NCBI GenBank assembly: GCA_013359225.1
Contig: JABWCG010000002.1
Coordinates: forward strand, 113,470-177,469
Origin: Candidatus Buchananbacteria bacterium
Lineage (GTDB): Bacteria > Patescibacteriota > Patescibacteriia > Buchananbacterales > UBA6539
Reading direction: 5' to 3'
Length of the DNA stretch: 64,000 bases
The notes under the pieces are model-generated. The model worked only from the letters and a program-made list of their open reading frames with translations. It did no database searches and had not been told where the DNA came from. The position numbers were made by a program, and so were the translations under genes. This document shows positions 1 through 64,000 of the stretch, piece after piece. Within the stretch, counting starts at the first letter, position 1; each line of letters opens with the position of its first letter.

Positions 1-732
1 TTCCGTCGCTTGGGCTATCAAAAACCGCCGAAGAATTGGGGAATTGTCTATGATAGCACTAATAAAAGGCCAGTGGGCCGGGCAATCGCCAGAATTTATG
101 ACAAGAAATATAATAAGTTGCTGGAAACCAGGGTTACTGACAGCAAGGGTCGTTACTCATTCTTAGTAAACAACAATGTCTATTATGTGACGGCTGAAAA
201 ATTAGGCTATAAGCAGGCTAAAACCTCTGACATTGATTTGTCTGAAAAGGGTAAAGATGCAGTGGTCGGAATGGATATTCCTTTGGAAAAGGGTCAGGGC
301 GTTACTGAAGCTCCGGCGCCAGAAATTAAACCAGCCGCACCGTTACCGGCTAAACCACCGGCCGACAAGGTTGGTTTGCCCGCCGTATCAGCTACTCAGC
401 CAACACACGAGGTTGATCAGCCGGTTTTGGATAGTGATGATATTTTCCAAAAGTTGAGCCATTTGGAAGTGGGTAGGGAATCCCTTGAGGAGCTGATTAA
501 GGCGAAAAAAGAGGTTGAACAAATTGAGGCGGAAGTTGAGGATCGCCAAGAAAATTTAGAACAGCTTGAAGAAAAAATTGATGATATTAAAGAAAATCTG
601 GAAGAAAAAATCGCCAAATTAAATCAGTCAAAAGATAATACGCCTAAACCGGCAACTACCACATCAGCGCCAAAGGCGCCCGAACCACCAAAACCTCAGT
701 CTGGTGGTGAAAAACCTAACATTTTTGGTTAA
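1..732 (+). CDS. Secreted or surface protein, partial at the 5' edge of the window. It has a carboxypeptidase-regulatory-like beta domain, a coiled-coil and a Pro-rich tail.
   Basis: The ORF is open to the window edge. The 'KGRYSF...VYYVTAEKLGYK' pattern fits the CarboxypepD_reg fold. An EEL/KE-rich heptad segment and a PAPEIKPAAPLPAKPP stretch follow. Confidence 0.45.
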   Translation, partial: FRRLGYQKPPKNWGIVYDSTNKRPVGRAIARIYDKKYNKLLETRVTDSKGRYSFLVNNNVYYVTAEKLGYKQAKTSDIDLSEKGKDAVVGMDIPLEKGQGVTEAPAPEIKPAAPLPAKPPADKVGLPAVSATQPTHEVDQPVLDSDDIFQKLSHLEVGRESLEELIKAKKEVEQIEAEVEDRQENLEQLEEKIDDIKENLEEKIAKLNQSKDNTPKPATTTSAPKAPEPPKPQSGGEKPNIFG

Positions 733-734
733 GT

Positions 735-1298
735 ATGTTTAAAGAGGAAAAACGTCAAGCCGTTCATATCTTACTTTTGGTTTTTGCTTTTAGTCTAAAA
801 TATTTAAATCGGACCACAGCGGCGTTGTTGTTGTTCGGATTTTTGTTAGTGGTGCTGTTTATTGTTCCCCGATTGCGTGGACGACATCATTTTTATCGCC
901 GGGAAGATAAAAAATATAGCCAGGGTGCGGTAAATTATTTTTTGGTGCTGTTGGTGTTGGTGTTAGTTTTTCCGTTTGAGGTAGTGGCTGCGAGTTGGGG
1001 GATTCTGGCATTGGGTGACGGCATGGCAACACTGGTCGGTAAAAATTTTAAAACCCAAGAGCTGGCCTGGAACAGGAATAAGAGCTATATCGGTAGTGTG
1101 GCATTTATACTGTTTGGAACAGTCGGCGCTTATGTTTTGTTGCGCTGGATGTCGCCTGATTTGACAACTTTGTTTGTGTTAGGGGTAAGTTTCAAGGCCG
1201 CGACGGTATCGGCTATCGTTGAAAGCCTGCCCTGGAAAATTGATGATAATATTTCCGTGCCCTTAGTTAGCGCTGTCGTTGTGTCCTGGCTTATTTAG
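735..1298 (+). CDS. Polytopic membrane protein of the CTP-dependent polyprenol (dolichol/phytol) kinase-like family
   Basis: It has several hydrophobic helices. The 'LALGDGMATLVGKNF' segment resembles the GDG(L/M)AxLVGK motif of the phytol/dolichol kinase and CdsA-like family. Confidence 0.4.
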   Translation: MFKEEKRQAVHILLLVFAFSLKYLNRTTAALLLFGFLLVVLFIVPRLRGRHHFYRREDKKYSQGAVNYFLVLLVLVLVFPFEVVAASWGILALGDGMATLVGKNFKTQELAWNRNKSYIGSVAFILFGTVGAYVLLRWMSPDLTTLFVLGVSFKAATVSAIVESLPWKIDDNISVPLVSAVVVSWLI

Positions 1299-1349
1299 TT
1301 CGACTGTTTTGGGGTTGAAAAAAATGCTAAAATCAGCTAAGCTATTTTT

Positions 1350-2735
1350 ATGTCAAAAAAGCAAATGAAAAACGAATTGATGGATAAAATTGTCTCTTTG
1401 ACCAAACAAAGAGGCTTTATTTTCCCATCCTCAGAAATTTACGGCGGCTTTGCCAATACGTTTGATTATGGTCCGCTTGGGGTTGAATTAAAAAACAACA
1501 TCAAGCGAAAGTGGTGGCGCCGATTTGTGCATGGTCGTGATGATGTCGTCGGTATTGACGCCTCATTGATTATGAATCCCCGGGTTTGGGAAGCTTCCGG
1601 GCACTTGAAAAATTTCACCGATCCGTTAGTTGATTGTAAAAAATGTAAGAAACGCTTCCGGGCCGATCATTTGCTGGCTGCTAAGGGCATTAAACCTGAT
1701 TTAGGAACAATGAAAGAGGTTCCTAAGGAGTTAAAAATTTGTCCGGAGTGTGGCGGAGAATTAACCGAAGTACGAAAATTCAACCTGATGTTTAAAACGT
1801 ATATTGGTCCGGTTGAAGACGACGGTGCTGTTGCATATTTGCGGCCGGAAACCGCTCAGGCAATGTTTGTTGATTTTAAAAATGTTGTCGATACGACTCG
1901 CGTTGGTTTTCCGTTTGGGATCGCCCAGGTTGGTCGGGCATTTCGCAATGAAATTACTCCCGGAAATTTTATATTTCGTACTCGAGAATTTGAACAAATG
2001 GAAATTGAATATTTTATTCAGGAAAAAGACTGGCAAAAATATTTTGAACATTGGTTGGATGAAATGAAAGCCTGGATTGAGGCGTTGGGTATTTCACAAA
2101 AAGACGTAGTGTATCGGGAAATTCCTAAAGATGAACTGGCACACTATTCAAAGCGGACAATTGATATTGATTTTAAATTTCCGTTTGGACAAGATGAGCT
2201 GTATGGCTTGGCCTATCGAACCGATTTTGATTTAAAGAATCACACCAACTCCAGCGGCCAGGATTTATCCTACACTGACCCAAAAACTTCTGAAAAATTT
2301 GTGCCACATGTGATTGAACCGACTTGGGGCGTGGATCGAACATTGTTGGCAGTGTTGGTCGCCGCCTATCATGAAGAAAAAGCGCCAACTGCCGATGGTA
2401 AAACCGAAACTCGGGTGGTGATGAAATTTCCAAAAGATTTGGCACCATATCAGATTGCGGTATTGCCGTTGTCTAAGAAAGAGGAATTATCGAAATTATC
2501 TAAGGAAATTTCCAAAACATTACGAAAATATTTTTCGGTTAATTACGACGAAACACAAAGTATCGGCCGCCGCTACCGCCGCCAAGATGAAATTGGTACC
2601 CCGTATTGTATTACGGTTGATTTTGACAGTTTGACTGATCAATCAGTGACAGTCCGTGATCGTGATTCAATGAAGCAGGATCGAATTAAGATTGCTCAAC
2701 TGGCAGAATATTTAAAGAATAAATTAGAATTATAA
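1350..2735 (+). CDS. glyQS: Glycine--tRNA ligase, class II, dimeric GlyQS type
   Basis: The N-terminus 'IVSLTKQRGFIFPSSEIYGGFANTFDYGPLGVELKNNIK...' is diagnostic for alpha2-type GlyRS. Class II aaRS motifs and a Zn-binding CxxC insertion are present. Confidence 0.9.
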   Translation: MSKKQMKNELMDKIVSLTKQRGFIFPSSEIYGGFANTFDYGPLGVELKNNIKRKWWRRFVHGRDDVVGIDASLIMNPRVWEASGHLKNFTDPLVDCKKCKKRFRADHLLAAKGIKPDLGTMKEVPKELKICPECGGELTEVRKFNLMFKTYIGPVEDDGAVAYLRPETAQAMFVDFKNVVDTTRVGFPFGIAQVGRAFRNEITPGNFIFRTREFEQMEIEYFIQEKDWQKYFEHWLDEMKAWIEALGISQKDVVYREIPKDELAHYSKRTIDIDFKFPFGQDELYGLAYRTDFDLKNHTNSSGQDLSYTDPKTSEKFVPHVIEPTWGVDRTLLAVLVAAYHEEKAPTADGKTETRVVMKFPKDLAPYQIAVLPLSKKEELSKLSKEISKTLRKYFSVNYDETQSIGRRYRRQDEIGTPYCITVDFDSLTDQSVTVRDRDSMKQDRIKIAQLAEYLKNKLEL

Positions 2736-2736
2736 C

Positions 2737-4005
2737 GTGCACCAAAGCAGTAAATTGAAAAATGGTTTGCGATTAATACTGGCACCGCTTACGGAAACAA
2801 AGGCGGTGACAGTTTTAGTATTGCTGCCGGTTGGTTCTCGCTATGAGACCAAAAAAATTAATGGCGTTTCGCATTTTGTTGAACATCTATTGTTTAAGGG
2901 TACGGCGAAGCGGCCGACTAGCCTAGACATTACCAAAGAGCTTGATGCTGTGGGCGCCGAGTATAATGCTTTTACCGGCAAAGATCATACTGGTTATTAC
3001 ATCAAGGTTGCGGCTGAACGCATTGAATTAGCGTTTGATATTTTATCCGACATGTTGTTTAATTCCACTTTTGACCAGGCGGAAATAGACAAAGAGCGGG
3101 GAGTGATTATTGAAGAAATCAATATGTATAACGACAATCCGCTGATTCATTTGGGTGGACTTTTCGAACAAACGATTTTTGGCAATCATCCGCTGGGTTG
3201 GTTGATTTCCGGCCCTAAGCAGGTGATAAAAACCGTTTCGCGCCAGCAGATTGTGGCTTACAAACAACAACATTATCAGCCGCATAATATTGTATTGACA
3301 GTGGCGGGTAATTTTAAGACTAACACCGTCAAGAGGCTGGCTAATCAATATTTTGGACTCGCATCAAAAACAAAAAACAAAAAAAGTTTCAAAAAAATTC
3401 AGATTAGACAATCTCAACCGCGGGTGAATATATTGTATAAGGATACGCAGCAGGTTCAGTTGGGGCTTGGTTTTCCGGCATTTGAGACGGCAAACCCCAA
3501 AATTTTTGCTTTATATGTTTTGGCGGTTATTTTGGGCGGCAATATGAGTTCCAGGTTGTTTATCAATGTTCGCGAGAAACACGGTTTGGCGTATTATATC
3601 AGAACTGATTTAAGCACTTATCACGATACGGGAAACTTTTTGGTCCAGGCCGGACTTGACCGCAAGCGGATTAAAGAAGCTCTTGTCCTAATTATTGCTG
3701 AACTTCAAGATATTAAGGCTAACGGTGTAACTCCGAAAGAATTGCGCGCCGCAAAAGATTTTTTAAAGGGTAAGCTGATTTTAGATCTAGAAGATTCTGA
3801 AAATATTGCTGATTGGTATGGCAAACAAGTTTTACTTTTAGGTAAAACATATACGCCGGCTGAGAGGCTGAAAAAGATTTCAGCGGTAAGTCTTTTCGAT
3901 GTTGCCACAGTGGCAAAAGAGATTTTTCAATCAAAACATTTTAATTTGGCAATGATTGGTCCGTTTAAGAATTCAGCTGAGTTTAAAAAACTGTTGAAAC
4001 TTTAA
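2737..4005 (+). CDS. M16 family (insulinase/pitrilysin-like) zinc peptidase
   Basis: It has the inverted zinc motif HFVEHLLFKGT (HxxEH). Its length and N-terminal domain architecture are typical of M16B peptidases. Confidence 0.8.
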   Translation: MHQSSKLKNGLRLILAPLTETKAVTVLVLLPVGSRYETKKINGVSHFVEHLLFKGTAKRPTSLDITKELDAVGAEYNAFTGKDHTGYYIKVAAERIELAFDILSDMLFNSTFDQAEIDKERGVIIEEINMYNDNPLIHLGGLFEQTIFGNHPLGWLISGPKQVIKTVSRQQIVAYKQQHYQPHNIVLTVAGNFKTNTVKRLANQYFGLASKTKNKKSFKKIQIRQSQPRVNILYKDTQQVQLGLGFPAFETANPKIFALYVLAVILGGNMSSRLFINVREKHGLAYYIRTDLSTYHDTGNFLVQAGLDRKRIKEALVLIIAELQDIKANGVTPKELRAAKDFLKGKLILDLEDSENIADWYGKQVLLLGKTYTPAERLKKISAVSLFDVATVAKEIFQSKHFNLAMIGPFKNSAEFKKLLKL

Positions 4006-4064
4006 CCTGTTGCTATATCAAAAAGACCCTTCGTGAAAACCAAAGGGTCTTTTTGATTGGACTG

Positions 4065-4535
4065 TCAGGTAAAAATAATCAGCGCCAAAAAAGTTAAAAG
4101 AAATATTGCCTGAATTGTCATGCCGGCTTTAAAAGGCACTGTCAGACCTTTTAAGGCGTAGTGCAGGTTCCAGTGGATCGAAAAATATTTTTCAAGCAAT
4201 TTAGTCTTGGTGAGAACATAAATGCCCTGGAGAAAGTCCGGCATAATTGTTCCGGCAACTGCGAAAAGCGCCACCCAAAAGTTTTGAATCTGCCCGGTTA
4301 AGTATAGGCTGGTGAGGCTGATAGTCATTACAATAACGTCAATGGCGGTTAACTTTTTTAGCAGTAAAACCTCATGCGCCGAAAACTTGAATTTTTCTTT
4401 TACCAGAGTGGTGTCTCCATGGGGGATCATATCAAGCAGGAAATGAGAAAAAAATCCCAGCACAAAAGCAAGGCCGATATTATTAGTTTGTTCGGCGATT
4501 AAAACTCCGGCGGCCGAGTGAACAGTAAGAAACAT
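4065..4535 (-). CDS. Membrane-bound metal-dependent hydrolase-like protein (YdjM/DUF457-like), tandem paralog 1
   Basis: 'HAAAGVLIA...SHFLLDMIPHGD' has conserved His/Asp residues inside the membrane helices. It is paralogous to the adjacent ORF. Confidence 0.4.
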   Translation of the reverse strand: MFLTVHSAAGVLIAEQTNNIGLAFVLGFFSHFLLDMIPHGDTTLVKEKFKFSAHEVLLLKKLTAIDVIVMTISLTSLYLTGQIQNFWVALFAVAGTIMPDFLQGIYVLTKTKLLEKYFSIHWNLHYALKGLTVPFKAGMTIQAIFLLTFLALIIFT

Positions 4536-5008
4536 TAGATCAGCGGTTTAATGATGACAATCAAAGCAATAAGCTGGGTGAGGTGCCCCAGAATAAAAGA
4601 GATATTTTTTTCCGGCGAGTAGTGGACAAGATGATGAAAGTCGTTGAATTTTTTAAGAAAACGGTTTTTGGGGAATAAGAAACTTGATGCCTGGAGAATG
4701 TCAGGTAGGATTGATCCAATTACCCCCCAGATAATCGGTCCGGTAATAAGGTGAATATTGTTAGTTAAAAGTGCCGCGACAATAATGACGGCAACACAGA
4801 TTTCAAAGTAGACTAGGGCGACGATTTTGTTAAAGTATTTTCTTCGTAATGTTTTGGCGTTGTGGCCTTTAGAATCGATATTGGCGTCGGCATGTGGCAT
4901 CATGTCCAGGAAAAAGTGGGAAATGAAGCCGACAATGAATGAAATCAGTGAGTGATTAATGGTGCTGCCAATTAAAACCCCGGCGGCAGCATGGATTGAC
5001 AAGTACAT
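4535..5008 (-). CDS. Membrane-bound metal-dependent hydrolase-like protein (YdjM/DUF457-like), tandem paralog 2
   Basis: 'HAAAGVLIG...SHFFLDMMPHAD' has the same architecture as its neighbour. Its stop overlaps the start of the downstream paralog. Confidence 0.4.
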   Translation of the reverse strand: MYLSIHAAAGVLIGSTINHSLISFIVGFISHFFLDMMPHADANIDSKGHNAKTLRRKYFNKIVALVYFEICVAVIIVAALLTNNIHLITGPIIWGVIGSILPDILQASSFLFPKNRFLKKFNDFHHLVHYSPEKNISFILGHLTQLIALIVIIKPLI

Positions 5009-5120
5009 AGTTTATTTTATTAGTCCTTTATTTGTCTTTGAATTAATTTTAACAAAAAAAAATTGACTTGAAAAGACAAACAAAAAACCCTTTAAACAAG
5101 AAAGGATTTTTTAATCTATC

Positions 5121-5196
5121 TGGTAGCGAGGGTGGGGATCGAACCCACGACCTAAGGGTTATGATTCCTTTGCTCTACCAACTGAGCTACCTCGCC
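5121..5196 (-). tRNA. tRNA-Met (anticodon CAU; elongator Met or possibly Ile2/lysidine type)
   Basis: The reverse complement reads GGCGAGGTAGCTCAGTTGGTAGAGC...T-CAT-AA...GGTTCGATCC...CTCGCTACCA. It has a cloverleaf, a TψC arm and an encoded CCA. Confidence 0.8.
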
Positions 5197-5213
5197 GTAT
5201 GTATAAGACACTT

Positions 5214-5288
5214 TGGTTGCGGGGGCGGGATTTGCACCCGCGACCTCCAGGTTATGGGCCTGGCGAGCTGCTACTGCTCTACCCCGCG
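5214..5288 (-). tRNA. Initiator tRNA-fMet (CAU)
   Basis: The reverse complement reads CGCGGGGTAGAGCAG...CCCATAACC...GGTGCAAATCCCGCCCCCGCAACCA. The C1 x A72 mismatch, the G:C pairs in the anticodon stem and the close match to E. coli tRNA-fMet support the call. Confidence 0.8.
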
Positions 5289-5299
5289 TCGGTTTGATT

Positions 5300-5340
5300 A
5301 CCTGGTTACTATATAGTAAATTGTCTCTACTGTCAACGTT
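5300..5340 (-). promoter_or_regulatory. Sigma70-like promoter for the tRNA-fMet/tRNA-Met pair
   Basis: On the minus strand: TTGACA, a 17-nt spacer, then TATAGT. It sits about 20 nt upstream of the mature 5' end of tRNA-fMet. Confidence 0.4.
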
Positions 5341-5345
5341 TAAAC

Positions 5346-5378
5346 ATATAAAAAAGCGACAAGCTGGTCAGCTGGTCG
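5346..5378 (-). terminator. Rho-independent terminator at the end of the RlpA-like gene
   Basis: On the minus strand a GCGACCAGCTGACCAGCTTGTCGC hairpin is followed by TTTTTTAT. Confidence 0.45.
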
Positions 5379-5733
5379 CCTGTGGCAGTACTTCGTACTG
5401 CAGCTGTGTTACCCCCTTGCGGGTAAAACCTAAAAATTCCGCTGCCGCTTTGGAGACGTCGAGGTCTCGGCCTTTAACAAAAGGACCGCGGTCGGTGATA
5501 GTGACGGTTAAGGTTTTACCGTTATCCGGATTGGTCAGTTTGACCGGTGTTCCGAATGGGAGATCTTTGTGGGCAGCCAGGTGCTTATCTCGACTGTTGA
5601 AGACGTCACCGTTTGCCATCTTGTTGCCAGGTAGGTTATACCAGCTAACGGTGAGAGTCGGTTTTTCCGACAATGGCGTCATTTGGGGGCCGACGATCAG
5701 ACTTACTGCCACGACAAAAATAGCACAGTTCAC
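5368..5733 (-). CDS. RlpA-like double-psi beta-barrel (septal ring lytic transglycosylase-like) secreted protein
   Basis: It has a signal peptide. 'GDVFNSRDKHLAAHKDLPFGTPVKLTNPDNGKTLTVTITDRGPFVKGRDLDVSKAAAEFLG' is the RlpA/DPBB signature. Confidence 0.7.
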   Translation of the reverse strand: MNCAIFVVAVSLIVGPQMTPLSEKPTLTVSWYNLPGNKMANGDVFNSRDKHLAAHKDLPFGTPVKLTNPDNGKTLTVTITDRGPFVKGRDLDVSKAAAEFLGFTRKGVTQLQYEVLPQATS

Positions 5734-5940
5734 TTTCTTTCCCTCTCATTTGAGCTTTAAGTAGATGAATAGCGCGACAAGGCCCACCCTTGTCTTTAGA
5801 GCCGTTCTTTTATTCAAAGCTGCAGTTTCCTAAAGAGCTAAGTTTTTATTATACACTTTTATTTCAGTCTGTCAAGAGTTTTTAATAAAAGAAGAAGAGT
5901 TTTTTAAAAAACTCTTCTTCTTTGTTTATTTTTTATTGTT

Positions 5941-6438
5941 TTAGAGTTGCTCTCGGTAGTAACCAATTGGTGTTGGATCAAATATTTTTCCATCTAAATA
6001 GTGGGAAACTGCATCAATAATATCGTGATCTCGCAGGACGCCGTCGGCTTTAAGCTTTTTAATTTCTTCAAGAGTAAACCAGCGGGCATCCATAATCTCT
6101 TCTGGATCAAGCTGGATATTTTCTGTAACTGGTTCGGCGGCAAAGATGAATTTAACGGCATGGACTGTCCGGCCGGTCCGGGCACTTTTTTTAATAAGGG
6201 AATAGACTCCAAGAAAACCGACAATTTTTATTTTTAGGCCTGTTTCTTCTTCTGCTTCTCGTTTAGCGCCATCAATGATATTTTCGTAAAGGTCAATCCA
6301 GCCTGCCGGATGATTCCAACTGCCTTTTTCAGCCACATTTTCTTGGACTAACAAAAAACGGTCGTCTTTTTTGATCAGACAACCACCGGCGATGAAGGGT
6401 TGGGTTACTACTCGGTTTTCTACTGGAACTTGTTCCAT
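5941..6438 (-). CDS. NUDIX hydrolase
   Basis: The Nudix box is GWIDLYENIIDGAKREAEEETGL. I moved the start to the internal Met (MEQVPVENR), which is preceded by GGTGAAAAAATT. The longer six-frame ORF would run through tRNA-Leu. Confidence 0.75.
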   Translation of the reverse strand: MEQVPVENRVVTQPFIAGGCLIKKDDRFLLVQENVAEKGSWNHPAGWIDLYENIIDGAKREAEEETGLKIKIVGFLGVYSLIKKSARTGRTVHAVKFIFAAEPVTENIQLDPEEIMDARWFTLEEIKKLKADGVLRDHDIIDAVSHYLDGKIFDPTPIGYYREQL

Positions 6439-6475
6439 AATTTTTTCACCCACCTTGCTTGATGGCAAGGCGAGA

Positions 6476-6561
6476 CTGGTGCCCGAGGAGAGACTCGAAC
6501 TCTCATGCCTTTCGGCACACGATTTTGAGTCGTGCGTGTATACCAATTTCACCACTCGGGC
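6476..6561 (-). tRNA. tRNA-Leu (anticodon CAA), long variable arm
   Basis: The reverse complement reads GCCCGAGTGGTGAAATTGGTA...ACGA-CT-CAA-AA-TCGT...(long variable arm)...GAGTTCGAGTCTCTCCTCGGGCACCA. Confidence 0.8.
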
Positions 6562-6636
6562 GTAATTACAACAAAGTCAATTATAATGCACTATTTTAAA
6601 ATTGTCAAAGGAGGTTTTTTCTACTATAATATAGTC

Positions 6637-7410
6637 ATGTCGCGCACCATTGCTATTGTTAATCAGAAGGGCGGAGTCGGCAAGACTACTACCGCTATCA
6701 ATTTGGGAGCTTATCTGGCCTGGCTGGGTAAGTTTGTTTTATTGGTTGACCTTGACCCGCAGGCTAATGCCACATCCGGCCTGGGACTTGATTTAAGTAA
6801 ATTAACCCAGGGTGTTTATAACACGCTGATTGAACCAATTTCATTTCGGGAGATTATTAAAGGCACGTCGCATCCGGGCTACAAGATTGCGCCGGCAACG
6901 GCTGACCTGGCTGGGGCGCGCGTTGAATTAGTTAATATGGATGAACGGGAATTTCGGCTTCGCCAGACCATGCTTGAAGTAAAACATGATTATGATTATA
7001 TCATCATTGATTGTCCGCCTTCGCTTGATTTACTGACCATTAACGGTTTGGTAGCGGCTGATGAAGTTGTAATCCCAGTTCAGGCTGAATATCTTGCTTT
7101 GGAAGGTTTAGGGCAACTGCTTGGCACGGTTGATTTGGTTAAAAATAATCTTAAGCCCGAGCTTAATGTTTTGGGCGCAGTAGTAACAATGTATGACAAA
7201 CGAAATAAGCTTTCGGCCCAGGTGGTTAATGAACTAAAAGAGCACTTTCCTTTTAAGCTTTTTAATACCATCGTTCCGCGTAATGTCCGCCTGACTGAAT
7301 CGCCCAGTTTTGGACAGACAATTTTATCATATGACAGCCGGTCAAGTGGTGCTAAAGCCTACGAAGATCTGGCGCGGGAAATTATTGAACAAGAAAATTA
7401 TCTTTATTAG
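6637..7410 (+). CDS. parA: Chromosome partitioning ATPase ParA/Soj
   Basis: It has the deviant Walker A motif 'IAIVNQKGGVGKTTTAINL'. A strong RBS (AAAGGAGG) sits before the ATG at 6637. The longer six-frame start is ignored. Confidence 0.9.
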   Translation: MSRTIAIVNQKGGVGKTTTAINLGAYLAWLGKFVLLVDLDPQANATSGLGLDLSKLTQGVYNTLIEPISFREIIKGTSHPGYKIAPATADLAGARVELVNMDEREFRLRQTMLEVKHDYDYIIIDCPPSLDLLTINGLVAADEVVIPVQAEYLALEGLGQLLGTVDLVKNNLKPELNVLGAVVTMYDKRNKLSAQVVNELKEHFPFKLFNTIVPRNVRLTESPSFGQTILSYDSRSSGAKAYEDLAREIIEQENYLY

Positions 7411-7412
7411 CT

Positions 7413-8279
7413 ATGAATAAAACTCAAGGATTAGGCAAAGGATTAAGTTCGCTTATTCCTCCCAAAATTGATCGAACCATCATGCCGTCAGGTTCGGAAG
7501 TGTTGCCGGGCGAAGAAACTGTTGTTCAGATGCCGATTGAAAAAGTTAAAGCTAACCCAATGCAGCCGCGGAGTAATTTTGACCATGAGGGCCTAGAAGA
7601 CCTAACTAATTCAATCCGAGAACACGGTATTTTGCAACCGCTAATTTTGACGCACGGCGATAATGGTACCTACCAGGTAATTGCCGGTGAGCGTCGTTTG
7701 CGCGCTTCACAAATTTTGGGGCTTAAAACTGTTCCATCAATTGTCCGTGATATTAAGGAACAACAGAAGCTGGAGCTGGCGTTGGTTGAAAATCTACAGC
7801 GTCGGGATTTAAACCCGATTGAAGAGGCGGTGGCATATCAACGCCTGATTGATGAGTTTAGTTTAACTCAAGAAGAAGTTGGCAAGCGGGTTGGTAAAAG
7901 CCGTTCAGTCATTACGAACGCATTGCGACTGTTAACACTGCCGTCAGAAATTCAGAAAGCCTTGATTAACAATAAAATAAATTACAGCACAGCCAGGGTT
8001 ATTGTTGGTTTGCCGCCTCAGGAGCGCTTGAAATTTTTTCAGAAGGTATTGCAGCAGGATTTGACGGTCCGGGCTGTTGAAAATCAGGCGCGTCAAGTCA
8101 CCGTGAAACGTCAGGCGCATAAAACTAAAGATCCTAATATCGCTACCCTTGAAGAGCGGATTGAATCATTGTTAGGGACGAAAGTAACAATTAAAAAATC
8201 AGGCGATGGCGGCCAGATTATTATTGACTATTATTCCCCAGAAGAGCTAGAAGGACTTATTGAAAAATTTGGTGATTAG
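7413..8279 (+). CDS. parB: Chromosome partitioning protein ParB/Spo0J
   Basis: It has the ParB box 'IAGERRLRAS' and an HTH. It lies immediately downstream of parA. Confidence 0.9.
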   Translation: MNKTQGLGKGLSSLIPPKIDRTIMPSGSEVLPGEETVVQMPIEKVKANPMQPRSNFDHEGLEDLTNSIREHGILQPLILTHGDNGTYQVIAGERRLRASQILGLKTVPSIVRDIKEQQKLELALVENLQRRDLNPIEEAVAYQRLIDEFSLTQEEVGKRVGKSRSVITNALRLLTLPSEIQKALINNKINYSTARVIVGLPPQERLKFFQKVLQQDLTVRAVENQARQVTVKRQAHKTKDPNIATLEERIESLLGTKVTIKKSGDGGQIIIDYYSPEELEGLIEKFGD

Positions 8280-9802
8280 TAGTTTTGGCTAGCAGACTTA
8301 ATTCTTCCTTTAGCGGCTCCGGTTTTAACAAATTGGAGCCAGTCTCGGCTGGGGCCCCTGCGATTTTTATCGGTGATGATATCAACGACATCACCGTTTT
8401 TTAATTTAGAGTCCAGACTGGCAATTTGATTATTAATTCTAGCACCGGCGCAGTGGTCGCCGATCCAGCTATGAACGTGGTACGCAAAATCAACCGGTGT
8501 CGCGCCTTCGGGCAGATCGATAACGTCACCCTTGGGTGTAAAAACAAAAATCCGGTTTTGGAAAAAATCAATCGTTAAAGATTGTAGGTACACTTCATTG
8601 TCTTGGATTTCTTTTTGCCATTTAACTAAATCTTCAATCCAGGTTAATTTTTTTGGCAACGTGTAGCCAGGGTCGCCGATTTTTTTATTTGTCTGGCGAC
8701 TTTCTTTTTCTTTGTATTGCCAGTGGGCGGCGATACCGTTTTCTGCCTGGTCGTGCATTGCCGGAGTACGAATTTGAAACTCTACAATTTTTCCTTCAGT
8801 ACAAAAGACAGTGGAATGTAGTGATTGATAGCCATTTGGTTTTGGTTGAGCAATATAATCTTTAATCCGGCCCGGCAATGGTTTCCATAATTTATGGATA
8901 ACTCCAAGTGCTTGGTAGCAGTCCTCAACTGTTGGTACAATGATTCGCAGTGCTACTAGGTCGTAAATTTTTGAAACGTCCCCATTGTAATGAGGTTTTT
9001 GTAGTTTAAGATAGAGACTGTAAAGCCGTTTCTGCCGCCCATGGATGGAAGTGGTTTTTATTTTTTGAGCCGCTAATTCTTTTTCAACGATTTTAATCAC
9101 CCGGTTAATGTATGCCATTTTCAGTTCAATTTTTGGCAAGATATCTTTTTTCATCCATTCATATTTTTGTGGGTAAACATAAGGAAAAGATAAATCTTCA
9201 AGTTCACCTTTAATTTGTCCCATACCGAGACGATTGGCGATTGGTGCATATATTTCTAGGCTTTCCTGGGCAATTCTTTTTTGTTTTTCTTTGGGCAGTG
9301 CTTCCAAGCTACGCAAGTTATCTAGGCGATCGGCCATTTTAATGAGAATAATACGAATATCTTGGGCCATTGAAATAAACATCTTTCGTAGATTCTCGGC
9401 ATATTTTTCCATTCCGCGGTATTTAATGATACCAAGCTTACTAATGCCGCCGACTAGTTTGGCAATATCTTCGCCGAAGTTTTTTTCCACTTCAACCAAG
9501 CTGTATGTTGTGTCTTCCGGAACGTCATGGAGCAGAGCGGCAATGACAGTGTCTTGGTCAAGGCCCAGTTTAGCAACGGTTATGGCAGTTCGCAGAGGAT
9601 GATTAATATAGGGCTCTCCCGACTTTCTATTTTGTGTCTTATGAGCTTCTTCGGCAAATTCATAAGCGAGTTTAATCAAGTCAAAATCATAATTGGCGGG
9701 CGCTCGTTTGAGATAAGGGAAAATAGGCACTCGGCTAGTGACTTTATGGTTTTCTTTAAGAATTCGAAATAGTTCTTCAATTGGTAATTTGTTGCTAGTC
9801 AT
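8276..9802 (-). CDS. rel: Small bifunctional (p)ppGpp synthetase/hydrolase of the Rel/SpoT family (HD, synthetase and TGS domains, no ACT domain)
   Basis: It has the HD motif 'HDVPEDT', the RelA_SpoT synthetase region and a TGS domain. I chose the start at [10 protein letters not shown]. Confidence 0.85.
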
Positions 9803-9857
9803 GGCATTTTTTAGTATAATAATTGTAAAGGAATTAGATATAAAAATCAATTTTTCT

Positions 9858-10859
9858 ATGAGTTTACCTTTTTTTAGTTATTCAACATTACCGTTGGTGT
9901 TATTAGTGGTCTTGGTAGCCATTATTTTTTTTATGTGGCGTAAGGGTGGAGCAAGTGGCCCATATAATGCTAGTGGTAATGCAACTCCAACTTTAAATCA
10001 GTATGCTAAAGATTTAACCAAAATGGCCGCCGACGGAAAGCTTGATCCGGTGATTGGTCGCAATGAAGAAATTGAACGCGTGATTCAAGTGTTGAGCCGC
10101 CGGACTAAAAATAATCCTGTCTTAGTCGGAAAGTCCGGCGTCGGCAAAACCGCCATCGCTGAAGGTTTGGCACAAATGATTGCCGGAAAGAAAGTGCCAA
10201 AAATTTTAGAAAATAAGAAAGTGCTCGCCCTAGATCTGACCGGTATTATCGCCGGCACAAAGTATCGGGGAGAATTTGAAAAACGGATTAAACAGATTGC
10301 CGACGAGATTACCGCTGCGAAGCGCAGCATCATTTTATTTATTGATGAGATTCATACTTTGGCGGAAGCCGGTGGGGCTGAGGGAGCAATTGACGCCGAT
10401 GACATCTTAAAGCCGGCCTTAGCGCGTGGTGATCTGCAGGTAATTGGCGCAACCACTGCTGAAGAATACAAAAAATTTATTAAAAAAGATGTGACCCTTG
10501 ATCGACGGTTGCATCCAATTTTAGTTGATGAGCCGACCAAGGAAGAAACCGTTAAAATTTTAGAGGGAATTAAGCGCAAGTATGAGCAGTTTCATAAAGT
10601 GAACATTACCAAAGAAGCAATCTTAGCGGCGGTTCATTTGGCTGAACAGCATATTAAGAATAAATCATTTCCAGATAAAGCAATTGATTTAATGGATGAA
10701 GCGGCGTCGAAGGTCAGCATTGAAAATGTTACTGATGAATCAACTGCTAAAAAAACAACGTCCCAAAAGAGGCTGGCGGATAAAAAATCATGGCCGCAGG
10801 TTGGCGTAGCGGAGGTGCAGGAGGTAATGCAGGAGTGGCAGGAAAATAAATTTTTATAA
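9858..10859 (+). CDS. Membrane-anchored ClpA/ClpB-type AAA+ ATPase with a single D1 module; no N-domain, M-domain or D2
   Basis: There is an N-terminal TM helix ([17 protein letters not shown]). The protein matches ClpB D1 ([40 protein letters not shown]; Walker [11 protein letters not shown]) and ends just after the D1 small domain. Confidence 0.6.
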
Positions 10860-10874
10860 ATTGTTACTATTTTA

Positions 10875-11495
10875 ATGTCTAAGACTAAATCGGCACTATT
10901 AAACACCCTCGGCTTGTTCTTTTTATTTTATGGCGTTTATGCTATTGATTATTCGGTATATCGTGATCATTGGTCGTGGGTTTTTTGGATTTGTTATATC
11001 GGCTTGGTAATTATGGGTGCGGCAATATTATTGCGGAATTCAATGGTAATTATCAGTCAATTATATATTTTAACTATTCCACTATTAATTTGGCTGACTG
11101 ATTTTTTTTCGCGCGTTTTTACCGGACACCATTGGTTTGGAACCACAGATTATTTCTTTGAAGAATTATTATTACCGGCCCGGATTATCTCGCTGGAACA
11201 TTTTTTCCTTTTGCCCTTGGGGTATGTGGCATTTTGGGCTTTGGGAGCAAAAGCTAAGGGGGCGTGGGTCATTAGTATTATTGAGGTGGCAGTCATATAT
11301 TTTATGGTCAGATTATTCACCGACGCTGTCCAAAACGTTAACTGTGTTTTTGAGTCGTGCTTTCCTTCAGTTCCGTCCGACGCGCTTTATCCAATTCGTT
11401 GGTTTGCAATAATTCTAGGGATGATTTTAATTACCTGGTTTTTAAATTTCATGGTACTTTATTTAACTAAAAAAATTAACTATAATAAAAAATAG
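10875..11495 (+). CDS. Hypothetical polytopic membrane protein
   Basis: It has 5-6 predicted TM helices and no recognisable family. Confidence 0.4.
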   Translation: MSKTKSALLNTLGLFFLFYGVYAIDYSVYRDHWSWVFWICYIGLVIMGAAILLRNSMVIISQLYILTIPLLIWLTDFFSRVFTGHHWFGTTDYFFEELLLPARIISLEHFFLLPLGYVAFWALGAKAKGAWVISIIEVAVIYFMVRLFTDAVQNVNCVFESCFPSVPSDALYPIRWFAIILGMILITWFLNFMVLYLTKKINYNKK

Positions 11496-11520
11496 GTTTG
11501 GAAAATAACTAATAAATTTT

Positions 11521-12396
11521 ATGAACCAACAAAACGATTTGCAAACTAAAGTAAAATCTCGGGTAAGCAGCAAAGTGGTCCTGGCGGGTATTGCCATTGC
11601 CACGCTGGTTGGTGTTTCGCTGGTTACTGCCAGTCTGGTAACTCCGGCCGGTACCGGAAATTTTTATGCCGGCAGCGGTGATATCAAACTCCCGCCGCCA
11701 AAGCCGGCTTGTCCGGTGGGAGGTTATGCGGAGAATGGAAAGTATGTTTATATTTGTGAAGAGGACGGTACGGCTGCTCGACATACGTGTGATAAAAGAT
11801 TAGAAGATGCTAATGGTGTTGAGTTGTATCGCTGTTTAGATTCAAGTGGCAATACAGACAATGATCAGGTGTGTTGCTTGGAGGAAGCTCCTACGTGTCC
11901 GGCGAATTATTCCATTTGTGGCAAAGACGCTGGTGCTGTCTGTTGTAGTGCTAATGAAACTTGTGAATCTAAAAAATGGCCACCGGTTGTGGGGGATACA
12001 ATTTATTTTTGTAAACCAAAAACGTGTCCCGATCCGGCGAGGCCAAAATTGTGCACCGGTAGCACCAATAATGCTTGTTGTGCAAGTACCGATAGCTGCG
12101 GCACGAGCGGCATTGGTATTGCATACTGTAAGCCCACAGGCTGCACTGATCCAAACTGTGGTGATATCTGTTGTACTGATAATGAAATTTGTGTGACCAA
12201 AACTGGCACACCTCCAGTTTGTCAGCCAAAAGATCCTTCATCTTGTGATACCGATGGGGTTGATAATGTCCCTGGTAATAATGATGATCAAGAGTATTGT
12301 CAGGGAAGGGGTGAGTATGCCGAAAGAAAACGTTGTTGTCCGGTCCGTACTTGTTTTGTAATGCCTAATGGATATCCGCAATGTAAGACAAATTAA
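11521..12396 (+). CDS. Cysteine-rich secreted or anchored protein with a distinctive N-terminal leader (TM helix followed by TPAGTGNFYAGSG)
   Basis: It has about 40 Cys residues and a CCx5-6C motif repeated five times. The N-terminal 60 residues are shared with the product of 13547..14629. Confidence 0.5.
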   Translation: MNQQNDLQTKVKSRVSSKVVLAGIAIATLVGVSLVTASLVTPAGTGNFYAGSGDIKLPPPKPACPVGGYAENGKYVYICEEDGTAARHTCDKRLEDANGVELYRCLDSSGNTDNDQVCCLEEAPTCPANYSICGKDAGAVCCSANETCESKKWPPVVGDTIYFCKPKTCPDPARPKLCTGSTNNACCASTDSCGTSGIGIAYCKPTGCTDPNCGDICCTDNEICVTKTGTPPVCQPKDPSSCDTDGVDNVPGNNDDQEYCQGRGEYAERKRCCPVRTCFVMPNGYPQCKTN

Positions 12397-12404
12397 ATTT
12401 GTTT

Positions 12405-12450
12405 TAGAAATAGAGCCCGCTAAAGCATAGTGCTTAGCGGGCTCTTTGGT
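12405..12450. terminator. Bidirectional rho-independent terminator between convergent genes
   Basis: There is a perfect hairpin GAGCCCGCTAAAGCA/TGCTTAGCGGGCTC, followed by a T-rich run. Confidence 0.6.
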
Positions 12451-12462
12451 TTTCGGGGGGGG

Positions 12463-13374
12463 TTATTTAAGCAAAGCCCATTTGACAGGCCCTGCAAGCT
12501 CTTTGGCAGTTTGGACAAGAAAGACCTTGTCGCGAATGCTTAGTTCCTGAAGGTTGATCCAGGGAAACAAGTTGACGAACTTTATTCCAAGCTCATCGAG
12601 GTTCTCCTGGGTCCAGGCTTGCTGGTTGAACTGAGTGAGTGCTTCTTGTTGTGGCGGGGTCAAATCGTTGGGAATTGATTCCCAGACTTTGTAGTACTGA
12701 GAAGCTTGGTTGCTGATGATATTGGTGCTGACGCCGATGTCTTGGAGCGCTTGGAGGCGCTTGATGATGTCGGCGGTGTTGCCGACTGTCAGCCAGGTGA
12801 ACCCGGCACCAGAAATTTCGGGGCCGTTTTCCCATTGCTTCTCTCCGTACTTGACGGAGGTGTAGTAGCAACGAACTGCCGTCCAGCGCCCATCCTGATT
12901 GACTTCAGTAACCGTTGACAGCTCGTAGTCGCCAAGTTTCGGCGAGTTGAACGCGATGTTCATGCCGTTAAGGTCGCACCAGGCCACCCAGACCGTTTCC
13001 GTTGTCGAAGCTTTGACTTTCTCTTGTTCGTTGGCGATGACAACTGCCAACGGCTTAGGTTCCGGGTAAATCGGATATGCGTCCGAGCATTCCCCGGGTT
13101 TCGGATTCGGGTTGCCGCGACCGCAACGGATCTTGGATTCACGGTGCGAGTCCAGCAGGAGTGCGGTACCCCAGCCAAGCAGTTCAACGGCTTGCGGGTT
13201 TTTGGTTTCAGCCTTTGTGACAGCGGCTGTTAACTGTTTGACGAACATTTCGTCGGAGATGTTGGTTGGGCGCTCGGCAGCAAAGCTTGCCAAGCATAGC
13301 GTGCAGGTGAAACCTGCAAGAACTAACGTCTTCATCTTAAATATCCTTCCCCATGGAAAGTGGCTTGTAACCAT
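12463..13374 (-). CDS. Secreted hypothetical protein encoded by a compositionally atypical, GC-rich gene
   Basis: It has the signal peptide MKTLVLAGFTCTLCLASFAA. A sampled ~76-nt stretch of the gene is about 62% GC, against about 40% for the neighbouring sequence. I recognise no domain. Confidence 0.5.
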   Translation of the reverse strand: MVTSHFPWGRIFKMKTLVLAGFTCTLCLASFAAERPTNISDEMFVKQLTAAVTKAETKNPQAVELLGWGTALLLDSHRESKIRCGRGNPNPKPGECSDAYPIYPEPKPLAVVIANEQEKVKASTTETVWVAWCDLNGMNIAFNSPKLGDYELSTVTEVNQDGRWTAVRCYYTSVKYGEKQWENGPEISGAGFTWLTVGNTADIIKRLQALQDIGVSTNIISNQASQYYKVWESIPNDLTPPQQEALTQFNQQAWTQENLDELGIKFVNLFPWINLQELSIRDKVFLVQTAKELAGPVKWALLK

Positions 13375-13477
13375 AATTCACAACAGGTGAATAATGGTTT
13401 TCAAGACCGTTGTAGGGTACATTTTCTATAGTATATATTATACTATATATTCATTTTTTTGTCAATAGTAAGACAAT

Positions 13478-13516
13478 ATAATTAAAAACACCTGCTAGTT
13501 ATAGCAAGTGTTTTTA
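13478..13516. terminator. Hairpin terminator downstream of the 13547..14629 gene
   Basis: ACACCTGCTAGTTATAGCAAGTGTTTTT lies in an AT-rich spacer. Confidence 0.4.
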
Positions 13517-13546
13517 AACGACTAAAATTTATTGTTGATTATATTA

Positions 13547-14629
13547 TTATAAATCGCCGCAACTAGAAAAATTACAATTAATGTAATAGCAGGCCTTGTT
13601 GTCCGGATTGTTGGTGCCGCGAGTTTTTTCATCAACGTGAACTAACTGGGTTGAGCCGGCTTGGCCACAAATATTTTTTTCGGTGACATTGCATTCGCGT
13701 AAGACATTTAGGCCGGAAGCGGCACCCCTAATTTTTGTTTCGGCGGTAGCAGCGTCGCCAGTGCAGCCGCTACCGGCTGAAGTGGCAGCGCCGGCACAAG
13801 CGATATCTGCAGCTTGTCCGGTGTCGTGCGCGCTTTTGTTTTCATTGTTCCAATCGCTGAAGGGGACAAATTTATCGTCTTCATCACCGCGGTAACTGCT
13901 GTTGAGTACGCAGCTAGCTGGCAGTGATTCGCACTTGGGTGGTGCGCCGTACATTTTGCTGTACATTTTTGCAACCTTTCTTAAGAAGGTGTGAACGCCG
14001 GTAACATCTTTACCGCCGATACCAACCGTGTAAAGCTTTCGCGCTGGATCAGCAGAAGTGTTGGCATTGTTATCGGTTGCTGCGCCGTCATAATTTCCGG
14101 CGCTGTAAACAGGGCAGGCGCAATCAATGTGGACTGCAATCATGAACTTAAATTGTTTTTCCATATCAGTTTGGCTGATGTTGCCGTCGTTTAGCGCATC
14201 AATCAATCCGGCGCGTAGACTAATGACATCACTTAAGGCGGAGCTTTTTTCAATATCAGTGGCATTACAATCGCAAGAGCTTTCATCTCGTTCGCCTTGT
14301 CCGGCAATGTCTGGGCAAAATGCATACCAATTAGTGTTAGGATCGTTGTCAGTTGCTCGAGCTTTGCAATTGTCTCTGGTAGTATGATCGCCATTATCGC
14401 CAAATAATCCTAACCCCGTAACGCACCAACCAGAAACGGGGATTGGGATATTACTGAGATTAATGTTGCCGCTGCCGGCGTAAAAATTACCAACTCCTCC
14501 GGGAGTTAAAAGAGAAGCAGTCACCAGAGAAGCGGCGGCAATGATTATGATTATTACTGAGGTAATAACAACCCTATTATTAACTTTAGTTGTTGAAGTT
14601 ACCTTTAGTTTTGGTTTTTTGGAAATCAT
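13547..14629 (-). CDS. Cysteine-rich secreted or anchored protein; a paralogous leader (TM helix followed by TPGGVGNFYAGSG) with a different Cys-rich body
   Basis: Its N-terminus '...SLVTASLLTPGGVGNFYAGSGNINL' nearly matches that of 11521..12396. The body is Cys/Asp/Asn-rich. Confidence 0.5.
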   Translation of the reverse strand: MISKKPKLKVTSTTKVNNRVVITSVIIIIIAAASLVTASLLTPGGVGNFYAGSGNINLSNIPIPVSGWCVTGLGLFGDNGDHTTRDNCKARATDNDPNTNWYAFCPDIAGQGERDESSCDCNATDIEKSSALSDVISLRAGLIDALNDGNISQTDMEKQFKFMIAVHIDCACPVYSAGNYDGAATDNNANTSADPARKLYTVGIGGKDVTGVHTFLRKVAKMYSKMYGAPPKCESLPASCVLNSSYRGDEDDKFVPFSDWNNENKSAHDTGQAADIACAGAATSAGSGCTGDAATAETKIRGAASGLNVLRECNVTEKNICGQAGSTQLVHVDEKTRGTNNPDNKACYYINCNFSSCGDL

Positions 14630-14689
14630 ACATATTTCCTTAATTTGTTAATACTGTTTTAAGTATATCATAATCTTGACAAATTTAAA

Positions 14690-15140
14690 AAAGTATGCTA
14701 AGGTGTCTTTGTTGATGCTGGGGAAACCCTGCAAACTTGGAAAAATACCTTGTGGCTTTGCTCAAGGTATTTTTCTTTTTGTGATAATTTTTTGACAATT
14801 TTCTTTTTTTAAGCTAAATACTACTTGTATCTTTCTTCCTGGTCTTTGGAGCAATCCTTGGCCGGGAGGATTTGCGGATACGCATTTGCCCCACTGGGCG
14901 TGCGGAAGTCAACGTAAGCGACCGGGATTTTCAGGTCGTCGAAACTTCCACATCACTCATGCGGACGGGCAACCCGCTCGGAAGAAAATCGGCCCATCGG
15001 CGGCAGCATTAACTGGCTCAAATTCGGTTAACGTTGCCGCCACTATTTATTATCGGTTGCCAGATTCATTCCATTTTGTTATGATTTGTTTGCGGCTTGA
15101 AAGAAGCACCCTAGCATCAACAAAGTTTCGGGGTTTAACT
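14690..15140 (+). ncRNA. Candidate structured non-coding region, closed by a ~17-bp long-range helix and containing several strong hairpins
   Basis: 14706-14722 (CTTTGTTGATGCTGGGG) is complementary to 15110-15126 (CCCTAGCATCAACAAAG). Internal hairpins include GGCGGCAGC...GTTGCCGCC and a GNRA-loop stem (UGCUGGGGAAACCCUGCA). Its GC content is higher than the AT-rich flanks, and there is no credible ORF. Confidence 0.25.
14739..14781 (+). terminator. Intrinsic-terminator-like hairpin on the plus strand
   Basis: GAAAAATACCTTG-TGGCTTTGCT-CAAGGTATTTTTC is followed by TTTTTGTG. No plus-strand protein gene lies upstream, so it may end a small RNA. Confidence 0.3.
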
Positions 15141-15436
15141 TTCTTTCAGCCGCTTTTGTTTTTACTTTTTATTGAAGCGGGGGATTGACAAAATTATTTA
15201 GGCATGCTATACTGTATTTAGATAGATAAGATAGGTTTCTAAGCAAAGCACCTATCTTTTTAAATTAGCCCCAAGATAAACCGCGGGCGAGAAAATAAAA
15301 ACAAAAACAAGTAAATTTCCGACTTTGGCTGCGTTTGATGCAAGCACTGTTTTTAACTCGGTCGTTATCAGTCGGATTTTTTTGTACCTTAAAAAATTAA
15401 ATAGTTTTTAAAAAACTAAAAAATAAAAACAAAAAT

Positions 15437-15577
15437 ATGAATGCTCAAGAACTGTCTCAGGCACAGGATATGGATTTTGACATCACCCGTACGTTCGCGG
15501 TGCTGTCGGCGACGCTGATCTTGCCAGTCTATTTGGCCCTGTCGGTCGTCTCATATTCTATGGCCGCAATCTTATGA
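15437..15577 (+). CDS. 46-aa hydrophobic micro-protein (small ORF), GC-rich
   Basis: It runs from ATG to TGA with one TM helix (MNAQELSQAQDMDFDITRTFAVLSATLILPVYLALSVVSYSMAAIL). It is below the cutoff of the ORF track, and a strong terminator follows it. Confidence 0.25.
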   Translation: MNAQELSQAQDMDFDITRTFAVLSATLILPVYLALSVVSYSMAAIL

Positions 15578-15599
15578 CATAATAATTTTGTTTAGGATG

Positions 15600-15635
15600 C
15601 AAAAAATCCCGCGTTTGTTAGCGGGATTTTTTGCG
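15600..15635. terminator. Bidirectional terminator shared by topA (minus strand) and the small ORF (plus strand)
   Basis: AAAAAATCCCGC-GTTTGTTA-GCGGGATTTTTTG. Confidence 0.6.
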
Positions 15636-15642
15636 TTTGTTT

Positions 15643-17868
15643 TTATCGTTTGTATTTACATTCGCGACTGCTACACTTGATTGAATCTTTTGGTCCATGG
15701 ACTAGAATTGAACCGCAGTCTGGGCATTTTTCTGGCTCACTTTGTCCTTCTTCAATATAAGGTTTGCCCCAGAGCGCGTTTTTACAATCAGGGTACTGAT
15801 CACAGGCGTAGAAGAATCCGCGACGCGACCGTTTACCGACAATTTTACCTTTGCCGCAAGCAGGACAAGTGCCGAACGTTTGGGCCGCTTCTTTTTTGAT
15901 GTATTTACATTTTGGATAGTTTGAACAGCCGACAAATTCGCCGTATCTTCCTTTTCGCTTTACTAACGGATGTTCACATTCCGGACATTTTTCGCCGGTT
16001 TCAACTGGTCCTTGCGGTTCGCCGGTTTCACCATCAAGCGGCTTGGTATTTTTACATTCCGGATATCCGGTGCAGGCTAAAAATTTTCCGTAGCGGCCGA
16101 CTTTAATAACCATTGGTTTGCCACACTTATCACATACCTCGTCGGATGCTTGTTCGGTGAGTTCTTTTTTGGTCAGCTCGCTGTCTTTTTTGTCTAGGTT
16201 TTCTTTGAACGGTTCCCAGAAATTTTTAATAACCGGCTGCCATTCTTTTTTACCTTCCGCCACTTCGTCCAAATCATCTTCCATGTGGGCGGTAAACTGG
16301 TAGTCAACAATTTTAGGGAAGTGTTCGACGAGTAAGTCATTAACCAGAAATGCCATTTCAGTCGGCTTTAATTTTTTTTCTTCCTTTTCAACATAGCCGC
16401 GCTCTTGCACAGTTGAAATAGTTGGAGCGTATGTTGACGGTCGGCCAATGCCGTATTCTTCCAATGCCTTAACCAAGGCTGCTTCCGTATAGCGCGCAGG
16501 TGGTTGGGTAAAATGTTGTAACGGCTTTAGTTCAACAAGGTTCACTGTTTGATTTTCGGAGATATCAGGCAAGATGTTTTCTTTGGTACTGGTTGGATAA
16601 ATTTTTAGAAAGCCGTCGAACTTGATAATTGAACCGGTTGAACGAAAGGTGTAGGGAGTTTTTTGGGCTTTGATGTCGACAGTAGTGTTGTCCATAACGG
16701 CCTCGGCCATCTGACTACTAATCGCGCGTTGCCAGATAAGTTGGTAAAGTTTAAATTGGCGGTCATTGAGATATGGTCGAACGGACGCTGGATCATTTTT
16801 AGCCAAAGTCGGTCTAATGGCTTCGTGAGCTTCCTGGGCTAATTTTGATTTTGCAGAATATTTCTTAATTCCGGCGTGGTACTGCTTGCCAAGCTGAGTA
16901 GTAATATATTCAGCAGCTTCGTCTAAAAATTTCGTTGCTAGATTCAGTGAGTCGGTTCTCATGTAGGTAATCAAACCAACTGAGCCTTCTGATCCAAGTT
17001 CAATACCTTCATAGAGCTGTTGCGCTAGCATCATAGTCTGTTTGGCGGAAAAACCCAGCCGTGAGTTGGCAGCCTGTTGTAAGGTAGAGGTAGTAAACGG
17101 TGGCAGCGCTTTTTTCTTGGTTTGCTTTTTTTCAACCTTTTCAATGACATAGGTGGCCTGTTCTAAATCTTTTAGGATCTTATTGGCTTGCTCCTCATTA
17201 CTGATTTCTAATTTATCAATAACCTTGTCGTCAATCTTATTAAGTTTTGATTCAAAGTTTTGATTATTGGCATTAAAAATGCTTTCAATGCTCCAGTATT
17301 CTTGGGCGTTGAAAGCCTGAATTTCTCGTTCCCGTTCGACGATGAGCCGGACCGCGACTGACTGAACTCGGCCGGCTGACAATCCGCGAGCAACTTTTTT
17401 CCATAAAAATGGGGAAAGTTGATAGCCGACCAGTCGGTCCAAAACGCGCCGGGCTTGTTGGGCGTCAACCAGGTGCAGATCAAGCTCGCGCGGATTTTTT
17501 AGCGCCTCTTTGATTGCGTCTTCGGTGATTTCATGAAAAACGATTCGTTTAATTTTATTTTTTGGGGTTTTAAAAATATTGACCAGGTGCCAAGAGATCG
17601 CTTCACCTTCGCGGTCTTCGTCGGTGGCGAAGTAAATATTTTGGGCTTTGTCGGCTAACTTTTTTAATTCAGTGGCTCGTTTTTTTGATTTAACCGGAAT
17701 GACGTACTGCGGGTCAAAATTATTTTCAATATCAACGCCAAGCTTGCTTTTTGGTAAATCTCGAATATGACCAAAAGAGGATTCGATTTTATAATCGGAT
17801 CCCAAAAATTTTGAAATTGTTTTTGCTTTGGTTGGCGATTCGACAATCACCAAATTTTTGATAGCCAT
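15643..17868 (-). CDS. topA: DNA topoisomerase I with C-terminal zinc-ribbon repeats
   Basis: It has a TOPRIM N-terminus (LVIVESPTKAKTI), the type IA core and four C-terminal C4 Zn ribbons. Confidence 0.9.
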   Translation of the reverse strand: MAIKNLVIVESPTKAKTISKFLGSDYKIESSFGHIRDLPKSKLGVDIENNFDPQYVIPVKSKKRATELKKLADKAQNIYFATDEDREGEAISWHLVNIFKTPKNKIKRIVFHEITEDAIKEALKNPRELDLHLVDAQQARRVLDRLVGYQLSPFLWKKVARGLSAGRVQSVAVRLIVEREREIQAFNAQEYWSIESIFNANNQNFESKLNKIDDKVIDKLEISNEEQANKILKDLEQATYVIEKVEKKQTKKKALPPFTTSTLQQAANSRLGFSAKQTMMLAQQLYEGIELGSEGSVGLITYMRTDSLNLATKFLDEAAEYITTQLGKQYHAGIKKYSAKSKLAQEAHEAIRPTLAKNDPASVRPYLNDRQFKLYQLIWQRAISSQMAEAVMDNTTVDIKAQKTPYTFRSTGSIIKFDGFLKIYPTSTKENILPDISENQTVNLVELKPLQHFTQPPARYTEAALVKALEEYGIGRPSTYAPTISTVQERGYVEKEEKKLKPTEMAFLVNDLLVEHFPKIVDYQFTAHMEDDLDEVAEGKKEWQPVIKNFWEPFKENLDKKDSELTKKELTEQASDEVCDKCGKPMVIKVGRYGKFLACTGYPECKNTKPLDGETGEPQGPVETGEKCPECEHPLVKRKGRYGEFVGCSNYPKCKYIKKEAAQTFGTCPACGKGKIVGKRSRRGFFYACDQYPDCKNALWGKPYIEEGQSEPEKCPDCGSILVHGPKDSIKCSSRECKYKR

Positions 17869-19158
17869 TTAGATTTTCCTTTCTTTTAAAATTTGTTGTT
17901 CGCTACGCCAATTTTTTCTTAACTGGCCGGCGAGGTAAAACGAACCGGTAACTAAGACTAAATCATTTTTTGTTGCCTGACTCAGGGCTGATTCAAGCGC
18001 CATTTGCGGATCTAAAAATACCTTTATTTTTTTCGGACACTTGAGCGCGTCGCCTAATTTTTTTGGTGGGTAGGCCTTTCGATGCAGCGATAATTGTCTG
18101 GTGATAAATATTTTATGAGCGTGTTTACTGATCTCGCCGAATACTTCTTTAGGATTTCGCTCTTTAGTTAAGGCAATAATAAGATAAAGCTTTTTATATG
18201 TCAAATGTTTGATAATTTCAAGTGTCGTTTTAATTTTTGATTCATTGTGGGCGCCGTCCAAAATAACTAGCGGATTTTTTTGGATGATTTCGGTTCGGCA
18301 AGACATGGTTACGTTTTTCAAACCGGTACTGATGTGCCGGTCTGAAATGCCAAGGGTACGGGCAACTTGTGCGGCCAATTCGGCATTATACTGTTGATGT
18401 TGTCCTAATAATTTAAGCGGGTAGCGCTTCGCGGGCGCGTCAACCAGGTTAAAATATGCCTTTTGTTTTTTACAGGCTTGGCTTATAATTTTTAGCGCTT
18501 CAGGTGCATTGTAGGCAACAGTAAACAGTTTCGTTTTTGGTTTGATTATTGCTGCTTTTTCCCGGGTAATGCTCTTAATATCGTTGCCTAAAATTTCGGT
18601 ATGATCAAAACCAATTTTATTAATTACGGTAACAGCAGGTGAATCAATAATATTGGTGGCGTCATGCCGGCCGCCCAAACCAACCTCTAGGACGACATAC
18701 TCACATTTTTTTTCTTTAAAATATAAAAAGCCAATAGCGGTGAATATCTCAAAATATGAAGGTCGACCGTAGCGCGACTTAAGATAGGTTTGATCAATAG
18801 CTGGTTTTATTTTTTCAACTAGTGCGGCAAACTCATCAGGGCTAATGAGGCGGTTATTAACTTTAATTTTTTCAATTGAAGTGGTCGGAAACGGGGAAGT
18901 AAAAAGGCCGGTCGTGTTTCCGGCAGCAACCAAAATTGATTGAATCATGTTGGATACAGAACCTTTGCCGGAGGTGCCACCAACGTGGATGTATTTTAGT
19001 CCTTTCTGGGGATTACCCAGAACATTAAGGAGGTATTTAGTTCGTTTTAAAAAAATGCTCCGGCCACCTTTTTTTACAAAATAGTCATCTTGGGAGATAT
19101 TGGTGATGGACTCAAGATATTGAACGGCGGAAAAGTATTTTTCAAAGTTGTTTTTCAT
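17869..19158 (-). CDS. folC: Folylpolyglutamate synthase/dihydrofolate synthase (Mur ligase family)
   Basis: It has the Mur-ligase P-loop 'HVGGTSGKGSV' and a C-terminal Mur ligase domain. Confidence 0.8.
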   Translation of the reverse strand: MKNNFEKYFSAVQYLESITNISQDDYFVKKGGRSIFLKRTKYLLNVLGNPQKGLKYIHVGGTSGKGSVSNMIQSILVAAGNTTGLFTSPFPTTSIEKIKVNNRLISPDEFAALVEKIKPAIDQTYLKSRYGRPSYFEIFTAIGFLYFKEKKCEYVVLEVGLGGRHDATNIIDSPAVTVINKIGFDHTEILGNDIKSITREKAAIIKPKTKLFTVAYNAPEALKIISQACKKQKAYFNLVDAPAKRYPLKLLGQHQQYNAELAAQVARTLGISDRHISTGLKNVTMSCRTEIIQKNPLVILDGAHNESKIKTTLEIIKHLTYKKLYLIIALTKERNPKEVFGEISKHAHKIFITRQLSLHRKAYPPKKLGDALKCPKKIKVFLDPQMALESALSQATKNDLVLVTGSFYLAGQLRKNWRSEQQILKERKI

Positions 19159-20267
19159 GATAGTTGCGCAGTGGTTGAATAAACGTTTGAGCCGATATGT
19201 TTAATCAGCCCCTTAATTTCCATGACGCTTAAGTTTGCATTAACAACACTGATATCAAGTCTAACGTATTGCACTATTTTGTCAACGTGAAGCGGTCCGT
19301 CAAGAAGTATTTCAATTATCTTTTTTTCAGTTGGGGTAACTGATGGTGTTGGTGCAGCGGTTTGTTTTTCTTTTAGTGTTTCAACGTTCAGCGTTTCAAT
19401 GATGTCAGTAATGCTATTAACTAATCTGGCGCCGCTAGTAATCAGGCGGTGTGGTCCAGCGCTACCGATGTGAAAGATATTACCTGGAACGGCAAAAACT
19501 TCCCGGCCTTGTTCCAGGGCATAAGCGGCCGTAATGAGCGCACCGGATTTTTCGTGAGCTTCAATAACTAAGGTGCCAAGCGATAAACCGGAAATCAGCC
19601 GGTTACGAATTGGAAAATTGTGTTTTAGCGGCGGCATGGTGATTGGAAATTCCGAAAAAATAAGTCCGCCCTCCAGGGTAATTTTTTTCGCCAGGTTGCG
19701 ATGGCTAGCCGGATAGATTTGTTGTAGCCCGCAACCCAAAACGGCAACGGTGGTGCCGTGATTTTCAAGCGTCGTAGTGTGCGCGCAGGCATCAATGCCA
19801 AAGGCTAGGCCGGAGGTGATAACAAAACCTTGTCGGACGAGATCACTAACCATTTTAGCGGTGACGAGCCGGCCATACTCGGAAATTTTCCGGCTGCCGA
19901 CTACTGCCAGATTTTTTGGTCGCAGATTGTTTAATTCACCTAAATAATACAGCAGGGGAGGTGGGGCATAAATTTCTTTTAGTAGGTGTGGGTATGTATC
20001 GTCTTTGATAGTTACGGTTTTGACGTTAGCTTTTTCAACCTTGTCTGCTTCGGCCTCGGGGTTGATGGTTGATTTTAAATTGATAATCTGGCTTGAAATT
20101 TTTTCCTCAATGCCGGCCGCTAACAACCCTTTTTGGCCGGCGTGCCAGGCGGCTTTCAGGTCGCCAAAATAGTTAAGCAATTTTTGCAAACGCACCGGGC
20201 CGATGATTGGTAGCTGGTTAAAACCAATCCAATATTTAAGTTCAGATTTTGGTACTTTGCTTGACAT
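19155..20267 (-). CDS. dprA: DNA processing protein DprA (Smf)
   Basis: It has a Rossmann-like DprA core (LAVVGSRKIS...GLAFGIDACAHTTTLE...) and a C-terminal winged-helix domain. It lies next to topA, a conserved gene order. Confidence 0.85.
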   Translation of the reverse strand: MSSKVPKSELKYWIGFNQLPIIGPVRLQKLLNYFGDLKAAWHAGQKGLLAAGIEEKISSQIINLKSTINPEAEADKVEKANVKTVTIKDDTYPHLLKEIYAPPPLLYYLGELNNLRPKNLAVVGSRKISEYGRLVTAKMVSDLVRQGFVITSGLAFGIDACAHTTTLENHGTTVAVLGCGLQQIYPASHRNLAKKITLEGGLIFSEFPITMPPLKHNFPIRNRLISGLSLGTLVIEAHEKSGALITAAYALEQGREVFAVPGNIFHIGSAGPHRLITSGARLVNSITDIIETLNVETLKEKQTAAPTPSVTPTEKKIIEILLDGPLHVDKIVQYVRLDISVVNANLSVMEIKGLIKHIGSNVYSTTAQLS

Positions 20268-20346
20268 AATTAACTTTTTATGATATAATAAAATGTTGTA
20301 GTTTTTGGTGGTTCATTAGCCAAAAAAAGGAACAGGAGACTGGTTC

Positions 20347-20505
20347 ATGAAAAAAGGACGTCCAGCTTGCTGTCATTGTGGGTATGTCGACCCGGTCACG
20401 ATTCGCCCGGACAACTGCCCAAACTGTGACGAAACCTGGTATTCGTCGCATCATTCCGAGGAGGAAGCGCTTCGGCGCCCCTCCTCTTTACTATTTTTAA
20501 TATAA
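20347..20505 (+). CDS. Small (52 aa) zinc-ribbon protein (Cx2C...Cx2C)
   Basis: A GGAGA RBS precedes MKKGRPACCHCGYVDPVTIRPDNCPNCDETWY.... The 3' end contains the GAGGAGGAAGCGCTTCGGCGCCCCTCCTC hairpin with a UUCG loop. Confidence 0.3.
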   Translation: MKKGRPACCHCGYVDPVTIRPDNCPNCDETWYSSHHSEEEALRRPSSLLFLI

Positions 20506-20561
20506 ATTATTCCCCTTGACTTTTTTAAAAAAATGTGTTAAGTTGCCGTAATATCTTTAAA

Positions 20562-20713
20562 GATAATAAAGATATATATGGTAGCTTTTAGTGTCCTGCG
20601 TACCAGCGGCAAAAATTCAGACTAACCCTCCTAGTCTAATGAGTAGCCACAAGTCCGAGGGATCTATCGTTTATTCGATTAGGTTCCTTGCGCTGGTAAG
20701 CAGGATAGTGAAA
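20562..20713 (+). ncRNA. Candidate ~150-nt structured small RNA of unknown class
   Basis: A long closing helix pairs GGTAGCTTTTAGTGTCCTGCGTACCAGCGG with CTTGCGCTGGTAAGCAGGATAGTGAAAGCTAC around structured internal hairpins. No ORF is present and a terminator follows immediately. Confidence 0.3.
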
Positions 20714-20727
20714 GCTACTTTTTAATT

Positions 20728-20760
20728 AAAAAAGCGCCTCTTGGGCGCTTTGTTGATTTT
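20728..20760. terminator. Bidirectional terminator (end of pth and end of the candidate sRNA)
   Basis: The GCGCCTCTTGGGCGC hairpin is flanked by T/A runs on both strands. Confidence 0.5.
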
Positions 20761-20774
20761 TGTTGGAGCGGATC

Positions 20775-21347
20775 TTAATTGAATTCGTTCATAGCTTCGG
20801 CAATGCCCGTTGCCAGACCGACTTCAATGGCGGATAAAACGGTTTGCAGATTTTCTTCCAAGGTTAATTTACTGGTTTGGTCAATTTTTTGCAAGACATA
20901 TTTTTCGGTGGGAATTTTTGTCGGTTCGTTTGGCCGAATGCCAACCCGGAAGCGGACAAAAGCCTGGCTGCCGATTTCATCAATAATAGACTGCACTCCT
21001 TTATGACCGCCAGCGGAAGCGTTGTGGGAAATTCTGATTTTACCAAGTGGTAAATCAATTTCATCGTGGATAATCCAAATGTCGGCCGGGTTGATTTTAT
21101 AGAATGTTGCTAATGCTTTAACGGCCGCGCCGGAGTTGTTCATAAAAGTTGTTGGTTTTGCCAAAATGATTTTTTCATCAGCGTTGGCAACTTCGCAGAC
21201 TTCAGCCTTAAACTTTTTTTGCACTTTAAAGCCGAGGTCTGACTGGGCATATTTTTGTTTAACCTGATCAACGACAATAAAACCCAGATTGTGCCAGGTG
21301 TTTTGATATTCACTTCCCGGATTGCCTAAACCGACAATTAATTTCAT
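20775..21347 (-). CDS. pth: Peptidyl-tRNA hydrolase
   Basis: MKLIVGLGNPGSEYQNTWHNLGF... is the canonical Pth N-terminus. Confidence 0.9.
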   Translation of the reverse strand: MKLIVGLGNPGSEYQNTWHNLGFIVVDQVKQKYAQSDLGFKVQKKFKAEVCEVANADEKIILAKPTTFMNNSGAAVKALATFYKINPADIWIIHDEIDLPLGKIRISHNASAGGHKGVQSIIDEIGSQAFVRFRVGIRPNEPTKIPTEKYVLQKIDQTSKLTLEENLQTVLSAIEVGLATGIAEAMNEFN

Positions 21348-21351
21348 ATAT

Positions 21352-22752
21352 TTATTCTCTGCCTGAAGCTACCCGTATTGTAACAGGTACCCCAAGAAAG
21401 TTAAAACGTTCCCGCAGGCGGTTTTCAATAAACCGTAAATATGAGAAGTGAACTGATTCTTGCGCGCCGACGGTGACGATAAATATTTGTGGGTTAGTTC
21501 GCAGTTGACTTAGGGAACGTATTTTTGGTCGCTTGGGACCTTTGGCCTGGGTTGGGCGGTGTTTTTTCAGAATTTCTTCTAAGACAGTTTGTAGTACCTC
21601 ATCGGAGATTTCTTTATTTAGTTCTTCATAAATTTCTAAGACCAAGTCAAGCAGTTTATCAACATTTTTACCGGTTAGAGCAGAAGTAAAAACTAATGGT
21701 GCAAAAGACAGGTGAGGCAGATTTTTTTGATAATAGTTACGAAATTCCTGGTCGCTGGCGGTGGTTTTGCCTTCAACCAAGTCCCACTTGTTGGCGATGA
21801 TGATTAAACCCTTGCCCTCGTCGCGAATCATGCCCGAGATTGCTGAATCTTGCTTAGTTAGGCCCTGGCTAACGTCCGTCATAAACATGATAACGTCGGC
21901 ATTTTTGATGGTATTAAGACTTTTCCTGGTAGCCGTTTTTTCAATCCCGGGTTCAACTCGAGCCTTTTTTTTGATGCCGGCCGTATCAATCAAAATTACT
22001 TTTTTACCTTTGTAGATAATTTCGGTATCCTGTGGTTCGCGGGTGGTTTGTGGCGTTTCAGAAACAATCACGCGCTTTTCGCCTAAGATTTGATTAACCA
22101 AAGACGACTTTCCGGCATTTGGCTTGCCAATTAGCGCGACGCGAATACCTTTGGTTTGTATTACTTCTTTAGCTGGTCGTCCGGACCGACCCTTAATTTT
22201 TTTTATCAATTCATCCAGAAAGTCGCCAACACCGCTACCGTTTGCGGCCGAAACCGGATAGGGCTGACCCAGACCAAGCGCAAAAAAATCGTTAATTTGG
22301 TGGCGGTATTTAGGGTTGTCAATTTTATTGCAGACTAAAAAAGTTGGAATATTTAATTTTTTAATTACTAACGCGAGCTCGCGGTCTTCGGGCAACAGGC
22401 CGGATTGGCCGTCAACGACCATCATGACAACGTCTGCTTTGCCAAGTGCTTCCTTGGTCTGCAGAATAATTTCTTTTTCAATCGTAGTGGTTTGCCGTAA
22501 AATTTTTTGACTTTCTTTATTATTTGGCAGCAGTGCCTGAATGCTGTTTTTGAGAATATCAATATTAACGCCGCCAGTATCGATTAGCTGGAAGGTTTTT
22601 TTTCGCCAGGCAACGGTTCCTAAGTTGTAGTCGCGGGTTGTGCCGGCTTGTTGGGAAATCAGCGCTTTGCTGCTTTCGGTGAGCCGGTTAAATAATGACG
22701 ACTTGCCGACGTTAGTGCGTCCAACAATAACGACGGAGGGTAGTTTGATCAT
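21352..22752 (-). CDS. der: Ribosome biogenesis GTPase Der/EngA (tandem GTPase domains plus KH-like domain)
   Basis: It has two G domains (GRTNVGKSSLFN; GKPNAGKSSLVN) and a C-terminal KH-like domain. Confidence 0.9.
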   Translation of the reverse strand: MIKLPSVVIVGRTNVGKSSLFNRLTESSKALISQQAGTTRDYNLGTVAWRKKTFQLIDTGGVNIDILKNSIQALLPNNKESQKILRQTTTIEKEIILQTKEALGKADVVMMVVDGQSGLLPEDRELALVIKKLNIPTFLVCNKIDNPKYRHQINDFFALGLGQPYPVSAANGSGVGDFLDELIKKIKGRSGRPAKEVIQTKGIRVALIGKPNAGKSSLVNQILGEKRVIVSETPQTTREPQDTEIIYKGKKVILIDTAGIKKKARVEPGIEKTATRKSLNTIKNADVIMFMTDVSQGLTKQDSAISGMIRDEGKGLIIIANKWDLVEGKTTASDQEFRNYYQKNLPHLSFAPLVFTSALTGKNVDKLLDLVLEIYEELNKEISDEVLQTVLEEILKKHRPTQAKGPKRPKIRSLSQLRTNPQIFIVTVGAQESVHFSYLRFIENRLRERFNFLGVPVTIRVASGRE

Positions 22753-24197
22753 GGGTTTTTGCGATCTTGCCCTAAAATAATTAAGATGTCAGTTTGTACA
22801 TTAACTTTGGGAGTAGTGGTTGATTTTACCCAATCGGGCAGCGTTGGTGCGAGCTCGGCCGTTAAGAGTTGTGCAATGCTTTGAGCGGTTGTGTCTTCGG
22901 CCTCAGTAATCCGGTTATAGACCACGGTTTTTTGATAATCCTGGGTTGGGGCATTGCCGATTTTAATGACTTGGTAACCGAGGCTTTCCAAATACTGTGA
23001 AATTTCATAGGCTAAGCCACCAATTTTGGTGCCGTTTTGGATTTCGATCAGTTTTGGTTTCATGGCCACCAATTTTTCCGGCTCAAAGATGTTTTGGGCA
23101 ATCAATTGCATTTCCGAAAAATTTCCAGCCTTTGGTTGAAGTACAAATGCACCGTCGGCAGTAACCGATGAGTATAAAACACCGTCCGGACCGTCGTCAA
23201 AAATTCTTCGGGTGATTTTTTCTTCATCAACGTCTTTACCTAAGTTAAACAATCTGATAATCTCCCAGGCCTTTAAGTCGGTTGCTAGGTGTTGGCTAAG
23301 CGTATCCATAAGCCTGCCAATTTTATAGGGGTTAGCCAGAGTACCAAAGGACAGGGCTTTTTCTTTGGCAGCAAGCAACACCTTTTGCTGGCGTTTACTT
23401 CTGGCAAAGTCCGAGCCTTCAATACCTTTGGCATGGCGACTACGAACAAATTTTAAGGCTAAATCTCCATCCATTTTGACCCGGCCCGGCTCAATATAGA
23501 GATGTTCGTACCGTTCAGATGTTGTGGCCGTTTCTTTTCCTTTAATCGGGTATTGCGGATCGTCAACAGTGTTTTCTACTTCAACGGTAACACCGCCCAA
23601 GTCGTCAATCACTTGTTTGAAGCCGGCAAAGTCAATTCGGACATAATAGTGGATTGGAATGTTAAAAACTTGGCTAATGACTTTTTTAGTCAGCTCCGCG
23701 CCTTGGCCGGGGTTATCAAGTTCACCAAAGGCATTGGCGTGATTGATTTTGCGCCAGCCATAGTTGGGGATTTGCACGAGTAAATCGCGCGGCACGGATA
23801 GCATCGCGACCTGATCAGTCGACGGTTTATAACTGGCAACGATAATGGTATCGGTTAAAAATGGTCCATCGTGGTCCAGGCCGCCCATGCCCAGCAGTAG
23901 AATATTGATCCGATCCTCATCCTCACCCAACAATTTTTTGTCGTCGCTACCGATAAGGAATTTGAGCTGGCCCCATAGGCTGGTGTTACCAAGTGTTTTG
24001 GCAAGGTTTTCGCCGGAAGTAATCACCCCGATGCCAAAAAATATGCCCAGAATTACAAAAATTATCAGTAAATAGATTATTATTTTACTGATAGTTCTTT
24101 TCTTTCGCTTAGGTTGCTCGACGATTTTTCCTTCTTCGCTTAGAAAGTTTGGTTCCGTTCTGGTCATAGTGATTGTAGTGTTATAATTTTGCCACAA
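22749..24197 (-). CDS. LytR-CpsA-Psr (LCP) family cell-envelope phosphotransferase
   Basis: It has an N-terminal TM helix and the LCP core (DTIIVASYKPSTDQVAMLSVPRDLLVQIP...). Confidence 0.8.
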   Translation of the reverse strand: MWQNYNTTITMTRTEPNFLSEEGKIVEQPKRKKRTISKIIIYLLIIFVILGIFFGIGVITSGENLAKTLGNTSLWGQLKFLIGSDDKKLLGEDEDRINILLLGMGGLDHDGPFLTDTIIVASYKPSTDQVAMLSVPRDLLVQIPNYGWRKINHANAFGELDNPGQGAELTKKVISQVFNIPIHYYVRIDFAGFKQVIDDLGGVTVEVENTVDDPQYPIKGKETATTSERYEHLYIEPGRVKMDGDLALKFVRSRHAKGIEGSDFARSKRQQKVLLAAKEKALSFGTLANPYKIGRLMDTLSQHLATDLKAWEIIRLFNLGKDVDEEKITRRIFDDGPDGVLYSSVTADGAFVLQPKAGNFSEMQLIAQNIFEPEKLVAMKPKLIEIQNGTKIGGLAYEISQYLESLGYQVIKIGNAPTQDYQKTVVYNRITEAEDTTAQSIAQLLTAELAPTLPDWVKSTTTPKVNVQTDILIILGQDRKNP

Positions 24198-24358
24198 AAA
24201 TCCGCTGTTGACAATTGTTTTTGTTTCGGTTTACAAGTCAAAGCTTTTGTGTTATATTTGATTGCGTAATAAATAGTAGTTGGGCATACACCGCTTGAGC
24301 GTGCAACAGGTGTACCGTGAACCCAAAGGCGCTTCTTTTTTATACCTGTAATTAAGAA

Positions 24359-24435
24359 GGACAATTAGCTCAGTTGGTTAGAGCGCTGCGTTCACATCGC
24401 AGAGGTCGCTGGTTCGAGCCCAGCATTGTCCACCA
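24359..24435 (+). tRNA. tRNA-Val (anticodon CAC)
   Basis: GGACAATTAGCTCAGTTGGTTAGAGCGCTGCGTT-CAC-ATCGCAGAGGTCGCTGGTTCGAGCCCAGCATTGTCCACCA. Confidence 0.85.
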
Positions 24436-24452
24436 GACTTTTTAGAACAAAA

Positions 24453-25178
24453 ATGCTCAAAATCGGACATCGGGGTGCGAAAGCCTACGCTCCGGAAAAC
24501 ACTATTGCTTCTTTTAAGAAAGCGCTTGACCTTGGCGTTGACATGGTTGAATTTGACGTTCGGATTACTAAAGACAAACATCCGGTGGTTATTCACGATA
24601 ACCGGTTGCGCCGCCTGACGAAGGAATTTATGCGCGTTAATCATCTGACTTTATCTCAGATTAAGAAGTTGCGCGTCAAAGAAACAGAGCAGGTACCGAC
24701 GCTTGGTGAGGTGCTCAGTGTCATTGACAATAAGGTTGGCATTTTAATTGATTTGAAGGTTAAGGGTGCGGCCCAAATTGTAGTGCAGACTCTGCGGGAT
24801 TATAAAATTGATTTTGATAATGTCATGATTTCGTCGGTGCATCCGTCTGAACTGCGCTTAGTTGAACAATTAGAGCCCGATATTACCACAGCACTTATCT
24901 TTCGGTCAAACAACGCATCAAACTTTTGGTTGGTAATGGATTTTTTGGCCGTCTTGTTCTTGCCGGTTACTAAATATTACATTTCTTGGTTGGTTCGTAA
25001 TGCAAACGCCAACTACTTGAACATCAATCATCGTTTGCTGAATGAAAAAAAGGTCAAAATGTTTAAAAAACAAGGAATAAAAATTTGCGCCTGGACCGTC
25101 AACAGCAAGCGCAAAATTGAATATCTTAAAAAAATAGGAATTGACGGCATTATAACTAATTATCCAGATCGCCTATGA
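24453..25178 (+). CDS. Glycerophosphodiester phosphodiesterase
   Basis: The GDPD motif is 'IGHRGAKAYAPENTIASFKKALDLGVDMVEFDVRITKDKHPVVIHD'. I took the start at MLKIGHRG to avoid the tRNA overlap. Confidence 0.8.
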   Translation: MLKIGHRGAKAYAPENTIASFKKALDLGVDMVEFDVRITKDKHPVVIHDNRLRRLTKEFMRVNHLTLSQIKKLRVKETEQVPTLGEVLSVIDNKVGILIDLKVKGAAQIVVQTLRDYKIDFDNVMISSVHPSELRLVEQLEPDITTALIFRSNNASNFWLVMDFLAVLFLPVTKYYISWLVRNANANYLNINHRLLNEKKVKMFKKQGIKICAWTVNSKRKIEYLKKIGIDGIITNYPDRL

Positions 25179-25789
25179 AAATTTTTAAAAAAAATCATTA
25201 TCCGGCCTATTTGGAGGATGATTTATCCGTCGGCAAACAAGCTGCAATTTTTGTTTGGGAAATTTTTAAAGTGGTTGTCATTTCGTTGGCGATCATTATT
25301 CCGGTTCGTTACTACCTGATTAAGCCGTTTTATGTCAAAGGGGCATCAATGGAGCCGACATTCTATGATCATGAATATCTGATTATTAATGAACTAAGCT
25401 ACCATCTTGGTAGCCCGGTCCGCGGCGATGCAGTCGTTTTTAAATATCCGATGGACCCGACTCAGTATTTTATCAAACGAGTTATCGGTTTGCCGGGAGA
25501 AACGGTTAAAATTGCCGACGGTGAAGTTACCATTATCAATAGTGCTAATCCGCAGGGGGTGACGCTGGATGAGCGGTATCTTGACAGTACTGCAAAAACA
25601 ATCGGCGATATTGAAGTAACGCTCGGGCCCGATGAATATTATTTGCTTGGCGATAATCGTTTGGCTAGTCTGGACTCTCGGGTTTTTGGGCCGGTTAAAG
25701 AAGATTTTATTGTCGGTAAAACGCTTTTCCGTGGTTGGCCAATCAGTCGAGCGGGCCTTATAACCAATAATTTAGAATATAATTTATAA
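25175..25789 (+). CDS. lepB: Signal peptidase I
   Basis: It has the S26 boxes 'GASMEPTF' and 'GDNRLASLDSRVFG' and an N-terminal TM anchor. Confidence 0.85.
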   Translation: MKIFKKNHYPAYLEDDLSVGKQAAIFVWEIFKVVVISLAIIIPVRYYLIKPFYVKGASMEPTFYDHEYLIINELSYHLGSPVRGDAVVFKYPMDPTQYFIKRVIGLPGETVKIADGEVTIINSANPQGVTLDERYLDSTAKTIGDIEVTLGPDEYYLLGDNRLASLDSRVFGPVKEDFIVGKTLFRGWPISRAGLITNNLEYNL

Positions 25790-25794
25790 CACTT

Positions 25795-27144
25795 ATGAAT
25801 ACTAAGAAACCAGAAAAAGATTTAGAGCCAAAGAAGCCCAGCAAGAAGGGGGCATTAAAGACCGCTCAGCTGTTGCGGGGGTTTAAGGATATTTTGCCCG
25901 CTGAACAGCCGTATTGGGAATTTATCCGTAAAACCACGGAGAGCTTTTATAAAGGGTATGGTTTTTCCAGAATTGATTTGCCAATTTTAGAAGAGGCTAC
26001 CTTGTTTGTCCGGTCAATCGGCAAGGGCACTGACATCGTTGAAAAAGAAATGTTTAGCTTTGTTGACCAGGGGCAGGGGATGGTCGTGATGCGTCCGGAA
26101 GCAACCGCTTCGGTGGTACGGGCATACTTAAATCATGGCATGGTTAACCTGCCACAACCGGTTAAGCTGTTTTATTTTGGGCCGATGTTTCGTCGTGAAC
26201 GACCACAGTCCGGCCGACAGCGCCAATTCCATCAGTTTGGATTTGAAATTATCGGGGATGAAAATCCGGTCATTGATGCTCAGATTATTGCCATTACTAA
26301 CAACTTTTTCCAGGAAATTGGTCTGGGGCAGGTAAGTATTCAGGTTAACAGTATCGGTTGTCCTGATTGCCGGGCGACGTATGTTAAAGAATTAGTGACT
26401 TACTATCGTTCTAAGCGAAAATTGCTGTGTGAAGATTGTAAAAAACGTTTGACCAAAAATCCGCTACGCTTGCTCGATTGTAAAAAACCATCGTGTCAGT
26501 TTGTTAAAAATGAAGCGCCGCAGATTATTGATTGGCTAGACGACGGTTGCAAACAGCATTTCATGAAAGTGGTGGAATATTTGGACGAGCTAAATATTTC
26601 TTACATTTTGAATCCGTATTTAGTACGCGGACTTGATTATTATACCCGAACCGTGTTTGAAGTCTGGCCAAAAGAAATTAAAGAAGGCGCTCAGAGTGCG
26701 TTGTGTGGTGGCGGTCGTTATGATGGTTTGGTTGAACTCCTCGGCGGTCGACCAACGCCGGCAGTCGGTGTTTCAATTGGGGTTGAGCGCGTTATTAGCC
26801 AGTTGCGTCATAATGAAGTGGAAATTGCTGTGGGTAAAACGCCGGAAGTGTTTTTGGCACAGATTGGCGATCAGGCAAAAGTTAAGGCGTTACAGCTGTT
26901 TGAACAGTTACGAAAAGAAAATATTGAAGTGGCCGAAAACTTTTCTAAAGACAGTCTTAAGGCTCAGTTGGAGTTGGCTAATAAGCATAAAGTGAAATAT
27001 GCGCTTATTTTAGGGCAAAAAGAAGTGATGGACGGTACGATTTTGGTTCGCGATATGGAAAGCGGGGTCCAGGAAGTAATTGATTTTAAGAAGACAGTCG
27101 GTGAAGTTAAAAAGAAATTGTTAAACGGCCGGATCAAAGAATAA
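25795..27144 (+). CDS. hisS: Histidine--tRNA ligase
   Basis: It has class II motifs, the HisRS-specific 'GGGRYDGL' motif and a C-terminal anticodon-binding domain. Confidence 0.85.
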   Translation: MNTKKPEKDLEPKKPSKKGALKTAQLLRGFKDILPAEQPYWEFIRKTTESFYKGYGFSRIDLPILEEATLFVRSIGKGTDIVEKEMFSFVDQGQGMVVMRPEATASVVRAYLNHGMVNLPQPVKLFYFGPMFRRERPQSGRQRQFHQFGFEIIGDENPVIDAQIIAITNNFFQEIGLGQVSIQVNSIGCPDCRATYVKELVTYYRSKRKLLCEDCKKRLTKNPLRLLDCKKPSCQFVKNEAPQIIDWLDDGCKQHFMKVVEYLDELNISYILNPYLVRGLDYYTRTVFEVWPKEIKEGAQSALCGGGRYDGLVELLGGRPTPAVGVSIGVERVISQLRHNEVEIAVGKTPEVFLAQIGDQAKVKALQLFEQLRKENIEVAENFSKDSLKAQLELANKHKVKYALILGQKEVMDGTILVRDMESGVQEVIDFKKTVGEVKKKLLNGRIKE

Positions 27145-27249
27145 TTTTGTTGACTTATAGTGTTAAAAGTGGTATTGTTTAGTCAGTCGAACCATAAAAA
27201 TTTGATTAAAAATTTATTAATTATTCCTCATAAAGGAGGTGAATTGTAG

Positions 27250-27492
27250 GTGGCAGAAGTAAAAAGAAAGAAAAGTGAGACTTTTGAAAGCTTGCTTCGG
27301 CGGTTTCATAAGAAATTGCAGCAGAGCGGTCGCTTAATCCAGTCTCGAAAGATTCGTTTTCACGAAAAACCAAAGAACAAGACCAAGGTCCGAGCGGAAG
27401 CTCTCCGTCGGAAAGAAATTACTGAAAAGCGAGAATACTTAAAGAAAATCGGTAAATTAAAAGACGAAAAAACACCTAGTTCTTATCGTTAA
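27250..27492 (+). CDS. rpsU: 30S ribosomal protein S21
   Basis: It uses a GTG start after AAAGGAGG. MAEVKRKKSETFESLLRRFHKKLQQSGRL... is canonical S21. Confidence 0.9.
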   Translation: MAEVKRKKSETFESLLRRFHKKLQQSGRLIQSRKIRFHEKPKNKTKVRAEALRRKEITEKREYLKKIGKLKDEKTPSSYR

Positions 27493-27497
27493 ATTCA

Positions 27498-27953
27498 ATG
27501 GATATTGTTTCGCAGCTAGAACAAGATTACGTCCAGGCATTCAAGAAGAAAGATGAACTGGCGGTTTTGGTTTTACGGCAGCTGAAAACCTCAATTGCTA
27601 ACGCCGAAATTGCCAATAATCGAGCGAAGCTTGATGAAGCTGGCTTAATTAAACTACTTCGCAGTGAAGTAAAAAAACGTCGCGATGCCGCCGGATTGTA
27701 CCAGCAGGGTGGCCGTGCCGAATTAGCTCGCAAAGAAGAACAAGAAATTGAAATTATCAGCCGCTATTTACCCGCGGCGTTGAGTGAAGATCAGATCAAT
27801 CAAAAAATTGATGAGGTGATTGCCAAAACAGGCGCCAGTTCAGTCCAGGATATGGGCAAAGTGATTGGCGCCGTTATGGCCTCTTTGGGTGGTGCGGCCG
27901 ACGGGAGCGTAGTGAGTGAATTGATCAAACAAAAATTAAACAAAAAAAGTTAG
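27498..27953 (+). CDS. yqeY: GatB/YqeY domain protein
   Basis: It has the full-length YqeY-family pattern (…LRSEVKKRRDAAGLYQQGGRAELARKEEQEIEIISRYLP…). The rpsU-yqeY linkage is common. Confidence 0.8.
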   Translation: MDIVSQLEQDYVQAFKKKDELAVLVLRQLKTSIANAEIANNRAKLDEAGLIKLLRSEVKKRRDAAGLYQQGGRAELARKEEQEIEIISRYLPAALSEDQINQKIDEVIAKTGASSVQDMGKVIGAVMASLGGAADGSVVSELIKQKLNKKS

Positions 27954-28051
27954 ATTTCTGGCAAAGGGGGTTAATCTTTATCTAAACACTTGCTTATTTT
28001 TAGGGAAGTACATAATTTTAAATATTTTTTGAAAAATAAAATTATCATATT

Positions 28052-30928
28052 ATGAATAGTAAAAGACTGTTTAATAACTTCCTAAAGATTTTTGAAACTA
28101 AAGCTACCATGGTGGTTTGCGCCGTGGTAGTTTTTGTTTTTGTTTTTGCGCCGGCGGCGTTTGCCTTAGAAACCGGTCTGCAGTATGGTACAGCATCCGG
28201 GCTTGGTACCCAGGATTTGCGGGTAAGTATTATGAAGATTATCCGGATTATTTTGGGATTTGTCGGGATTATTGCCATTTTGATTACGCTTTATGCCGGG
28301 TTTATTTGGATGACGTCCGGCGGCAATGCCGATAAGATTGATACCGCCAAGCGGACTCTACGCAATGCCGTCATTGGTTTGGTGATTATTTTTTCTGCGT
28401 TTGCCATTGTCAGCTTTATTATCGGAGCGCTTGAAGGCGCGCTGACTCAGCCGGGTTTGCCGGGCGGCCAGCCGCCGGATACCGGCTGTGTTAACTGCGG
28501 CCACTTGGGCGGCGGCATCATTGAAAGCGTTTATCCGACACCATTCCAGCGCGATGTTCCTCGTAATACCAATATTCAAGTTACTTTTAAAGTGCCGATG
28601 CAGCCAAATACCATTATTGACGGCGCTCCAGCCAGCTGTTCAGTGAGCAGCCCCTGCCAGGGTGAATTAGTTGCTGATAACGTTAAGATTTTTAAAGCGG
28701 ATGAGGATGAAGACGATGATAAGCTGGCTGCAGACGAAGTGGTGGTTACTAGCACCGACGGTAAAACGTTTATTATGGATGTTATTGATTATTTAGGTGA
28801 CTCGGCTAATAAAACGTGGTATTCGGTCAAATTGGATAATGATATCTTGAAAGATAATGGCCAGCTGGCTTTTCCGGGAGTTGACGATTTCTTCTTGTGG
28901 CAGTTTGAAGTTGGCACTTTCTTGGACCTTGATCCGGTTGAAGTGTTAAACGTTTTTCCGGCCCCTGATGACGCCAGTGACGACTATGATCAAACCAGTC
29001 CGCAGGCCGCCTTTGCGACATTGACAGTGCTTTCAAATCCGATTGCGGAAGTGGTGGCTGACGTTGATACGCCGGTCGTTACTGCCGGTACCACCGCTGC
29101 CTCGGTTAGTGGCACCTATAATGGATCATTTAACGGCAATGTGCGGGTAACGATTAATCCCGGTTCAAACACTGCTGAAGTTTTTTGGGAAACCGGTAGT
29201 GCAGACAACAACTCGGCGGCAGCAATTAATAATAATACGATTGGTTTAGGCAGTGGTTTACTGTTAACTTTGAGCGACGGGTATGCTGCCGGCAATCAGT
29301 GGACAATCACTGTTACGGCTGCGCGGCCGGCTGATACGTTACGAATCGGTTCCCGGCTTTATACATTTGTATCCGGCACCGCGGCGACCAATCAAATCCA
29401 AATTGGTAATACCTTGACCGTTACTGCCGGCAACATTGTCTCGGCGCTGGCGGACAATCTTGATGTTGAGGCCTCAAATACCGGTCCGTCTATTACCGTC
29501 ACCGCCAAGTTGGCCGGTAGTCAGGGCAACAGTATTGTGGTCCAGACCCGCGGCACCTGGTCTGATATCTGTAGTGGCAGTCCGCTGGTGTGTAATGCGA
29601 ACCAGAATAATTTGGCGCGTGGTGCAAATCAGGTTTTAACTCCGACGACTAACGATGCTCCTGACCAACCAAAAAATAGTATTATCAGTATTGATTTTAA
29701 TGAACCAATTGATGTTTCAAAAGTTAGTAATGCAACGATGATTGTCCAATACGAGGCTACACCCGGCAATTGGCAGACGGTTAATGGAGTGTATTTGTTT
29801 AGCAACCAGTATAAGACTGTTGAATTTTTGTCGGAGAATGCCTGTACCGACGTTTTTGGCAATCCAGTGATTAATTCCTGCGGCGAAGGCATCTTTTGTC
29901 TACCAACCGTTTCGCCCGATCCCGATCCGTACCAGGCAACTCATTATCGGGTAATTGTTAAGGCCGGGCTATTAAAAGAATGTGCTAGTAATTCCGACTG
30001 TTCAGACCCCAACTTCAACACGTGTGTTGCAACCGGTTCGGGTCAGGCCTGTCAGGGAACCTTTGATGCAGTTGAAGCGTTTTACCCAGAAACGCGGGAT
30101 CTTAACGCCAATGGCATTACGGATGCCGCCAACAATTCATTCAACGGTAATAAAGATGAGTACGTCTTAAACGGCCGGTCGTATGGCAAGGCTGACGGTC
30201 CGGCTGAACAAAGCGGCCAGGCCGAGTATAACCTTAACGATGGTGTTACCGCTAATCTTGGTGACGATTTAGTTTGGTATTTCTATATTAATAAGACACT
30301 TAATTTGGTTCCGCCAAAAGTGTCAACAATGGGGCCAACCATCAACCAGAGCGCCATTAGTCTGACCGAAGCGCCAAATGTGACTTTTGATAAATTGGTT
30401 AGCAGCAGCAGCTTGAAGCCGGGCAATAACTACCGTGATGGTTTTTGCTACTGTCAAAACGATTCAGAATGCAATCAAACCGCTGGAGAAACGTGTGATA
30501 CGATGCGCAACAAATGTGTTAATGCCAATGATGATGCCCAGACTTTCTGTGAACAGGATAATGAGTGTGAAACTAATCGTTGTGACAATAAGAAGTACGT
30601 TACTTTAATTGATCGTGCCACACCGAAAGTTGGTTGGTGGACTACGAAAGAAGATTTGGATACCGGTACGCCGCGCGATGGTTATGGTGACCAGACTAGG
30701 GGTTCGATCCGACACACTATCTTTAATGAAATCACGAATTACGGTGCGGAATTTGGTTCGGGGGTTAAAGATATCTATCAGAACTGTTACTTCCCGGGCG
30801 GTGGACCGGATGTTGGTCCGCTACCAAACTCTGATTGTCCGGTAACAGTTAACTTGCCGTACTGTTGTAATGGTGTGGCCTATAGTCAGGCTGATTGGGA
30901 AAACACGTCGTGTTTTACTGGGTATTAG
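28052..30928 (+). CDS. Large (958 aa) surface protein. The N-terminus is a TrbC/VirB2-like two-helix pilin module; the body holds beta-rich, Ig-like extracellular domains and a Cys-rich C-terminal region.
   Basis: After the signal peptide comes 'GTQDLRVSIMKIIRIILGFVGIIAILITLYAGFIWMTSGGNADKIDTAKRTLRNAVIGLVIIFSAFAIVSFIIGAL'. That is two hydrophobic helices separated by a short polar loop, with the I-W-M-T-G motif as in VirB2/TrbC pilins. The N-terminal ~130 residues are paralogous to those of the giant ORF downstream. Confidence 0.55.
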   Translation: MNSKRLFNNFLKIFETKATMVVCAVVVFVFVFAPAAFALETGLQYGTASGLGTQDLRVSIMKIIRIILGFVGIIAILITLYAGFIWMTSGGNADKIDTAKRTLRNAVIGLVIIFSAFAIVSFIIGALEGALTQPGLPGGQPPDTGCVNCGHLGGGIIESVYPTPFQRDVPRNTNIQVTFKVPMQPNTIIDGAPASCSVSSPCQGELVADNVKIFKADEDEDDDKLAADEVVVTSTDGKTFIMDVIDYLGDSANKTWYSVKLDNDILKDNGQLAFPGVDDFFLWQFEVGTFLDLDPVEVLNVFPAPDDASDDYDQTSPQAAFATLTVLSNPIAEVVADVDTPVVTAGTTAASVSGTYNGSFNGNVRVTINPGSNTAEVFWETGSADNNSAAAINNNTIGLGSGLLLTLSDGYAAGNQWTITVTAARPADTLRIGSRLYTFVSGTAATNQIQIGNTLTVTAGNIVSALADNLDVEASNTGPSITVTAKLAGSQGNSIVVQTRGTWSDICSGSPLVCNANQNNLARGANQVLTPTTNDAPDQPKNSIISIDFNEPIDVSKVSNATMIVQYEATPGNWQTVNGVYLFSNQYKTVEFLSENACTDVFGNPVINSCGEGIFCLPTVSPDPDPYQATHYRVIVKAGLLKECASNSDCSDPNFNTCVATGSGQACQGTFDAVEAFYPETRDLNANGITDAANNSFNGNKDEYVLNGRSYGKADGPAEQSGQAEYNLNDGVTANLGDDLVWYFYINKTLNLVPPKVSTMGPTINQSAISLTEAPNVTFDKLVSSSSLKPGNNYRDGFCYCQNDSECNQTAGETCDTMRNKCVNANDDAQTFCEQDNECETNRCDNKKYVTLIDRATPKVGWWTTKEDLDTGTPRDGYGDQTRGSIRHTIFNEITNYGAEFGSGVKDIYQNCYFPGGGPDVGPLPNSDCPVTVNLPYCCNGVAYSQADWENTSCFTGY

Positions 30929-30954
30929 AACTAATTTGATTTTACGTTAAGGGA

Positions 30955-33900
30955 ATGATCCCGAAAAAATCAAAAATAAAAAAATTAATCTTACCAATCG
31001 TATTTGGTTTGGTTCTTGGCAGCTTTTTAGTTGGTAGTTCAGTTTTGGCGTTAGAAACCGGTCTTGGATACGGCACATTCTCCGGTTTGGGCACCCAGGA
31101 TCTGCGGGTATCGGTCATGAATGTCGTTCGAGCGATACTTGGATTTTTGGGAGTGTTAGCCATCGTGATTATTTTCTACGGCGGCTTTATTTGGATGACC
31201 GCTGGTGGTAATGCGGACCGGATTGCAACGGCTAAAAAGATTTTAACCAACGCTGTAATTGGGTTAGTCATTATCTTTACTTCGTTTGCCATCACTAGTT
31301 TTGTCATTAATCAGCTGATTAATGCGACTGGTGCTGGCGGTGGTGGTATTACTCCGGGTAGTTGTGATGAACCTTCGGATGTTGGTGCAGTGAATGGCTG
31401 TTATGTTTGTACCGATTTTGGCAGTAACTACGGTTGGCAGGTTGATTGCAGCATTAACGGTTGTTGTCCGGGTCCTGCGCAATGCGGCGTGGTAAGCATT
31501 ACACCATCGTCGCCACCAAATCAGCCGATGAACGCGGTGGTGCGAGTTCGGTTTAATCTGCCCACAATTACCGGGGTTGATGAAATCCAGGTTATTGATA
31601 CGACGACCGGAAATCCGGTGGCCGTTAACCGAACGGTTGTTGGCAACGTGGTTGAGATTAGACCCACCGCTTTTTGCGCCGCGCCACAAGATGCTTTGAA
31701 TTGTTTTCCGGCAAACACCACCTTTAACATTGCCATGAATTCCGGATCAATTCAGTGCGGCGGTCAGAACTTGGTGTGTGGTGGTTTTCCGGACCCCTGT
31801 CAGGGCAGTTTTACCACAGGGGATTTTGTAGACATCGCCGGTCCGACGGTTGAGCTGGTTGATCGCCAGATTTGTCAGGGCACAACTAACGAATTGCGGG
31901 CGTTGGTCAATGACGATTATGGTATTGATAACGTTCAATTTTTTGATACAACATACGGTGTTTTGATTAGTACTGATACTAATGTCAGCGTACCACCGGA
32001 AGGTTTTGCTACTGGTAATTGGGACACTTCAACATACGCAATCAATGAGTTTGTGACCGTGGAGGCGCGAGCGTCTGATTATGATAGTCATGTTGCGACT
32101 GATCAGTTGCAATTTACCATTCGCGCCGGTCATTGCTGTAACGCGGTGCAAGATGGCGATGAAACCGGCTTGAATTGTGGTGGTAATGATTGTGAAGCGT
32201 GTAATCCGGTTATTGAGTGGGTGTCGCCGTTAAACGGCGAACAGGGTAACTTGATAACGGTTCATGGCCGTCATTTTGGCGATATCCCCGGAACAGTGAC
32301 TTTTTTGGGCGCACCAAATGACGGTGGTGCCGATAATCAGGATGGACTCAATCCGGCTTCAATTAACCCTCAGTGCAGTAACTATTGGACCGATACGGAA
32401 ATTGTCACTGTTGTTCCTGATGCTCAGGACGGACCAATTATGGTCCGGGCGAACAATGGTACGGTTGACACCACTAATGAGTTGCCGGGCAATACGATTG
32501 CCGATTTTGATCGTAACGATGTTGAGCGCCCCGGTATTTGTACGGTTGTGCCATCCAGTGGCGAGCCCGGTGATGCGGTTGTGATTCATGGTCTGCGCCT
32601 TGATGCTGGCAGTGAAGTATATTTCAGTTCGGTGTTAGCCGGCGGTACCCCGGTTGCTGATGGTTTAATGGTAACTGGCGCCACGGTGCCGAATCTGGAT
32701 CCGGCTCAGGTTGGTCTGCGGGTTAAAAATCAAACCCAGTTTAGTAACCCTAAAACTTTTTCGGTTGGCGACGCCAACGCTCCCGGCCAATTTCAGTGCA
32801 GCAGCGATCAGTTGACGTGTAGTCCGGATCAGTCAAAATGTACGCCGGACAAATTCTGTAATAGTTCTTGTAACTGCGAACCGCGTCAGACCTGTGATAC
32901 TAACACCGGCACACCCAGTTGTGAACCGAGTCAGGGTTTGTGTGATCCTGGGTGGTTTTGTTATAACCCGTTGCCCGATGGAACCCATCAGCCAGATCCA
33001 AACAAGCTTGCTTGTCACTGCTATCAAGCCCAGTTTTGTGACGATCCGACCTTAGCCGCTGATGTTCAAAATCCGGCCTGTCACCCTAATGATGGAGCAT
33101 GTCCGGATAATTATACCTGTGACCCTAATAGTAATTGTACTTGCCAGCCTGTCAGTTCGATTGGTGACGATTCAGCTTACGGCTGGTTTTTCCAGTCGGG
33201 GATTAAGCCGGGATCGTGTAGCAATGAAGCGGGTATTTGTGATCCAAATAGCGCGTTATGTAATAACGGCGAGACATGCAATCCAACGACTTGTAATTGT
33301 GAACCAACCACTCAATTTGCTTGTAGTAGTGACCCTAACGTTTGTAGCCCCGATCCTGATTTGTGTGAAACGGGAACTTTTTGTAATCAAACTTGTCAGT
33401 GTGAAACTCTGGTTCCTTGTGATGCCGATCCAAACAGTCCCAGTTGCGAACCCAGTGCCTGTCCACAGAGTTATTTCTGTTACAGCGCTTCGGTCGGTGA
33501 CCCGGGGTATGATGCGAAAAAATTAGATTGTTATTGTTATCCGGGCATTTTGTGCGACGGAGATATTAGCACGCCGGTTTGTGATCCGGATAACGATTTT
33601 TGTCCAACCGATTATGAATGTAATCCAAACAGCTGTTTTTGTGAGGCTCAGGTAAAGGTTTCAGACAGTTCGACGTATACATGGTTTTTCAATACGACAT
33701 CGTTTGGTCCGCGGGTAGTTGAGAGTTGTAACCGATCAAACACTTGTGACATTGACAGCTATTCCAGTCCGTCACCATATAATGTTTCCGGCACCAGAGC
33801 GGGTGGTTATACGGTGAGTGGTGCTCGACCTGACGACGGTGCGATTCCGGTTGATTCGATTATTACGGCAATGTTTACTACCGAGATGGTTGAAAATTCC

Positions 33901-36900
33901 ATCAACGAAACATCGGTAATCGTCTTGCGATGTAATGAGGCGAGTCAGCCGTTTAATCCGACTAGTTGTGGTGCCCAGCAAATTATTGACGATAACGGCA
34001 TAGACGTTCATGGCTGTGATTATCTTGGTGAGGCGGTAACGTGTTTTGATTTTGAACCTTCGGCCTTGCTAACTAAGAATTATTGGTACCAGGTCACGTT
34101 AAATACGAGTCAAATTTTTGGCACCAATGGTGTCAATTTAATTGGTAACAGTATTGATAATAATTACCGCTGGGTCTTTAAGACGCGTGACAGTGATGAA
34201 CTTAGCCGCGTTGCCTGTGTTTATGTTGAACCGACATATCAAACAGCATACAACTTAGGAGCTGAACATGACTGGAATGCCTATGTGTCACCGGAAGATT
34301 TTGTGTGTGTTTTGATGAATCCGGATCGATCATGCACTTGGGATTGGACAACTTCCGACGGTCGGGCCACGGTGATTGACCAAAACGGCAATGAAGCAAC
34401 AACACAAGCCTTGGCAGAAACACTGCCTGATCCGCCGGTTGACGTGATCGCGAGCTGTACCTTTAGTGACGGCCAGAAAGATGGTGAAGGTAAGCTGACA
34501 ATTGATTTAACCTCGCCATATGTTATTGATAAGTTTCCTGATTGTGGTACGGCGTGTTTGAATGCCAGAATTGGTGCGACGTTCAGTCGGGCGATGGATG
34601 CGGTGAGTGTGACTGACGCAATGACTTTGTATATCTGCTATAACAATCCAAATTGTGAGATTGGTCCCGCCAATGAAGTTACGAGCTTTAGTAAGCCAAC
34701 TGCTCCAGCGCCGGATGAAGCACCAAACACTTTTGTTGGTGACATGCCGTGCTTTGACGTTAATGATGATGGAAAATATGATTATTGTTTGCTGCCCGAT
34801 ACGTATTACCGCGTAGTTATCAACAATACGGCAGTCAGCGCCAATGACAATAAGCCGTTGGCAGGGTTGAATTTTGACGATCCGACGCTTGGTGGTACCG
34901 GCGACCTTGATTCGTATTCTTGGATTTTCAAGACCCAGGCTGATGCCGGTCTTTGTCTGCCGGATCGTATTGATGTTTTCCCACAAGACGAAGTAACACC
35001 GGTTGATACTACTATTAATTATGCCTCGCGTCCCCGCACTGCCGGCGATGCCTGCGATCCGGAATTCGGCCAGCGGTTAAATCCGTATATTTGGAGCTGG
35101 GATTATGATACTAATTTAGTCTCTCGCCAGTTTGATAATCCGTTTTGTAGTGGTTACGAAGTAGCAAACCTTTTGAGTACCGCGCCGCAAAATTATTGTA
35201 CTGAGCGCTTGCCGGGTAGCTTGCGCCAGTCATGCGGCAATAATGTAATTGAAATTGGCGAATCGTGTGACGATGGTAATCTGGTTAATGGTGATGGCTG
35301 TTCGAATTCTTGTTTGCATGAAGGGACAGTGACGCCGACCTGCGGCGATGGCAAAATTGGCGCCGGTGAGGAGTGTGAAACTCCCGGATCAAATTATTGT
35401 GGTGCGGACTGTTTGTGGGTTGGTAATACTGATTATGATTTGGAAGTGTGTGGCAATGGCATTGTTGAGCTTTCTGAAATGTGTGAATATCCAAACACTC
35501 CTGGGTGTGGGGCAACCTGCTTGTTGAGCGGTACTACTGGGGCAGCGATTTGTGGCAACGGCGTAATTGATCGGGGAGAAGAGTGTGATGAAGCCGAGCG
35601 GTTGAATGGTGATGCTCCGTCAAGCGGTGATTATAACGGCGACGGTATCAGTTGTGGCCCGACTTGTTTGATTGAAAATCGTGGTATTGGCGTCTGTCGC
35701 TCAGTTGCCACTAACAAGTTTGATTTTACACAAAACGGTGGCAGCTGTAACACTGGATATGTAGCGGTGCCACTTAATACTGCTACTGGCAACAGTAATG
35801 TTGGTTCGGTTTGCGGCAACCGGATTACCGAGCTTGGTGAACAGTGTGATCTTGGCGGCCGGTGTAGTGATAATAATAAACCTTGTACAGTTAGTAATCT
35901 TTCTAATTGCGCGAATTCGGCGACAGCGACCTGCGAGCCGCGTGATACGTATTGTTTTGACCCAGGCAACGCGACCGATGGTCAAACTTGTCCGACGCCT
36001 GGTTCGGCGTGCGGCACTAGCGGTGTGTGTATTGCCAATACTTGTACTGTTGAGTGTTTAAATGCCGGTTATCCGAGCGGATTTTATTCTGACAATATCA
36101 GTCCATATCAGATTGCTGCAGCCACCAAAGACGGTGAAACATATATCCAGTCATGGATTGGTGGCTATTCGCCGGTGGATACTGGGCCGATGGGCGAGGG
36201 GCATTTGTTGGTTGGTAATGGCGGCGGTAATCAGTTTGTGATCGTTGAACGCTGGCCTGATTGCGGTAGTGCATGTTTGAACGCCGACATTGGCGGACGC
36301 TTCAGTAAGTCGGCAGATCCGAATACGGTTAATGATTTGCAGGCAATTGATTTAGGTGCTGACCGAATTTTCCTCTACGAATGTGGCTTAGACTATAGTT
36401 GTGCAATTGATAGCCTTGAACCGATTGAGGTGAGTGTTGATTCCTATATTGAAGAATATGTTAATGATGCTTTTCGTATCAACCTGCCGCTTTTCTATAA
36501 TTTGATTGATCATGACAACAATCCGTCCACGCCAATGGTGAACGCCTTGTTGCCGAATACTAATTATCGTGTCGTGGTTCGTAATACGGTAACCAGCGCC
36601 GAAGGCTTGGCTTTGACTGGCTTAAATTTTGACGATCCTTATTACGATTACCAAAATCCCGACACTGGCAGCCGTCTTGATTCTCATTCTTGGGTCTTTA
36701 GAACACAAGACACCAGCGAGATTTGCAGTCTGGACAGCGTAAATGTTAATCCGGATGATTATTACTCGGAATCAGATGCCAGTGTGAGGTATAGCTCGGA
36801 GCCACGCAGTGAGCCTGACGTATGTGATCCGCGTTACGGCCAGCGGTTAAATCCGTTTTACTACGATTGGAATTGGGATGATGAAGAGGTGACTGGAAAT

Positions 36901-39900
36901 CCGACACCGCCACCGACCTTCTTGAACTCGGCTGAGTTTGCGTTGCCATTACGCGACGGTTGCGGCAATGCGTTGCTGCAATTTGGCGAGGATTGTGATG
37001 ATGGTAATTTAGATAATGGCGACGGTTGCTCGAGCGTTTGTCTGAACGAAGGAACGACCGCGCCGACTTGTGGTAATAACAAAATTGATCGGGGAGAAGA
37101 GTGTGAGCCGCCAAGTACCGGATATTGTGGTGCCAACTGTTTGCTGATTGGTAATGATAATTATACGCCGATTGCTTTGGGCGGTTATCGACTTGATGAT
37201 GTATGTGGTAATGGCGTGGTTGAGCCAGGTGAGGAGTGTGACGAGGGAACAGAGCCAAACGGCAATGAGGCAGACGGTTGTACGGATTACTGCCGGTATA
37301 CCGGTTCAGTGCCGGCAGCGCTGTCGATTTGTGGCGACGGCCAGATTGGCCTTGGCGAAGAATGTGATGACGCCGATTTTTCAAACGGTTCTCCGGTTGC
37401 TTCCGGCGATGGTTGTAGTGGCACTGATCCAATCGCTGCTTGTACTGGACTGGATCGAACAGCTTGTACGGCATTTCCGGCAGCTAACACCTGTTATTGG
37501 ACTGGTAGTACCTGTAAAACCAGGCCGTGTTTAGTGGAAAATAGAAACGTTGCGATTTGCCGTTCTGACCGTGCGGGCGAGTTTGATTTTAATCAGAGTC
37601 CGGCCGCATGTGAAGATGGTTATGATCCGTATAACCTAACTTCGGTGAGTGGTAATAATAATTTTGAAACTCCAATTTGTGGTAACCGGGTGATTGAAGA
37701 AGGTGAAGAGTGTGATTTGGGTGGCCGGTGTAGCGATAATGGTCGCCGCTGTATTCCAACCGATCTTTCTAATTGTGCAAATCCTAAAACAGCCGTCTGT
37801 GAATTGGCGCTTGGGATTTGTACTTCAGACGGTACAACCTGTACAGTCATTGGCTCAGCTTGCGGTAGTGGCGGAACCTGTTTTTCTACCGGGTGTAGCG
37901 CGGAGTGTTTAAATGCCGGTGCGATTGAAGATTCCTTATTACAAGACACTTTGATTGACCCGTACCAGGTGGTTAACACCCTTTCCGTGCCGACTGTTTT
38001 GGCTGAGGTAAATGAAGAAATTAAAGCGTTTGCGACGATTCAGCCAAATGCCGTTGGCGTTGGGTTGCTGCATGTGGTACCCGGTTCACAGGTTGATTTT
38101 GCGGTTATTGGTCATCAGCCGGCAATTGGTGCCACTAACCAATGTTTGAACGTTGGTATTTGGGCCTTGTTCTCACGGCCATTGAATACGGAAACGCTTA
38201 GCGCCGACAGCATCAGATTGTGTCAGGGAGGCGATTGTAGCTTGGTGAAAAATTATTCATACCGCATTGTTCAGGGTGAATGTGGCGATGACAGTTTCTG
38301 TCATTTCCCAGAACACCTGTCAGATGTTGATAGCTTTGGCGTTTGTCATAACGATTTTGATTGTGTTGGCGGCCAGCTGATCGTTCGAAGCCTTAATACT
38401 GACACGGGCTTTCTTGACCCAAACCAGGATTACGAAGTAAGAGTTGATCAAAACAATTTGCAAGATATTAACGGCATGACGCTAGCCGAAGCAAATACCT
38501 GTAACGGCCAGACTTCGTGTGAGTGGGGCTTTAGTTCCGGCACTGATTTTTGTGAATGTGAATATGTCAGCGTTTCCATCAACCCGACAACTGGTGGCTC
38601 GGAAACCGTTAAAGATTTGTTTACTTGTGCCGGTGATGACTGCGGTTCTGGGACCGTCTCGCCGTTTGACGACGACGCCGCAAACGGCAATCCGGCTACT
38701 GAGCAAAATTTGGCCGGTAACCAGCATTTATATGATACCGTCTGTTATGACATTCATAATAACGAGGGTGGCCGAATTCCGCTTTTGCCGACTGGGTTAC
38801 GGTTTGAGTGGGCGGTATTCCCGAATGACGATTTAATTTATCTCACCGATTCAGACGCAACGGACTTTATTAACGATGCTTCGTTTGTCACGCCGAACAA
38901 TAAGAATGGTGATTCTGATGTCTTTATTACCGCTTATGAATACCATTGCGGTGACGGGCCAAATTTCTGTGATCCACAAAGCGCCGGCGCTTGTGGCGAC
39001 TGTGGCGGCGATAAGGCAGTTAACCAGACGGTCCGGGTTACCAACTTCATGTGTAATAACCCTTGGCCCGGTGTAGAAGTGTTTGAAGATTCTGATACTA
39101 ATTGTGATGACGCTAATAATTGTTATGACACTAATTTCACCATGCTGTATTGTCGTGACCAGGGGCAAGAGGGAGTCCATGACGATTTGCCGCCCCTGTA
39201 TGAAGATCCGTTGGTATTGGGAAATAATCCGGCGTCGCCCGCGATTAAAGATTTTATTTTCACCTTTGCTTCAACCGGTGTTAACCGAACTGTTAATGAC
39301 CGGACGCCAAGCAATAAAACCTGGACCGGCGGGGTGGGCAGTAATTATCAGTTTACCGTTGCTCAAACCGGGAATTACGCCGTAAAAATTGACGGCTACA
39401 ACTATCCGACCCCGGGCTGGGGAAACAGTGCCGACTTGTCGAGTCGCGTTCAGCCAAATCCGGCATTGTTTGATTCAAATGTAAATTATAATGGTTTTAA
39501 TATTGATGTGTATTTGCGGACCGGCACCTGTTCGGCGTCGCCGGCTCAAAAATCCGGTACTGCTGTGTTACTGCCGTATGATGAAACTAACCCCCAAACC
39601 GGTTCGGTGTCGCTAGGCCAGTTAACGGCGGGTGAAACCTACTGCATGGAATTTCGCTGGACTAATGATTGGTGTAAATGTAATCCAGAGTGTCTGGCCT
39701 CTGGCGGTACGCTTGATGATCAGTGTGACGCCAATTTCCATTTCTTGGGTTGGCAGGTTATTTCGGAGAACACTTCCAACGATGCAATTGGTATTCGAGT
39801 TTTGGAAAATCCGCTCCACTTGTCGCCAACAACGTGGTACAGTTCCGGTTTGTGCGGCGGGGTGGCCGAATTTGACAGCCTGTGTTTCAGCGATGCTGAT

Positions 39901-42900
39901 TGTTTGGTGCCAAATGACAACGGGTTGATTGCGTATTATCCGCTTGATGGGGTGGAGGCTGATTACTCCGGAAATGAGTTGGATGGTTTGAAAAACACAA
40001 ACGCTCCGTACCTGCCAGGCAAGTTTGGTCAGGCGGCGAATTTCTCAAGTGCTGATGAGTGGATTGAGGTTGCCAGTAACAGCAAGTTGCAGGTCTCTGG
40101 AGAGTTAACGGTAAGCGCCTGGGTTAATCTTAATGAAGGACTAAGCGGCGCCAACCCTGATGAACGAGGTCTTGGCATTATTGCTTCCGAATATGATTGG
40201 AATAGCGGCGGTGGCACTGAAACCGGCTGGACTTTAGGAGATGACTGGGGATGCAGCAATGCCGCCGGCAGTCCTTGTCCACCCGCCGATCAAATTTACT
40301 TTTCGGTTTTTGGTTCGGGCGGCTCGGTAGTTCGTGCCTATGCTAATAATTTTGCTCAAAACTATCTAGACCAGTGGGTATTAGTAACTGGTGTGTTTAA
40401 GCCTGGGCAGTATGTAAAACTCTATATTAATGGTGAAGAAAAATCGAGTACGGCGACAAATATTTCGTCTATTGTTTATAGCGCTGATACACCGCTACGA
40501 ATTGGTCACCGAGCTGATAATGATTATCAGGGTAACTGGATTGGCCGAATTGATGATGTCAAAATTTACAATCGGGCGCTAAGCGCTTCGGAAATTGCCG
40601 GACTGATGAAGCCAAATGTTTTGGAGTGCGTTTTCAATGTGCCGGCCAGAGGTAACCCGCAGCAAACTATTACTGATAATTATCAGTCGGTCGCTGAAGG
40701 CCGTAGCGTGTATGTTGGTGCCACTAATCGTCGGGCCAATGCGTTATGGTCGGATATTTACTTGATGTCCTATAGCCAGGGTGCGTCAAATAATACCATT
40801 GAAATTTTCAATCGGTTGCTTGATCCGGAACAGCTGACTGGCCGTTGGAGCTTTAATGCAAACGTTTCAAACCATCGGGTTTGTGATATTTATGGCTACT
40901 TTGAAGACACGACTAACATCTGTAGTGGTATTGGCACGTCCAATTTTGATTATTGTTCAACACTAGGAACCCCCGCCGCCTGTAATAATGACGCCGTTAC
41001 GTATGGCTGTTATTGGGATAGCCAGTTTGAAGTTTGTCTGGGTAAGATGTGTGAAGCAATTTATTGTGAAAATGATTTTGAATGTCCGAACTTAAGTTGT
41101 AATGCCAATAAGGAAAAAATTGTTCGCGATGCCGAGCGGTATGGTGACTTGCGTGATTTGCAGCTGGCCTTAAATCGATACGGCCAGACTAAGGGTGGTT
41201 ATCCGACCCTGGGCGGCGGTACCTACGTTCCAAACACGACGTTCTCGCAATGGCCAAGCTGGCAGCAGACGCTTGGAGCGGACTTGGGCGGGCGGCTATA
41301 TGTTGATCCGATTAATCGTTTTGTCGGTTGTTCAGATCATTATTGCGATGATAATGAAAGCGGTACTATTGACTCGGGTGAACGAACATTCTGTTTGGTT
41401 GGTGATGTTGATGCTTGCAGCAGCCGGCCGTACCTTTGTCTGGCGATTGATCCAGATCAGGAAGTAACTTGCTGGGATGAAATTACCAAGCAGTTCAGCT
41501 GCCCGGCTCAAATGTTCTCGTATGCCTATAACGCCATTAACGGCGGTGGTGACTACGCGCTTTATACTTCTTTTGAATATGATCAAATTGGCAGCTGGCG
41601 CAGTTTGCCGGGGTATTTCTGTGATACCAATAATAACGGTTCAATTCAAATCGATCAGGAAACAATCCGCTGTACGGTGAATGCCGACTGTACCAGCGGT
41701 GCCTGTTTGGCTTCAGCGGAAGCGGATTTATATGAATTGCCATTAACATCAACTGATGTTGAGTGTCGTGAATTAAACTTTACTTTGGATGCGGCAACAA
41801 TTAGCGGGGGAGTGAGTCCGGCTGAGTGCGCTGCCCGACGCTGTTATGGCGGTACTAATGATCCGGAAAACGATGAGTGTAATAGCGGAGAGGTAACTGA
41901 ATGTCCGGATTCCGGTCCTGGTACGTATTGTACGGGCGACGCTGATTATGATGGCATTTGTGATGTGGATGTCGGAACCGATAACTGTAATCCGTTCCTG
42001 GATTGTAAAGCTAACCCTCGTGATTGTTATAATCCTGATCAGCGCGATAGCGGAGGTATCCCCGGAAAAGGAGACGTTTGCGACGCGACGTGCGGTGCCG
42101 ACACCGACTCTGATGGTGTTTGCGACAGTTCGGATACTTGCCGCAACGTGTATAATCCGGCCAATGCCAGCTGTCTGGATGGCCATAGCAATCGAACCAA
42201 TGGTCAGTGTGATTATGACCTGGACAACATCGGCGACGCGTGTGACCCGTGTACTGATTTAGACCGTGATGGTTTTTGGGACAAAAATACTCCCGCCAAC
42301 ACCTGTTTGGCCGACAACTGTGCGGTAGGTCTGACCGTTTCAAATGATCGTTTTGGTTATTGCAGTGGTGATTTATCTATTCAGTGTAGTCCGGGCGCGG
42401 CCGGCAATACCATTTGTGCGGGCGCTGGAGCCGGTAGTTGTGTCCAACAGACTGGTAGTCTGGCTACTTATAATCCGTACCAGGAAGATTATGACGGAGA
42501 CGGCGTGGGATATATTTGTGATTTTTGTATTGATTTTGACGGCGATAGTCATGGTGATTATCCGTTTTATACCAGTTCAATGTTCGTGACAACCTTAACT
42601 CCTAACCAGCAGCAACATTTTAGTAGTTGTACTTCCGGCACGGCTTGGCCGGGCAACCCGGGAAATATTAATGACATTGACAACTGTCCGGGCGGACCGT
42701 TTGGTGCTGAATGTACAGATGAGTTCGGCATTGAAGTTTCTTGTTATAACCCCAGCGGCACGGCTTGGGAAGACCTGAATGGCACAAGCCACACCGGACA
42801 AAAAGATTTTAACCTAGATGGTATTGGTGACATTTGTGATGAATTTCGTGTTGGACTGGTTAATTGTGGCGACGGTATTACCGACCCGGGAGGCGGGGAA

Positions 42901-45900
42901 GCGTGTGACTGTGGTAAGTATGCCCTAACTTCCGATCCCTCAAGCCCGATTGTCTGCAGTACGATTAACGACCAACCCTGCAATCCCGGATATGATTCCA
43001 ATGTTGGCAATGGTTTGAATAATTGTAATTGGTGTTACCGCTGTCAGGAAGTAAAGAATGAAGAGGCGGGATATTGTGGTGATGATATCGTTCAGGCGCC
43101 TCAGGAAAACTGTGAACGTGGCAACGCTGGTTGTGATAATTCCTGCCAAAATTTTGAGCCGGCGGAATATTGTGACGCCAATGGGTATGATTCGGAAGTT
43201 ATTCATTTTAATTCGCCCACCGGCCAAACTTCTCATAATTTCTTAAATACCACTCCGGTTTACTTTTATATTCCGGAATGTAGTATCACTAACAGCACAG
43301 AGGTTAGTTTTGATATTGATATTACCGGCTCATTGCCGGATACGGGTATTGTTTTTGTAACAGATGTTTCCGGCAGTATGGCCGGCACCCGAATTACTGA
43401 CGCCAAGGCAGCAATAATTAATACTATTAATGATTTTGCTGCTACCGCCTTTGCCGGTAAAATTCATATTGGTTTGGTGAGCTATTCCACTGATAAAAGC
43501 CTTGATTCACCATTGGTGAAGGTTGATAACCCCACTAATGTCCAAAACTTGATCGCTAAAGTCAACGCATATGATGCCGTTGGCGGTACTGAACCGGATA
43601 AAGCAGTTCAGGAAGCAACTACAATGTTAGGCAGTTTTACCGGTAATCGTATTATGATTTTTATGACGGACGGTGATTCTCATTATACTTATGGTAATTA
43701 TGGTCCAGGTGAACCAGTCTGTTATGGCAGCCTTGATCACGGTAGTAACTGTCACGTAGTGCCAGTCTGTGAACATACGTGTGCGTATACTTGTAATGGC
43801 TCTGCTTGCCAGGAGTGCACAGCGACAAATATTTGGGGAGCCTGTACTACTTGGACAAATCGTTCGGGAACCTGCTGTCCTGATTGTCCCGGTAGTGTAG
43901 CGTATGAATTTACCTGTTCAGCCGCAAGTGTTTGTACTGGCTGTATTGCGAGCTCATCTAGTTTTACAAATGATTCTGATATTGCCAAGGGCGCACCTTA
44001 TAATATTGTTATTTATGGCGCGGCTTTTACGGGAGGCACTCAGACCGCTAACCCCACAGAAGTGAATTTAACTTCTTCTAACTGTCTTGGTGGTTCATGC
44101 AGTTCGAATTTCTGTAATAGTGGGTATTGTTTTGGTGAAGGTGGTTTAACTTTTGAAGATATTTATGGTGCAATTTATGATCAGATTGTTGAGGAGTTGG
44201 GGTATAGTTTTTCCGTTCTGGTTGATGGTGTTATGACAACTCCGATTGATTTGCCATATCAATCGCCCACGGGCGGTAGCTATCCGAATCAAACTATTGA
44301 TTTACCAAGTAACATTTGTACCAGCGGCACGGTTAATCCGTCTTATCCTGATTTTGGCCAACACACCTTGCAATTGGTTGGGCTGCCAAGCGGCATTCAA
44401 GCCAGTTTTAGCGGCGCGGCGGTGAATTATTGTACGACGTGTGATGAAGATAATGACGGCGTGATGGACGCGTCTTGCGGCGGCGCTGACTGTAATCCGG
44501 CGAACGCTAATATTCCGGTTGCGGAGTTAATTGCCGCCGGTAACTGTACTGACAATATTGATAATGACTGTGATGGCACTAAAGACGGAGCGGATATCGG
44601 GTGTGTTGATCCCGGAGGTGGGGGAACAATCCAAGAAGGAATTGGCAACTGTGCTGACGGCATTGATAATGATGTTGATTCCCGAACTGACTGCGCTGAT
44701 CCTGAATGTGTCGGAAAGCCCGGCCCTAACGGTGTGACTTGTTGCCAGGTGGGAACTGATTGTTCAACTTACGGCACGGGGCAATGTAACGCCTGTTCTA
44801 ACAATGTTTGTGTTGCGGTAACGGCCATTAATGGCAGTAATTGCGAAGGTACTTGCAGTTTTTGTAGCAATGGTACTTGTGTTAATCGCGAAACAGGTGA
44901 CGGTCGCGAATGTCCGGCCGGTTGGGCCTGTACTGGTCCGGCGGCAACAGCATACTGCTCGCCAAATGTTTCAGCTGAAAATTGCAGCCAAGCCGGCGAT
45001 GAAGACGGTGATGGTTTGGCCGATTGTGCGGACGTTGACGATTGTGACGGCCATACTGCGCCGGATGGCGGCATTTGTTGTACTGATAGTTTTGACTGTG
45101 GTGGTACGTGTCAGACTTGTTCGCCCACTGCTAAGCGGTGTGTACCTTATACCGGATTAAACGGTGGTCTGTGTTCTGGCGCCTGTACATATTGTAGTAA
45201 CGGCAGCTGCGTTGCCCGAACTAATGGCGACGGGCTTGAATGTCCGGTTGGTACTGTTTGTTCTGGTATGAGTTGTGTTGATCCGGGCGCTTCCAATGAT
45301 TGTACGGTGCCATCCTCAAAAGTTTGCCCATTCCAGCAGGGTGTTTGTAGTGGTTCGCGGGAAAATTGTGTGGCGCCGGGTGTCTGGCCGGGCTGTGATT
45401 ATCAAACATATGTAAACCATGCCGCCTCAACCGGCAAAACATATGAGGCTGGATTTGAATCACTTTGTACGGACGGTCAGGATAATGATTGTGACGGGCA
45501 GACTGACAGTGCCGATTCTGATTGTGGCGCGGTTTGTAACGATAATGGCACTTGCGACGGAGCGGAGAACTGTTCTAACTGTCCGGATGAATGTGCTTGT
45601 CTGCCGGGACAGTTGTGCTGTGGCGCGGCGACGTATAGCTGCGAAGTTCCGGATTGTAATGCTAATATTGATTGTAACGACAGCAACGCATCAACAATTG
45701 ATGTCTGCCAGGGTGCGGCGACTTGTAATGCAACTTGTATTCATACGCCGATTACGGCTTGTAGTAATGGGGACGGGTACTGTCCGGCCGGTTGTACGGC
45801 GTCTAATGATACTGACTGTGCTCCGGTCGCCGCATGTCAGGATACGGATGGCGGCAGCACGGTGTATACCACCCAGGGAACGGTTAGTGACGGCGTTGGC

Positions 45901-48225
45901 GGTGCCGTATTTGCGCCAAGAACTGATTCGTGTTCCGGCAATGTTTTAACGGAATATGGCTGTAACGGTGCCAACTTTACTTCATCAACCTATAATTGTG
46001 CCAGCGTTGCAAATACTATTTGTAGCAATGGTGCCTGTGTTTTACAGGCGGGAGTTAATAGCTGCAGCGACTCTGACGGCGGCGCTAACTATACGACGAT
46101 TGGCACGGTTTCCGGACAAGTTGATAGTGCAAACTATACTCATACTGATCAATGTGCCAGCGGCACCACTTTAACTGAATGGACTTGCAGTGGCACTCAG
46201 GCCGTTTCTTCGTCGCCAGCTTTTGACTGTACGACGCTTGGTGCCGGCTATACCTGTAGCAACGGCCGTTGTATTGCTCCGCCGCCAGTTTTTGTAAATT
46301 ACTATTGTAATACCGACGGTGACAGCGCGGTCAGCAGTTCGGTAACGATTAACTGCCAGCAGGGCACTGTTAATTGTCCGCCGGCCGGTCAGGGCTGTGT
46401 GACCGCACCAGGCACTGATTGTAATGATTCTAATTCTCAAATCTATCCAGGCGCCCCGGAGACTGCCTGCAATGGTGTTAATAATGACTGTGACGCTCAA
46501 ACCGATGAAGATTATGCTGTTATTTCCGGTCCAACGTGTGGTGTTGGCGCCTGCCAGACCACTGGCCAGCTCGTTTGCCAGAGCGGTACGATTACGGATA
46601 CTTGTACGCCCTTGCCGCCTTCAACTGAAGTGTGCGGTGACAGCGTCGACAACGATTGTAACGGAATCGTTGATAATGGTTGTATAAACGAGTGCACTCC
46701 GGGAGAACAAATTTCGTGCGGCGCTTTGGATCCAGTAAACTACAAGGGCGTTTGCGCTGCTCCAACAATTACCTGTAACGCTTTAGGCGCCTGGCCGCGA
46801 ACTGAATGTACGGCCCAAAAGAAAACCAGTGAAGTCGGTTTTTGTACGGATAATTTAGATAATGATTGTGATGGTTTTGCTGACTGTCAGGAAACCACTG
46901 ATTGTCCGGCGGGTAACGTTTGTTCCGGCAACTGTTTAGCTGGTGCGACGTGTAATGTTAGCGCCGGACCGACACAGTTTGACTGGATTTGTAATGCTCA
47001 GCCAGCGGCTTTTTGCGGCGGCACTGGCACGGCGTGCGGCTTGTGTGTTGAGGTTTCAGCTGGTAATTTCCAGTGCCAATCAAACGCTTCGGCCTGTAGT
47101 GGCGGTGCTGGGTATTGTGGTGTCTGTCAAGATCAGGGTGGCGGCGTGAATTTCAGCTGTGCACCAAACAATAATGCCTGTACGGCAGTTTGTACAACTT
47201 GTAGCAGCTCAACATTGTCGTGTGTTACTGTGGTGAATAATCAAGATACTGACGGCGCAAACCAGTGTCATGATACGGTTGGCTGCTCCGGTACGTCGTG
47301 CTCATGTAGCGTTGCCGGCGTTTGCCAAAACTGTGAAGATAATGATCATGACGGTTTATGTAATGAAATTGATGTTTGTCCGTATGATCCGGATAATGAC
47401 TTGGACAATGACGGTCTGTGTGCAGTTGGTTGTTTTAGTGGCCCGTCTCGTTTTGGCTCGCTAACCAACGGGTATATTTGTGATGCGGCCGCGTCCAATG
47501 TGTTACGCGACACTTGCCAGGGCGGCAGCAATCAGGACAGTGGCGGCTTGGGTGGCGTGCCGGACGACTGTGAGATCAATAGCTGCAAGGTGGTATTTGG
47601 CGCTCAAGACTACCTAAATATTTATATCAATGGTAAACTGGTTACTGGTAATTTATCTTTGCCGCAATATGTAAGCGGCAACCCGCCGGCGGATGTGATT
47701 GACAACGTGTTTGTCAGCCTTGATGATTATATTGCGTCCGGTGAAAACGTTATTGCAATTGAAGCTTACGTCGAAAAAGCCCGCGGTTCATATCCAGATT
47801 ACGCTCAGGCATATCGTCAGATTAGGGGAGCGTTTGCCAAGGTGACTGATCCGAGCTGTACTACCACCGGCTGTGGTTTATGTGATGCGTCCAGTTTAAG
47901 CGGCACGGCTTTAAGGACCGATCCGGTTTCCGGCAGTACGAATACTCCGGATATGCCGCTGAAATGTTTAGTGGTAAATGATACTACTAGTCCGGCGCCG
48001 ACAAACTGGAACAAGGTTGGTTTTAGCGAATCCGGCTGGTCTGATAGCGCAAACGGTTCAGCGCAAATTACTAATCCGTTCCAAGAAATTGAAGAGCGGC
48101 TCTGGAGTTCAGCCTACTATAGCAGCGTAACCAGTCCGCGCTACAACAGTCCGAAAGCGGTTTGGGCGGGCGGTAATTATACTTCAACTAGCAAGATTTA
48201 CTGTCGCTATACTTTCATTAAATAA
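30955..48225 (+). CDS. Giant (5756 aa) multidomain surface adhesin-like protein with a TrbC/VirB2-like N-terminal pilin/anchor module. It also has IPT/TIG-like Ig domains, Myxococcus-type cysteine-rich repeats (two clusters), a LamG/ConA-like lectin domain, thrombospondin type-3 Ca-binding repeats, a VWA domain with MIDAS, and many MopE-like 'CxDxxDNDCDGxxD' metal-binding motifs.
   Basis: A single 17,271-nt ORF has no stop codons. I recognise these motifs directly:
- CxxxCGDGxxxxxEECDDGNxxxGDGCSxxC repeats at about 35233-35700 and 36958-37560
- LamG-like 'LIAYYPLDG...KLYINGEEK...DDVKIYNRALSASEI' at about 39925-40610
- TSP3 'NPDQRDSGGIPGKGDVCD', 'DYDGDGVGYICD' and related repeats at about 41930-42850
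- VWA 'IVFVTDVSGSMAG...MIFMTDGDS' at about 43330-43690
- MopE-like motifs scattered across 44400-46900. Confidence 0.7.
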   Translation: MIPKKSKIKKLILPIVFGLVLGSFLVGSSVLALETGLGYGTFSGLGTQDLRVSVMNVVRAILGFLGVLAIVIIFYGGFIWMTAGGNADRIATAKKILTNAVIGLVIIFTSFAITSFVINQLINATGAGGGGITPGSCDEPSDVGAVNGCYVCTDFGSNYGWQVDCSINGCCPGPAQCGVVSITPSSPPNQPMNAVVRVRFNLPTITGVDEIQVIDTTTGNPVAVNRTVVGNVVEIRPTAFCAAPQDALNCFPANTTFNIAMNSGSIQCGGQNLVCGGFPDPCQGSFTTGDFVDIAGPTVELVDRQICQGTTNELRALVNDDYGIDNVQFFDTTYGVLISTDTNVSVPPEGFATGNWDTSTYAINEFVTVEARASDYDSHVATDQLQFTIRAGHCCNAVQDGDETGLNCGGNDCEACNPVIEWVSPLNGEQGNLITVHGRHFGDIPGTVTFLGAPNDGGADNQDGLNPASINPQCSNYWTDTEIVTVVPDAQDGPIMVRANNGTVDTTNELPGNTIADFDRNDVERPGICTVVPSSGEPGDAVVIHGLRLDAGSEVYFSSVLAGGTPVADGLMVTGATVPNLDPAQVGLRVKNQTQFSNPKTFSVGDANAPGQFQCSSDQLTCSPDQSKCTPDKFCNSSCNCEPRQTCDTNTGTPSCEPSQGLCDPGWFCYNPLPDGTHQPDPNKLACHCYQAQFCDDPTLAADVQNPACHPNDGACPDNYTCDPNSNCTCQPVSSIGDDSAYGWFFQSGIKPGSCSNEAGICDPNSALCNNGETCNPTTCNCEPTTQFACSSDPNVCSPDPDLCETGTFCNQTCQCETLVPCDADPNSPSCEPSACPQSYFCYSASVGDPGYDAKKLDCYCYPGILCDGDISTPVCDPDNDFCPTDYECNPNSCFCEAQVKVSDSSTYTWFFNTTSFGPRVVESCNRSNTCDIDSYSSPSPYNVSGTRAGGYTVSGARPDDGAIPVDSIITAMFTTEMVENSINETSVIVLRCNEASQPFNPTSCGAQQIIDDNGIDVHGCDYLGEAVTCFDFEPSALLTKNYWYQVTLNTSQIFGTNGVNLIGNSIDNNYRWVFKTRDSDELSRVACVYVEPTYQTAYNLGAEHDWNAYVSPEDFVCVLMNPDRSCTWDWTTSDGRATVIDQNGNEATTQALAETLPDPPVDVIASCTFSDGQKDGEGKLTIDLTSPYVIDKFPDCGTACLNARIGATFSRAMDAVSVTDAMTLYICYNNPNCEIGPANEVTSFSKPTAPAPDEAPNTFVGDMPCFDVNDDGKYDYCLLPDTYYRVVINNTAVSANDNKPLAGLNFDDPTLGGTGDLDSYSWIFKTQADAGLCLPDRIDVFPQDEVTPVDTTINYASRPRTAGDACDPEFGQRLNPYIWSWDYDTNLVSRQFDNPFCSGYEVANLLSTAPQNYCTERLPGSLRQSCGNNVIEIGESCDDGNLVNGDGCSNSCLHEGTVTPTCGDGKIGAGEECETPGSNYCGADCLWVGNTDYDLEVCGNGIVELSEMCEYPNTPGCGATCLLSGTTGAAICGNGVIDRGEECDEAERLNGDAPSSGDYNGDGISCGPTCLIENRGIGVCRSVATNKFDFTQNGGSCNTGYVAVPLNTATGNSNVGSVCGNRITELGEQCDLGGRCSDNNKPCTVSNLSNCANSATATCEPRDTYCFDPGNATDGQTCPTPGSACGTSGVCIANTCTVECLNAGYPSGFYSDNISPYQIAAATKDGETYIQSWIGGYSPVDTGPMGEGHLLVGNGGGNQFVIVERWPDCGSACLNADIGGRFSKSADPNTVNDLQAIDLGADRIFLYECGLDYSCAIDSLEPIEVSVDSYIEEYVNDAFRINLPLFYNLIDHDNNPSTPMVNALLPNTNYRVVVRNTVTSAEGLALTGLNFDDPYYDYQNPDTGSRLDSHSWVFRTQDTSEICSLDSVNVNPDDYYSESDASVRYSSEPRSEPDVCDPRYGQRLNPFYYDWNWDDEEVTGNPTPPPTFLNSAEFALPLRDGCGNALLQFGEDCDDGNLDNGDGCSSVCLNEGTTAPTCGNNKIDRGEECEPPSTGYCGANCLLIGNDNYTPIALGGYRLDDVCGNGVVEPGEECDEGTEPNGNEADGCTDYCRYTGSVPAALSICGDGQIGLGEECDDADFSNGSPVASGDGCSGTDPIAACTGLDRTACTAFPAANTCYWTGSTCKTRPCLVENRNVAICRSDRAGEFDFNQSPAACEDGYDPYNLTSVSGNNNFETPICGNRVIEEGEECDLGGRCSDNGRRCIPTDLSNCANPKTAVCELALGICTSDGTTCTVIGSACGSGGTCFSTGCSAECLNAGAIEDSLLQDTLIDPYQVVNTLSVPTVLAEVNEEIKAFATIQPNAVGVGLLHVVPGSQVDFAVIGHQPAIGATNQCLNVGIWALFSRPLNTETLSADSIRLCQGGDCSLVKNYSYRIVQGECGDDSFCHFPEHLSDVDSFGVCHNDFDCVGGQLIVRSLNTDTGFLDPNQDYEVRVDQNNLQDINGMTLAEANTCNGQTSCEWGFSSGTDFCECEYVSVSINPTTGGSETVKDLFTCAGDDCGSGTVSPFDDDAANGNPATEQNLAGNQHLYDTVCYDIHNNEGGRIPLLPTGLRFEWAVFPNDDLIYLTDSDATDFINDASFVTPNNKNGDSDVFITAYEYHCGDGPNFCDPQSAGACGDCGGDKAVNQTVRVTNFMCNNPWPGVEVFEDSDTNCDDANNCYDTNFTMLYCRDQGQEGVHDDLPPLYEDPLVLGNNPASPAIKDFIFTFASTGVNRTVNDRTPSNKTWTGGVGSNYQFTVAQTGNYAVKIDGYNYPTPGWGNSADLSSRVQPNPALFDSNVNYNGFNIDVYLRTGTCSASPAQKSGTAVLLPYDETNPQTGSVSLGQLTAGETYCMEFRWTNDWCKCNPECLASGGTLDDQCDANFHFLGWQVISENTSNDAIGIRVLENPLHLSPTTWYSSGLCGGVAEFDSLCFSDADCLVPNDNGLIAYYPLDGVEADYSGNELDGLKNTNAPYLPGKFGQAANFSSADEWIEVASNSKLQVSGELTVSAWVNLNEGLSGANPDERGLGIIASEYDWNSGGGTETGWTLGDDWGCSNAAGSPCPPADQIYFSVFGSGGSVVRAYANNFAQNYLDQWVLVTGVFKPGQYVKLYINGEEKSSTATNISSIVYSADTPLRIGHRADNDYQGNWIGRIDDVKIYNRALSASEIAGLMKPNVLECVFNVPARGNPQQTITDNYQSVAEGRSVYVGATNRRANALWSDIYLMSYSQGASNNTIEIFNRLLDPEQLTGRWSFNANVSNHRVCDIYGYFEDTTNICSGIGTSNFDYCSTLGTPAACNNDAVTYGCYWDSQFEVCLGKMCEAIYCENDFECPNLSCNANKEKIVRDAERYGDLRDLQLALNRYGQTKGGYPTLGGGTYVPNTTFSQWPSWQQTLGADLGGRLYVDPINRFVGCSDHYCDDNESGTIDSGERTFCLVGDVDACSSRPYLCLAIDPDQEVTCWDEITKQFSCPAQMFSYAYNAINGGGDYALYTSFEYDQIGSWRSLPGYFCDTNNNGSIQIDQETIRCTVNADCTSGACLASAEADLYELPLTSTDVECRELNFTLDAATISGGVSPAECAARRCYGGTNDPENDECNSGEVTECPDSGPGTYCTGDADYDGICDVDVGTDNCNPFLDCKANPRDCYNPDQRDSGGIPGKGDVCDATCGADTDSDGVCDSSDTCRNVYNPANASCLDGHSNRTNGQCDYDLDNIGDACDPCTDLDRDGFWDKNTPANTCLADNCAVGLTVSNDRFGYCSGDLSIQCSPGAAGNTICAGAGAGSCVQQTGSLATYNPYQEDYDGDGVGYICDFCIDFDGDSHGDYPFYTSSMFVTTLTPNQQQHFSSCTSGTAWPGNPGNINDIDNCPGGPFGAECTDEFGIEVSCYNPSGTAWEDLNGTSHTGQKDFNLDGIGDICDEFRVGLVNCGDGITDPGGGEACDCGKYALTSDPSSPIVCSTINDQPCNPGYDSNVGNGLNNCNWCYRCQEVKNEEAGYCGDDIVQAPQENCERGNAGCDNSCQNFEPAEYCDANGYDSEVIHFNSPTGQTSHNFLNTTPVYFYIPECSITNSTEVSFDIDITGSLPDTGIVFVTDVSGSMAGTRITDAKAAIINTINDFAATAFAGKIHIGLVSYSTDKSLDSPLVKVDNPTNVQNLIAKVNAYDAVGGTEPDKAVQEATTMLGSFTGNRIMIFMTDGDSHYTYGNYGPGEPVCYGSLDHGSNCHVVPVCEHTCAYTCNGSACQECTATNIWGACTTWTNRSGTCCPDCPGSVAYEFTCSAASVCTGCIASSSSFTNDSDIAKGAPYNIVIYGAAFTGGTQTANPTEVNLTSSNCLGGSCSSNFCNSGYCFGEGGLTFEDIYGAIYDQIVEELGYSFSVLVDGVMTTPIDLPYQSPTGGSYPNQTIDLPSNICTSGTVNPSYPDFGQHTLQLVGLPSGIQASFSGAAVNYCTTCDEDNDGVMDASCGGADCNPANANIPVAELIAAGNCTDNIDNDCDGTKDGADIGCVDPGGGGTIQEGIGNCADGIDNDVDSRTDCADPECVGKPGPNGVTCCQVGTDCSTYGTGQCNACSNNVCVAVTAINGSNCEGTCSFCSNGTCVNRETGDGRECPAGWACTGPAATAYCSPNVSAENCSQAGDEDGDGLADCADVDDCDGHTAPDGGICCTDSFDCGGTCQTCSPTAKRCVPYTGLNGGLCSGACTYCSNGSCVARTNGDGLECPVGTVCSGMSCVDPGASNDCTVPSSKVCPFQQGVCSGSRENCVAPGVWPGCDYQTYVNHAASTGKTYEAGFESLCTDGQDNDCDGQTDSADSDCGAVCNDNGTCDGAENCSNCPDECACLPGQLCCGAATYSCEVPDCNANIDCNDSNASTIDVCQGAATCNATCIHTPITACSNGDGYCPAGCTASNDTDCAPVAACQDTDGGSTVYTTQGTVSDGVGGAVFAPRTDSCSGNVLTEYGCNGANFTSSTYNCASVANTICSNGACVLQAGVNSCSDSDGGANYTTIGTVSGQVDSANYTHTDQCASGTTLTEWTCSGTQAVSSSPAFDCTTLGAGYTCSNGRCIAPPPVFVNYYCNTDGDSAVSSSVTINCQQGTVNCPPAGQGCVTAPGTDCNDSNSQIYPGAPETACNGVNNDCDAQTDEDYAVISGPTCGVGACQTTGQLVCQSGTITDTCTPLPPSTEVCGDSVDNDCNGIVDNGCINECTPGEQISCGALDPVNYKGVCAAPTITCNALGAWPRTECTAQKKTSEVGFCTDNLDNDCDGFADCQETTDCPAGNVCSGNCLAGATCNVSAGPTQFDWICNAQPAAFCGGTGTACGLCVEVSAGNFQCQSNASACSGGAGYCGVCQDQGGGVNFSCAPNNNACTAVCTTCSSSTLSCVTVVNNQDTDGANQCHDTVGCSGTSCSCSVAGVCQNCEDNDHDGLCNEIDVCPYDPDNDLDNDGLCAVGCFSGPSRFGSLTNGYICDAAASNVLRDTCQGGSNQDSGGLGGVPDDCEINSCKVVFGAQDYLNIYINGKLVTGNLSLPQYVSGNPPADVIDNVFVSLDDYIASGENVIAIEAYVEKARGSYPDYAQAYRQIRGAFAKVTDPSCTTTGCGLCDASSLSGTALRTDPVSGSTNTPDMPLKCLVVNDTTSPAPTNWNKVGFSESGWSDSANGSAQITNPFQEIEERLWSSAYYSSVTSPRYNSPKAVWAGGNYTSTSKIYCRYTFIK
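34531..37922 (+). repeat. Diverged internal tandem duplication inside the giant gene: two ~1.6 kb units (34531-36066 and 36247-37922)
   Basis: Protein segments align between the units:
- FPDCGTACLNARIGATFSRAMD / WPDCGSACLNADIGGRFSKSAD
- LPDTYYRVVINNTAVSAN...SYSWIFKTQ / LPNTNYRVVVRNTVTSAE...SHSWVFRTQ
- CDPEFGQRLNPYIW / CDPRYGQRLNPFYY
- both end in ...TVECLNAGY / ...SAECLNAGA. Confidence 0.7.
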
Positions 48226-48243
48226 TTAATCAAGTAAAAACGT

Positions 48244-48948
48244 ATGTTTGATGATAAACCAAACAAGCCAAATCCAATGGCGCCTACCAATTTGCCGACT
48301 GCTCCCCAAAAATTAAGCCGGGAGCCGGAAGACATCTTAGATACTATTGATGAGGCTCCGGCCGCCGCGGCTCCAGTTTCCCGGCCTCAGCCGACTATTC
48401 CGGCGATGCCAGTGCCACCAGCAATGCCAAAGGCGGAAAGGGCAACTACCAAAGAGCCGTTTGCTTTTCATTATAAAAAGTTTGTTGTAGTTATTCTCGG
48501 CATATTATTGTTGGCGGGCTTGGCGTGGGGTGGCTGGTATGCGTATACGACGTTTTTAAGGCCTGATAAAACTGCAACCAATACCAATCAGCCGACGACC
48601 ACTAATCAGAATAACGCTAATACCAATCAGCCGAATGGTAATGCCGGCGCTGCAAACGTCAATCAACCCGGCAATGTTAATGTCGGTGGCGAAGGAACAC
48701 CGGTAGATCCAAAGCCAGTTGACTCCGACAGCGATGGTCTTGATGATGAAGAGGAAAAACTATATGGGACCAATCCGGACCGAGTTGATACGGATCTTGA
48801 CGGTTTAACTGATCGTGATGAGGTAAAAGTTTTTAAAACTGACCCGAATAATCCAGATAGCGATGGGGACACCTTCTTGGACGGTAATGAAGTTCGCGCC
48901 GGCTACGACCCGAAAGGGGACGGCAAACTCTTGGAAATAAATAATTAA
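48244..48948 (+). CDS. Single-pass membrane protein with an Asn/Thr-rich low-complexity linker and thrombospondin type-3-like Ca-binding repeats
   Basis: It has the TM helix FVVVILGILLLAGLAWGGWYAY, an NQPTTTNQNNANTNQPNGN linker, and the repeats 'DSDSDGLDDEEEKLYGTNPDRVDTDLDGLTDRDE...DPNNPDSDGDTFLDGNE'. Confidence 0.5.
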   Translation: MFDDKPNKPNPMAPTNLPTAPQKLSREPEDILDTIDEAPAAAAPVSRPQPTIPAMPVPPAMPKAERATTKEPFAFHYKKFVVVILGILLLAGLAWGGWYAYTTFLRPDKTATNTNQPTTTNQNNANTNQPNGNAGAANVNQPGNVNVGGEGTPVDPKPVDSDSDGLDDEEEKLYGTNPDRVDTDLDGLTDRDEVKVFKTDPNNPDSDGDTFLDGNEVRAGYDPKGDGKLLEINN

Positions 48949-48979
48949 TTAATATCTTGAGCGAAAAAATAATCAAGCT

Positions 48980-49966
48980 ATGTTTAAGTTAGGGAAAAAT
49001 AAAGTCAGTGAATCAAAAACAGATACGGCGTTAACGTCCGGCGGGTCTGAAAGTGTTCATGTGATGCCGAGAAAATTTTATGTTGCACCTAAAAAGGGCA
49101 ATAACGGTCTAGTTATTATTATCGTTGTGGGAGTGCTGGTGGTTGGCGGCCTGGCGGCGGCGGCGATTTTTCTTAACTTAAGCCTTGGCAAAAATCAGGC
49201 CAGCAATCAAAATAGTAATACAAACACTTCAGCGTCGGTTACTACAAATACGGGCAATACTAACGTGAATATTAATAGCAACGTGAACGCTAATATTGGT
49301 ATGCCTGCAACGACTACGATTGATGTGCCGACGACAACCGATCCGGCAGTTAATATTAATGTGAATACCAATACATCAATTGATGATCCGGATATCAAAG
49401 ATGTAGAAGTAAAGCCCTTACCTTCAGCGCCTGATTCTGACAACGATGGTCTAACGCTTGAGGAAGAAAATTTATACGGCACCGACCCGTCGTTACTAGA
49501 TTCTGACAATGATGGCTTTTCCGACGGCTCGGAGCTTTTGAACGGGTATGACCCGACGCATGTCGGCCAGACGCTTGAGGCCTCAGGAGTTTTTACCAAG
49601 CACACTGGCGCTGGGTATTCAATTAGTTACCCGACCGGCTGGCAAGTGAGGCCGCAAAGTGACAATAGCGAAACATTGTTTATTTCAAGTACGGGCGAAT
49701 TTGTCGCTGTTATCATCATGGAAAATCCGGACAAGCTTCCTTTGGCAGAGTGGTATGCTAAGCAGTACCCGGATATTGATATTACCAATGCTGTTTCGGT
49801 CCGCTTAAATAGTTTTTCTGGATACCGCCATCCTGATAATCGGATTTATTTCCTGACCAAATCCGGCGACATTAGCAAGATTTTTATGGTTAATTATAAT
49901 GTTGGCAATTTCCGGCTGACTAATTTTGCCACCACGTTCAATTTGATGGTTAAGAGCCTTAATTAA
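48980..49966 (+). CDS. Paralogous single-pass membrane protein with an Asn-rich linker, TSP3-like repeats and a C-terminal globular domain
   Basis: It has the TM helix LVIIIVVGVLVVGGLAAAAIFL, an NQNSNTNTSASVTTNTGNTNVNINSN linker, and the repeats 'DSDNDGLTLEEENLYGTDPSLLDSDNDGFSDGSE'. Confidence 0.5.
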   Translation: MFKLGKNKVSESKTDTALTSGGSESVHVMPRKFYVAPKKGNNGLVIIIVVGVLVVGGLAAAAIFLNLSLGKNQASNQNSNTNTSASVTTNTGNTNVNINSNVNANIGMPATTTIDVPTTTDPAVNINVNTNTSIDDPDIKDVEVKPLPSAPDSDNDGLTLEEENLYGTDPSLLDSDNDGFSDGSELLNGYDPTHVGQTLEASGVFTKHTGAGYSISYPTGWQVRPQSDNSETLFISSTGEFVAVIIMENPDKLPLAEWYAKQYPDIDITNAVSVRLNSFSGYRHPDNRIYFLTKSGDISKIFMVNYNVGNFRLTNFATTFNLMVKSLN

Positions 49967-49980
49967 CAGGAGTTGTTTTT

Positions 49981-50412
49981 ATGGTACGGTTTGAAGTCAA
50001 CCAACAAGCAGGAAAAAAGATTACAGCAAGCGTCTGGCGTAGTTACTTAAAGCCAATTGAGGCGGCTTTGAAGCTCAAAAAACCGTTAGAGATTTCAATT
50101 GGTATTGTCGGGGATGCAGCAATTAAGAAACTTAATAAGATATACCGTCATAAAGACAAGGTTACTGATGTGTTGAGTTTTGGCGAAACCAATCAGCTCG
50201 CCGGCGGTAATAAAAACTATCTGGGCGAAATCATTATTTGTTACCCTCAGGCAGTGCGTCAGGCGAAGAAAGCCGGGCATCCGCTTAATCGGGAATTACA
50301 GCTTTTATTCACGCACGGTTTTTTGCACTTGTTAGGGTATGACCATGAAAAAGACAGTGACGCTGAGGTGATGGAGGGCTTAGAAGAAAAAATTTTGGGG
50401 TTTAGGCGTTAA
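49981..50412 (+). CDS. ybeY: rRNA maturation endoribonuclease YbeY
   Basis: It has the H3xH zinc motif 'FTHGFLHLLGYDHEKD'. Confidence 0.85.
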   Translation: MVRFEVNQQAGKKITASVWRSYLKPIEAALKLKKPLEISIGIVGDAAIKKLNKIYRHKDKVTDVLSFGETNQLAGGNKNYLGEIIICYPQAVRQAKKAGHPLNRELQLLFTHGFLHLLGYDHEKDSDAEVMEGLEEKILGFRR

Positions 50413-50417
50413 AGGTT

Positions 50418-50452
50418 GTTGGAAATAGGGTTTTATGGTAAAATATTTTTAT
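50418..50452 (+). promoter_or_regulatory. Putative extended -10 promoter for ftsA-ftsZ
   Basis: TTGTTG, a spacer, then TGGTAAAAT (TGn extended -10). It lies about 45 nt upstream of the ftsA RBS (AAAGGGAAAAAT). Confidence 0.3.
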
Positions 50453-50490
50453 AATTTTTCATTGTTAAAATTGTATTTAAAGGGAAAAAT

Positions 50491-51744
50491 ATGGCTGAAC
50501 AAGAAATAATTGCCGGGCTCGATATTGGTTCAAGTGCAGTTCGCTTAGCAATTGGTCAAATCTCCGCCAAAGGGGAACAAATCCACATTATTGGCTCTGC
50601 CGAAGTGCCCGCTGAGGGCATTAGCAAAGGAGTCATTTCCAGCATTGAAGACGCTGTTTCTTCAATTTCAGCTTGTTTAGAAAAGGCGGAACGCATGATT
50701 GGCGTGCCGGTGCAAAGAGCCTGGGTGGGCATTTCTGGCAGTCATATTATTTCTCAGGAAAGTCAGGGTGTGGTTGCAGTTGCGCGTAGTGATGGTGAGA
50801 TTTCCGAAGATGATATTGAGCGTTCAATTGAAGCGGCTCGAACCGTAGCAACGCCGCCAAACTATGAAATTTTGCATGTCATTCCCAAAAGTTTTACGGT
50901 TGACGGCCAGTCGGGGATTAAAGACCCGCTTGGTATGACCGGTGTTCGAATTGAGGTTGAAACGCAAATCATTCAGGGCTTAACGGCTCAAATAAAAAAT
51001 TTAACAAAGGCGGTATATCGCACCGGTGTTAACATTGAGGACCTGGTGCTTTCTATTTTGGCAACATCTGAAGCGGTGTTAACTAATCGACAAAAAGAGC
51101 TGGGAGTAGCGGTTATTAATATCGGCGGTTCTACTACGTCGTTGGCGGTTTTTGAAGAAGGCGACATTTTACACACAACTATTCTGCCGGTTGGTTCCGA
51201 CCATATTACCTCTGACATTGCCATTGGTTTAAGAATTTCCATTGATACGGCAGAAAAGATCAAATTGGAATATGGTTCGGCATTGTCGGAAGGAATTGGC
51301 AAGCGAGACGAAATTGATATCGGTGAATTGGAAGGTAAAGAGGCAAATTTTGTTTCCCGAAAATACATTGGTGAAATCACCGAAGCGCGCGTTGAAGAAA
51401 TTTTTGATAAGGTTGACGCTGAGTTGAAGAAGATTGATAAAAGTGGTAAACTACCGGCAGGCGTCGTGATAACTGGCGGCGGTGCCAAGCTTCATGATTT
51501 GGTTGAAGCGGCAAAAAAACGTTTACGCTTGCCCGCGGTGATTGGTACGCCAACTAACATTACTAGCGCCATTGATAAAGTTAATGATCCGAGTTTTTCT
51601 ACAGCAATCGGTTTAGTGATTTGGGGCAGTCAGCTTGCAAGCCAGCGCTCGCAAGGAGGTTTTGGTAAGTTGATGAATTATTTGCCGAATCTCAAGGGCG
51701 TTTCCAGTCAAGCTAAGAAATGGTTTAAAAAAATAATTCCTTAA
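50491..51744 (+). CDS. ftsA: Cell division protein FtsA
   Basis: It has the actin-like fold and the 'IIAGLDIGSSAVRLAIGQ' N-terminus. It lies immediately upstream of ftsZ. Confidence 0.9.
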   Translation: MAEQEIIAGLDIGSSAVRLAIGQISAKGEQIHIIGSAEVPAEGISKGVISSIEDAVSSISACLEKAERMIGVPVQRAWVGISGSHIISQESQGVVAVARSDGEISEDDIERSIEAARTVATPPNYEILHVIPKSFTVDGQSGIKDPLGMTGVRIEVETQIIQGLTAQIKNLTKAVYRTGVNIEDLVLSILATSEAVLTNRQKELGVAVINIGGSTTSLAVFEEGDILHTTILPVGSDHITSDIAIGLRISIDTAEKIKLEYGSALSEGIGKRDEIDIGELEGKEANFVSRKYIGEITEARVEEIFDKVDAELKKIDKSGKLPAGVVITGGGAKLHDLVEAAKKRLRLPAVIGTPTNITSAIDKVNDPSFSTAIGLVIWGSQLASQRSQGGFGKLMNYLPNLKGVSSQAKKWFKKIIP

Positions 51745-51747
51745 GGT

Positions 51748-52926
51748 ATGGCTGAAATCAAGCCGGAAATTGAAACATTTGCAAAAATTAAAGTTATCGG
51801 TGTTGGCGGTTCGGGTGGCGCAGCCATCAATCGCATGGTCGCCTCTAAAATTCGTGGAGTCGATTTTTTGGCGATTAATACCGATGTTCAGGCTTTGCAT
51901 CATTCTCAAGCCAAAACTAAATTGCATATTGGTAAATTAACCACCCGCGGTCTGGGTGCTGGGATGGATCCTGATATTGGTGAGAAGGCGGCTGAAGAAA
52001 GCCAGAATGATATTCGTGAGTTGATAAAAGATGCTGATATGGTGTTTGTCACTTGTGGTTTGGGTGGTGGTACCGGAACCGGTGCCGCACCGGTTGTTGC
52101 CAGCATGGCTAAAGATGCCGGTGCATTGACCGTAGCCGTTGTTACCAGGCCGTTTTCGTTTGAAGGCGCTCAGCGTGCTCAAATTGCTCAGCAGGGATAC
52201 GACAGTCTAAAAAATAAAGTTGACGCTATTGTCACGATTCCTAACGATCGACTGTTGCAAATTATTGATAAAAAAACCTCCTTACTCGACGCTTTTAAAA
52301 TTTGTGACGAAGTGTTGCAGCAGGGCGTGCAGGGGATTGCAGAATTAATTACCATACCTGGTTTAATCAACGTTGACTTTGCGGACGTCAAAACCATCAT
52401 GAAAGACACCGGTTCAGCATTAATGGGCATTGGTCAGGGTACCGGCGAGAATCGGGCCGTGGAAGCGGCTAAATCAGCTATTTCTAGCCCATTACTTGAG
52501 CTATCTATTGATGGTGCTAAAGGCATATTGTTTACCGTGGTAGGCGGACCAGACTTGGGTATGCATGAAGTCAATGAAGCCGCTAAAGTTATCACTCAGT
52601 CAGCCGATCCAAATGCTAAGGTCATTTTTGGCGCGGTTATTGATGACTCTATGAAAGATGAGGTTAAGGTTACCGTTGTGGCTACTGGTTTTTCCGACCG
52701 TGAGATTAGGGCGGCAAGTGAAAAATCGTTTGCTTCTAAGGAGAGTAATTACACGCCAAGCACTTTTGTTGAATCAAAGAATAAGGTTGAAGAAAAAACC
52801 GCTTCGGCTGTCAGGCGCATTTCAACCAAAATCCCGACAAAAAGAACAATTCCGTCCCAACCGGATATCATTGCTGAAGATGATGAGCTTGAAATCCCCG
52901 CATTTATTCGAAAAAAGATGAGGTAA
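51748..52926 (+). CDS. ftsZ: Cell division GTPase FtsZ
   Basis: It has the tubulin signature '[13 protein letters not shown]' and '[15 protein letters not shown]'. Confidence 0.95.
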
Positions 52927-53086
52927 AGTAGTCTTTACAAGTTATCCTCATAGACAACAAAAAAAAATAGGACTAAAATAAACAGTACCCCCAAAAAAAT
53001 TTAAAACCAAAATAAAACAGGCTTCGGGAGGTTTAAAATTTTAACTACATAAGGCAAAAAATGTCTTATTTTTTATCGCTCAAAAT

Positions 53087-55465
53087 ATGATATTTGGTGT
53101 TGGAGAATCAAAACTAAAGCTTACCAAGAATGCTTTAAAGGTCTTGGAAAGCCGATATTTATTGAAAGATAATGACGGCAACGTAATTGAAAAGCCGATT
53201 GAAATGTTTAGGCGCGTTGCCGGTTTTATTGTAAAAGCGGAAGATAAGTATGGCTTGACCCAGGAAGAAAAAGATGACCTGGCTAAGGCTTTCCTGGAAG
53301 TGATGGTTGATTTTGAATTTTTGCCAAACAGTCCAACCTTTACCGGCGCTGGTACGCCTTTAGGGCAGTTGTCAGCCTGCTTTGTGCTGCCGGTGGGAGA
53401 CTCTATGGAAGAAATTTTTGAAGCGATCAAAAATACCGCTTTAATCCACAAATCCGGTGGCGGAACTGGTTTTTCATTTTCTCGTATTCGGCCGGCCAAA
53501 GATCCGGTGAAGTCCACTAGCGGTTTGGCATCGGGTCCAATTTCTTTTATGACCGTTTTTGATGCTGCGACCGATACGGTGAAACAGGGTGGCACTCGTC
53601 GTGGAGCTAATATGGGCATTCTGCGGGTGGATCATCCGGATATTATGGAATTTATTGTCGCTAAGGAAGATAACAATCGACTAAACAATTTTAATATTTC
53701 AGTGGCAATCACCGACAAGTTTATGGATGCGCTTGATAAGGGTGAAGAATATGATTTGCTCAACCCCCGTGACGGCAGGGCAATCGGTAAGTTAAACGCC
53801 AAAGAAGTGTGGGACAAAATTATTGATCACGCCTGGAAAAACGGGGACCCTGGTGTTATTTTTATTGATAAAATCAACAAACATAATCCTACGCCTCATG
53901 TTGGTAAAATTGAAAGCACCAATCCGTGTGGAGAACAGCCGCTGTTACCCTATGAATCTTGTAATTTAGGTTCAATTAACTTGGCCAAATTCGTTAAAGA
54001 AGGTGAAATTGATTATCAGCGCTTAGCTTTTGTTGTACAAACAGCAGTCAGGTTTTTAGATGATGTGATTGATATGAATAAGTATCCAATCCCGCAGATT
54101 TCTCAAATGACCAGAGCTAATCGTAAGATTGGTTTAGGGGTAATGGGTTGGGCTGACATGTTGGTTGATTTAGGTATTTCCTATAATTCAAACGAGGCGA
54201 TTGATTTGGCTGAAAAAGTAATGAAATTTATCAAAAACACAGCCGATCAGGCGTCGGTTGTTTTAGCTAAAGAAAAAGGAGTATTTCCTAATTTTGAAGG
54301 CAGTATTTATGACACGCCAGATAGCACCGGAATTAGAAATGCCACCAGAACCACTATCGCGCCAACCGGCACTATCAGTATTATTGCTAACTGTTCTTCC
54401 GGGATTGAGCCGCTATTTGCTTTGGCATATGTTAGAAAATCGCGCATCGGTAAGAAAGGCGATGACTGGGTTGAGTTAGTAGAGGTTAATCCTTATTTTG
54501 AAGCAGTTGCTAAAGAACGGGGATTTTATTCCAAAGAACTAATGGAAAAAATTTCTCAAGTTGGCTCGATCCAGCACCTTGATGAAGTGCCAGACGATGT
54601 GAAACGAGTATTTGTCACCTCTCACGACATTACGCCGGAATGGCATATTCGAATGCAGACTGCTTTTCAAAAATATGTTGATAATGCCGTTTCTAAAACC
54701 ATCAACTTTCCTAACGCCGCTACTCGTGATGATGTCGCCAAAGCGTATTTATTGGCGTACGAGAATGATTGCAAAGGAGTAACTATTTATCGGGATGGCA
54801 GTCGAGATGTTCAAGTTTTAACAACCGGTCAATCGCACAAAAAGGAAGAGGCTCCAAAGGAAACCACTACTCCTGCTGCGCCGTTTTATAAGCGCAAGCG
54901 CCCGATGATGATGCGCGGCACAACTTATAAAGTAAAAACGTCGTATGGTGATTTGTATATCACCATTAATGACGACGAACAGGGTAATCCCTTCGAAGTG
55001 TTTGCTACTATTGGTAAGGCTGGCGGATTTTTTTCAGCCAAGTCAGAAGCAATTTGTCGTTTAGTTTCCTTGGCGTTACGCGCCGGCATTCCGGCCCAGG
55101 AAGTAGTCAGTCAAATTAAAGGTATTCGTGGTCCGATGCCGTCTTGGGGTGAAGGGGGAATGATTTTGTCGCTTCCTGACGCTATTGCTCAGATTATTGA
55201 AAAACATCTCAGTCAAAATCAGCAGCGGCTGGAATTAGAATTTCATAATGGCAAAGTGACCAAAGAACAGTTATCTAAAACCCCGGCCTCCTATGATCCG
55301 GCTTCATCTTTGCCGGTAGATAGCGCCAAGCCTTCCAATGGCAACGGTAATCGGGAAATTGCCGATTTTGGTACCGCGCCAGAATGTCCTGATTGTGGCA
55401 ATATTTTGGAAATCGCCGAAGGTTGTTTGAAGTGTCGATCCTGTGGCTTTTCCCGCTGCGGGTAA
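53087..55465 (+). CDS. nrdJ: Adenosylcobalamin-dependent (class II) ribonucleotide reductase NrdJ with a C-terminal Zn ribbon
   Basis: The class II RNR core includes the active-site 'TNPCGEQPLLPYESCNLGSINL'. The C-terminal CPDCGNILEIAEGCLKCRSCGFSRCG segment is a Zn ribbon. Confidence 0.9.
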   Translation: MIFGVGESKLKLTKNALKVLESRYLLKDNDGNVIEKPIEMFRRVAGFIVKAEDKYGLTQEEKDDLAKAFLEVMVDFEFLPNSPTFTGAGTPLGQLSACFVLPVGDSMEEIFEAIKNTALIHKSGGGTGFSFSRIRPAKDPVKSTSGLASGPISFMTVFDAATDTVKQGGTRRGANMGILRVDHPDIMEFIVAKEDNNRLNNFNISVAITDKFMDALDKGEEYDLLNPRDGRAIGKLNAKEVWDKIIDHAWKNGDPGVIFIDKINKHNPTPHVGKIESTNPCGEQPLLPYESCNLGSINLAKFVKEGEIDYQRLAFVVQTAVRFLDDVIDMNKYPIPQISQMTRANRKIGLGVMGWADMLVDLGISYNSNEAIDLAEKVMKFIKNTADQASVVLAKEKGVFPNFEGSIYDTPDSTGIRNATRTTIAPTGTISIIANCSSGIEPLFALAYVRKSRIGKKGDDWVELVEVNPYFEAVAKERGFYSKELMEKISQVGSIQHLDEVPDDVKRVFVTSHDITPEWHIRMQTAFQKYVDNAVSKTINFPNAATRDDVAKAYLLAYENDCKGVTIYRDGSRDVQVLTTGQSHKKEEAPKETTTPAAPFYKRKRPMMMRGTTYKVKTSYGDLYITINDDEQGNPFEVFATIGKAGGFFSAKSEAICRLVSLALRAGIPAQEVVSQIKGIRGPMPSWGEGGMILSLPDAIAQIIEKHLSQNQQRLELEFHNGKVTKEQLSKTPASYDPASSLPVDSAKPSNGNGNREIADFGTAPECPDCGNILEIAEGCLKCRSCGFSRCG

Positions 55466-55473
55466 AACTAAAC

Positions 55474-56010
55474 ATGTTGAAGGGTGCTATGAAAAGTGAT
55501 TTAGGTAAAGTTCATGTGTATACCGGCGACGGTAAGGGCAAAACTACTGCATCGCTTGGTCTTGCTTTACGCGCCATCGGTGCTGGCTATCAGGTTTATA
55601 TTGTTCAATTTTTAAAAGGCCAAGACTATAGCGAATTAACCAGTCTAAAACCGCTTAAAGAAATTACCTTAAAGCGTTTCGGCCAAAAAAGTTTTATTAT
55701 CAAAAAGGCTAAGCCGACTGACATCGCTTTGGCAAAGCAGGGGTTGGCATGGGCGCGCCGGGTGATAAAAAGTAAAAAATTTGACGTGGTAATTCTGGAT
55801 GAGATATTTTTGGCGGTTTTTTTCAAAATGTTGAAAGTGTCCGATCTAGTTTCGTTGATTAAAATCAAACCAAAAAATGTTGAGTTGATTTTGACCGGCC
55901 GCCGCGCACCGGCGGCGGTAGTAGCTTTAGCTGATTATGTTACTGAAATGAAAGAGGTAAAACACCCTTATAAAAAAGGGGTAGTGGCCCGACGAGGCAT
56001 TGAAAACTAG
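55474..56010 (+). CDS. cobO: Cob(I)alamin/corrinoid adenosyltransferase (CobO/CobA/BtuR family)
   Basis: It has the P-loop 'VYTGDGKGKTTASLGLALRAIGAGYQVYIVQFLKG', which is typical of the CobA/BtuR family. The start is at the ATG at 55474, just after the nrdJ stop. The six-frame ORF begins at an upstream TTG inside nrdJ. Confidence 0.8.
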   Translation: MLKGAMKSDLGKVHVYTGDGKGKTTASLGLALRAIGAGYQVYIVQFLKGQDYSELTSLKPLKEITLKRFGQKSFIIKKAKPTDIALAKQGLAWARRVIKSKKFDVVILDEIFLAVFFKMLKVSDLVSLIKIKPKNVELILTGRRAPAAVVALADYVTEMKEVKHPYKKGVVARRGIEN

Positions 56011-56039
56011 GTTATCCACCGTCGTGATTCTTGACAGGC

Positions 56040-56300
56040 TCACTGGTAGTTCTAAAATTTAATTACTTAAAAATTTGGTTGCATCTTAATTTTCCGAAGT
56101 AAGGTTACATTCCTTCGCTGACCCGCAACTGTGAAGTCTTTTTTCACCCCCTAGGTGGAAAAAGAATAAGCCAGGTCGAGAAAATAAGAGCTTAATTAAC
56201 CCACGTAACTCTTCGAGGATATGAGAGGCATCGTGTCGCTGGTTTTAAGCCAGCTCTTAAAATTGCTCTAACTACGAGGAATTTTTTTATTTAATAATTC
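56040..56300 (+). promoter_or_regulatory. Cobalamin (B12) riboswitch in the 5' leader of the 56314 operon
   Basis: It contains the highly conserved core 'GCTGACCCGCAACTGTGAAG' (consensus gCUGcCCCCGCAACUGUAA). Preceding it are GGTTGCA...AAGGTTACATTCC (the GGUG.AA.UCC region). After it come a B12-box-like 'AAGCCAGGTCGAG' and a 3' hairpin GCTGGTTTTAAGCCAGC, which may be the expression platform. Confidence 0.6.
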
Positions 56301-56313
56301 ATAACTAACAGAT

Positions 56314-58110
56314 ATGATTAAAAAAAACGCATTACCTATTTTTCGAATAATCGTTGTTTTTTCACTGCTGCTGCAGCCGGTGTTTGTTTCGGCCAGTTTG
56401 TCGGGCGCTGTTAGTTATTTGGAAAGTCAGGTTGATGATCCTTGGATTACAATGGCACTCGTGGCTTCTGGCCAGACGAATATCCCAACCGGTCATTTAA
56501 AACAAGTTTCCGGAACAAGTGCCACTGATTATGCTAAAACGATTTTAGCCTTAGCGGCCCTGGGCAAAGACCCCTCGACATTTGGCAACGTTGATTATGT
56601 CGCTGCGTTGGAAGATACATTTGACGGCACACAAATTGGCGACGTGAATTTGTTAAATGATGACATGTGGGGCATATTAGCATTGGCAAGCGTTGGCAAA
56701 AAAACTTCAGCGGCAGTTACTGCCACTAAAACCTACTTATTGTCAAAACAAAACAGCGACGGCGGTTGGAGTTATTCAGCGGGAGCTGGTTCTGATACTA
56801 ACGATACCGCTGCTGCAGTCATCGCGTTAATTGAAGCAGGAGTTGGAGCAAATAATGAAGTAATTACTAAGGCGTTAGCGTATATCAAATCAGCGCAAAA
56901 CAGCGACGGCGGCGTTGGTTATCAACCGGGCAACGGCTCAGACGCCGGCTCAGACGCTTGGACGATTTCAGCCTTAATTAAAGCGGGAGTCAACCCGAGT
57001 GGCTGGACGAAGAACAATATCAGTCCGATTCAACACCTTGAATCCTTGCAAGACGAAGATGGCGGTTATTGGTGGGTTACCGAAGGTACCTCAGAATGGA
57101 ACAATAAAGCTATGACTGCATATGCGGTTATCGCTTTAAGCGGTGCCACCTATCCGGTTGGGTATTATCAATCAGGAGCTGCTAACGATGGTGAATTTCA
57201 TTTGAGAATTGAAGGTGCTAGTAATACTATTTGTGATACGTTTGTCGCCGGCGTTACAGCGCTTGATTTAGTTAAAAATGCCGCGGCGGAATGTGGATAT
57301 TCATATACGATTACTCAGGAGTCATTTGGTCCGTATTTGCGAGAAATCGCTGGCGAGACAGCTTCCGGATTGAATGGGTGGTTATACTTTGTAAACAGTG
57401 CTTCACCAATCGTTGGCGCGGCTGATTACCATTTAGCGTCTGGTGATGAAGTGTTGTGGTATTTTGGTGAGTGGGGAGTTATGCCGACGCGCTTGAATGT
57501 GAGTGAAACTCAAGTTGATCCCGGCCAGGCAATTGATGTAGTGGCTGAATATTTTGATGGCAGTTCTTGGCGTCCGGTTTCCGGTGCAACTATTAAGGTG
57601 AATGATGAAGTCCGGCAAGCGGGTACTAACGGTACGCTTGCCCTACAAATTTATGAAAATGGTATTTATCGGATTTATGCCGACCATGCTGGGTATGTCA
57701 GAAGTAATACAGTGACAGTGACGGTTGGTGACACAGTTAATCAGAATGTTGGTTTACAGGTTGAGATTAATCAGGGCACGGCTGGCGTTATCGGCGGTGA
57801 GGCAATTGCTTTAGTGGTTGATGCTTCTGATATTGATTTTGGCCCATTGGCTCCGGGACACGGCAGTGAGGCTGAGGTGGTCATATCAAATCAGGGAACA
57901 GTTAATCTTGGTGTTGGCACCCAGGTCAGCGGTGACGTGGTTTTCACCAAGGGTTTAAAGATTAACGACGCCGCTCATGCCGAGTATGCCGACACCCTGG
58001 TTGCCGGCCAGAGTAAATCAACAAAAGTTGTTTTAAATGTACCTAGTGATTATCTGGCTTCTGGCGTCAAAACGGGAGAGCTAACTTTTTGGGCAACTGT
58101 TCAACCGTAA
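56314..58110 (+). CDS. Secreted transcobalamin/intrinsic-factor-like putative cobalamin-binding protein. It has a signal peptide, a prenyltransferase/terpene-cyclase-like alpha/alpha-toroid, a DUF4430 (transcobalamin-like C-terminal) domain and two beta-sandwich domains.
   Basis: The repeated 'SDGGWSYSAGAGSDTNDTAAAVIALIEAG', 'SDGGVGYQPGNGSDAGSDAWTISALIKAG' and 'EDGGYWWVTEGTSEWNNKAMTAYAVIALSG' match alpha-toroid repeats. The DUF4430-like segment is '...GPYLREIAGETASGLNGWLYFVNSASPIVGAADYHLASGDEVLWYF'. The gene lies directly downstream of the Cbl riboswitch. Confidence 0.5.
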   Translation: MIKKNALPIFRIIVVFSLLLQPVFVSASLSGAVSYLESQVDDPWITMALVASGQTNIPTGHLKQVSGTSATDYAKTILALAALGKDPSTFGNVDYVAALEDTFDGTQIGDVNLLNDDMWGILALASVGKKTSAAVTATKTYLLSKQNSDGGWSYSAGAGSDTNDTAAAVIALIEAGVGANNEVITKALAYIKSAQNSDGGVGYQPGNGSDAGSDAWTISALIKAGVNPSGWTKNNISPIQHLESLQDEDGGYWWVTEGTSEWNNKAMTAYAVIALSGATYPVGYYQSGAANDGEFHLRIEGASNTICDTFVAGVTALDLVKNAAAECGYSYTITQESFGPYLREIAGETASGLNGWLYFVNSASPIVGAADYHLASGDEVLWYFGEWGVMPTRLNVSETQVDPGQAIDVVAEYFDGSSWRPVSGATIKVNDEVRQAGTNGTLALQIYENGIYRIYADHAGYVRSNTVTVTVGDTVNQNVGLQVEINQGTAGVIGGEAIALVVDASDIDFGPLAPGHGSEAEVVISNQGTVNLGVGTQVSGDVVFTKGLKINDAAHAEYADTLVAGQSKSTKVVLNVPSDYLASGVKTGELTFWATVQP

Positions 58111-58113
58111 ATT

Positions 58114-58593
58114 ATGTTTAGATCAATTGGAGCATTACTTTTATTGATACACTTCCTGGTTGGGCCGGCGGCTGCGGCGGTTGGCGTGGCGGTTAAACCG
58201 GTGCAGCTTACTTTGCAGGGAACAACGATGCGGGCCGCGGCGGGAGAATTTTTGGTGGCGAATGTTGATCAAGTTCCGGCATTGTATCAGGTGTCAGCGG
58301 ATCAATTTGGTGATATAATTTCATTTGATTCGGCTGATTTTCAGCTGCAGCCTCAGGAAACCAGAATTGTTAAGTTTAAAGCTTGGTTTGTCAGTCCAGG
58401 AACTTTTCAAACCAATATTTCAGTTGCCGCTAAACCGCTTGGGAACAGCGGTCTGGCCGCCGCTTCAGGCGTTAAAGTTCCGCTTACCATTACGGTGGGT
58501 GGAATTTCACTCATGGCGTTGATTGGCTTAATCATGGTTTTTTGTTTAGTCTTGGCAATATTGCTGATGATAAGATTAAAAAAGAAAAAATAA
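58114..58593 (+). CDS. Small surface protein with an N-terminal signal peptide, a beta-rich domain and a C-terminal TM anchor ending in KKKK
   Basis: MFRSIGALLLLIHFLVGPAAAAV...GISLMALIGLIMVFCLVLAILLMIRLKKKK. It is translationally coupled to the upstream gene, with a 3-nt gap. Confidence 0.4.
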   Translation: MFRSIGALLLLIHFLVGPAAAAVGVAVKPVQLTLQGTTMRAAAGEFLVANVDQVPALYQVSADQFGDIISFDSADFQLQPQETRIVKFKAWFVSPGTFQTNISVAAKPLGNSGLAAASGVKVPLTITVGGISLMALIGLIMVFCLVLAILLMIRLKKKK

Positions 58594-58624
58594 TTTTTAA
58601 GAAATAATTCTTAGCCATAATCAT

Positions 58625-59056
58625 ATGAAGTTAATCGTTCGGGCCGTCATCATTGTCGCGATTTTTATTGCGGGATTTTTCGTCGGCAATCAATATCAGA
58701 CAATTTTTGACAGCAGTGTTAAACAAACTGAAAACCAATCAACAGCGATTAATGTCATGATTGATAGCGGCAAAGAGATTAAACTGTATGAAAGAGTTTC
58801 TATTGCCGAAAATGAAACGGTATTTGAATTATTGAAAAAGATTGCCGATGAAAACAATCTGGAGTTAGGCTACAAGGATTTTGGCGGTGAGCTGGGCGTC
58901 ATGATAGAATCAATCGGCGGTGTTAAGAATGACGTTAGCAGTAACGGGTTTTGGCAGTATTGGGTTAACAATTCTTATGCTCAGGTTGGGCCAAGCAGCT
59001 ATCGGATACACGCCGGTGATTCAATAACCTGGAAATATGTCACTAATCAATTTTAA
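58625..59056 (+). CDS. Membrane-anchored standalone DUF4430 (transcobalamin-like beta-domain) protein
   Basis: It has an N-terminal TM helix. The segment '...LELGYKDFGGELGVMIESIGGVKNDVSSNGFWQYWVNNSYAQVGPSSYRIHAGDSITWKYV' parallels the DUF4430 segment of the upstream gene. Confidence 0.45.
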   Translation: MKLIVRAVIIVAIFIAGFFVGNQYQTIFDSSVKQTENQSTAINVMIDSGKEIKLYERVSIAENETVFELLKKIADENNLELGYKDFGGELGVMIESIGGVKNDVSSNGFWQYWVNNSYAQVGPSSYRIHAGDSITWKYVTNQF

Positions 59057-59069
59057 TAACTCATATACT

Positions 59070-59609
59070 ATGAATACCAAGTTTAAATTAGCCACTGCAG
59101 CCCTATTAATTGTTTTAGGAGTAACCTGTCGTTTGTTGCCACATTTGTGGAACTTTGTTCCCGTAACTGCCATTGCTTTGTTCGCCGGATTTTATTTTGG
59201 TCGGCGGTATGCTTTGGTGTTGCCGTTAGTGATCGCTTTCGTCAGCGATTTATTTCTTGGGTTTTATCAGTGGCAATTAATGCTGGCAGTGTATCTGAGT
59301 TTTATGGTGGTCGGTATGATTGGTTTTATGGTTAGAAAATACAAGAACGTTGAAACAATTATAGCCGCCAGCATCAGTTCGTCGGTTTTGTTTTATTTAG
59401 TAACTAACTGGGCAGTCTGGCGATTTTCGCCGTGGTACGAAAAGTCTGTTAACGGATTACTTAGCTCTTATGTTTTGGCCGTGCCGTTTTTTAGGAATGC
59501 CCTGCTGGGTGATTTATTTTATACGGCGGTATTGTTTGGCTCGTATGAATTAGTGCATTTGATGGTTAGCCGCCATCGTCGTCTGTCAGCATTGGTTGAA
59601 ACAAAATAA
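59070..59609 (+). CDS. Small polytopic membrane protein; candidate ECF S-component-like (CbrT/BtuM-like) corrinoid transporter
   Basis: It is about 180 aa with 5-6 TM helices (LIVLGVTCRLLPHLWNFVPVTAIALFAGFYFG...). It is the last gene of the riboswitch-controlled unit. The function is assigned by context only. Confidence 0.3.
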   Translation: MNTKFKLATAALLIVLGVTCRLLPHLWNFVPVTAIALFAGFYFGRRYALVLPLVIAFVSDLFLGFYQWQLMLAVYLSFMVVGMIGFMVRKYKNVETIIAASISSSVLFYLVTNWAVWRFSPWYEKSVNGLLSSYVLAVPFFRNALLGDLFYTAVLFGSYELVHLMVSRHRRLSALVETK

Positions 59610-59611
59610 AT

Positions 59612-59652
59612 CTAAAACCCCGCCCCCGATGTTTCAAGAAGGCGGGGTTTTT
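59612..59652 (+). terminator. Rho-independent terminator ending the B12 operon
   Basis: AAAACCCCGCCCCCGATGTTTCAAGAAGGCGGGGTTTTTATTTTTGG. Confidence 0.6.
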
Positions 59653-59685
59653 ATTTTTGGCTAAATATTGTATAATATATTTCGT

Positions 59686-60054
59686 ATGGACCAAAAAGAT
59701 CAGCCAATTTTTGACCAGAGTCAGGCTCGTAGCTCGGTTAATGAAATAGGTTTTGCCGATAGTGATATTCGCCAATTATTGGAAGAAAATTTGCAAGCCA
59801 CCAAGCAGGTGCAGGAGTCACTGGCAAAAATTAACCGTTGGATTGCGTTTCAAAAAGTGTGGGGGGTTATTAAAACATTGATTATTATTATTCCGCTGCT
59901 GTTAGGGCTGATCTATTTGCCTGCTTTATTGCAGAATGTTATTAGTCCATACCAAGAATTGCTTAAAGTTGGTTTGCCTGATACTGCCGGTGATGAAGGA
60001 CTGCTTGATAAAGTTAATGAACTTTTAAATGCCAACCAGAACACAAATCAGTAA
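59686..60054 (+). CDS. Hypothetical protein with one TM helix, possibly leaderless
   Basis: TATAAT sits 9 nt upstream of the ATG at 59686 and there is no SD. The six-frame ORF starts at an upstream TTG. Confidence 0.35.
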   Translation: MDQKDQPIFDQSQARSSVNEIGFADSDIRQLLEENLQATKQVQESLAKINRWIAFQKVWGVIKTLIIIIPLLLGLIYLPALLQNVISPYQELLKVGLPDTAGDEGLLDKVNELLNANQNTNQ

Positions 60055-60367
60055 ATCCGGGTTGACTCAGTTCCAAATTGCGGTTTTGCAAAAATTACAG
60101 TCGGTGCCAAGGGGTAGGGTAACAACATATCAGTATTTAGCGCGCGCCATCGGCCGGCCGAGGGCAGTTCGAGCGGTTGGCAACGCTTTAAACGCTAATC
60201 CATGGATTATTAGCGTGCCCTGTCATCGGGTGGTGCGAAATAACGGCGAAATTGGCGGCTATGCGCGAGGAGCGAAAAGGAAAGCATTGGTTTTAAAAAA
60301 TGAGGGGATTATGACGCGGCAGGGAAAAATTGTTGATTTTGAAAAAAAGCTTTATCGTTTTGGTTAA
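60029..60367 (+). CDS. ogt: Methylated-DNA--protein-cysteine methyltransferase (DNA-binding and active-site domain only)
   Basis: It has the active site 'ISVPCHRVV' and the helix-turn-helix 'YQYLARAIGRPRAVRAVGNALNANP'. Confidence 0.7.
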   Translation: MPTRTQISKSGLTQFQIAVLQKLQSVPRGRVTTYQYLARAIGRPRAVRAVGNALNANPWIISVPCHRVVRNNGEIGGYARGAKRKALVLKNEGIMTRQGKIVDFEKKLYRFG

Positions 60368-60395
60368 TTCAATGTCTAATTAATATTAGGTACAT

Positions 60396-60794
60396 ATGTC
60401 TCAAAGAACTATTGTCATCTTTGGCTTATTCCTGGTTATTTCAATTGTCGGAGGAATTTTTATTTATTTCTATCAAGGCTACGCCGAGCAATTGATTAGC
60501 CGGTACGTTTCAAAAATTACGGTTTGTGAAAATATTTCAAACGAAGAAGTGTGCTATGCTAAAGAATTCTGCGAGGGCATTTATGGCCCCACTTGTCCTG
60601 ACTGCAACGATAGTGCTTTTCGTCGCTGTCAGCGCATACCATTGAACGTGTTAGCTAAAACTGAACAGTCAAAATCGTTATGCACTAAAACCGGCGGCGA
60701 ATGGTTTCATGGTAAAATGGGTGATTTTTGTGTCTGCCAGGAAATTGGAGTTAACAAAGTATTTGATGCAGCGCAGGGCTGTATTAATAAATAA
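60396..60794 (+). CDS. Hypothetical membrane-anchored Cys-rich protein
   Basis: It has an N-terminal TM helix and 10 Cys residues, with no recognisable family. Confidence 0.3.
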   Translation: MSQRTIVIFGLFLVISIVGGIFIYFYQGYAEQLISRYVSKITVCENISNEEVCYAKEFCEGIYGPTCPDCNDSAFRRCQRIPLNVLAKTEQSKSLCTKTGGEWFHGKMGDFCVCQEIGVNKVFDAAQGCINK

Positions 60795-60800
60795 TTATTT

Positions 60801-61902
60801 ATGAAAGACATTGTTCAAAATTTTAAGGCCTTAGCCAAAGCAATTGCGGCAACCAGGAGGTTACTTTGACCTTGATGGTTTGAGGCGAGAAATAAAAATA
60901 TTAGAATCAGAAATCGTTAAACCTGATTTTTGGCAAAACCAAGACCGGGCAAAACAAATTTCTCGACGCAGTGAAAGTATTCGATCAACCGTTGAGCAGT
61001 GGGATACGCTTGACCGAGAAGTTGCTGATAACGCCAAACTAGCCCAGGAGGCTATTGATCAGCAGGATGAATCATTGCTTGGTGAACTAGAACAAGAATA
61101 TATTCGGCTGAGAAAAGTTTTTGAGAAGCTGGAATTTCTTGTTTTATTTTCTCAAAAATATGATAGTAATGATGCGATCATCTCCATTCATGCCGGCACG
61201 GGCGGCATCGAGGCGCAAGATTGGGCCGAAATGTTGTTGCGAATGTATCTAAGATTTTGTGAACGTAAAAATTTTGTTGTTACTGTTATTGATGAAACCA
61301 GGGGGCAGGAAGCGGGGATTAAAAGTGCAACAGTTCAGATTGGAGGGTATTACGCGTATGGTAACCTGAAATCAGAAGCTGGAGTTCACCGTTTGGTTAG
61401 AATTTCGCCATTTGATGCTGAAAAGATGAGACACACGTCTTTTGCTTTAGTTGAAGTATTGCCGGTTTTGACCGATACTCAAGCAGTAAAGATTAATGAG
61501 TCGGATTTAAAGATTGACACTTTTCGTTCCGGCGGTCCGGGCGGGCAAAGTGTTAACACTACTGACTCGGCGGTTCGCCTTACTCATCTGCCGTCAGGAC
61601 TGGTGGTTAAAGTCCAAAACGAACGGTCGCAGCAGCAGAATAAGCAAACAGCGCTTAAGTTGTTGCAGGCTAAACTGGCTAAATTGCAGGAAGCGGCTAA
61701 GGGGCAAGAGCTGGCAAAAATCAGAGGGGAAGTGCTTTCAGCGGAATGGGGCAATCAGATCAGATCATACGTACTTCAGCCGTATAAGCTGGTGAAGGAT
61801 CACCGAACTGATTTTGAGAGCAAGGAGCCTGATGATGTTTTGAACGGAGAGCTTGACGGTTTTGTCGAAAGTTATCTAAGATATATAAATAAAAATTCAT
61901 AA
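60801..61902 (+). CDS. prfB: Peptide chain release factor 2, expressed through a programmed +1 ribosomal frameshift (join 60801..60866, 60868..61902)
   Basis: It has the GGQ motif 'SGGPGGQSVNTTDSAVRLTHLPSG'. The zero frame runs ATG...AGGAGG TTA CTT TGA and stops after 22 codons. A +1 shift at CTT-T-GAC continues into the RF2 body (…YFDLDGLRREIK…). Confidence 0.9.
60855..60870 (+). promoter_or_regulatory. prfB autoregulatory +1 frameshift site (internal SD AGGAGG, then CTT TGA C)
   Basis: This is the canonical RF2 recoding signal read directly from the sequence: an SD-like AGGAGG 3 nt upstream of the CUU UGA C slippery/stop context. Confidence 0.85.
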
Positions 61903-61911
61903 TTGGTAAAT

Positions 61912-62847
61912 ATGCCGAAAGTATTGGTCACTGGCGGGGCGGGGTTTATTGGGTCACATTTGTGTCGTTATCTATTGGAACGGGGAAACCAGGTTGTTTG
62001 CCTGGATAATTTTTTTACTGGCCAAAAACGTAATATTAAAGATTTGTTGGATAACAAAAATTTTTTGCTTTTAGAACATGACGTCACTAATCCGTTTGAG
62101 GCAGAAGTTGACCAAATTTATAATCTAGCTTGCCCGGCGTCGCCGGTTCATTACCAAAAAACGCCGGTGGAAACGGTACGAACCAATGTTTTGGGAGCCA
62201 TTAATTGTCTTGAACTTTCTAAGAAGTTGGGCGGGATTCGGGTGTTGCAGGCATCCACTTCCGAAGTCTACGGTGATCCCGAGGTTCATCCACAAACGGA
62301 AAAATATAATGGCAATGTTAACCCGATTGGTCCGCGCGCCTGCTATGACGAAGGCAAACGTTGCGCCGAGACATTATTTTTTGATTATCATCGTGAAAGC
62401 CGGGTACCAATTAAAGTTGTCAGAATTTTTAATACTTATGGGCCAAACATGTCCTGGGATGACGGACGAGTTGTCTCAAATTTTATTACTCAGGCACTTA
62501 AGGGTGAACCGATCACTATTTATGGCAGTGGTAATCAAACCCGGTCATTTTGTTATGTTGATGATATGGTTTCTGGTTTGTATCAGATGATGGAGCTTGA
62601 TGATGATTGGACCGGTCCGGTTAATCTTGGTAATCCCGGAGAGTTTACTATTAAAGAGCTGGCGGAAACAATTATCAAAATGACTAACAGTACGAGTAAG
62701 ATTATTTTTAAAGATTTGCCGCAGGACGATCCGAAACAGCGAAAGCCCGATATTAGTCTGGCTAAAACGCGATTACAGTGGCAGCCGAACGTTGACCTTG
62801 CGGCTGGGCTAGAAAAAACCATTAATTATTTTAAAGACGTGTTATGA
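61912..62847 (+). CDS. uxs: UDP-glucuronate decarboxylase (UDP-xylose synthase), SDR family
   Basis: '[59 protein letters not shown]' closely matches UXS. YxxxK is present. Confidence 0.8.
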
Positions 62848-63494
62848 AAAAATATTATTTAGGACTGATGCTGATTCTGGCTGCGGTGATGGTCGGTTGT
62901 GTTGGCCAAATTAAAACCCTGGCCGACGTGGTGGCGCTTTCTGCTAAAAATACCAACTATAAGTATCAGCAGATTGATCCGGCGAATCCGAGTGAATCAA
63001 CAGAAATATTTTTTAAAGATGGCAAAGTAAAAATTAAGAGTCCAATTGGCGACACATATATTGATCAGGCCGCTAATCGGTTATATGCCGGATCCAGTCA
63101 AGAAGCGCTGCAAAACATTTTTATTTTTTCTGATATTCCAACTCAGCTCCAGGAATTTTTGAAATATAATTTAGTTATTCCAGTTAATCAGCTTGATATT
63201 AGTAAAACGTATCTGAAAAAAGAAAAGATTGGCGATAAAGACACTTTTGTTTTTGAACTGTTGGATGCTCAGGAAGAGTATGACTACACTACGACGGTTT
63301 GGTTTTGGGATGAAAACGGTTTGCCGGTACAATTTAGAATTACCAATAATACGACTGGTAACAGTATTGATATTCAAGTCCAAAATATTGAGTTTGGAGT
63401 CGTCACTGACGATGACGTCACAGTGCCGGCTACGGCGCGGTTGTTGGATTCAACCCAGGCCATACCGGAAGACTTAATTAATAATAATCAATAA
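62844..63494 (+). CDS. Hypothetical lipoprotein
   Basis: The signal peptide has a lipobox (LAAVMVGC). No recognisable domain. Confidence 0.4.
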
Positions 63495-63495
63495 T

Positions 63496-64000
63496 GTGAA
63501 GTTGTTAGTTACCGGAGGCGCCGGGTTTATTGGCAGTAGCGTTGTTGATGCCCTGATTGAAAAAGGGCACGACGTTGTGGTAGTTGATGATTTGTCAACC
63601 GGTGAGAAAAAAAATATCAATCCTAAAGCCAAGTTTTATAAGTTGGATATTGGTGACGAAAAGAAAATAGAAAAAGTTTTTAAAGCTGAAAAGCCGCAGG
63701 CAGTGTTTCATTTGGCGGCCCAAATTGACGTACGTAAATCGGTTGCCGATCCGGTCGGTGACGCGCACAAGAATATTATTGCCGGGTTAACGCTTTTGGA
63801 ATCTTGCCGAAAACATCAGGTTGCTAAAGTAATTTTTTCTTCAACCGGCGGCGCGATTTATGGTGATACTGAATCGCGACCAACCGCCGAAAACCACCCC
63901 GAGTCGCCGGTTTCGCCTTATGGTATTGCCAAATTGACCCTGGAAAAATATCTTTATTTTTATCACTATGCCTATGGCTTATCGTACGTTGTGTTACGCT
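63496..64000 (+). CDS. galE: UDP-glucose 4-epimerase-like NAD-dependent epimerase, 3' partial (runs off the window)
   Basis: It uses a GTG start. '[41 protein letters not shown]...' matches GalE. The ORF is open to the window end. Confidence 0.7.
   Translation, partial: MKLLVTGGAGFIGSSVVDALIEKGHDVVVVDDLSTGEKKNINPKAKFYKLDIGDEKKIEKVFKAEKPQAVFHLAAQIDVRKSVADPVGDAHKNIIAGLTLLESCRKHQVAKVIFSSTGGAIYGDTESRPTAENHPESPVSPYGIAKLTLEKYLYFYHYAYGLSYVVLR

Follow-up and report, generated by a model that had tools for sequence, protein, structure and literature searches.

A giant Patescibacteria surface protein carried on a VirB2-like pilin module: a candidate modular VirB2-type pilin

A single open reading frame in a 64-kb stretch of DNA from a Candidatus Buchananbacteria bacterium (Patescibacteria), the whole of which is referred to here as the window and supplies all coordinates, encodes a giant protein that is very probably a surface-exposed adhesin held by a pilin hairpin (Table 1). 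The interpretation that we favour, at about an even chance, is that of a 'modular VirB2-type pilin', in which an acidic, disulfide-rich, Ca2+-binding surface adhesin is carried on an intact VirB2-like module. Participation of this module in pilin polymerisation or in a T4SS is given slightly less than even weight.

Table 1. Features of the giant gene and of its neighbours, in window positions (bits, profile score; GA, gathering cut-off)
Feature	Coordinates	Strand	Evidence
Giant ORF, 5756 aa, 606 kDa, pI 4.05, 406 Cys	30955..48225	+	NCBI NUM25725.1
Sec-type signal peptide, aa 1-32 (predicted)	30955..31050	+	hydropathy; AF2 helix 7-32; alignment with stand-alone pilins
VirB2-like pilin module, aa 33-126	31051..31332	+	PF18895, NF045849, pilin identity, invariant residues, AF2, orthologue conservation
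Gly-rich linker GAGGGGITP, aa 127-135	31333..31359	+	alignment with stand-alone pilins
IPT/TIG Ig-like domains, two stretches from aa 418	32206..32754	+	PF01833 40 bits vs GA 20.9
Diverged Cys-rich repeats, aa ~605-935	32767..33759	+	internal repeats, 28-39% identity
Big_5 bacterial Ig-like domain, aa 953-1077	33811..34185	+	PF13205 63.8 bits
Tandem-duplicated ~600-aa module, aa 1190-1793 and 1763-2416	34522..38202	+	copies 35-46% identical
Laminin_G_3 / ConA-like lectin domain, aa 3034-3215	40054..40599	+	PF13385 73 bits
Family hallmark internal domain, aa 3233-3545	40651..41589	+	conserved at 51 loci of those fetched
Acidic TSP3-like Ca-binding repeat region, aa ~3640-4000	41872..42954	+	PF02412 22.3 bits, under GA 25
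VWA domain, MIDAS motif DVSGS at aa 4137	43348..43686	+	PF00092 42.6 bits vs GA 23.8
Cys-rich MopE-like repeat stalk, aa ~4450-5530	44302..47544	+	PF11617 (Cu-binding_MopE) 42 bits, 3 stretches; repeats 23-33% identity
C-terminal domain, last ~216-226 aa, membrane-distal	47545..48222	+	homologue search
Upstream paralogue, 958 aa: pilin module, Big_5 and unrelated C-terminal part	28052..30928	+	NCBI NUM25724.1 'TrbC/VirB2 family protein'
Single-pass membrane protein with TSP3_bac repeat, 234 aa, conserved partner	48244..48948	+	PF18884 39 bits; TM 72-101
Second single-pass TSP3_bac membrane protein, 328 aa	48980..49966	+	PF18884 31 bits; TM 39-71
Signal peptidase I, housekeeping LepB type	25175..25789	+	TIGR02227 133 bits vs cut-off 47

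The initial annotation had reported a 17.3-kb single ORF of 5756 aa, and this was borne out: the frame runs uninterrupted from an ATG at 30955 to a stop codon at 48223-48225. Because 5756 open codons would arise by chance with a probability of roughly (61/64)^5756, the frame is not a chance product. An identical protein is deposited at NCBI on a 188.5-kb contig (NUM25725.1, 'VWA domain-containing protein [Candidatus Buchananbacteria bacterium]'). The Cys richness of the giant is extreme, at 7% of its residues, and hydropathy analysis of the whole protein detected hydrophobic segments at aa 7-35, 50-85 and 95-123 only.

The architecture, which had been regarded as novel, is not confined to this organism. 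The giant has 128 relatives in GTDB species-representative genomes of ABY1-type Patescibacteria, and NCBI already labels such fused proteins 'TrbC/VirB2 family protein' or 'pilin', while the literature search found no paper describing a pilin-fused giant adhesin. At least 49 of 78 related loci contain ORFs that are fused to a pilin and reach 2000 aa or more, and the same design occupies the same chromosomal spot in dozens of related species, as part of an operon-like unit. Two full-length orthologues, of 6360 aa (922-kb contig JBAZSB010000001.1) and 6217 aa (P0180), come from independent assemblies and are both collinear with the giant; a homologue search with the central region of the giant returned one 1920-aa fragment and missed the full-length orthologues.

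Several analyses indicated that the first ~125 residues are VirB2/TrbC-like, as had been proposed. The TrbC model named at the time, PF04956, gave no match to the giant at E<0.01, but the related pilin model PF18895 (T4SS_pilin) matched aa 55-117 with 37.0 bits against a gathering cut-off of 26.6, over profile positions 10-71 of 71; many close free pilins bear precomputed PF04956 matches. The module is 52-66% identical to stand-alone Patescibacteria pilins of ~120 aa (best E=5e-45). The view of it as normally a separate protein also held, and its 120 best homologues are 80-235 aa long, against 5756 aa for the giant. In alignment it keeps every invariant and near-invariant residue of the family, including the loop motif GGFxWMTAGGN; the IWMTAGG motif lies within the module at aa 79-85, and the loop region reads AGGNADRIATAKK. 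In addition, a plasmid protein search with the module returned two weak matches (E 0.4-0.8), not significant alone, both of which are annotated as pilins. The module shows the strongest conservation of any region among 28 orthologues (49-73% identity vs 21-57% elsewhere), although some of this identity is owed to the limited composition of its short hydrophobic helices. On this sequence and profile evidence, the module is a true homologue of VirB2-like pilins.

AF2 predicted helices at aa 7-32, 50-82 and 87-125 of the giant with a pLDDT of 90-95. The module is accordingly laid out as a short exposed N-segment, the helix at 50-82, a 4-residue loop, the basic ADRIATAKK and the helix at 87-125. 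Structural comparison had been suggested as a check of pilin identity, and it was uninformative despite the confident hairpin, because fold searches returned no specific pilin match and cannot separate pilins from helical hairpins in general. The signal peptide combines a basic n-region, MIPKKSKIKK, with a hydrophobic core, and the signal peptidase I site is probably VLA/LE (the slash marks predicted cleavage), the A-x-A/LETGL motif being aligned with the same site in stand-alone pilins. The fusion point coincides with the exact natural C-terminus of the stand-alone pilins, and at the same linker position orthologues carry Gly runs of up to more than 13 residues.

Beyond the linker, all of the adhesin-type domains listed in the initial annotation (IPT/TIG, Myxococcus Cys-rich, LamG, VWA/MIDAS and MopE-like) were present above threshold, and TSP_3 was found at 22.3 bits against a cut-off of 25. 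The tandem ~600-aa modules, which appear to descend from an ancient duplication, contain Big_5-like starts followed by acidic, Cys-rich DUF4215 / myxo_disulf_rpt repeats (44-56 bits). Acidic residues are abundant further on, with 41 Asp+Glu in aa 3601-3800, and in the P0180 orthologue the region equivalent to aa ~3900-5165 of the giant is replaced. The C-terminal domain, for which no Pfam or NCBIfam match was found, is rare and lineage-specific: it has 12 homologues among 1.84 billion representatives, all of them located at protein C-termini, including that of P0180. Between orthologues the LamG, VWA and C-terminal domains of the distal part have been exchanged or are missing, a variability that would be expected if these domains recognise partners, and the presence of VWA/MIDAS and lectin domains suggests ligand binding. 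Profile searches detected no wall-binding or other retention domain in the stalk.

The hallmark domain at aa 3233-3545 had no Pfam, NCBIfam or PDB match in sequence and profile searches, and its AF2 model, built from a 2-sequence alignment, was unusable (pLDDT 30). Within it the stretch 'RDAERYGDLRDLQLALNRYG..GYP' is loosely reminiscent of a type IV pilin shaft. No T2SSG/pilin Pfam match was obtained for the domain, and no prepilin genes were found in any fetched locus.

The giant belongs to a conserved gene order consisting of an S26 peptidase, HisRS, YqeY, a ~950-aa pilin-Big_5 paralogue, the giant itself and TSP3 membrane proteins. The paralogue and the giant form a gene pair in most of the 78 loci; in the window they share 62.6% identity across 107 aa and no similarity elsewhere. 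The 958-aa paralogue scored 33.0 bits with PF18895, 43 with Big_5 and 27.3 with PF04956, just short of the gathering cut-off of 27.9. The TSP3_bac membrane proteins belong to a family with 63 copies across 32 loci. The S26 peptidase gene lies three genes upstream and is kept in 60 of the 78 loci; its product, signal peptidase I, probably removes the pilin signal peptide, although the link may be one of conserved gene order alone. This neighbour was also considered as a TraF-like pilin-processing peptidase and rejected, since it scores 36 bits against 100 with the TraF model and is an ordinary signal peptidase I.

The suggestion that the giant could belong to a T4SS-related apparatus found no counterpart in its surroundings. 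Neither VirB4, VirB6, VirD4 nor any other T4SS gene is present in the window, and no T4SS gene or ATPase family recurs in the 10-kb flanks of the 78 loci; because of this, it is the homology of the module that links the giant to a T4SS. T1SS genes were likewise not found in the window, and the prepilin motif G/F-T-L-x-E is absent from every ORF of the window and of the loci. For sequence beyond the window, only Logan contigs of 1.5-2.3 kb were retrieved.

As a modular VirB2-type pilin, the giant would be targeted by the Sec pathway and cut by signal peptidase I after VLA32, and its two pilin helices would enter the membrane as a hairpin whose basic loop faces the cytoplasm, as in VirB2/TraA. 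In F-pilin the N- and C-termini are on the pilus exterior and the basic loop is cytoplasmic (PMC7555446). From this topology and the positive-inside rule we infer that the C-terminus and ~5630 residues of the giant lie outside the cell. There the stalk (TIG, Big_5, DUF4215, MopE-like and TSP3-like) would fold, and the LamG lectin, VWA/MIDAS and rare C-terminal domains would be presented to a partner cell, which they may bind. Most likely, the module would then dock the adhesin into an assembly of the free VirB2-like pilins of the same genome, either a T4SS-associated pilus or a membrane pilin pool, and the 958-aa paralogue is probably involved as well. Such docking would parallel the modular type IV pilins, through which vWA or lectin modules are displayed on type IV pili. 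Because a cargo of 600 kDa per subunit would sterically bar a homopolymer, only sparse or tip incorporation is conceivable. Tentatively, and with clearly less than even confidence, we propose further that VirB2-type pilins, as type IV pilins did, gave rise to modular pilins, and that in ABY1 Patescibacteria a T4SS-associated pilin assembly would be the platform that presents adhesins of 0.3-0.65 MDa to the host cell. In a bolder variant of this proposal, the two adjacent fused pilins would form a filament or stalk base of their own, with no part played by a T4SS.

A possible, though rather doubtful, alternative is that the VirB2-like hairpin has been co-opted solely as a two-helix membrane anchor that is independent of any T4SS and holds a constitutive fibrillar adhesin or envelope component in the cytoplasmic membrane. 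The housekeeping neighbourhood, close to the cell-envelope and division genes for LytR, signal peptidase and FtsA/FtsZ and lacking T4SS genes both in the window and at the 78 loci, is consistent with such an anchor, as are the generic fold of the hairpin and the fact that fused modules mostly cluster together, apart from free pilins. However, the constraint on the module exceeds the needs of a lipid anchor, because it is the most conserved part of the giant and has kept all family-invariant residues, its loop motif included. Furthermore, the related 922-kb genome encodes fused modules with 52-63% identity to its own free pilins, which form a small array with no virB4 within 10 kb. The module thus probably does more than anchor the protein passively.

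It is improbable that the module serves instead as an export or insertion leader that would be cut off at the Gly linker, leaving a normal pilin and a released or wall-associated giant. The precedent would be the IncP pilin TrbC, a VirB2-family pilin whose C-terminal extension of ~30 residues is trimmed off with the S26-type peptidase TraF; in the giant, too, a C-terminal extension begins exactly at the natural pilin C-terminus, over a flexible Gly linker, and an S26 peptidase gene is found nearby in most loci. The extension is 5630 residues long, however, and the S26 neighbour is a LepB-type signal peptidase I (133 bits vs 47) and not TraF. The linkers are variable and have no evident conserved cleavage motif, and the lack of a detected wall-binding or retention domain in the stalk also argues against this reading.

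That the giant forms an S-layer-like or structural lattice of the envelope, and is not an adhesin for partner cells, is very improbable: its Ig-like domains (Big_5 and TIG), its acidic, Ca-binding composition and a chromosomal context that looks constitutive would suit a lattice protein, but such proteins tend to be conserved and much smaller, the exchange or absence of LamG, VWA and C-terminal domains between orthologues does not fit one, and VWA/MIDAS and lectin domains suggest ligand binding. The chance that misassembly has made the gene a chimera, or that it is a read-through pseudogene in which a pilin gene has become continuous with the genes after it, is negligible, for although its length is extreme for a metagenome-assembled genome and it contains internal repeats, those repeats are only 23-46% identical, pilin-fused ORFs recur across the loci, and the collinear 6360- and 6217-aa orthologues, which share the N- and C-terminal domains, come from independent assemblies; the chimera named in the initial annotation as a possible refutation is thus effectively refuted, and the giant stands as what appears from its sequence to be a real protein.

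The proposed modular VirB2-type pilin can be compared with several known systems. Patescibacteria have essential T4SS-linked arrays of VirB2-like pilins, such as the array that is essential in Southlakia epibionticum, and no PrgB-type adhesin was detected in them (PMC10633639, PMC12102498); pilin-adhesin fusions are not mentioned in the searched passages of these papers. A T4SS pilus has never been seen in Patescibacteria, and PMC12857230 speaks of 'potential' only. The PF18895 pilins of the phylum are homologous to aa 33-126 of the giant and share its signal peptide and helical hairpin, but they are small (107-235 aa in the known members), free-standing and often arrayed near virB4, whereas the giant bears ~5630 additional residues and sits in a housekeeping locus. 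Both the giant and its paralogue also show significant HMM similarity to the Mbov_0395 pilin-like conjugal transfer proteins of monoderm ICEs and T4SSs (NF045849; 33.4 bits, E=2.6e-8 and 38.1 bits, E=8.8e-10, respectively). Members of that family are small, and because both scores are under the equivalog cut-off of 40 bits, the two proteins are homologous to Mbov_0395 and not equivalogs. A Pontibacillus member of the family is encoded ~4 kb from a VirB4-like ATPase on a monoderm plasmid.

The same principle of design is seen in the modular type IV pilins of Streptococcus sanguinis, PilB (vWA) and PilC (ConA-like lectin), in which adhesion modules are grafted onto a pilin through a short linker (PMC8179133, PMC9934059). 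Both of these module types, VWA/MIDAS and LamG/ConA-like lectin, are present in the giant, and many further stalk domains lie in between. Modular type IV pilins have a class III signal peptide and a type IV fold, in contrast to the Sec signal and VirB2 hairpin of the giant, and the largest cited in PMC8179133 has 860 aa. Because it has no prepilin motif or type IV module, the giant would be an analogue and not a member of that group.

In size class, Ig-like stalk, acidic Ca2+-binding character and in being the largest protein of the proteome, the giant resembles SiiE of Salmonella (5559 aa; PMC6272769) and a 7651-aa adhesin of Mobiluncus mulieris (PMC10619420), but it differs from both in its extreme Cys content. 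For SiiE the export route is a type I secretion system (PMC6272769), whereas the device of the giant is N-terminal, a Sec signal followed by the pilin hairpin. Unlike sortase-anchored LPxTG adhesins, the giant has a sole LPDTG that is internal (aa 4127) and no hydrophobic segment after aa 123. Giant genes of Omnitrophota (bioRxiv 10.1101/2023.11.21.568195; PMC10066038) likewise encode surface proteins of very large size and many domains, in bacteria that are ultra-small and depend on a host; these belong to another phylum, and the single mention of 'pilin' in the paper concerns a locus, not a pilin module at the N-terminus of a giant.

Host attachment in Patescibacteria and the role of their essential T4SS are both given a testable handle by this family, in which a pilin module is physically joined to lectin and VWA domains at one chromosomal locus across the whole class. 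Strong selection is implied by the heavy cost of the gene, which takes up ~2% of a ~0.9-Mb genome, as judged from the related 922-kb contig. Such proteins are under-annotated at present, the NCBI name of the giant being merely that of a VWA domain-containing protein. In its Patescibacteria dataset a recent survey did not detect adhesins such as PrgB (PMC12102498); if pilin assemblies do act as a platform for these giants, the family would be the source of the adhesin that is reported not to have been detected in Patescibacteria T4SSs, and a monoderm T4SS pilus would be an attachment organelle for episymbiosis. If the module enters the pilin polymer, the principle of the 'modular pilin' would apply to conjugative-type pili as well as to type IV pili; if it stays out of the polymer, a conjugative pilin would have been re-used as a general anchor for surface proteins.

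The giant ORF, read as one frame in the initial annotation, was found to be uninterrupted, and hydropathy analysis of the predicted protein (606 kDa, pI 4.05, 406 cysteines) placed hydrophobic segments only at aa 7-35, 50-85 and 95-123. The exact sequence is present at NCBI on a 188.5-kb contig, where it is named 'VWA domain-containing protein [Candidatus Buchananbacteria bacterium]' (NUM25725.1), and the gene upstream is listed as NUM25724.1, 'TrbC/VirB2 family protein'. The sole Shine-Dalgarno-like element before the ATG, AAGGGA, has its end 1 base upstream of the start codon, nearer than canonical spacing allows; despite this, the N-termini of orthologues (MFSEKGKIKK..., MLLKLKTKK...) support the start.

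Features of the giant ORF and of its surroundings in the window
Feature	Window position	Strand	Basis or remarks
Giant ORF	30955..48225	+	5756 aa
Pilin-Big_5 paralogue	28052..30928	+	958 aa
AAGGGA element and ATG of giant	30949-30957
TIG domain of giant			40 bits
Big_5 domain of giant			63.8 bits
DUF4215 / myxo_disulf_rpt of giant			detected
Laminin_G_3 domain of giant			73 bits
VWA domain of giant			42.6 bits; MIDAS motif DVSGS at aa 4137
Cu-binding_MopE of giant			42 bits
TSP_3 of giant			22.3 bits, slightly below cut-off of 25
Hallmark internal domain of giant	40651-41589		aa 3233-3545, ~310 aa
LPDTG motif of giant	43333-43347		aa 4127-4131, directly before VWA domain
Two single-pass membrane proteins	48244-48948 and 48980-49966		directly downstream of giant; Asn/Thr-rich low-complexity spacers and bacterial TSP3 Ca-binding repeat
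Ribonucleotide reductase large subunit	53087-55465		C-terminal TSCPD domain and terminal Zn-ribbon
Cluster of three genes in a row	56314-59609
First protein of cluster			598 aa; prenyltransferase/terpene-cyclase alpha-alpha toroid and DUF4430
Second protein of cluster			another DUF4430 protein
Third protein of cluster			DUF6580 / ECF-transporter S-component-like membrane protein

Profile and homology searches identified the module at the N-terminus as a genuine VirB2-like pilin, as had been proposed. PF18895 (T4SS_pilin) matched aa 55-117 at 37 bits (Pfam gathering score 26.6), and the NCBIfam model NF045849 (Mbov_0395 pilin-like conjugal transfer protein) gave E=2.6e-8 at 33.4 bits, below its equivalog cut-off of 40. 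An AlphaFold2 model built on a 52-sequence alignment reproduced the anticipated signal peptide (helix 7-32) and two hydrophobic helices, the latter as a confident hairpin (H50-82, a 4-residue loop and H87-125; pLDDT 90-95). When aa 1-135 were searched against 5.8 billion proteins, 268 matches were obtained, the best 120 of which were all Patescibacteria proteins of 80-235 aa, several of them named 'pilin' (identity up to 66%, E=5e-45), in agreement with the claim that the module normally stands alone. In the alignment with free pilins, the invariant residues G77, G85, G103 and F116 and all near-invariant residues were kept, and exactly where free pilins stop, at '...ATGA(T/V)', the giant runs on with the Gly-rich linker 'GAGGGGITPGSC'.

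An assembly chimera was ruled out by two collinear orthologues and by the low identity of the internal repeats. The independently assembled 922-kb contig JGI Ga0376277_0000023 (JBAZSB010000001.1) has the same gene order as the window (Mur ligase, DprA, Pth, Der, LytR | GDPD, S26 peptidase, HisRS, S21, YqeY, a 1047-aa pilin-Big_5 protein and the giant orthologue); this orthologue of 6360 aa carries T4SS_pilin, LamG and VWA, and over its first 3311 aa it aligns collinearly with the giant (38-44% identity). Another full-length orthologue, P0180, of 6217 aa, has the pilin module at its start and the same rare C-terminal domain at its end; 4468 of the 5756 giant residues align with it in one collinear chain at 33-45% identity, and the one part replaced in it is aa ~3900-5165, with the VWA and Cys-rich repeats. 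The same arrangement was found on a Buchananbacteria contig, interrupted by the contig end. The internal repeats, including a ~600-aa module duplicated at aa 1190-1793 and 1763-2416, are old, with 23-46% identity, and not of the near-identical kind that misleads assemblers.

All adhesin-type domains listed in the initial annotation were recovered, TSP_3 slightly below threshold. The hallmark internal domain had no Pfam, NCBIfam or PDB sequence match. Its conservation, in 51 related loci, went far beyond that of LamG, VWA and the C-terminal domain, which were seen in 3, 2 and 0 fetched loci, partly since the fetched flanks end at 10 kb. The hallmark domain holds the stretch 'KEKIVRDAERYGDLRDLQLALNRYGQTKGGYP...WPSW...DPIN', which is reminiscent of a type IV pilin/pseudopilin shaft and head. 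The single internal LPDTG has no hydrophobic segment after it and so probably does not serve as a sortase signal. The pilin module (aa 33-126) of 28 orthologues was 49-73% identical to that of the window, and every extracellular region 21-57%. Overall, the base and one internal domain are conserved and the distal part is variable and swappable, the pattern that would be expected of a partner-recognition organelle.

Searching with aa 1-620 identified 48 proteins (372-1075 aa, many contig-truncated) with the PF18895 and Big_5/TIG architecture, and a scan of GTDB species-representative genomes identified 128 relatives, from which 78 distinct loci were retained. These came from Buchananbacteria, Magasanikiibacteriota, Falkowbacteria, Uhrbacteria and many MAGs titled 'uncultured Gammaproteobacteria', and included 36 complete pilin-fused ORFs of 2000-4130 aa and another 13 of at least 2000 aa that run past the fetched sequence. 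The Gammaproteobacteria titles (L016, L017, L027, L033, L036, L041, L044 and other loci, from binchicken / SRP co-assemblies) are probably wrong, since the locus is of Patescibacteria type with the same synteny; likewise, the labels of P0124 (Chlamydiae) and P0098 (Rhodospirillales) are probably wrong.

Neighbours included signal peptidase I (60 of the 78 loci), HisRS (57), YqeY (56) and LytR (32), and a pilin-Big_5 paralogue of ~600-1100 aa accompanied the giant in most loci; in the window the two share only the pilin module (62.6% identity over 107 aa). Spaced by 26, 18, 31 and 14 nt, with no predicted terminator in any gap, the locus genes of the window look like an operon. The downstream TSP3_bac membrane proteins are probably functional partners, since the family recurs in 32 loci (63 copies). 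The GC content of the giant and paralogue (window 30000-48000) is 46-50%, while most of the window has 40-44%; the difference probably reflects Gly/Ala/Cys/Asp/Pro-rich composition rather than gene transfer, because synteny is conserved. Farther downstream, the three-gene cluster may be a vitamin-scavenging system, given that its toroid and DUF4430 combination resembles transcobalamin-type cobalamin binders.

The suggested link to a T4SS is indicated by the homology of the module and not by gene neighbourhood. No VirB4, VirB6 or VirD4 gene lies within the 64-kb window, which encodes ParA/ParB, RelA/SpoT, TopA, DprA, Der, LytR, HisRS, YbeY, FtsA/FtsZ, RNR, RF and similar proteins, and no ATPase family recurs in the 10-kb flanks of the 78 loci. 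The neighbouring S26 enzyme matched TIGR02227 at 133 bits and is an ordinary signal peptidase I; it is not a pilin-processing peptidase of TraF type, for which it scored 36 bits (cut-off 100). The 922-kb genome has two free pilins ~200 kb from the fused locus, in a small array (L006/L008, ~825-846 kb) encoding a pilin of 119 aa, a membrane protein of 224 aa and a pilin of 141 aa, and its fused modules are 52-63% identical to them; no virB4 was found within 10 kb of this array. The array is flanked by a 742-aa protein (weak EccB-like match) and a 313-aa protein (weak dockerin match). A Pontibacillus plasmid encodes a VirB4-like ATPase with a pilin-like gene of the Mbov_0395 family ~4 kb away, which connects the broader pilin family with T4SSs of monoderms; by BLAST this gene is only weakly linked to the window (E=0.8). 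In a published survey (PMC12102498), 1948 Patescibacteria assemblies with VirB4 also had a detected VirB2-like pilin, and in only 1135 of these was the pilin gene close to virB4; T4SS loci of ABY1 genomes sit with comF, recG and radA, and no PrgB-type adhesins were detected in the dataset. Other studies describe the T4SS and its pilin array as essential in Southlakia epibionticum (PMC10633639) and pilus production by Patescibacteria T4SSs as no more than potential (PMC12857230).

The giant would be targeted by the Sec pathway and cut by SPase I after A32, and the hairpin would insert with its basic loop (ADRIATAKK) in the cell interior, leaving the C-terminus and stalk outside, where the stalk would fold with disulfides and Ca2+ and may bind via LamG, VWA/MIDAS and the C-terminal domain. 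This orientation agrees with F-pilin, whose two termini face outward from the pilus and whose basic loop is in the cytoplasm (PMC7555446). Because the module is strongly constrained, we tentatively suggest that it has retained pilin-type contacts, be it to free pilins, the paralogue or T4SS parts. Alternatively, and almost as likely, it is a purely passive membrane anchor. A cleavable carrier is possible and rather unlikely, and a structural lattice protein is conceivable and very improbable. Returning to the pilin reading, we think that 'modular VirB2-type pilin' is the best description of the giant, by analogy with the S. sanguinis modular type IV pilins PilB (vWA) and PilC (lectin) (PMC8179133, PMC9934059).

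Patescibacterial VirB2-like pilins, modular pilins and giant adhesins are known kinds, and the sequences of this family are already public under generic annotation; no description of a pilin-giant adhesin combination was found in the excerpts of T4SS/Patescibacteria literature or the further full-text literature searched. The pilin-fused giant family is real, widespread and testable.

Follow-up and report, generated by a model that had tools for sequence, protein, structure and literature searches.

On all the structural criteria examined, the leader between cobO and the gene for a putative B12-binding protein qualifies as a cobalamin riboswitch of the RF01482 type, and it falls short on the curated bit score alone. 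It was found in a window of 64,000 nucleotides of a Candidatus Buchananbacteria contig, the whole stretch of DNA that was analysed and to which all coordinates refer. It is probably a functional AdoCbl-type, RF01482-like riboswitch with its own promoter, controlling a four-gene operon putatively devoted to B12 capture and uptake. The riboswitch is real but ordinary, and it was overlooked by standard annotation. As several orthologues exceed Rfam's own threshold, it belongs to an already known kind of element; in the literature library searched, no paper describing a native riboswitch in Patescibacteria (CPR) was found. A first-pass annotation made from the letters alone had placed a cobalamin riboswitch at this site, and the covariance-model match, the orthologous leaders above the gathering threshold and the covariation described below all bear this out.

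The leader is surrounded by the following genes:

53087-55465 (+): nrdJ, B12-dependent ribonucleotide reductase (NCBIfam NF006417, 1199.6 bits)
55474-56010 (+): cobO, CobA/CobO/BtuR adenosyltransferase (Pfam, 6.2e-61; TIGR00708, 174 bits, above cut-off)
56314-58110 (+): first gene downstream of the leader, 598 aa; signal peptide, prenyltransferase-like alpha/alpha-toroid, DUF4430, beta domains at the C-terminus (Pfam and structure model)
58114-58593 (+): 159-aa protein of the putative capture operon
58625-59056 (+): DUF4430 protein, 143 aa (Pfam)
59037-59609 (+): DUF6580 membrane protein, 190 aa, with a sub-threshold match to an ECF S-component (Pfam)

When Rfam 15 is used at its gathering thresholds, four tRNAs are reported in the window and nothing else, and the riboswitch is missed. 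A permissive Rfam scan matches RF01482 (AdoCbl riboswitch) at 56067-56236 (+), over model positions 1-149 of 149, with 42.1 bits, which is below the curated gathering score of 50 bits. The E-value is 2e-6 if the local stretch only is considered and 2.4e-4 for the 64-kb window, both strands and 4227 families. The covariance-model check proposed in the first-pass annotation has therefore a divided outcome, with a significant E-value and a score short of the Rfam cut-off. The model proposed there, RF00174, does give an overlapping match, but RF01482 scores higher and RF00174 was dropped through clan competition. No other riboswitch candidate was obtained by the permissive scan on either strand of the 64 kb, and no ORF of at least 60 aa exists on either strand between 56011 and 56313. 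The conserved core that had been noticed by eye is present, with CCCGCAACTGT located at 56122-56132 (+), and so is GCTGGTTTTAAGCCAGC, at 56238-56254. Moreover, all 24 invariant columns of the aptamer, including CTG..CCGCA.CTGT and AG.CAG, are found in the window.

For comparison, 168 loci were fetched around homologues of the 598-aa protein (L numbers below). A nhmmer search with the window leader recovered homologues of it in about 20 loci, each immediately before the gene homologous to that of the 598-aa protein, with E-values down to 6e-24. Rfam calls RF01482 at gathering in 8 of 19 such loci (65.8, 61.3, 58.2, 57.6, 55.6, 54.0, 52.6 and 51.0 bits) and RF00174 in two more of the 19. A second set above gathering comprises L167 (67.5 bits), L163 (52.5 bits) and L161 (50.2 bits), the last of which has a leader of the window type. 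The gathering cut-off nevertheless misses real cobalamin riboswitches of Patescibacteria, namely the window copy and those of L166 (43.0 bits), L162 (41.2 bits) and L165 (37.7 bits for the copy upstream of the homologue), and a model tuned to the clade would recover these sub-threshold copies. The B12 core (..CCGCARCUGU.. or GCGCUACUGU) was found no more than 700 nt upstream in 59 of the 85 homologue loci with enough upstream sequence. A scan of genome contigs gave mostly Streptomyces paralogues of the SCO2321 family and few CPR loci. Second riboswitch copies were observed in L165 and L091, the one in L165 being placed upstream of a different gene and scoring 65.4 bits.

The aptamer is made up of the following elements:

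56067-56236 (+): cobalamin riboswitch aptamer with P13 (full-length RF01482 match, nhmmer homologues and covariation)
56081-56094 (+): 5' strand of the closing helix (P1/P3), pairing with 56180-56191 (Rfam alignment)
56099-56116 (+): P4 hairpin, G-AAGG / CCUU-C with loop UUACAUU (covariation)
56119-56127 (+): P5 and L5, the L5 CCCG at 56122-56125 kissing L13
56129-56174 (+): P6 and a plain 11-bp hairpin extension (CUUUUUUCACC/GGUGGAAAAAG) (Rfam alignment, predicted fold and covariation of P6)
56168-56180 (+): B12-box-like AAGCCAGGUCGAG, with invariant columns AAG.CAG (Rfam alignment)
56180-56191 (+): 3' strand of the closing helix, GAAAAUAAGAGC (Rfam alignment and covariation analysis)
56202-56235 (+): P13, with lower stem CACG/CGUG, upper stem CUCUU/GAGAG and L13 at 56214-56222 (Rfam alignment, fold and covariation)

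These elements give the features of the cobalamin clan CL00101: a four-way junction P3-P6 with the conserved core (..CYGC.RCUGU.. and B12-box AAGYCAG), a kissing loop between L5 and L13, and a position on the sense strand in the 5' leader of B12-related genes with a promoter upstream. In the window the kissing loop consists of the pairs C56122-G56218, C56123-G56217, C56124-G56215 and G56125-C56214, with A56216 bulged out of CGAGG (56214-56218), and a kissing loop with a bulged nucleotide is also known from env8 (PMC10327014). With RF01482, a member of CL00101, the window shares the four-way junction, a short P6, the B12-box-like AAGYCAGGUC and the consensus UCGAGG of the 3'-hairpin loop, which is L13 here. 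It differs in two bulges or mismatches of the closing helix, in a 19-nt insertion which lengthens P6 and in an irregular P13, with a 9-nt loop and a 3x4 internal loop. As in the Cbl-II class (env8 Cbl-IIa and Cbl-IIb; PMC7367189) a P2 arm and a P7-P11 extension are both missing, P6 runs as a single uninterrupted hairpin, and only about 14 nt precede the closing helix. By the scheme of PMC7367189 the architecture is Cbl-II-like, an assignment that stops short of IIa or IIb and of ligand selectivity (MeCbl/HyCbl versus AdoCbl), neither of which can be read from sequence.

Covariation was scored in 33 non-redundant leaders aligned with MAFFT, with the window as structural reference from which P1/P3, P4, P5, the base of P6, upper P13 and the L5-L13 kissing loop were projected. 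Standard pairs occupy 85.0% of the cells in these 33 leaders against 70.1% in shuffles, and the covariation score is 0.341 against 0.120 for shuffled alignments, with none of 500 shuffles reaching 0.341. When the 3' partners were slid by 1-3 columns the score was at most 0.143. P4 is paired in 98% of cells and its 5 pairs all show changes on both sides, while the bases of P5 and P6 are paired in 100% of the 33 leaders. Of the 12 pairs tested in the closing helix, 10 have double changes, and 59% of cells are paired, a low value explained by the poor MAFFT alignment of this part for distant clades. Upper P13 has 89% of its cells paired, and double changes occur at 3 of its pairs. None of the 33 leaders lacks any of the four kissing-loop pairs, of which the variable one is GC in 18, CG in 13 and UA in 2. 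A wider table of 55 leaders has L5 CCC together with L13 GG, UCC with GA and GCC with GC, and one G.U pair. These compensatory patterns establish the predicted aptamer fold and the L5-L13 kissing loop at the level of comparative analysis. A chance resemblance, with no riboswitch present, would agree with a score under the gathering cut-off and with an MFE z-score of only -2.05 for the 291-nt region, but the scores of the orthologues above gathering and the covariation, pseudoknot included, have effectively refuted it already, and given also the whole-window E-value and the fitting genomic context we allow it practically no weight.

Two further elements precede the aptamer:

56012-56020 (+): TTATCCACC, a conserved motif resembling a DnaA box, located 10 nt ahead of the -35
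56031-56058 (+): sigma-70-type promoter, TTGACA-16 nt-TAAAAT, matching at 11 of 12 positions

The promoter is the best match in the 44-64 kb part of the window and ends 8 nt upstream of the aptamer, and transcription would be expected to start at about 56064-56066. TTGACA-like hexamers occupy the equivalent place in the relatives. TTATCCACC is the sole TTATCCMCM in the window. TTATCC[ACT]C[ACT] is present in 18 of 49 leaders, and in 16 of these 18 it precedes the -35-like hexamer by 8-11 nt; in a distant clade TTATTCAC/TTATCCAC adjoin TTGACAG. The motif is probably a protein-binding site, outside the RNA. A TTATCC box common to nrdJ and the capture operon was also considered and rejected: TTATCCTCA adjoins the nrdJ promoter in the window and is unconserved before nrdJ in L162, L163, L166 and L167. 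TTATCCNC was counted 6 times in the window, where 8 occurrences would be expected.

Downstream of P13 the relatives follow a common plan. Most of them have, after P13 (ACUCUU-CGAGGnn-..GAGAGU..GGUG), first a hairpin whose sequence varies entirely and next a strongly conserved ACUCCC-UCGAAAN-GGGAG-A-U6 adjoining the ATG. All classified leaders have a hairpin and U-run 38-69 nt after L13 (53-69 nt in most), and the energies of these distal hairpins in the relatives range from about -6 to -16 kcal/mol (-6.1 to -10.4 in canonical leaders and -13 to -16 in the distant clade). The intervening spacer hairpins, with the exception of that of L088, have no U-run, and a second hairpin with a U-run always follows. 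The most conserved platform feature of the relatives is the complementarity of the terminator 5' arm and loop to P13-5' and L13 (UUCGAGG with CCUCGAA), with a median of -7.9 kcal/mol and a median z of -3.1, values which, like the other survey medians, are approximate, the automatic parsing having taken the wrong hairpin in about ten leaders. In many leaders 0 of 300 shuffles gave as good a duplex. Folded in isolation, the platforms adopt either P13, spacer hairpin and terminator or a strand-swapped long hairpin, with similar energies. In L166 the distance from the hairpin and U-run to the ATG is about 75 nt, and this ATG comes with an AGGAGA of its own, so that a terminator is the only role possible there.

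The window carries two hairpins in the corresponding positions:

56238-56254 (+): spacer hairpin GCTGGTTTTAAGCCAGC, GCUGG-UUUUAAG-CCAGC, -9.5 kcal/mol; all relatives examined form a hairpin here too, unrelated in sequence
56259-56292 (+): distal AU-rich hairpin, AAAAUU-G-CUC / GAG-G-AAUUUU with loop UAACUAC, followed by U7; candidate attenuator/terminator

The first-pass annotation had taken the GCTGGTTTTAAGCCAGC hairpin and a weak U-tract as the expression platform. This proved to be mistaken: the sequence that follows the hairpin, UCUUAAAAUU, is not a U-tract, and the counterparts in relatives are unrelated in sequence and, except in L088, without a U-run, which rules this hairpin out as a terminator and leaves it as a spacer. 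The equivalent of the relatives' terminator is the distal hairpin at 56259-56292, which is positionally homologous to their CUCCC-UCGAAAN-GGGAG+U6 and is common to the window, L161 and L162. At -5.6 kcal/mol it proved weaker than all the relatives' hairpins folded with it (-6.1 to -15.6 kcal/mol, with -6.7 in L161 and -8.8 in L162). In the automated survey its stability, about -4.9 to -5.6 kcal/mol, was the lowest of the classified leaders, one spurious low-complexity call aside. With only 3 pairs that are not A:U and this low stability, it was not called by a simple terminator scan. The clear intergenic terminators of this genome are likewise AU-rich hairpins, one arm carrying an A-tract and the other a U-tract.

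The closest relatives of the window are L161 (65% amino-acid identity) and L162 (64%), and the variant platform is common to these three only. The window platform has no CUCGAA, and its duplex with L13/P13-5' is no better than expected by chance (-3.2 kcal/mol, z -0.3; for L162 -2.6, z -1.0). The arms of the distal hairpin mimic those of P13, with CUC(U)/GAG(G) against CUCU(U)/GAGAG, and the platform is predicted to be bistable (-23.6 vs -23.0 kcal/mol). Between U7 and the ATG lies an AT-rich stretch of 25 nt, compared with about 9 nt in L161 and L162. These three leaders have a weakened version of the family platform, lacking the L13-complementary CUCGAA and having extra sequence between the U-tract and the ATG.

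Other pairings in this region were tried and rejected. An H-type pseudoknot between the spacer loop UUUUAAG and a downstream CUUAAAA (7 nt) is partly kept in L161 and L162 and is sterically implausible, as no loop residues would be left over. An anti-aptamer pairing of UAAGAGCU (56185-56192), in the 3' strand of the closing helix, with AGCUCUUA (56252-56259) exists in the window and partly in L162; it is missing from L161 and the canonical leaders and so is not conserved. An antiterminator of the Kennedy type, P13-3' with terminator-5', amounts to 4-6 bp in the window, with -7.9 kcal/mol and z = 0.0, and the median z of the relatives is -1.0.

The most likely role of the element, as judged from these predicted structures, is that of a corrinoid-repressed transcription attenuator. 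Binding of a corrinoid, presumably AdoCbl supplied by the upstream CobO, would allow the kissing loop to lock P13. The RNA would then fold as P13, spacer hairpin and distal hairpin with U7 (56259-56292), and transcription would stop before ATG 56314. Without ligand P13 would be unlocked, its strands could swap partners with the arms of the distal hairpin and RNA polymerase would read through. Since the 3' arm beside the U-tract is paired in both predicted conformations, the ON state of this scheme is not cleanly defined.

A similar mechanism has been described for the metE riboswitch of Priestia megaterium, which is transcriptional and repressing; there compensatory mutagenesis showed that the kissing loop stabilises P13, which otherwise undergoes strand exchange with the terminator (PMC10327014). 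The strand mimicry of that system, P13-5' with terminator-5' and P13-3' with terminator-3', is visible in the CPR leaders. In most CPR relatives, however, the strongest complementarity is that of L13/P13-5' with the terminator 5' arm and loop (CUCGAA), rather than that of P13-3' with terminator-5'. The CPR leaders differ also in having a spacer hairpin between P13 and the terminator. The leaders of the window type depart further from metE, as they have no CUCGAA and a much weaker terminator.

The platform in the subclade of the window may be partly decayed. On this view the aptamer would be intact and the platform decayed, leaving the operon constitutive or weakly regulated, with the promoter-proximal TTATCCACC perhaps providing the real control. 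The weakest distal hairpin of the classified leaders, the lost CUCGAA element, the 25-nt AT-rich stretch before the ATG (so much longer than in L161 and L162) and the sub-threshold Rfam score would all fit with this. However, the 24 invariant columns and the kissing-loop complementarity have been kept, and compensatory changes distinguish P4, P6 and lower P13 of the window, L161 and L162 while the spacer hairpin, the distal hairpin and the U-tract are retained, which points to continuing selection on the whole leader. We regard such decay as unlikely.

Distinctly less probable is translational control, in which ligand binding would sequester the ribosome-binding site as in E. coli btuB or the Cbl-IIa riboswitch env8. 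Such control through a kissing loop and P13 is established for both of these RNAs (PMC10327014), and in most relatives the 3' arm of the distal hairpin, GGGAG, lies 7-9 nt before the ATG and could double as a Shine-Dalgarno (SD) site. In the window the case is different. The 30 nt before ATG 56314 contain no SD, and the sole SD-like motif, GAGG at 56276-56279, stands 34 nt away from it (the distance is 17 nt in L161 and L162); given this distance and the SD-poor genome, SD sequestration was rejected here. An SD-like motif precedes just 5 of the 43 window genes, so its absence at ATG 56314 is normal. The distant RBS of the first-pass annotation was a misreading of GAGGA (56276-56280), which is the 3' arm of the distal hairpin. 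Furthermore, the AU-rich region around ATG 56314 has no conserved pairing partner, and all three window-type leaders retain the U-tract despite differing between it and the ATG, which favours a terminator over a translational role. The riboswitch of the window, unlike env8 and btuB, probably does not act on translation.

A somewhat fainter prospect is that the platform of the window, L161 and L162 has been rewired, the AU-rich hairpin replacing the L13-complementary terminator, the kissing loop gating a leader ORF that starts at AUG 56221 and the DnaA-box-like site adding a protein input. If this were true, the passage of ribosomes would melt the attenuator in a genome that hardly uses Shine-Dalgarno sites, and the DnaA-box-like site at 56012-56020 would link the capture of B12 with DNA replication and with the adjacent nrdJ. 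The uORF on its own is more doubtful still. Its AUG in L13 (56221) opens 16 codons which end at UAA 56269-56271 inside the distal hairpin, and ribosomes would load solely when L5 frees L13, their passage melting the spacer and distal hairpins. The L13 AUG (GGAUAUGAGAG) is found in all 3 window-type leaders and is absent from the canonical ones, the open frame being 16 codons long in the window and 12 in L161 and running in frame into the main gene in L162, and an interplay of a uORF with a B12 riboswitch is reported for M. tuberculosis (PMC11260477). Against it, these are three closely related sequences only, such frame lengths are expected by chance in AT-rich sequence, the context of the AUG is unlike the A/U-rich real starts of this genome and the peptide is unconserved in L161; the uORF from AUG 56221 was rejected as having no statistical support. 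The corrinoid-repressed attenuator is retained as the preferred reading in what follows.

The gap between nrdJ and cobO is 8 nt, and in the window scan no cobalamin riboswitch was found upstream of either gene. CobO is upstream of the switch in all relatives examined, and the order (FtsZ)-NrdJ-CobO-leader-capture genes recurs in close relatives whose contigs are long enough. The order of the capture genes themselves is repeated in L161, L163 and L165-L168, and in L162 as far as the contig reaches. The earlier claim that cobO lies upstream and outside the control of the switch, with the capture genes under it, is supported. From the known roles of the families, CobO would adenosylate the imported corrinoid and NrdJ would consume the AdoCbl; the switch would sense AdoCbl and curb further capture, a negative feedback on uptake which leaves nrdJ-cobO outside. 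Having cobO upstream is a sensible arrangement and not an anomalous one. In the yvrC operon of B. subtilis yvqK, which encodes an adenosyltransferase, is under the switch, whereas the cobO of the window is upstream of it.

The genes downstream of the leader probably scavenge B12, as their families and their association with the riboswitch suggest. The 598-aa protein is identical to a protein annotated from a Candidatus Buchananbacteria MAG and has 594 homologues, mostly in CPR (Patescibacteria). DUF4430 was detected twice among the cargo, with E = 2.7e-10 in the 598-aa protein and E = 3.9e-17. In the AlphaFold (AF2) model the toroid has a pLDDT of about 90 and the DUF4430 part is poor (pLDDT 30-60). 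Foldseek with this model returned prenyltransferase beta subunits and squalene cyclases, and no transcobalamin was among the 50 matches listed. The fold search does not support a homology of the 598-aa protein with transcobalamin, and the profile match of its family to the transcobalamin-2 beta-domain is weak (E = 0.018). The name of B12-binding protein given to it previously is an inference from DUF4430, this weak profile match and the riboswitch association. For the small DUF4430 and the DUF6580 proteins no solved relatives were detectable by sequence, and the literature search found nothing specific on DUF6580.

Among known systems, the riboswitch of the yvrC-yvrB-yvrA-yvqK operon of B. subtilis, which encodes a B12 ABC transporter, is likewise placed directly before B12 uptake genes (PMC7367189). 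However, the yvrC RNA has a P2 arm (a hybrid Cbl-I/II form), unlike the window RNA, and the cargo of the window (toroid with DUF4430, DUF4430 and DUF6580) belongs to uncharacterised families. The way in which cobalamin riboswitches are known to work is left unchanged by the window riboswitch. Its value lies rather in labelling by association three poorly characterised families that are widespread in CPR, namely the secreted alpha/alpha-toroid with DUF4430, the small DUF4430 protein and DUF6580. Together they would capture and take up corrinoids for the benefit of a B12-dependent ribonucleotide reductase, in organisms unable to make B12. In addition, the leaders provide a natural series of platforms, in which the terminators range from strong to weak and complementarity to L13 is present or absent, and this series is suited to testing how the kissing loop is coupled to termination. 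As a separate observation, a terminator-like hairpin is conserved in the leader of nrdJ.

A DnaA-box-like motif was found immediately ahead of the promoter of the cobalamin riboswitch that precedes the putative four-gene B12-capture operon.

Window 56012-56020 (+): DnaA-box-like motif TTATCCACC, separated by 10 nt from the downstream -35 hexamer of the riboswitch promoter

This motif fits the DnaA-box consensus, TTATNCACA. Of 49 leaders, the sequences upstream of homologues of the 598-aa protein encoded next to the riboswitch, 18 contain TTATCC[ACT]C[ACT], and in 16 of these 18 it lies 8-11 nt from the -35-like hexamer. Moreover, comparison of the leaders showed that it keeps to the promoter even when the end of cobO is more than 100 nt away, and in a distant clade of leaders TTATTCAC/TTATCCAC directly adjoins TTGACAG. 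The box appears to provide a second level of control, exerted by a protein. Consensus TTGACA-17-TATAAT promoters are common in the intergenic regions of the window. Of its 43 long ORFs only five have an SD-like motif in the 25 nt that precede the start codon, and the starts lie in A/U-rich contexts.

The region upstream of nrdJ, the gene for the B12-dependent ribonucleotide reductase, contains two further elements.

Window 52943-52979 (+): nrdJ promoter TAGACA-17-TAAAAT with the adjoining box TTATCCTCA
Window 53049-53076 (+): terminator-like hairpin AUAAGGCA..UGUCUUAU followed by U6, 10 nt 5' of the nrdJ ATG

Conservation of the TTATCCTCA box was looked for in the relatives and not found. The hairpin is kept upstream of nrdJ in the relatives' loci L162, L163 and L167, and also in L166, where it carries a compensatory change. 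It has no match in Rfam and may represent an attenuator, so far uncharacterised, that acts on the gene for the B12-dependent reductase.

Within the riboswitch lineage itself, P6 is enlarged by long, branched insertions such as CACCCCGAG...CUCGAGGGGUG in the orthologous leaders of L081, L084, L088, L090/L091 and L168, and L4 contains insertions in those of L089, L096 and L166; the peripheral elements therefore vary widely inside a single lineage. In L162 the public gene call for the 617-aa homologue (4001-5854) starts at an AUG within the L13 loop of the riboswitch, in frame with the real start some 20 codons further downstream, and is probably an annotation over-extension.

Some relatives possess a second cobalamin riboswitch (L165:2409-2562 and L091:2055-2247). 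The one in L165 scores 65.4 bits and is located upstream of the capture-operon riboswitch, immediately 3' of cobO and 5' of an unannotated 332-aa gene.

Numerous paralogues of the toroid portion of the 598-aa protein occur in Streptomyces (L023-L080, loci from Streptomyces and other Actinomycetota), and the NCBIfam SCO2321 family membrane protein matches this protein at E=2.5e-26. The ORF survey also revealed a giant predicted protein.

Window 30955-48225 (+): single ORF of 5756 codons

What the first reader, a model, noticed from the sequence alone, without database searches (positions are those of the whole stretch)
56314..58110. Bacterial protein with full transcobalamin/intrinsic-factor-like two-domain architecture under B12 riboswitch control
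The protein has an N-terminal alpha/alpha-toroid built from repeated xDGGWxYxxGxGSDxxxTAxAxIALIxAG units. A DUF4430 domain follows; this family is annotated as the transcobalamin-like C-terminal domain. The domain order matches eukaryotic transcobalamin and intrinsic factor (alpha domain, then beta domain). Two beta-sandwich domains are appended for surface display. The gene is the first one controlled by the cobalamin riboswitch. It could be a prokaryotic counterpart of the animal B12 carrier proteins.
Basis: partly seen in the sequence, partly recalled or inferred. Interest (0 to 1): 0.8.

Follow-up and report, generated by a model that had tools for sequence, protein, structure and literature searches.

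The report
Transcobalamin-like B12 catcher in CPR bacterium
A tiny-genome (Patescibacteria) bacterium encodes a secreted protein built like the animal vitamin-B12 carriers, switched off by a B12-sensing RNA and followed by a small membrane transporter; it most likely scavenges B12, a bacterial role proposed from sequence in 2007 but never tested biochemically.

Summary
ORF 56314-58110 (+) encodes a 598-aa secreted protein: signal peptide, single alpha/alpha toroid, DUF4430/SLBB domain and two beta-sandwich domains. An AdoCbl riboswitch precedes it. That riboswitch scores below Rfam's threshold here, but 14 of 28 related loci have one above threshold at the same position.

With the predicted structure as query, the 15 best Foldseek PDB matches are transcobalamin, intrinsic factor and haptocorrin, aligned across both domains. 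The SLBB profile finds only those proteins in the PDB. The toroid alone is nearer class II terpene cyclases, but no DxDD motif or conserved Cys occurs in 42 homologues, so a catalytic reading is disfavoured.

The operon is conserved across Patescibacteria: B12-dependent RNR, CobA adenosyltransferase, riboswitch, this protein, an anchored 159-aa partner, a membrane-anchored small SLBB protein, and DUF6580. DUF6580 has an ECF S-component fold; no ABC ATPase lies in the 64 kb.

Most likely function: extracellular corrinoid capture feeding an uptake relay.

The central idea is not new. Burroughs et al. 2007 described bacterial toroid+SLBB "transcobalamin-like" B12 scavengers. This is a new member in a new phylum. 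The untested leads are DUF6580 as transporter and p159 as anchor.

The parts
53087..55465 (+). Class II (adenosylcobalamin-dependent) ribonucleotide reductase NrdJ. It is the B12 consumer next to the locus and lies upstream of the riboswitch, so is not controlled by it.
   Evidence: NCBIfam NF006417 at 1199.6 bits (cut-off 961) and TIGR02504 NrdJ_Z; Pfam Ribonuc_red_lgC. An RNR lies in the same locus in 18 of 37 related loci.
55471..56010 (+). ATP:corrinoid adenosyltransferase (CobA/CobO/BtuR). It converts imported corrinoid to the adenosyl form.
   Evidence: Pfam PF02572 E 6e-61; TIGR00708 cobA at 174 bits against a cut-off of 167.75. Present in 19 of 37 related loci; in seven of them it sits inside the riboswitch operon.
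56031..56058 (+). Sigma-70-like promoter (TTGACA, 16 nt, TAAAAT) just upstream of the riboswitch.
   Evidence: Consensus scan, 11 of 12 matches. This is a pattern match only.
56067..56236 (+). AdoCbl/cobalamin riboswitch aptamer.
   Evidence: RF01482 at 42.1 bits (below the gathering score of 50), E 4.5e-6, full model 1-149. Orthologous above-threshold hits at the same position. Compensatory pairs in a 6-sequence alignment. The expression platform at 56237-56313 is not resolved.
56314..56394 (+). Signal peptide of the 598-aa protein (residues 1-27, ...VFVSA|SL). No lipobox Cys and no C-terminal anchor.
   Evidence: Hydropathy and direct reading of the sequence.
56395..57168 (+). Single alpha/alpha toroid (residues 28-285) with QW-like QN-DGG repeats. 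Polar motifs start four successive helices: TDY, NDD-W, SD-NDTA and SDSGSD-W.
57193..57471 (+). SLBB / DUF4430 beta-grasp domain (residues 294-386), homologous to the transcobalamin beta domain. Cys307 and Cys327 are invariant.
   Evidence: Pfam E 2.7e-10. The profile finds only TC/HC/IF in the PDB at E <= 0.2; 5no0 at E 2.9e-5. Cys conservation.
57487..57726 (+). First beta-sandwich domain (residues 392-471). It travels with the SLBB domain in distant archaeal and clostridial relatives.
   Evidence: AF2 strands. tblastn matches covering query residues 308/315 to 471 in L052, L053, L055, L057 and L058.
57811..58101 (+). Second beta-sandwich domain (residues 500-596), after a low-confidence linker.
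   Evidence: AF2. Weak NCBIfam choice-of-anchor D hit, E 0.004.
58114..58593 (+). p159: signal peptide, ~95-residue beta-rich ectodomain, and a C-terminal transmembrane helix ending in KKKK. It is the most constant neighbour and a candidate membrane tether for the anchorless 598-aa protein.
   Evidence: Hydropathy. Directly downstream in 33 of 37 related loci. Only weak Ig-like or MSP-like Pfam hits. No BLASTP similarity to the C-terminal domains of the 598-aa protein.
58625..59056 (+). Small SLBB protein (143 aa): an N-terminal membrane anchor followed by one DUF4430 domain. It is the second, paralogous extracellular SLBB.
   Evidence: Pfam DUF4430 E 3.9e-17. Hydropathy. Present in 24 of 37 related loci.
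59070..59609 (+). DUF6580 membrane protein (179 aa from the NCBI start; the ORF opens at 59037). It has an ECF S-component-like fold and is the candidate corrinoid transporter.
   Evidence: Pfam DUF6580 E 3e-48; ECF_trnsprt at 24.9 bits, below the cut-off of 30.7. AF2 pLDDT 94.5. Foldseek top hits are RibU, ThiT, FolT and PanT with TM 0.55-0.65. Present in 25 of 37 related loci.

Best explanation
The 598-aa protein is the secreted, corrinoid-binding head of a riboswitch-controlled vitamin-B12 salvage operon in a Candidatus Buchananbacteria (Patescibacteria/CPR) bacterium.

Shown here:
- It is exported (signal peptide).
- It has a non-catalytic alpha/alpha toroid followed by an SLBB domain homologous to the transcobalamin beta domain.
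- As a two-domain unit, its best structural matches are TC/IF/HC.
- It is the first gene behind an AdoCbl riboswitch.
- It is embedded in a conserved block: NrdJ, CobA, riboswitch, Tor-SLBB, p159, TM-SLBB, DUF6580.

Inferred mechanism:
1. A corrinoid is clamped between the polar face of the toroid and the SLBB domain, as in transcobalamin.
2. The anchorless protein is held at the cell surface by p159, a type I membrane protein that almost always follows it.
3. The ligand is passed to the membrane-anchored small SLBB protein.
4. It is then passed to DUF6580, an ECF S-component-like membrane protein. DUF6580 carries it across the membrane either alone (like BtuM) or with an ECF module encoded elsewhere.
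5. CobA adenosylates the corrinoid for the B12-dependent ribonucleotide reductase.
6. AdoCbl then shuts the operon off through the riboswitch.
For: - Fold: Foldseek top 15 are TC/IF/HC across both domains.
- Beta-domain homology: Pfam DUF4430. Profile to TC beta at E 2.9e-5, with TC G360-P361-Y362-L363 aligned to an identical G339-P340-Y341-L342, W377 to W356, and G390-x-A392-D393-Y394 to G368-x-A370-D371-Y372. The loop just before the GPYL motif contacts the cobalamin phosphate in TC (L358; Bloch 2017).
- Non-catalytic toroid: no DxDD, no DDxxD and no conserved Cys.
- Regulation: AdoCbl riboswitch in the window and at the same place in 14 (+3 sub-threshold) of 28 CPR loci. Distant relatives in Bacillota, Coriobacteriia and Thermoleophilia also follow cobalamin riboswitches, in 6 of 12 loci scanned.
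- Context: p159 in 33/37 loci, DUF6580 in 25/37, small SLBB in 24/37, CobA in 19/37 and RNR in 18/37. CobA sits inside the operon in seven loci.
- Transporter: DUF6580 has an ECF S-component fold.
- ECF link in distant relatives: L051 and L066 link the same domains to CbiQ (plus an ABC ATPase in L066). L066 appears to fuse an S component to a toroid.
- Modularity: split alpha and beta versions exist in CPR (L045). TC alpha and beta domains expressed separately assemble on cobalamin (Bloch 2017, PMC5599065).
- Prior prediction of the same function for this class: Burroughs 2007.
Against: - No binding experiment exists for any bacterial member.
- The AF2 inter-domain geometry is uncertain (pTM 0.52; 23 A global rmsd to holo-TC), so no cleft or ligand contacts could be examined.
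- The toroid is closer to terpene cyclases than to the TC alpha domain.
- No conserved His or Cys is available as a cobalt ligand.
- The window's riboswitch is below Rfam's gathering score, and its expression platform was not resolved.
- No ECF ATPase or T component lies in the 64 kb, so the energy source for transport is unknown.
- Several loci have Tor-SLBB + p159 with no DUF6580 nearby. Of those scanned, L037, L039 and L033 also gave no riboswitch at gathering threshold, whereas L031 did.
- The only experimental study of a split homologue (L. sakei Lsa1839/1840) argued for haem uptake.
Confidence: 0.7

Rival explanations
1. The protein captures a different tetrapyrrole or an incomplete corrinoid (haem, cobinamide, or cobamides with other lower ligands), not cobalamin itself.
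For: - The L. sakei ECF operon with split TC-beta-like (Lsa1839) and TC-alpha-like (Lsa1840) proteins was reported to act in haem uptake (bioRxiv 10.1101/864751).
- The reviewers of Burroughs 2007 cautioned that SLBB ligands may be diverse.
- No cobalt-ligating His or Cys is conserved.
- TC-beta and haptocorrin also bind cobinamide.
Against: - The operon is controlled by an AdoCbl-type riboswitch. It is flanked by a B12-dependent RNR and a corrinoid adenosyltransferase, not by haem genes.
- The motifs that align with the TC nucleotide/phosphate-side loops (GPYL, W, G-x-ADY) are conserved.
- A broad corrinoid specificity, like that of haptocorrin, would be a refinement of the main explanation and not a contradiction.
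Confidence: 0.12
2. The protein is a surface or envelope structural protein, or a competitive B12 'hoarder'. It does not hand ligand to a transporter, and the riboswitch link only reflects co-transcription with the real uptake genes.
For: - Tor-SLBB + p159 occur without DUF6580 or small SLBB in several loci (L031, L034, L035, L037, L039). Some of these gave no riboswitch at gathering threshold (L037, L039, L033).
- The two C-terminal beta-sandwich domains resemble adhesin or S-layer modules.
- The Bacillota relative L051 carries SLH domains.
Against: - It is the first and largest gene of the riboswitch unit in most loci.
- The SLBB and toroid polar motifs are invariant across 42 homologues at 44-65% identity, which argues for a ligand site.
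- Hoarding and delivery are not mutually exclusive.
Confidence: 0.12
3. The toroid is an enzyme (terpene cyclase, prenyltransferase or glycoside-hydrolase-like) acting on an envelope lipid or glycan. DUF4430 is then only an accessory binding module.
Against: - No DxDD or DDxxD motif in any of 42 homologues, and no conserved Cys for a zinc site.
- A single 260-residue toroid, not a beta-gamma didomain.
- Secreted, with no access to isoprenoid diphosphates.
- Every element of the genomic context concerns B12.
Confidence: 0.04

Closest known systems
Animal cobalamin carriers: transcobalamin, intrinsic factor, haptocorrin (PDB 2bb5, 4zrp, 2pmv, 4kki)
   Same: - N-terminal alpha6/alpha6 toroid followed by a C-terminal SLBB beta-grasp domain, in the same order, in a secreted protein.
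- Best whole-chain structural matches (Foldseek E 1e-11 to 1e-9).
- The beta domains are sequence-homologous, with shared GPYL / W / G-x-ADY motifs.
   Different: - The alpha domain is not detectable as TC-like by sequence and is nearer terpene cyclases.
- No TC-type axial His.
- Two extra beta-sandwich domains.
- Works with a bacterial membrane transporter, not an endocytic receptor.
- Expression is controlled by a riboswitch.
- Cobalamin binding is untested.
Bacterial 'transcobalamin-like clade' SLBB + alpha/alpha-toroid secreted proteins predicted by Burroughs, Balaji, Iyer & Aravind 2007 (Biol Direct 2:4, PMC1796856)
   Same: [quoted passage not shown] Relatives in Bacillota and Coriobacteriia with CbiQ or an ABC ATPase and cobalamin riboswitches were recovered here.
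   Different: - That work covered Firmicutes and some archaea. Patescibacteria were unknown then.
- The CPR operon has no CbiO/CbiQ genes in 64 kb. It carries DUF6580, p159 and, alongside, NrdJ and CobA.
- The riboswitch link is not mentioned in the passages of that paper read here.
Lactobacillus sakei Lsa1836-1840 (ECF S, A-A', T plus TC-beta-like Lsa1839 and TC-alpha-like Lsa1840)
   Same: Extracellular TC-like alpha and beta modules encoded with an ECF-type S component. Split alpha/beta versions also exist in CPR (L045).
   Different: - Alpha and beta are separate proteins.
- A complete ECF module is present.
- The authors assign haem uptake, and no riboswitch context is reported.
ECF-CbrT and BtuM (B12-specific ECF-type S components)
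   Same: Small membrane proteins of about 180 residues with the S-component fold, used for B12 import. BtuM works without an ECF module (PMC5997447 and PMC6072759 abstracts). DUF6580 has the S-component fold, and no ATPase is nearby.
   Different: - DUF6580 is a separate Pfam family.
- Its only similarity to CbrT (6fnp_A) is a phmmer E of 3.5, and BtuM was not recovered at all.
- The BtuM Cys ligand has no established counterpart.
- Neither CbrT nor BtuM is known to use extracellular TC-like partners.
BtuG/BtuH surface B12-binding lipoproteins of Bacteroidota (from my own knowledge; not examined here)
   Same: Functional analogy: surface-exposed, high-affinity B12 capture proteins encoded in riboswitch-controlled uptake loci.
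   Different: Unrelated folds (beta-propeller and others), and coupled to the TonB-dependent BtuB in a diderm envelope.

Membership tests
Transcobalamin / intrinsic factor / haptocorrin family | N-terminal alpha6/alpha6 toroid domain | tested here: met
Transcobalamin / intrinsic factor / haptocorrin family | C-terminal SLBB beta-grasp domain homologous to the TC beta domain (Pfam DUF4430) | tested here: met
   PF14478 at E 2.7e-10, 41 bits against a cut-off of 23.8. The profile A3 hits only TC/HC/IF in the PDB at E <= 0.2, best 2.9e-5.
Transcobalamin / intrinsic factor / haptocorrin family | Alpha-then-beta order in one secreted chain; whole-chain structural match | tested here: met
   Foldseek top 15 are TC/IF/HC with 410-438 aligned columns on ~400-residue targets. 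Signal peptide.
Transcobalamin / intrinsic factor / haptocorrin family | Alpha domain belongs to Pfam Cobalamin_bind (PF01122) or is detectably similar in sequence to the TC alpha domain | tested here: not met
   No PF01122 hit at E <= 0.01. The toroid profile A4 finds 39 PDB sequences at E <= 10, all terpene cyclases or prenyltransferases and none TC/IF/HC.
Transcobalamin / intrinsic factor / haptocorrin family | Binds one cobalamin between the two domains | not testable with these tools
   No ligand modelling is available. The inter-domain geometry of the model is uncertain (pTM 0.52).
Transcobalamin / intrinsic factor / haptocorrin family | His side chain as upper axial cobalt ligand (transcobalamin only; absent in IF and HC; from my own knowledge of Wuerges 2006) | tested here: not met
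   No invariant His in the toroid. H61 and H241 are replaced by Y/F/Q in some homologues, and one homologue has no His at all in the toroid.
Bacterial transcobalamin-like SLBB+toroid scavengers (Burroughs et al. 2007) | Signal peptide, with toroid fused to SLBB, often with Ig-fold domains | tested here: met
   Description of the class.
Bacterial transcobalamin-like SLBB+toroid scavengers (Burroughs et al. 2007) | [quoted passage not shown] | tested here: met
   58625-59056, DUF4430 at E 3.9e-17 with an N-terminal anchor.
Bacterial transcobalamin-like SLBB+toroid scavengers (Burroughs et al. 2007) | Operon encodes a CbiO-like ATPase and a CbiQ-like T component | tested here: not met
   No Walker A or LSGGQ motif in any frame of the 64-kb window. 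An S-component-like DUF6580 is present. The distant relatives L051 and L066 do have CbiQ, and L066 also an ABC ATPase.
Bacterial transcobalamin-like SLBB+toroid scavengers (Burroughs et al. 2007) | Host lacks de novo B12 synthesis | not testable with these tools
   Only 64 kb is visible. The ORFs scanned (all those of 52-64 kb plus about half of the longer upstream ORFs) include no cob/cbi gene other than cobA.
Class II terpene cyclases / protein prenyltransferase beta subunits | Alpha/alpha toroid with QW-type repeats | tested here: met
Class II terpene cyclases / protein prenyltransferase beta subunits | Catalytic DxDD acid motif (cyclases) or Asp/Cys/His zinc site (prenyltransferases) | tested here: not met
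   0 of 42 homologues have DxDD or DDxxD. 38 of 42 have no Cys in the toroid. The position that aligns with the SHC D374-x-D376-D377 motif reads D161-T-N163-D164, with N163 invariant.
Class II terpene cyclases / protein prenyltransferase beta subunits | Beta-gamma double toroid (cyclases) or an alpha-subunit partner (prenyltransferases), acting inside the cell or at the membrane | tested here: not met
   A single toroid of ~260 residues. Signal peptide.
AdoCbl riboswitch (Rfam RF01482, clan CL00101) | Score at or above Rfam's gathering threshold | tested here: not met
   42.1 bits against 50, and not reported in the whole-window gathering scan.
AdoCbl riboswitch (Rfam RF01482, clan CL00101) | Full-length aptamer with a conserved B12-box core and supported helices, in a 5'-UTR of a B12-related gene | tested here: met
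   Model positions 1-149 matched, E 4.5e-6. Orthologues score 52-75 bits at the same position. 12 of 40 pairs show compensatory change in 6 sequences.
ECF transporter S components (applies to DUF6580, 59070-59609) | S-component fold | tested here: met
   AF2 pLDDT 94.5. Foldseek's top nine hits are all S components (RibU, ThiT, FolT, PanT), TM 0.50-0.65, but E is only 0.1-1.3.
ECF transporter S components (applies to DUF6580, 59070-59609) | Pfam or sequence membership, and an EcfA/A'/T energising module | tested here: not met
   PF12822 at 24.9 bits, below the cut-off of 30.7. No ABC ATPase in the window. A module elsewhere in the genome cannot be excluded.

The most novel reading that the evidence does not exclude
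Patescibacteria import B12 through a self-contained relay that needs no ABC ATPase. The relay is a secreted transcobalamin-like binder held on the cell by p159, then a membrane-anchored SLBB protein, then a solitary S-component-like transporter (DUF6580). This would be a new class of B12 transporter. It would also be the only vitamin-uptake route defined for this very large, uncultured radiation, in which DNA synthesis via NrdJ would depend on B12 taken from neighbouring cells. A further possibility is that these toroid+SLBB proteins are close to the bacterial stock from which the animal carriers were acquired.
Probability: 0.25. Interest if true: 0.7.

Novelty: new member of a known kind. Interest (0 to 1): 0.45.

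Why it matters
Patescibacteria (CPR) have tiny genomes and generally lack vitamin biosynthesis (my own background knowledge; not tested here). How they obtain cofactors is largely unknown. This locus places three things side by side: the B12-dependent ribonucleotide reductase, the adenosyltransferase, and a riboswitch-controlled set of four extracytoplasmic or membrane proteins.

That gives a concrete and testable route for B12 acquisition. It also supplies a compact, well-conserved model protein (1,213 clusters at E <= 1e-30) for testing the 2007 prediction that bacteria have transcobalamin-like B12 binders. No biochemical test of that prediction turned up in the literature searches made here.

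- DUF6580 as an S-component-like B12 transporter with no ATPase nearby.
- p159 as the constant partner of the binder.

Tried and rejected
- The search for related loci with the single protein found no relatives. The alignment-based scan worked.
- Wuerges 2006 (PMC1450181) and Furger 2013 (PMC3757208) are not held. The list of TC residues that contact cobalamin therefore could not be cited. Only L358 (phosphate H-bond) comes from a paper read here.
- Expression platform: no intrinsic terminator is predicted between the aptamer and the start codon. The MFE fold of 56195-56330 is only mildly better than shuffles (z -2.3). The switching mechanism (transcriptional or translational) is left open.
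- p159 compared with the C-terminal beta-sandwich domains of the 598-aa protein: no BLASTP similarity. The idea that p159 is a duplicated domain was dropped.
- Literature searches for DUF6580 (0 papers), for Patescibacteria + cobalamin + riboswitch (0), and for B12 riboswitch + prenyltransferase or ECF found no relevant study. The 8 papers that mention DUF4430 were judged from titles and abstracts only, and none appears to address its bacterial function.
- Catalytic-enzyme reading: rejected at motif level.
Full report
**What is there**

The window is from a Candidatus Buchananbacteria (Patescibacteria/CPR) metagenome-assembled genome. The 598-aa product of ORF 56314-58110 (+) is 100% identical to an NCBI protein from such a MAG, annotated only as 'DUF4430 domain-containing protein'.

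Pfam places DUF4430 at residues 313-385 (E 2.7e-10). It places prenyltransferase/squalene-hopene-cyclase toroid repeats at 109-254 (E ~1e-7), all above the curated cut-offs.

An AlphaFold2 model built on 42 homologues (pLDDT 84, pTM 0.52) shows:
- a signal-peptide helix;
- 12 helices at 29-275;
- an alpha/beta domain at 294-386;
- a beta-sandwich at 392-471;
- a low-confidence linker at 473-498;
- a second beta-sandwich at 500-596.

Hydropathy shows an N-terminal signal peptide, no lipobox and no C-terminal anchor.

**The riboswitch**

At Rfam's gathering threshold the window shows only tRNAs. A permissive scan of 55300-56500 gives a full-length AdoCbl (RF01482) match at 56067-56236 (+). It scores 42.1 bits against a threshold of 50, with E 4.5e-6.

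I accept it as real for four reasons.
- Of 28 related Patescibacteria loci scanned, 14 carry an above-threshold AdoCbl or Cobalamin hit. In 11 it lies directly upstream of the orthologous gene. In L001 and L009 it precedes an extra toroid-only paralogue that sits just ahead of that gene, and in L045 it precedes a small SLBB gene.
- Three of five further loci examined at a lax threshold have a sub-threshold hit at the same position.
- In an alignment of the window's element with five orthologues, the conserved core is kept and 12 of 40 predicted pairs show compensatory changes.
- A near-consensus promoter-like site (TTGACA-16-TAAAAT) lies at 56031-56058.

The expression platform is unresolved. 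No terminator is predicted, and the fold is only weakly better than shuffles.

**Is it transcobalamin-like?**

With the whole model as query, the 15 best Foldseek matches in the PDB are transcobalamin, intrinsic factor and haptocorrin (E 1e-11 to 1e-9). They align 410-438 columns, which covers both domains of the ~400-residue targets. Squalene-hopene cyclases, drimenyl diphosphate synthase and prenyltransferase beta subunits follow at about 1e-7. The global rmsd of about 23 A shows that the modelled domain orientation differs from holo-TC, so nothing can be said about a cleft.

A profile of the SLBB domain finds only TC, HC and IF at E <= 0.2 in the PDB. The best is the isolated TC beta domain 5no0 at E 2.9e-5. 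TC G360-P361-Y362-L363 aligns to an identical GPYL at 339-342, W377 to W356, and G390-x-ADY to G368-x-ADY. In TC the backbone of L358, just before that GPYL, binds the cobalamin phosphate (PMC5599065).

**Is the toroid an enzyme?**

- None of 42 homologues has a DxDD or DDxxD motif in the toroid.
- 38 have no cysteine there.
- The segment that aligns with the squalene-hopene cyclase DxDD reads D161-T-N163-D164, with N163 invariant.
- The domain is a single ~260-residue toroid on a secreted protein.

No His is invariant either, so a TC-style axial His is not a feature. Intrinsic factor and haptocorrin lack it too (my own knowledge). Cys307 and Cys327 in the SLBB domain are invariant, and I infer a disulfide.

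Four successive helix starts carry invariant polar motifs: T71-D72-Y73, N115-D116-D117-x-W119, S160-D161-x-N163-D164-T165-A166, and S209-D210-x-G212-S213-(D214)-x-W216 (D214 is conserved in at least 90% of the homologues but is not invariant). I infer, but could not show, that they line the ligand-facing mouth of the toroid.

**Surroundings**

Upstream, outside riboswitch control, lie two genes:
- an adenosylcobalamin-dependent ribonucleotide reductase (NF006417, 1199.6 bits);
- the corrinoid adenosyltransferase CobA (TIGR00708, above its cut-off).

Downstream, tightly packed on the same strand, lie three genes:
- p159, with a signal peptide, a ~95-residue beta-rich ectodomain and a C-terminal TM helix ending in KKKK;
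- a 143-aa protein with an N-terminal membrane anchor and a second DUF4430 domain (E 3.9e-17);
- DUF6580 (E 3e-48).

The DUF6580 model (pLDDT 94.5) has ECF S components as its top nine Foldseek matches (RibU, ThiT, FolT, PanT; TM 0.50-0.65). The E-values are weak, at 0.1-1.3. No Walker A or ABC signature motif occurs anywhere in the 64 kb.

**Conservation**

Among 37 genome loci with a near-full-length homologue:
- p159 follows directly in 33;
- DUF6580 is within 2 kb in 25;
- the small SLBB is present in 24;
- CobA is present in 19;
- a class II RNR is present in 18.

In seven loci CobA lies inside the operon, between p159 and the small SLBB.

Other architectures occur:
- Split versions exist. 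In L045 the order is riboswitch, TM-SLBB, toroid without SLBB, DUF6580.
- L051 (Bacillota) has riboswitch, a 1160-aa toroid+DUF4430+SLH protein, a DUF4430 protein, then CbiQ.
- L066 (Coriobacteriia) has riboswitch, DUF4430, CbiQ, an ABC ATPase, and an ORF that appears to fuse an S component to a toroid.

Six of 12 distant loci scanned carry strong cobalamin riboswitches. A profile of the family retrieves 1,213 50%-identity clusters at E <= 1e-30.

**Mechanism**

Shown:
- export;
- TC-like two-domain architecture;
- a non-catalytic toroid at motif level;
- B12 riboswitch control;
- conserved linkage to a B12 user, a B12 adenosyltransferase, a second anchored SLBB and an S-component-like membrane protein.

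Inferred:
- The protein clamps a corrinoid between toroid and SLBB.
- p159 tethers it to the cell.
- The ligand passes to the anchored SLBB and then to DUF6580.
- CobA and NrdJ use it, and AdoCbl represses the operon.

The modular alpha/beta logic has precedent. Separately expressed TC alpha and beta domains assemble on cobalamin, and TC-beta binds cobalamin alone. I put 0.7 on the general function and considerably less on each hand-off step.

**Rivals**

- Another tetrapyrrole or an incomplete corrinoid as ligand. The L. sakei split homologues were assigned to haem uptake.
- A structural or hoarding role without delivery. Some loci lack DUF6580. Of these, L037 and L039 also gave no riboswitch at gathering threshold, although L031 did.
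- An enzymatic toroid. This is disfavoured at motif level.

**Comparison with what is known**

The central claim was made in 2007. Burroughs, Balaji, Iyer and Aravind defined the SLBB superfamily. [quoted passage not shown] They noted a second paralogous SLBB protein in the operon and linkage to CbiO/CbiQ. [quoted passage not shown]

The present locus is a new member of that class in a phylum unknown at that time. It differs in three ways:
- it has no adjacent ECF module;
- it carries DUF6580 and p159;
- it lies next to NrdJ and CobA.

I found no paper reporting cobalamin binding by a bacterial member. I also found nothing on DUF6580 or on B12 uptake in Patescibacteria in the searchable library.

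**Verdict**

Interest is 0.45. A specialist who knows the SLBB paper or the InterPro label of DUF4430 would not be surprised by the architecture. The CPR operon nevertheless offers a compact system for finally testing the prediction, and it points to a candidate ATPase-independent B12 transporter.

Noticed in passing
window 28052-30928 and 30955-48225 (+); also 48244-48948 and 48980-49966: Two very large proteins (958 and 5,756 aa). Each starts with a type IV secretion pilin-like (TrbC/VirB2) domain, followed by Big_5, Laminin_G_3, VWA and MopE-type motifs. Two TSP3-repeat proteins come next. This looks like a giant surface or pilus-associated apparatus.
   Followed up: partly
L066 5260-6543 (Coriobacteriia MAG CAVYJL010000002.1): An ORF with ECF S-component Pfam hits at residues 26-134 and a prenyltransferase-like toroid at 248-415. 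This is an apparent fusion of transporter S component and toroid. It lies downstream of a Cobalamin riboswitch, a DUF4430 protein, CbiQ and an ABC ATPase. ORF calling in this high-GC contig was not checked.
   Followed up: partly
L045 5067-8263 (also L041, L044): A CPR variant in which the transcobalamin-like halves are separate proteins. The order is riboswitch, membrane-anchored SLBB (189 aa), toroid protein without SLBB and with an unrelated C-terminal half (568 aa), then DUF6580. There is no p159.
   Followed up: partly
L018, L019, L020, L025, L028, L038, L043: In this CPR subgroup the CobA adenosyltransferase gene lies inside the operon, between p159 and the small SLBB gene. The upstream RNR is only 26-27% identical to the window's NrdJ.
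   Followed up: no
L031, L034, L035, L037 (complete Nealsonbacteria genome CP179889.1), L039: The Tor-SLBB + p159 pair occurs without DUF6580 or the small SLBB nearby. L037 and L039 gave no riboswitch at gathering threshold, L031 did, and L034 and L035 were not scanned. In L037 the neighbours are housekeeping genes (tRNA synthetases, M16 peptidase, AI-2E transporter). The pair may be the minimal unit, with the transporter elsewhere.
   Followed up: partly
L001 4727-5497, L006 321-1076, L009 2830-3579: An extra toroid-only paralogue (~30% identity to residues 25-289) sits just upstream of the main gene. In L001 and L009 it lies between the riboswitch and the main gene; L006 gave no riboswitch hit.
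   Followed up: no
window 59037-59069: The DUF6580 ORF opens 11 codons upstream of the start used by NCBI (59070) and overlaps the end of the small SLBB gene by 20 nt. The true start is uncertain.
   Followed up: no
record titles of L003, L004, L011, L015, L026, L027 and others; protein P0042: Several contigs carrying this typical Patescibacteria operon are labelled 'uncultured Gammaproteobacteria', 'Candidatus Saccharibacteria' or 'Candidatus Methanoperedens' in their records. These are probably binning or labelling errors.
   Followed up: no
window 56314-58110, NCBIfam hit: The toroid matches NF053823 'SCO2321 family membrane protein' at E 2.5e-26 (92.5 bits, far below its cut-off of 300). 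This hints at related toroid proteins in Actinomycetota.
   Followed up: no
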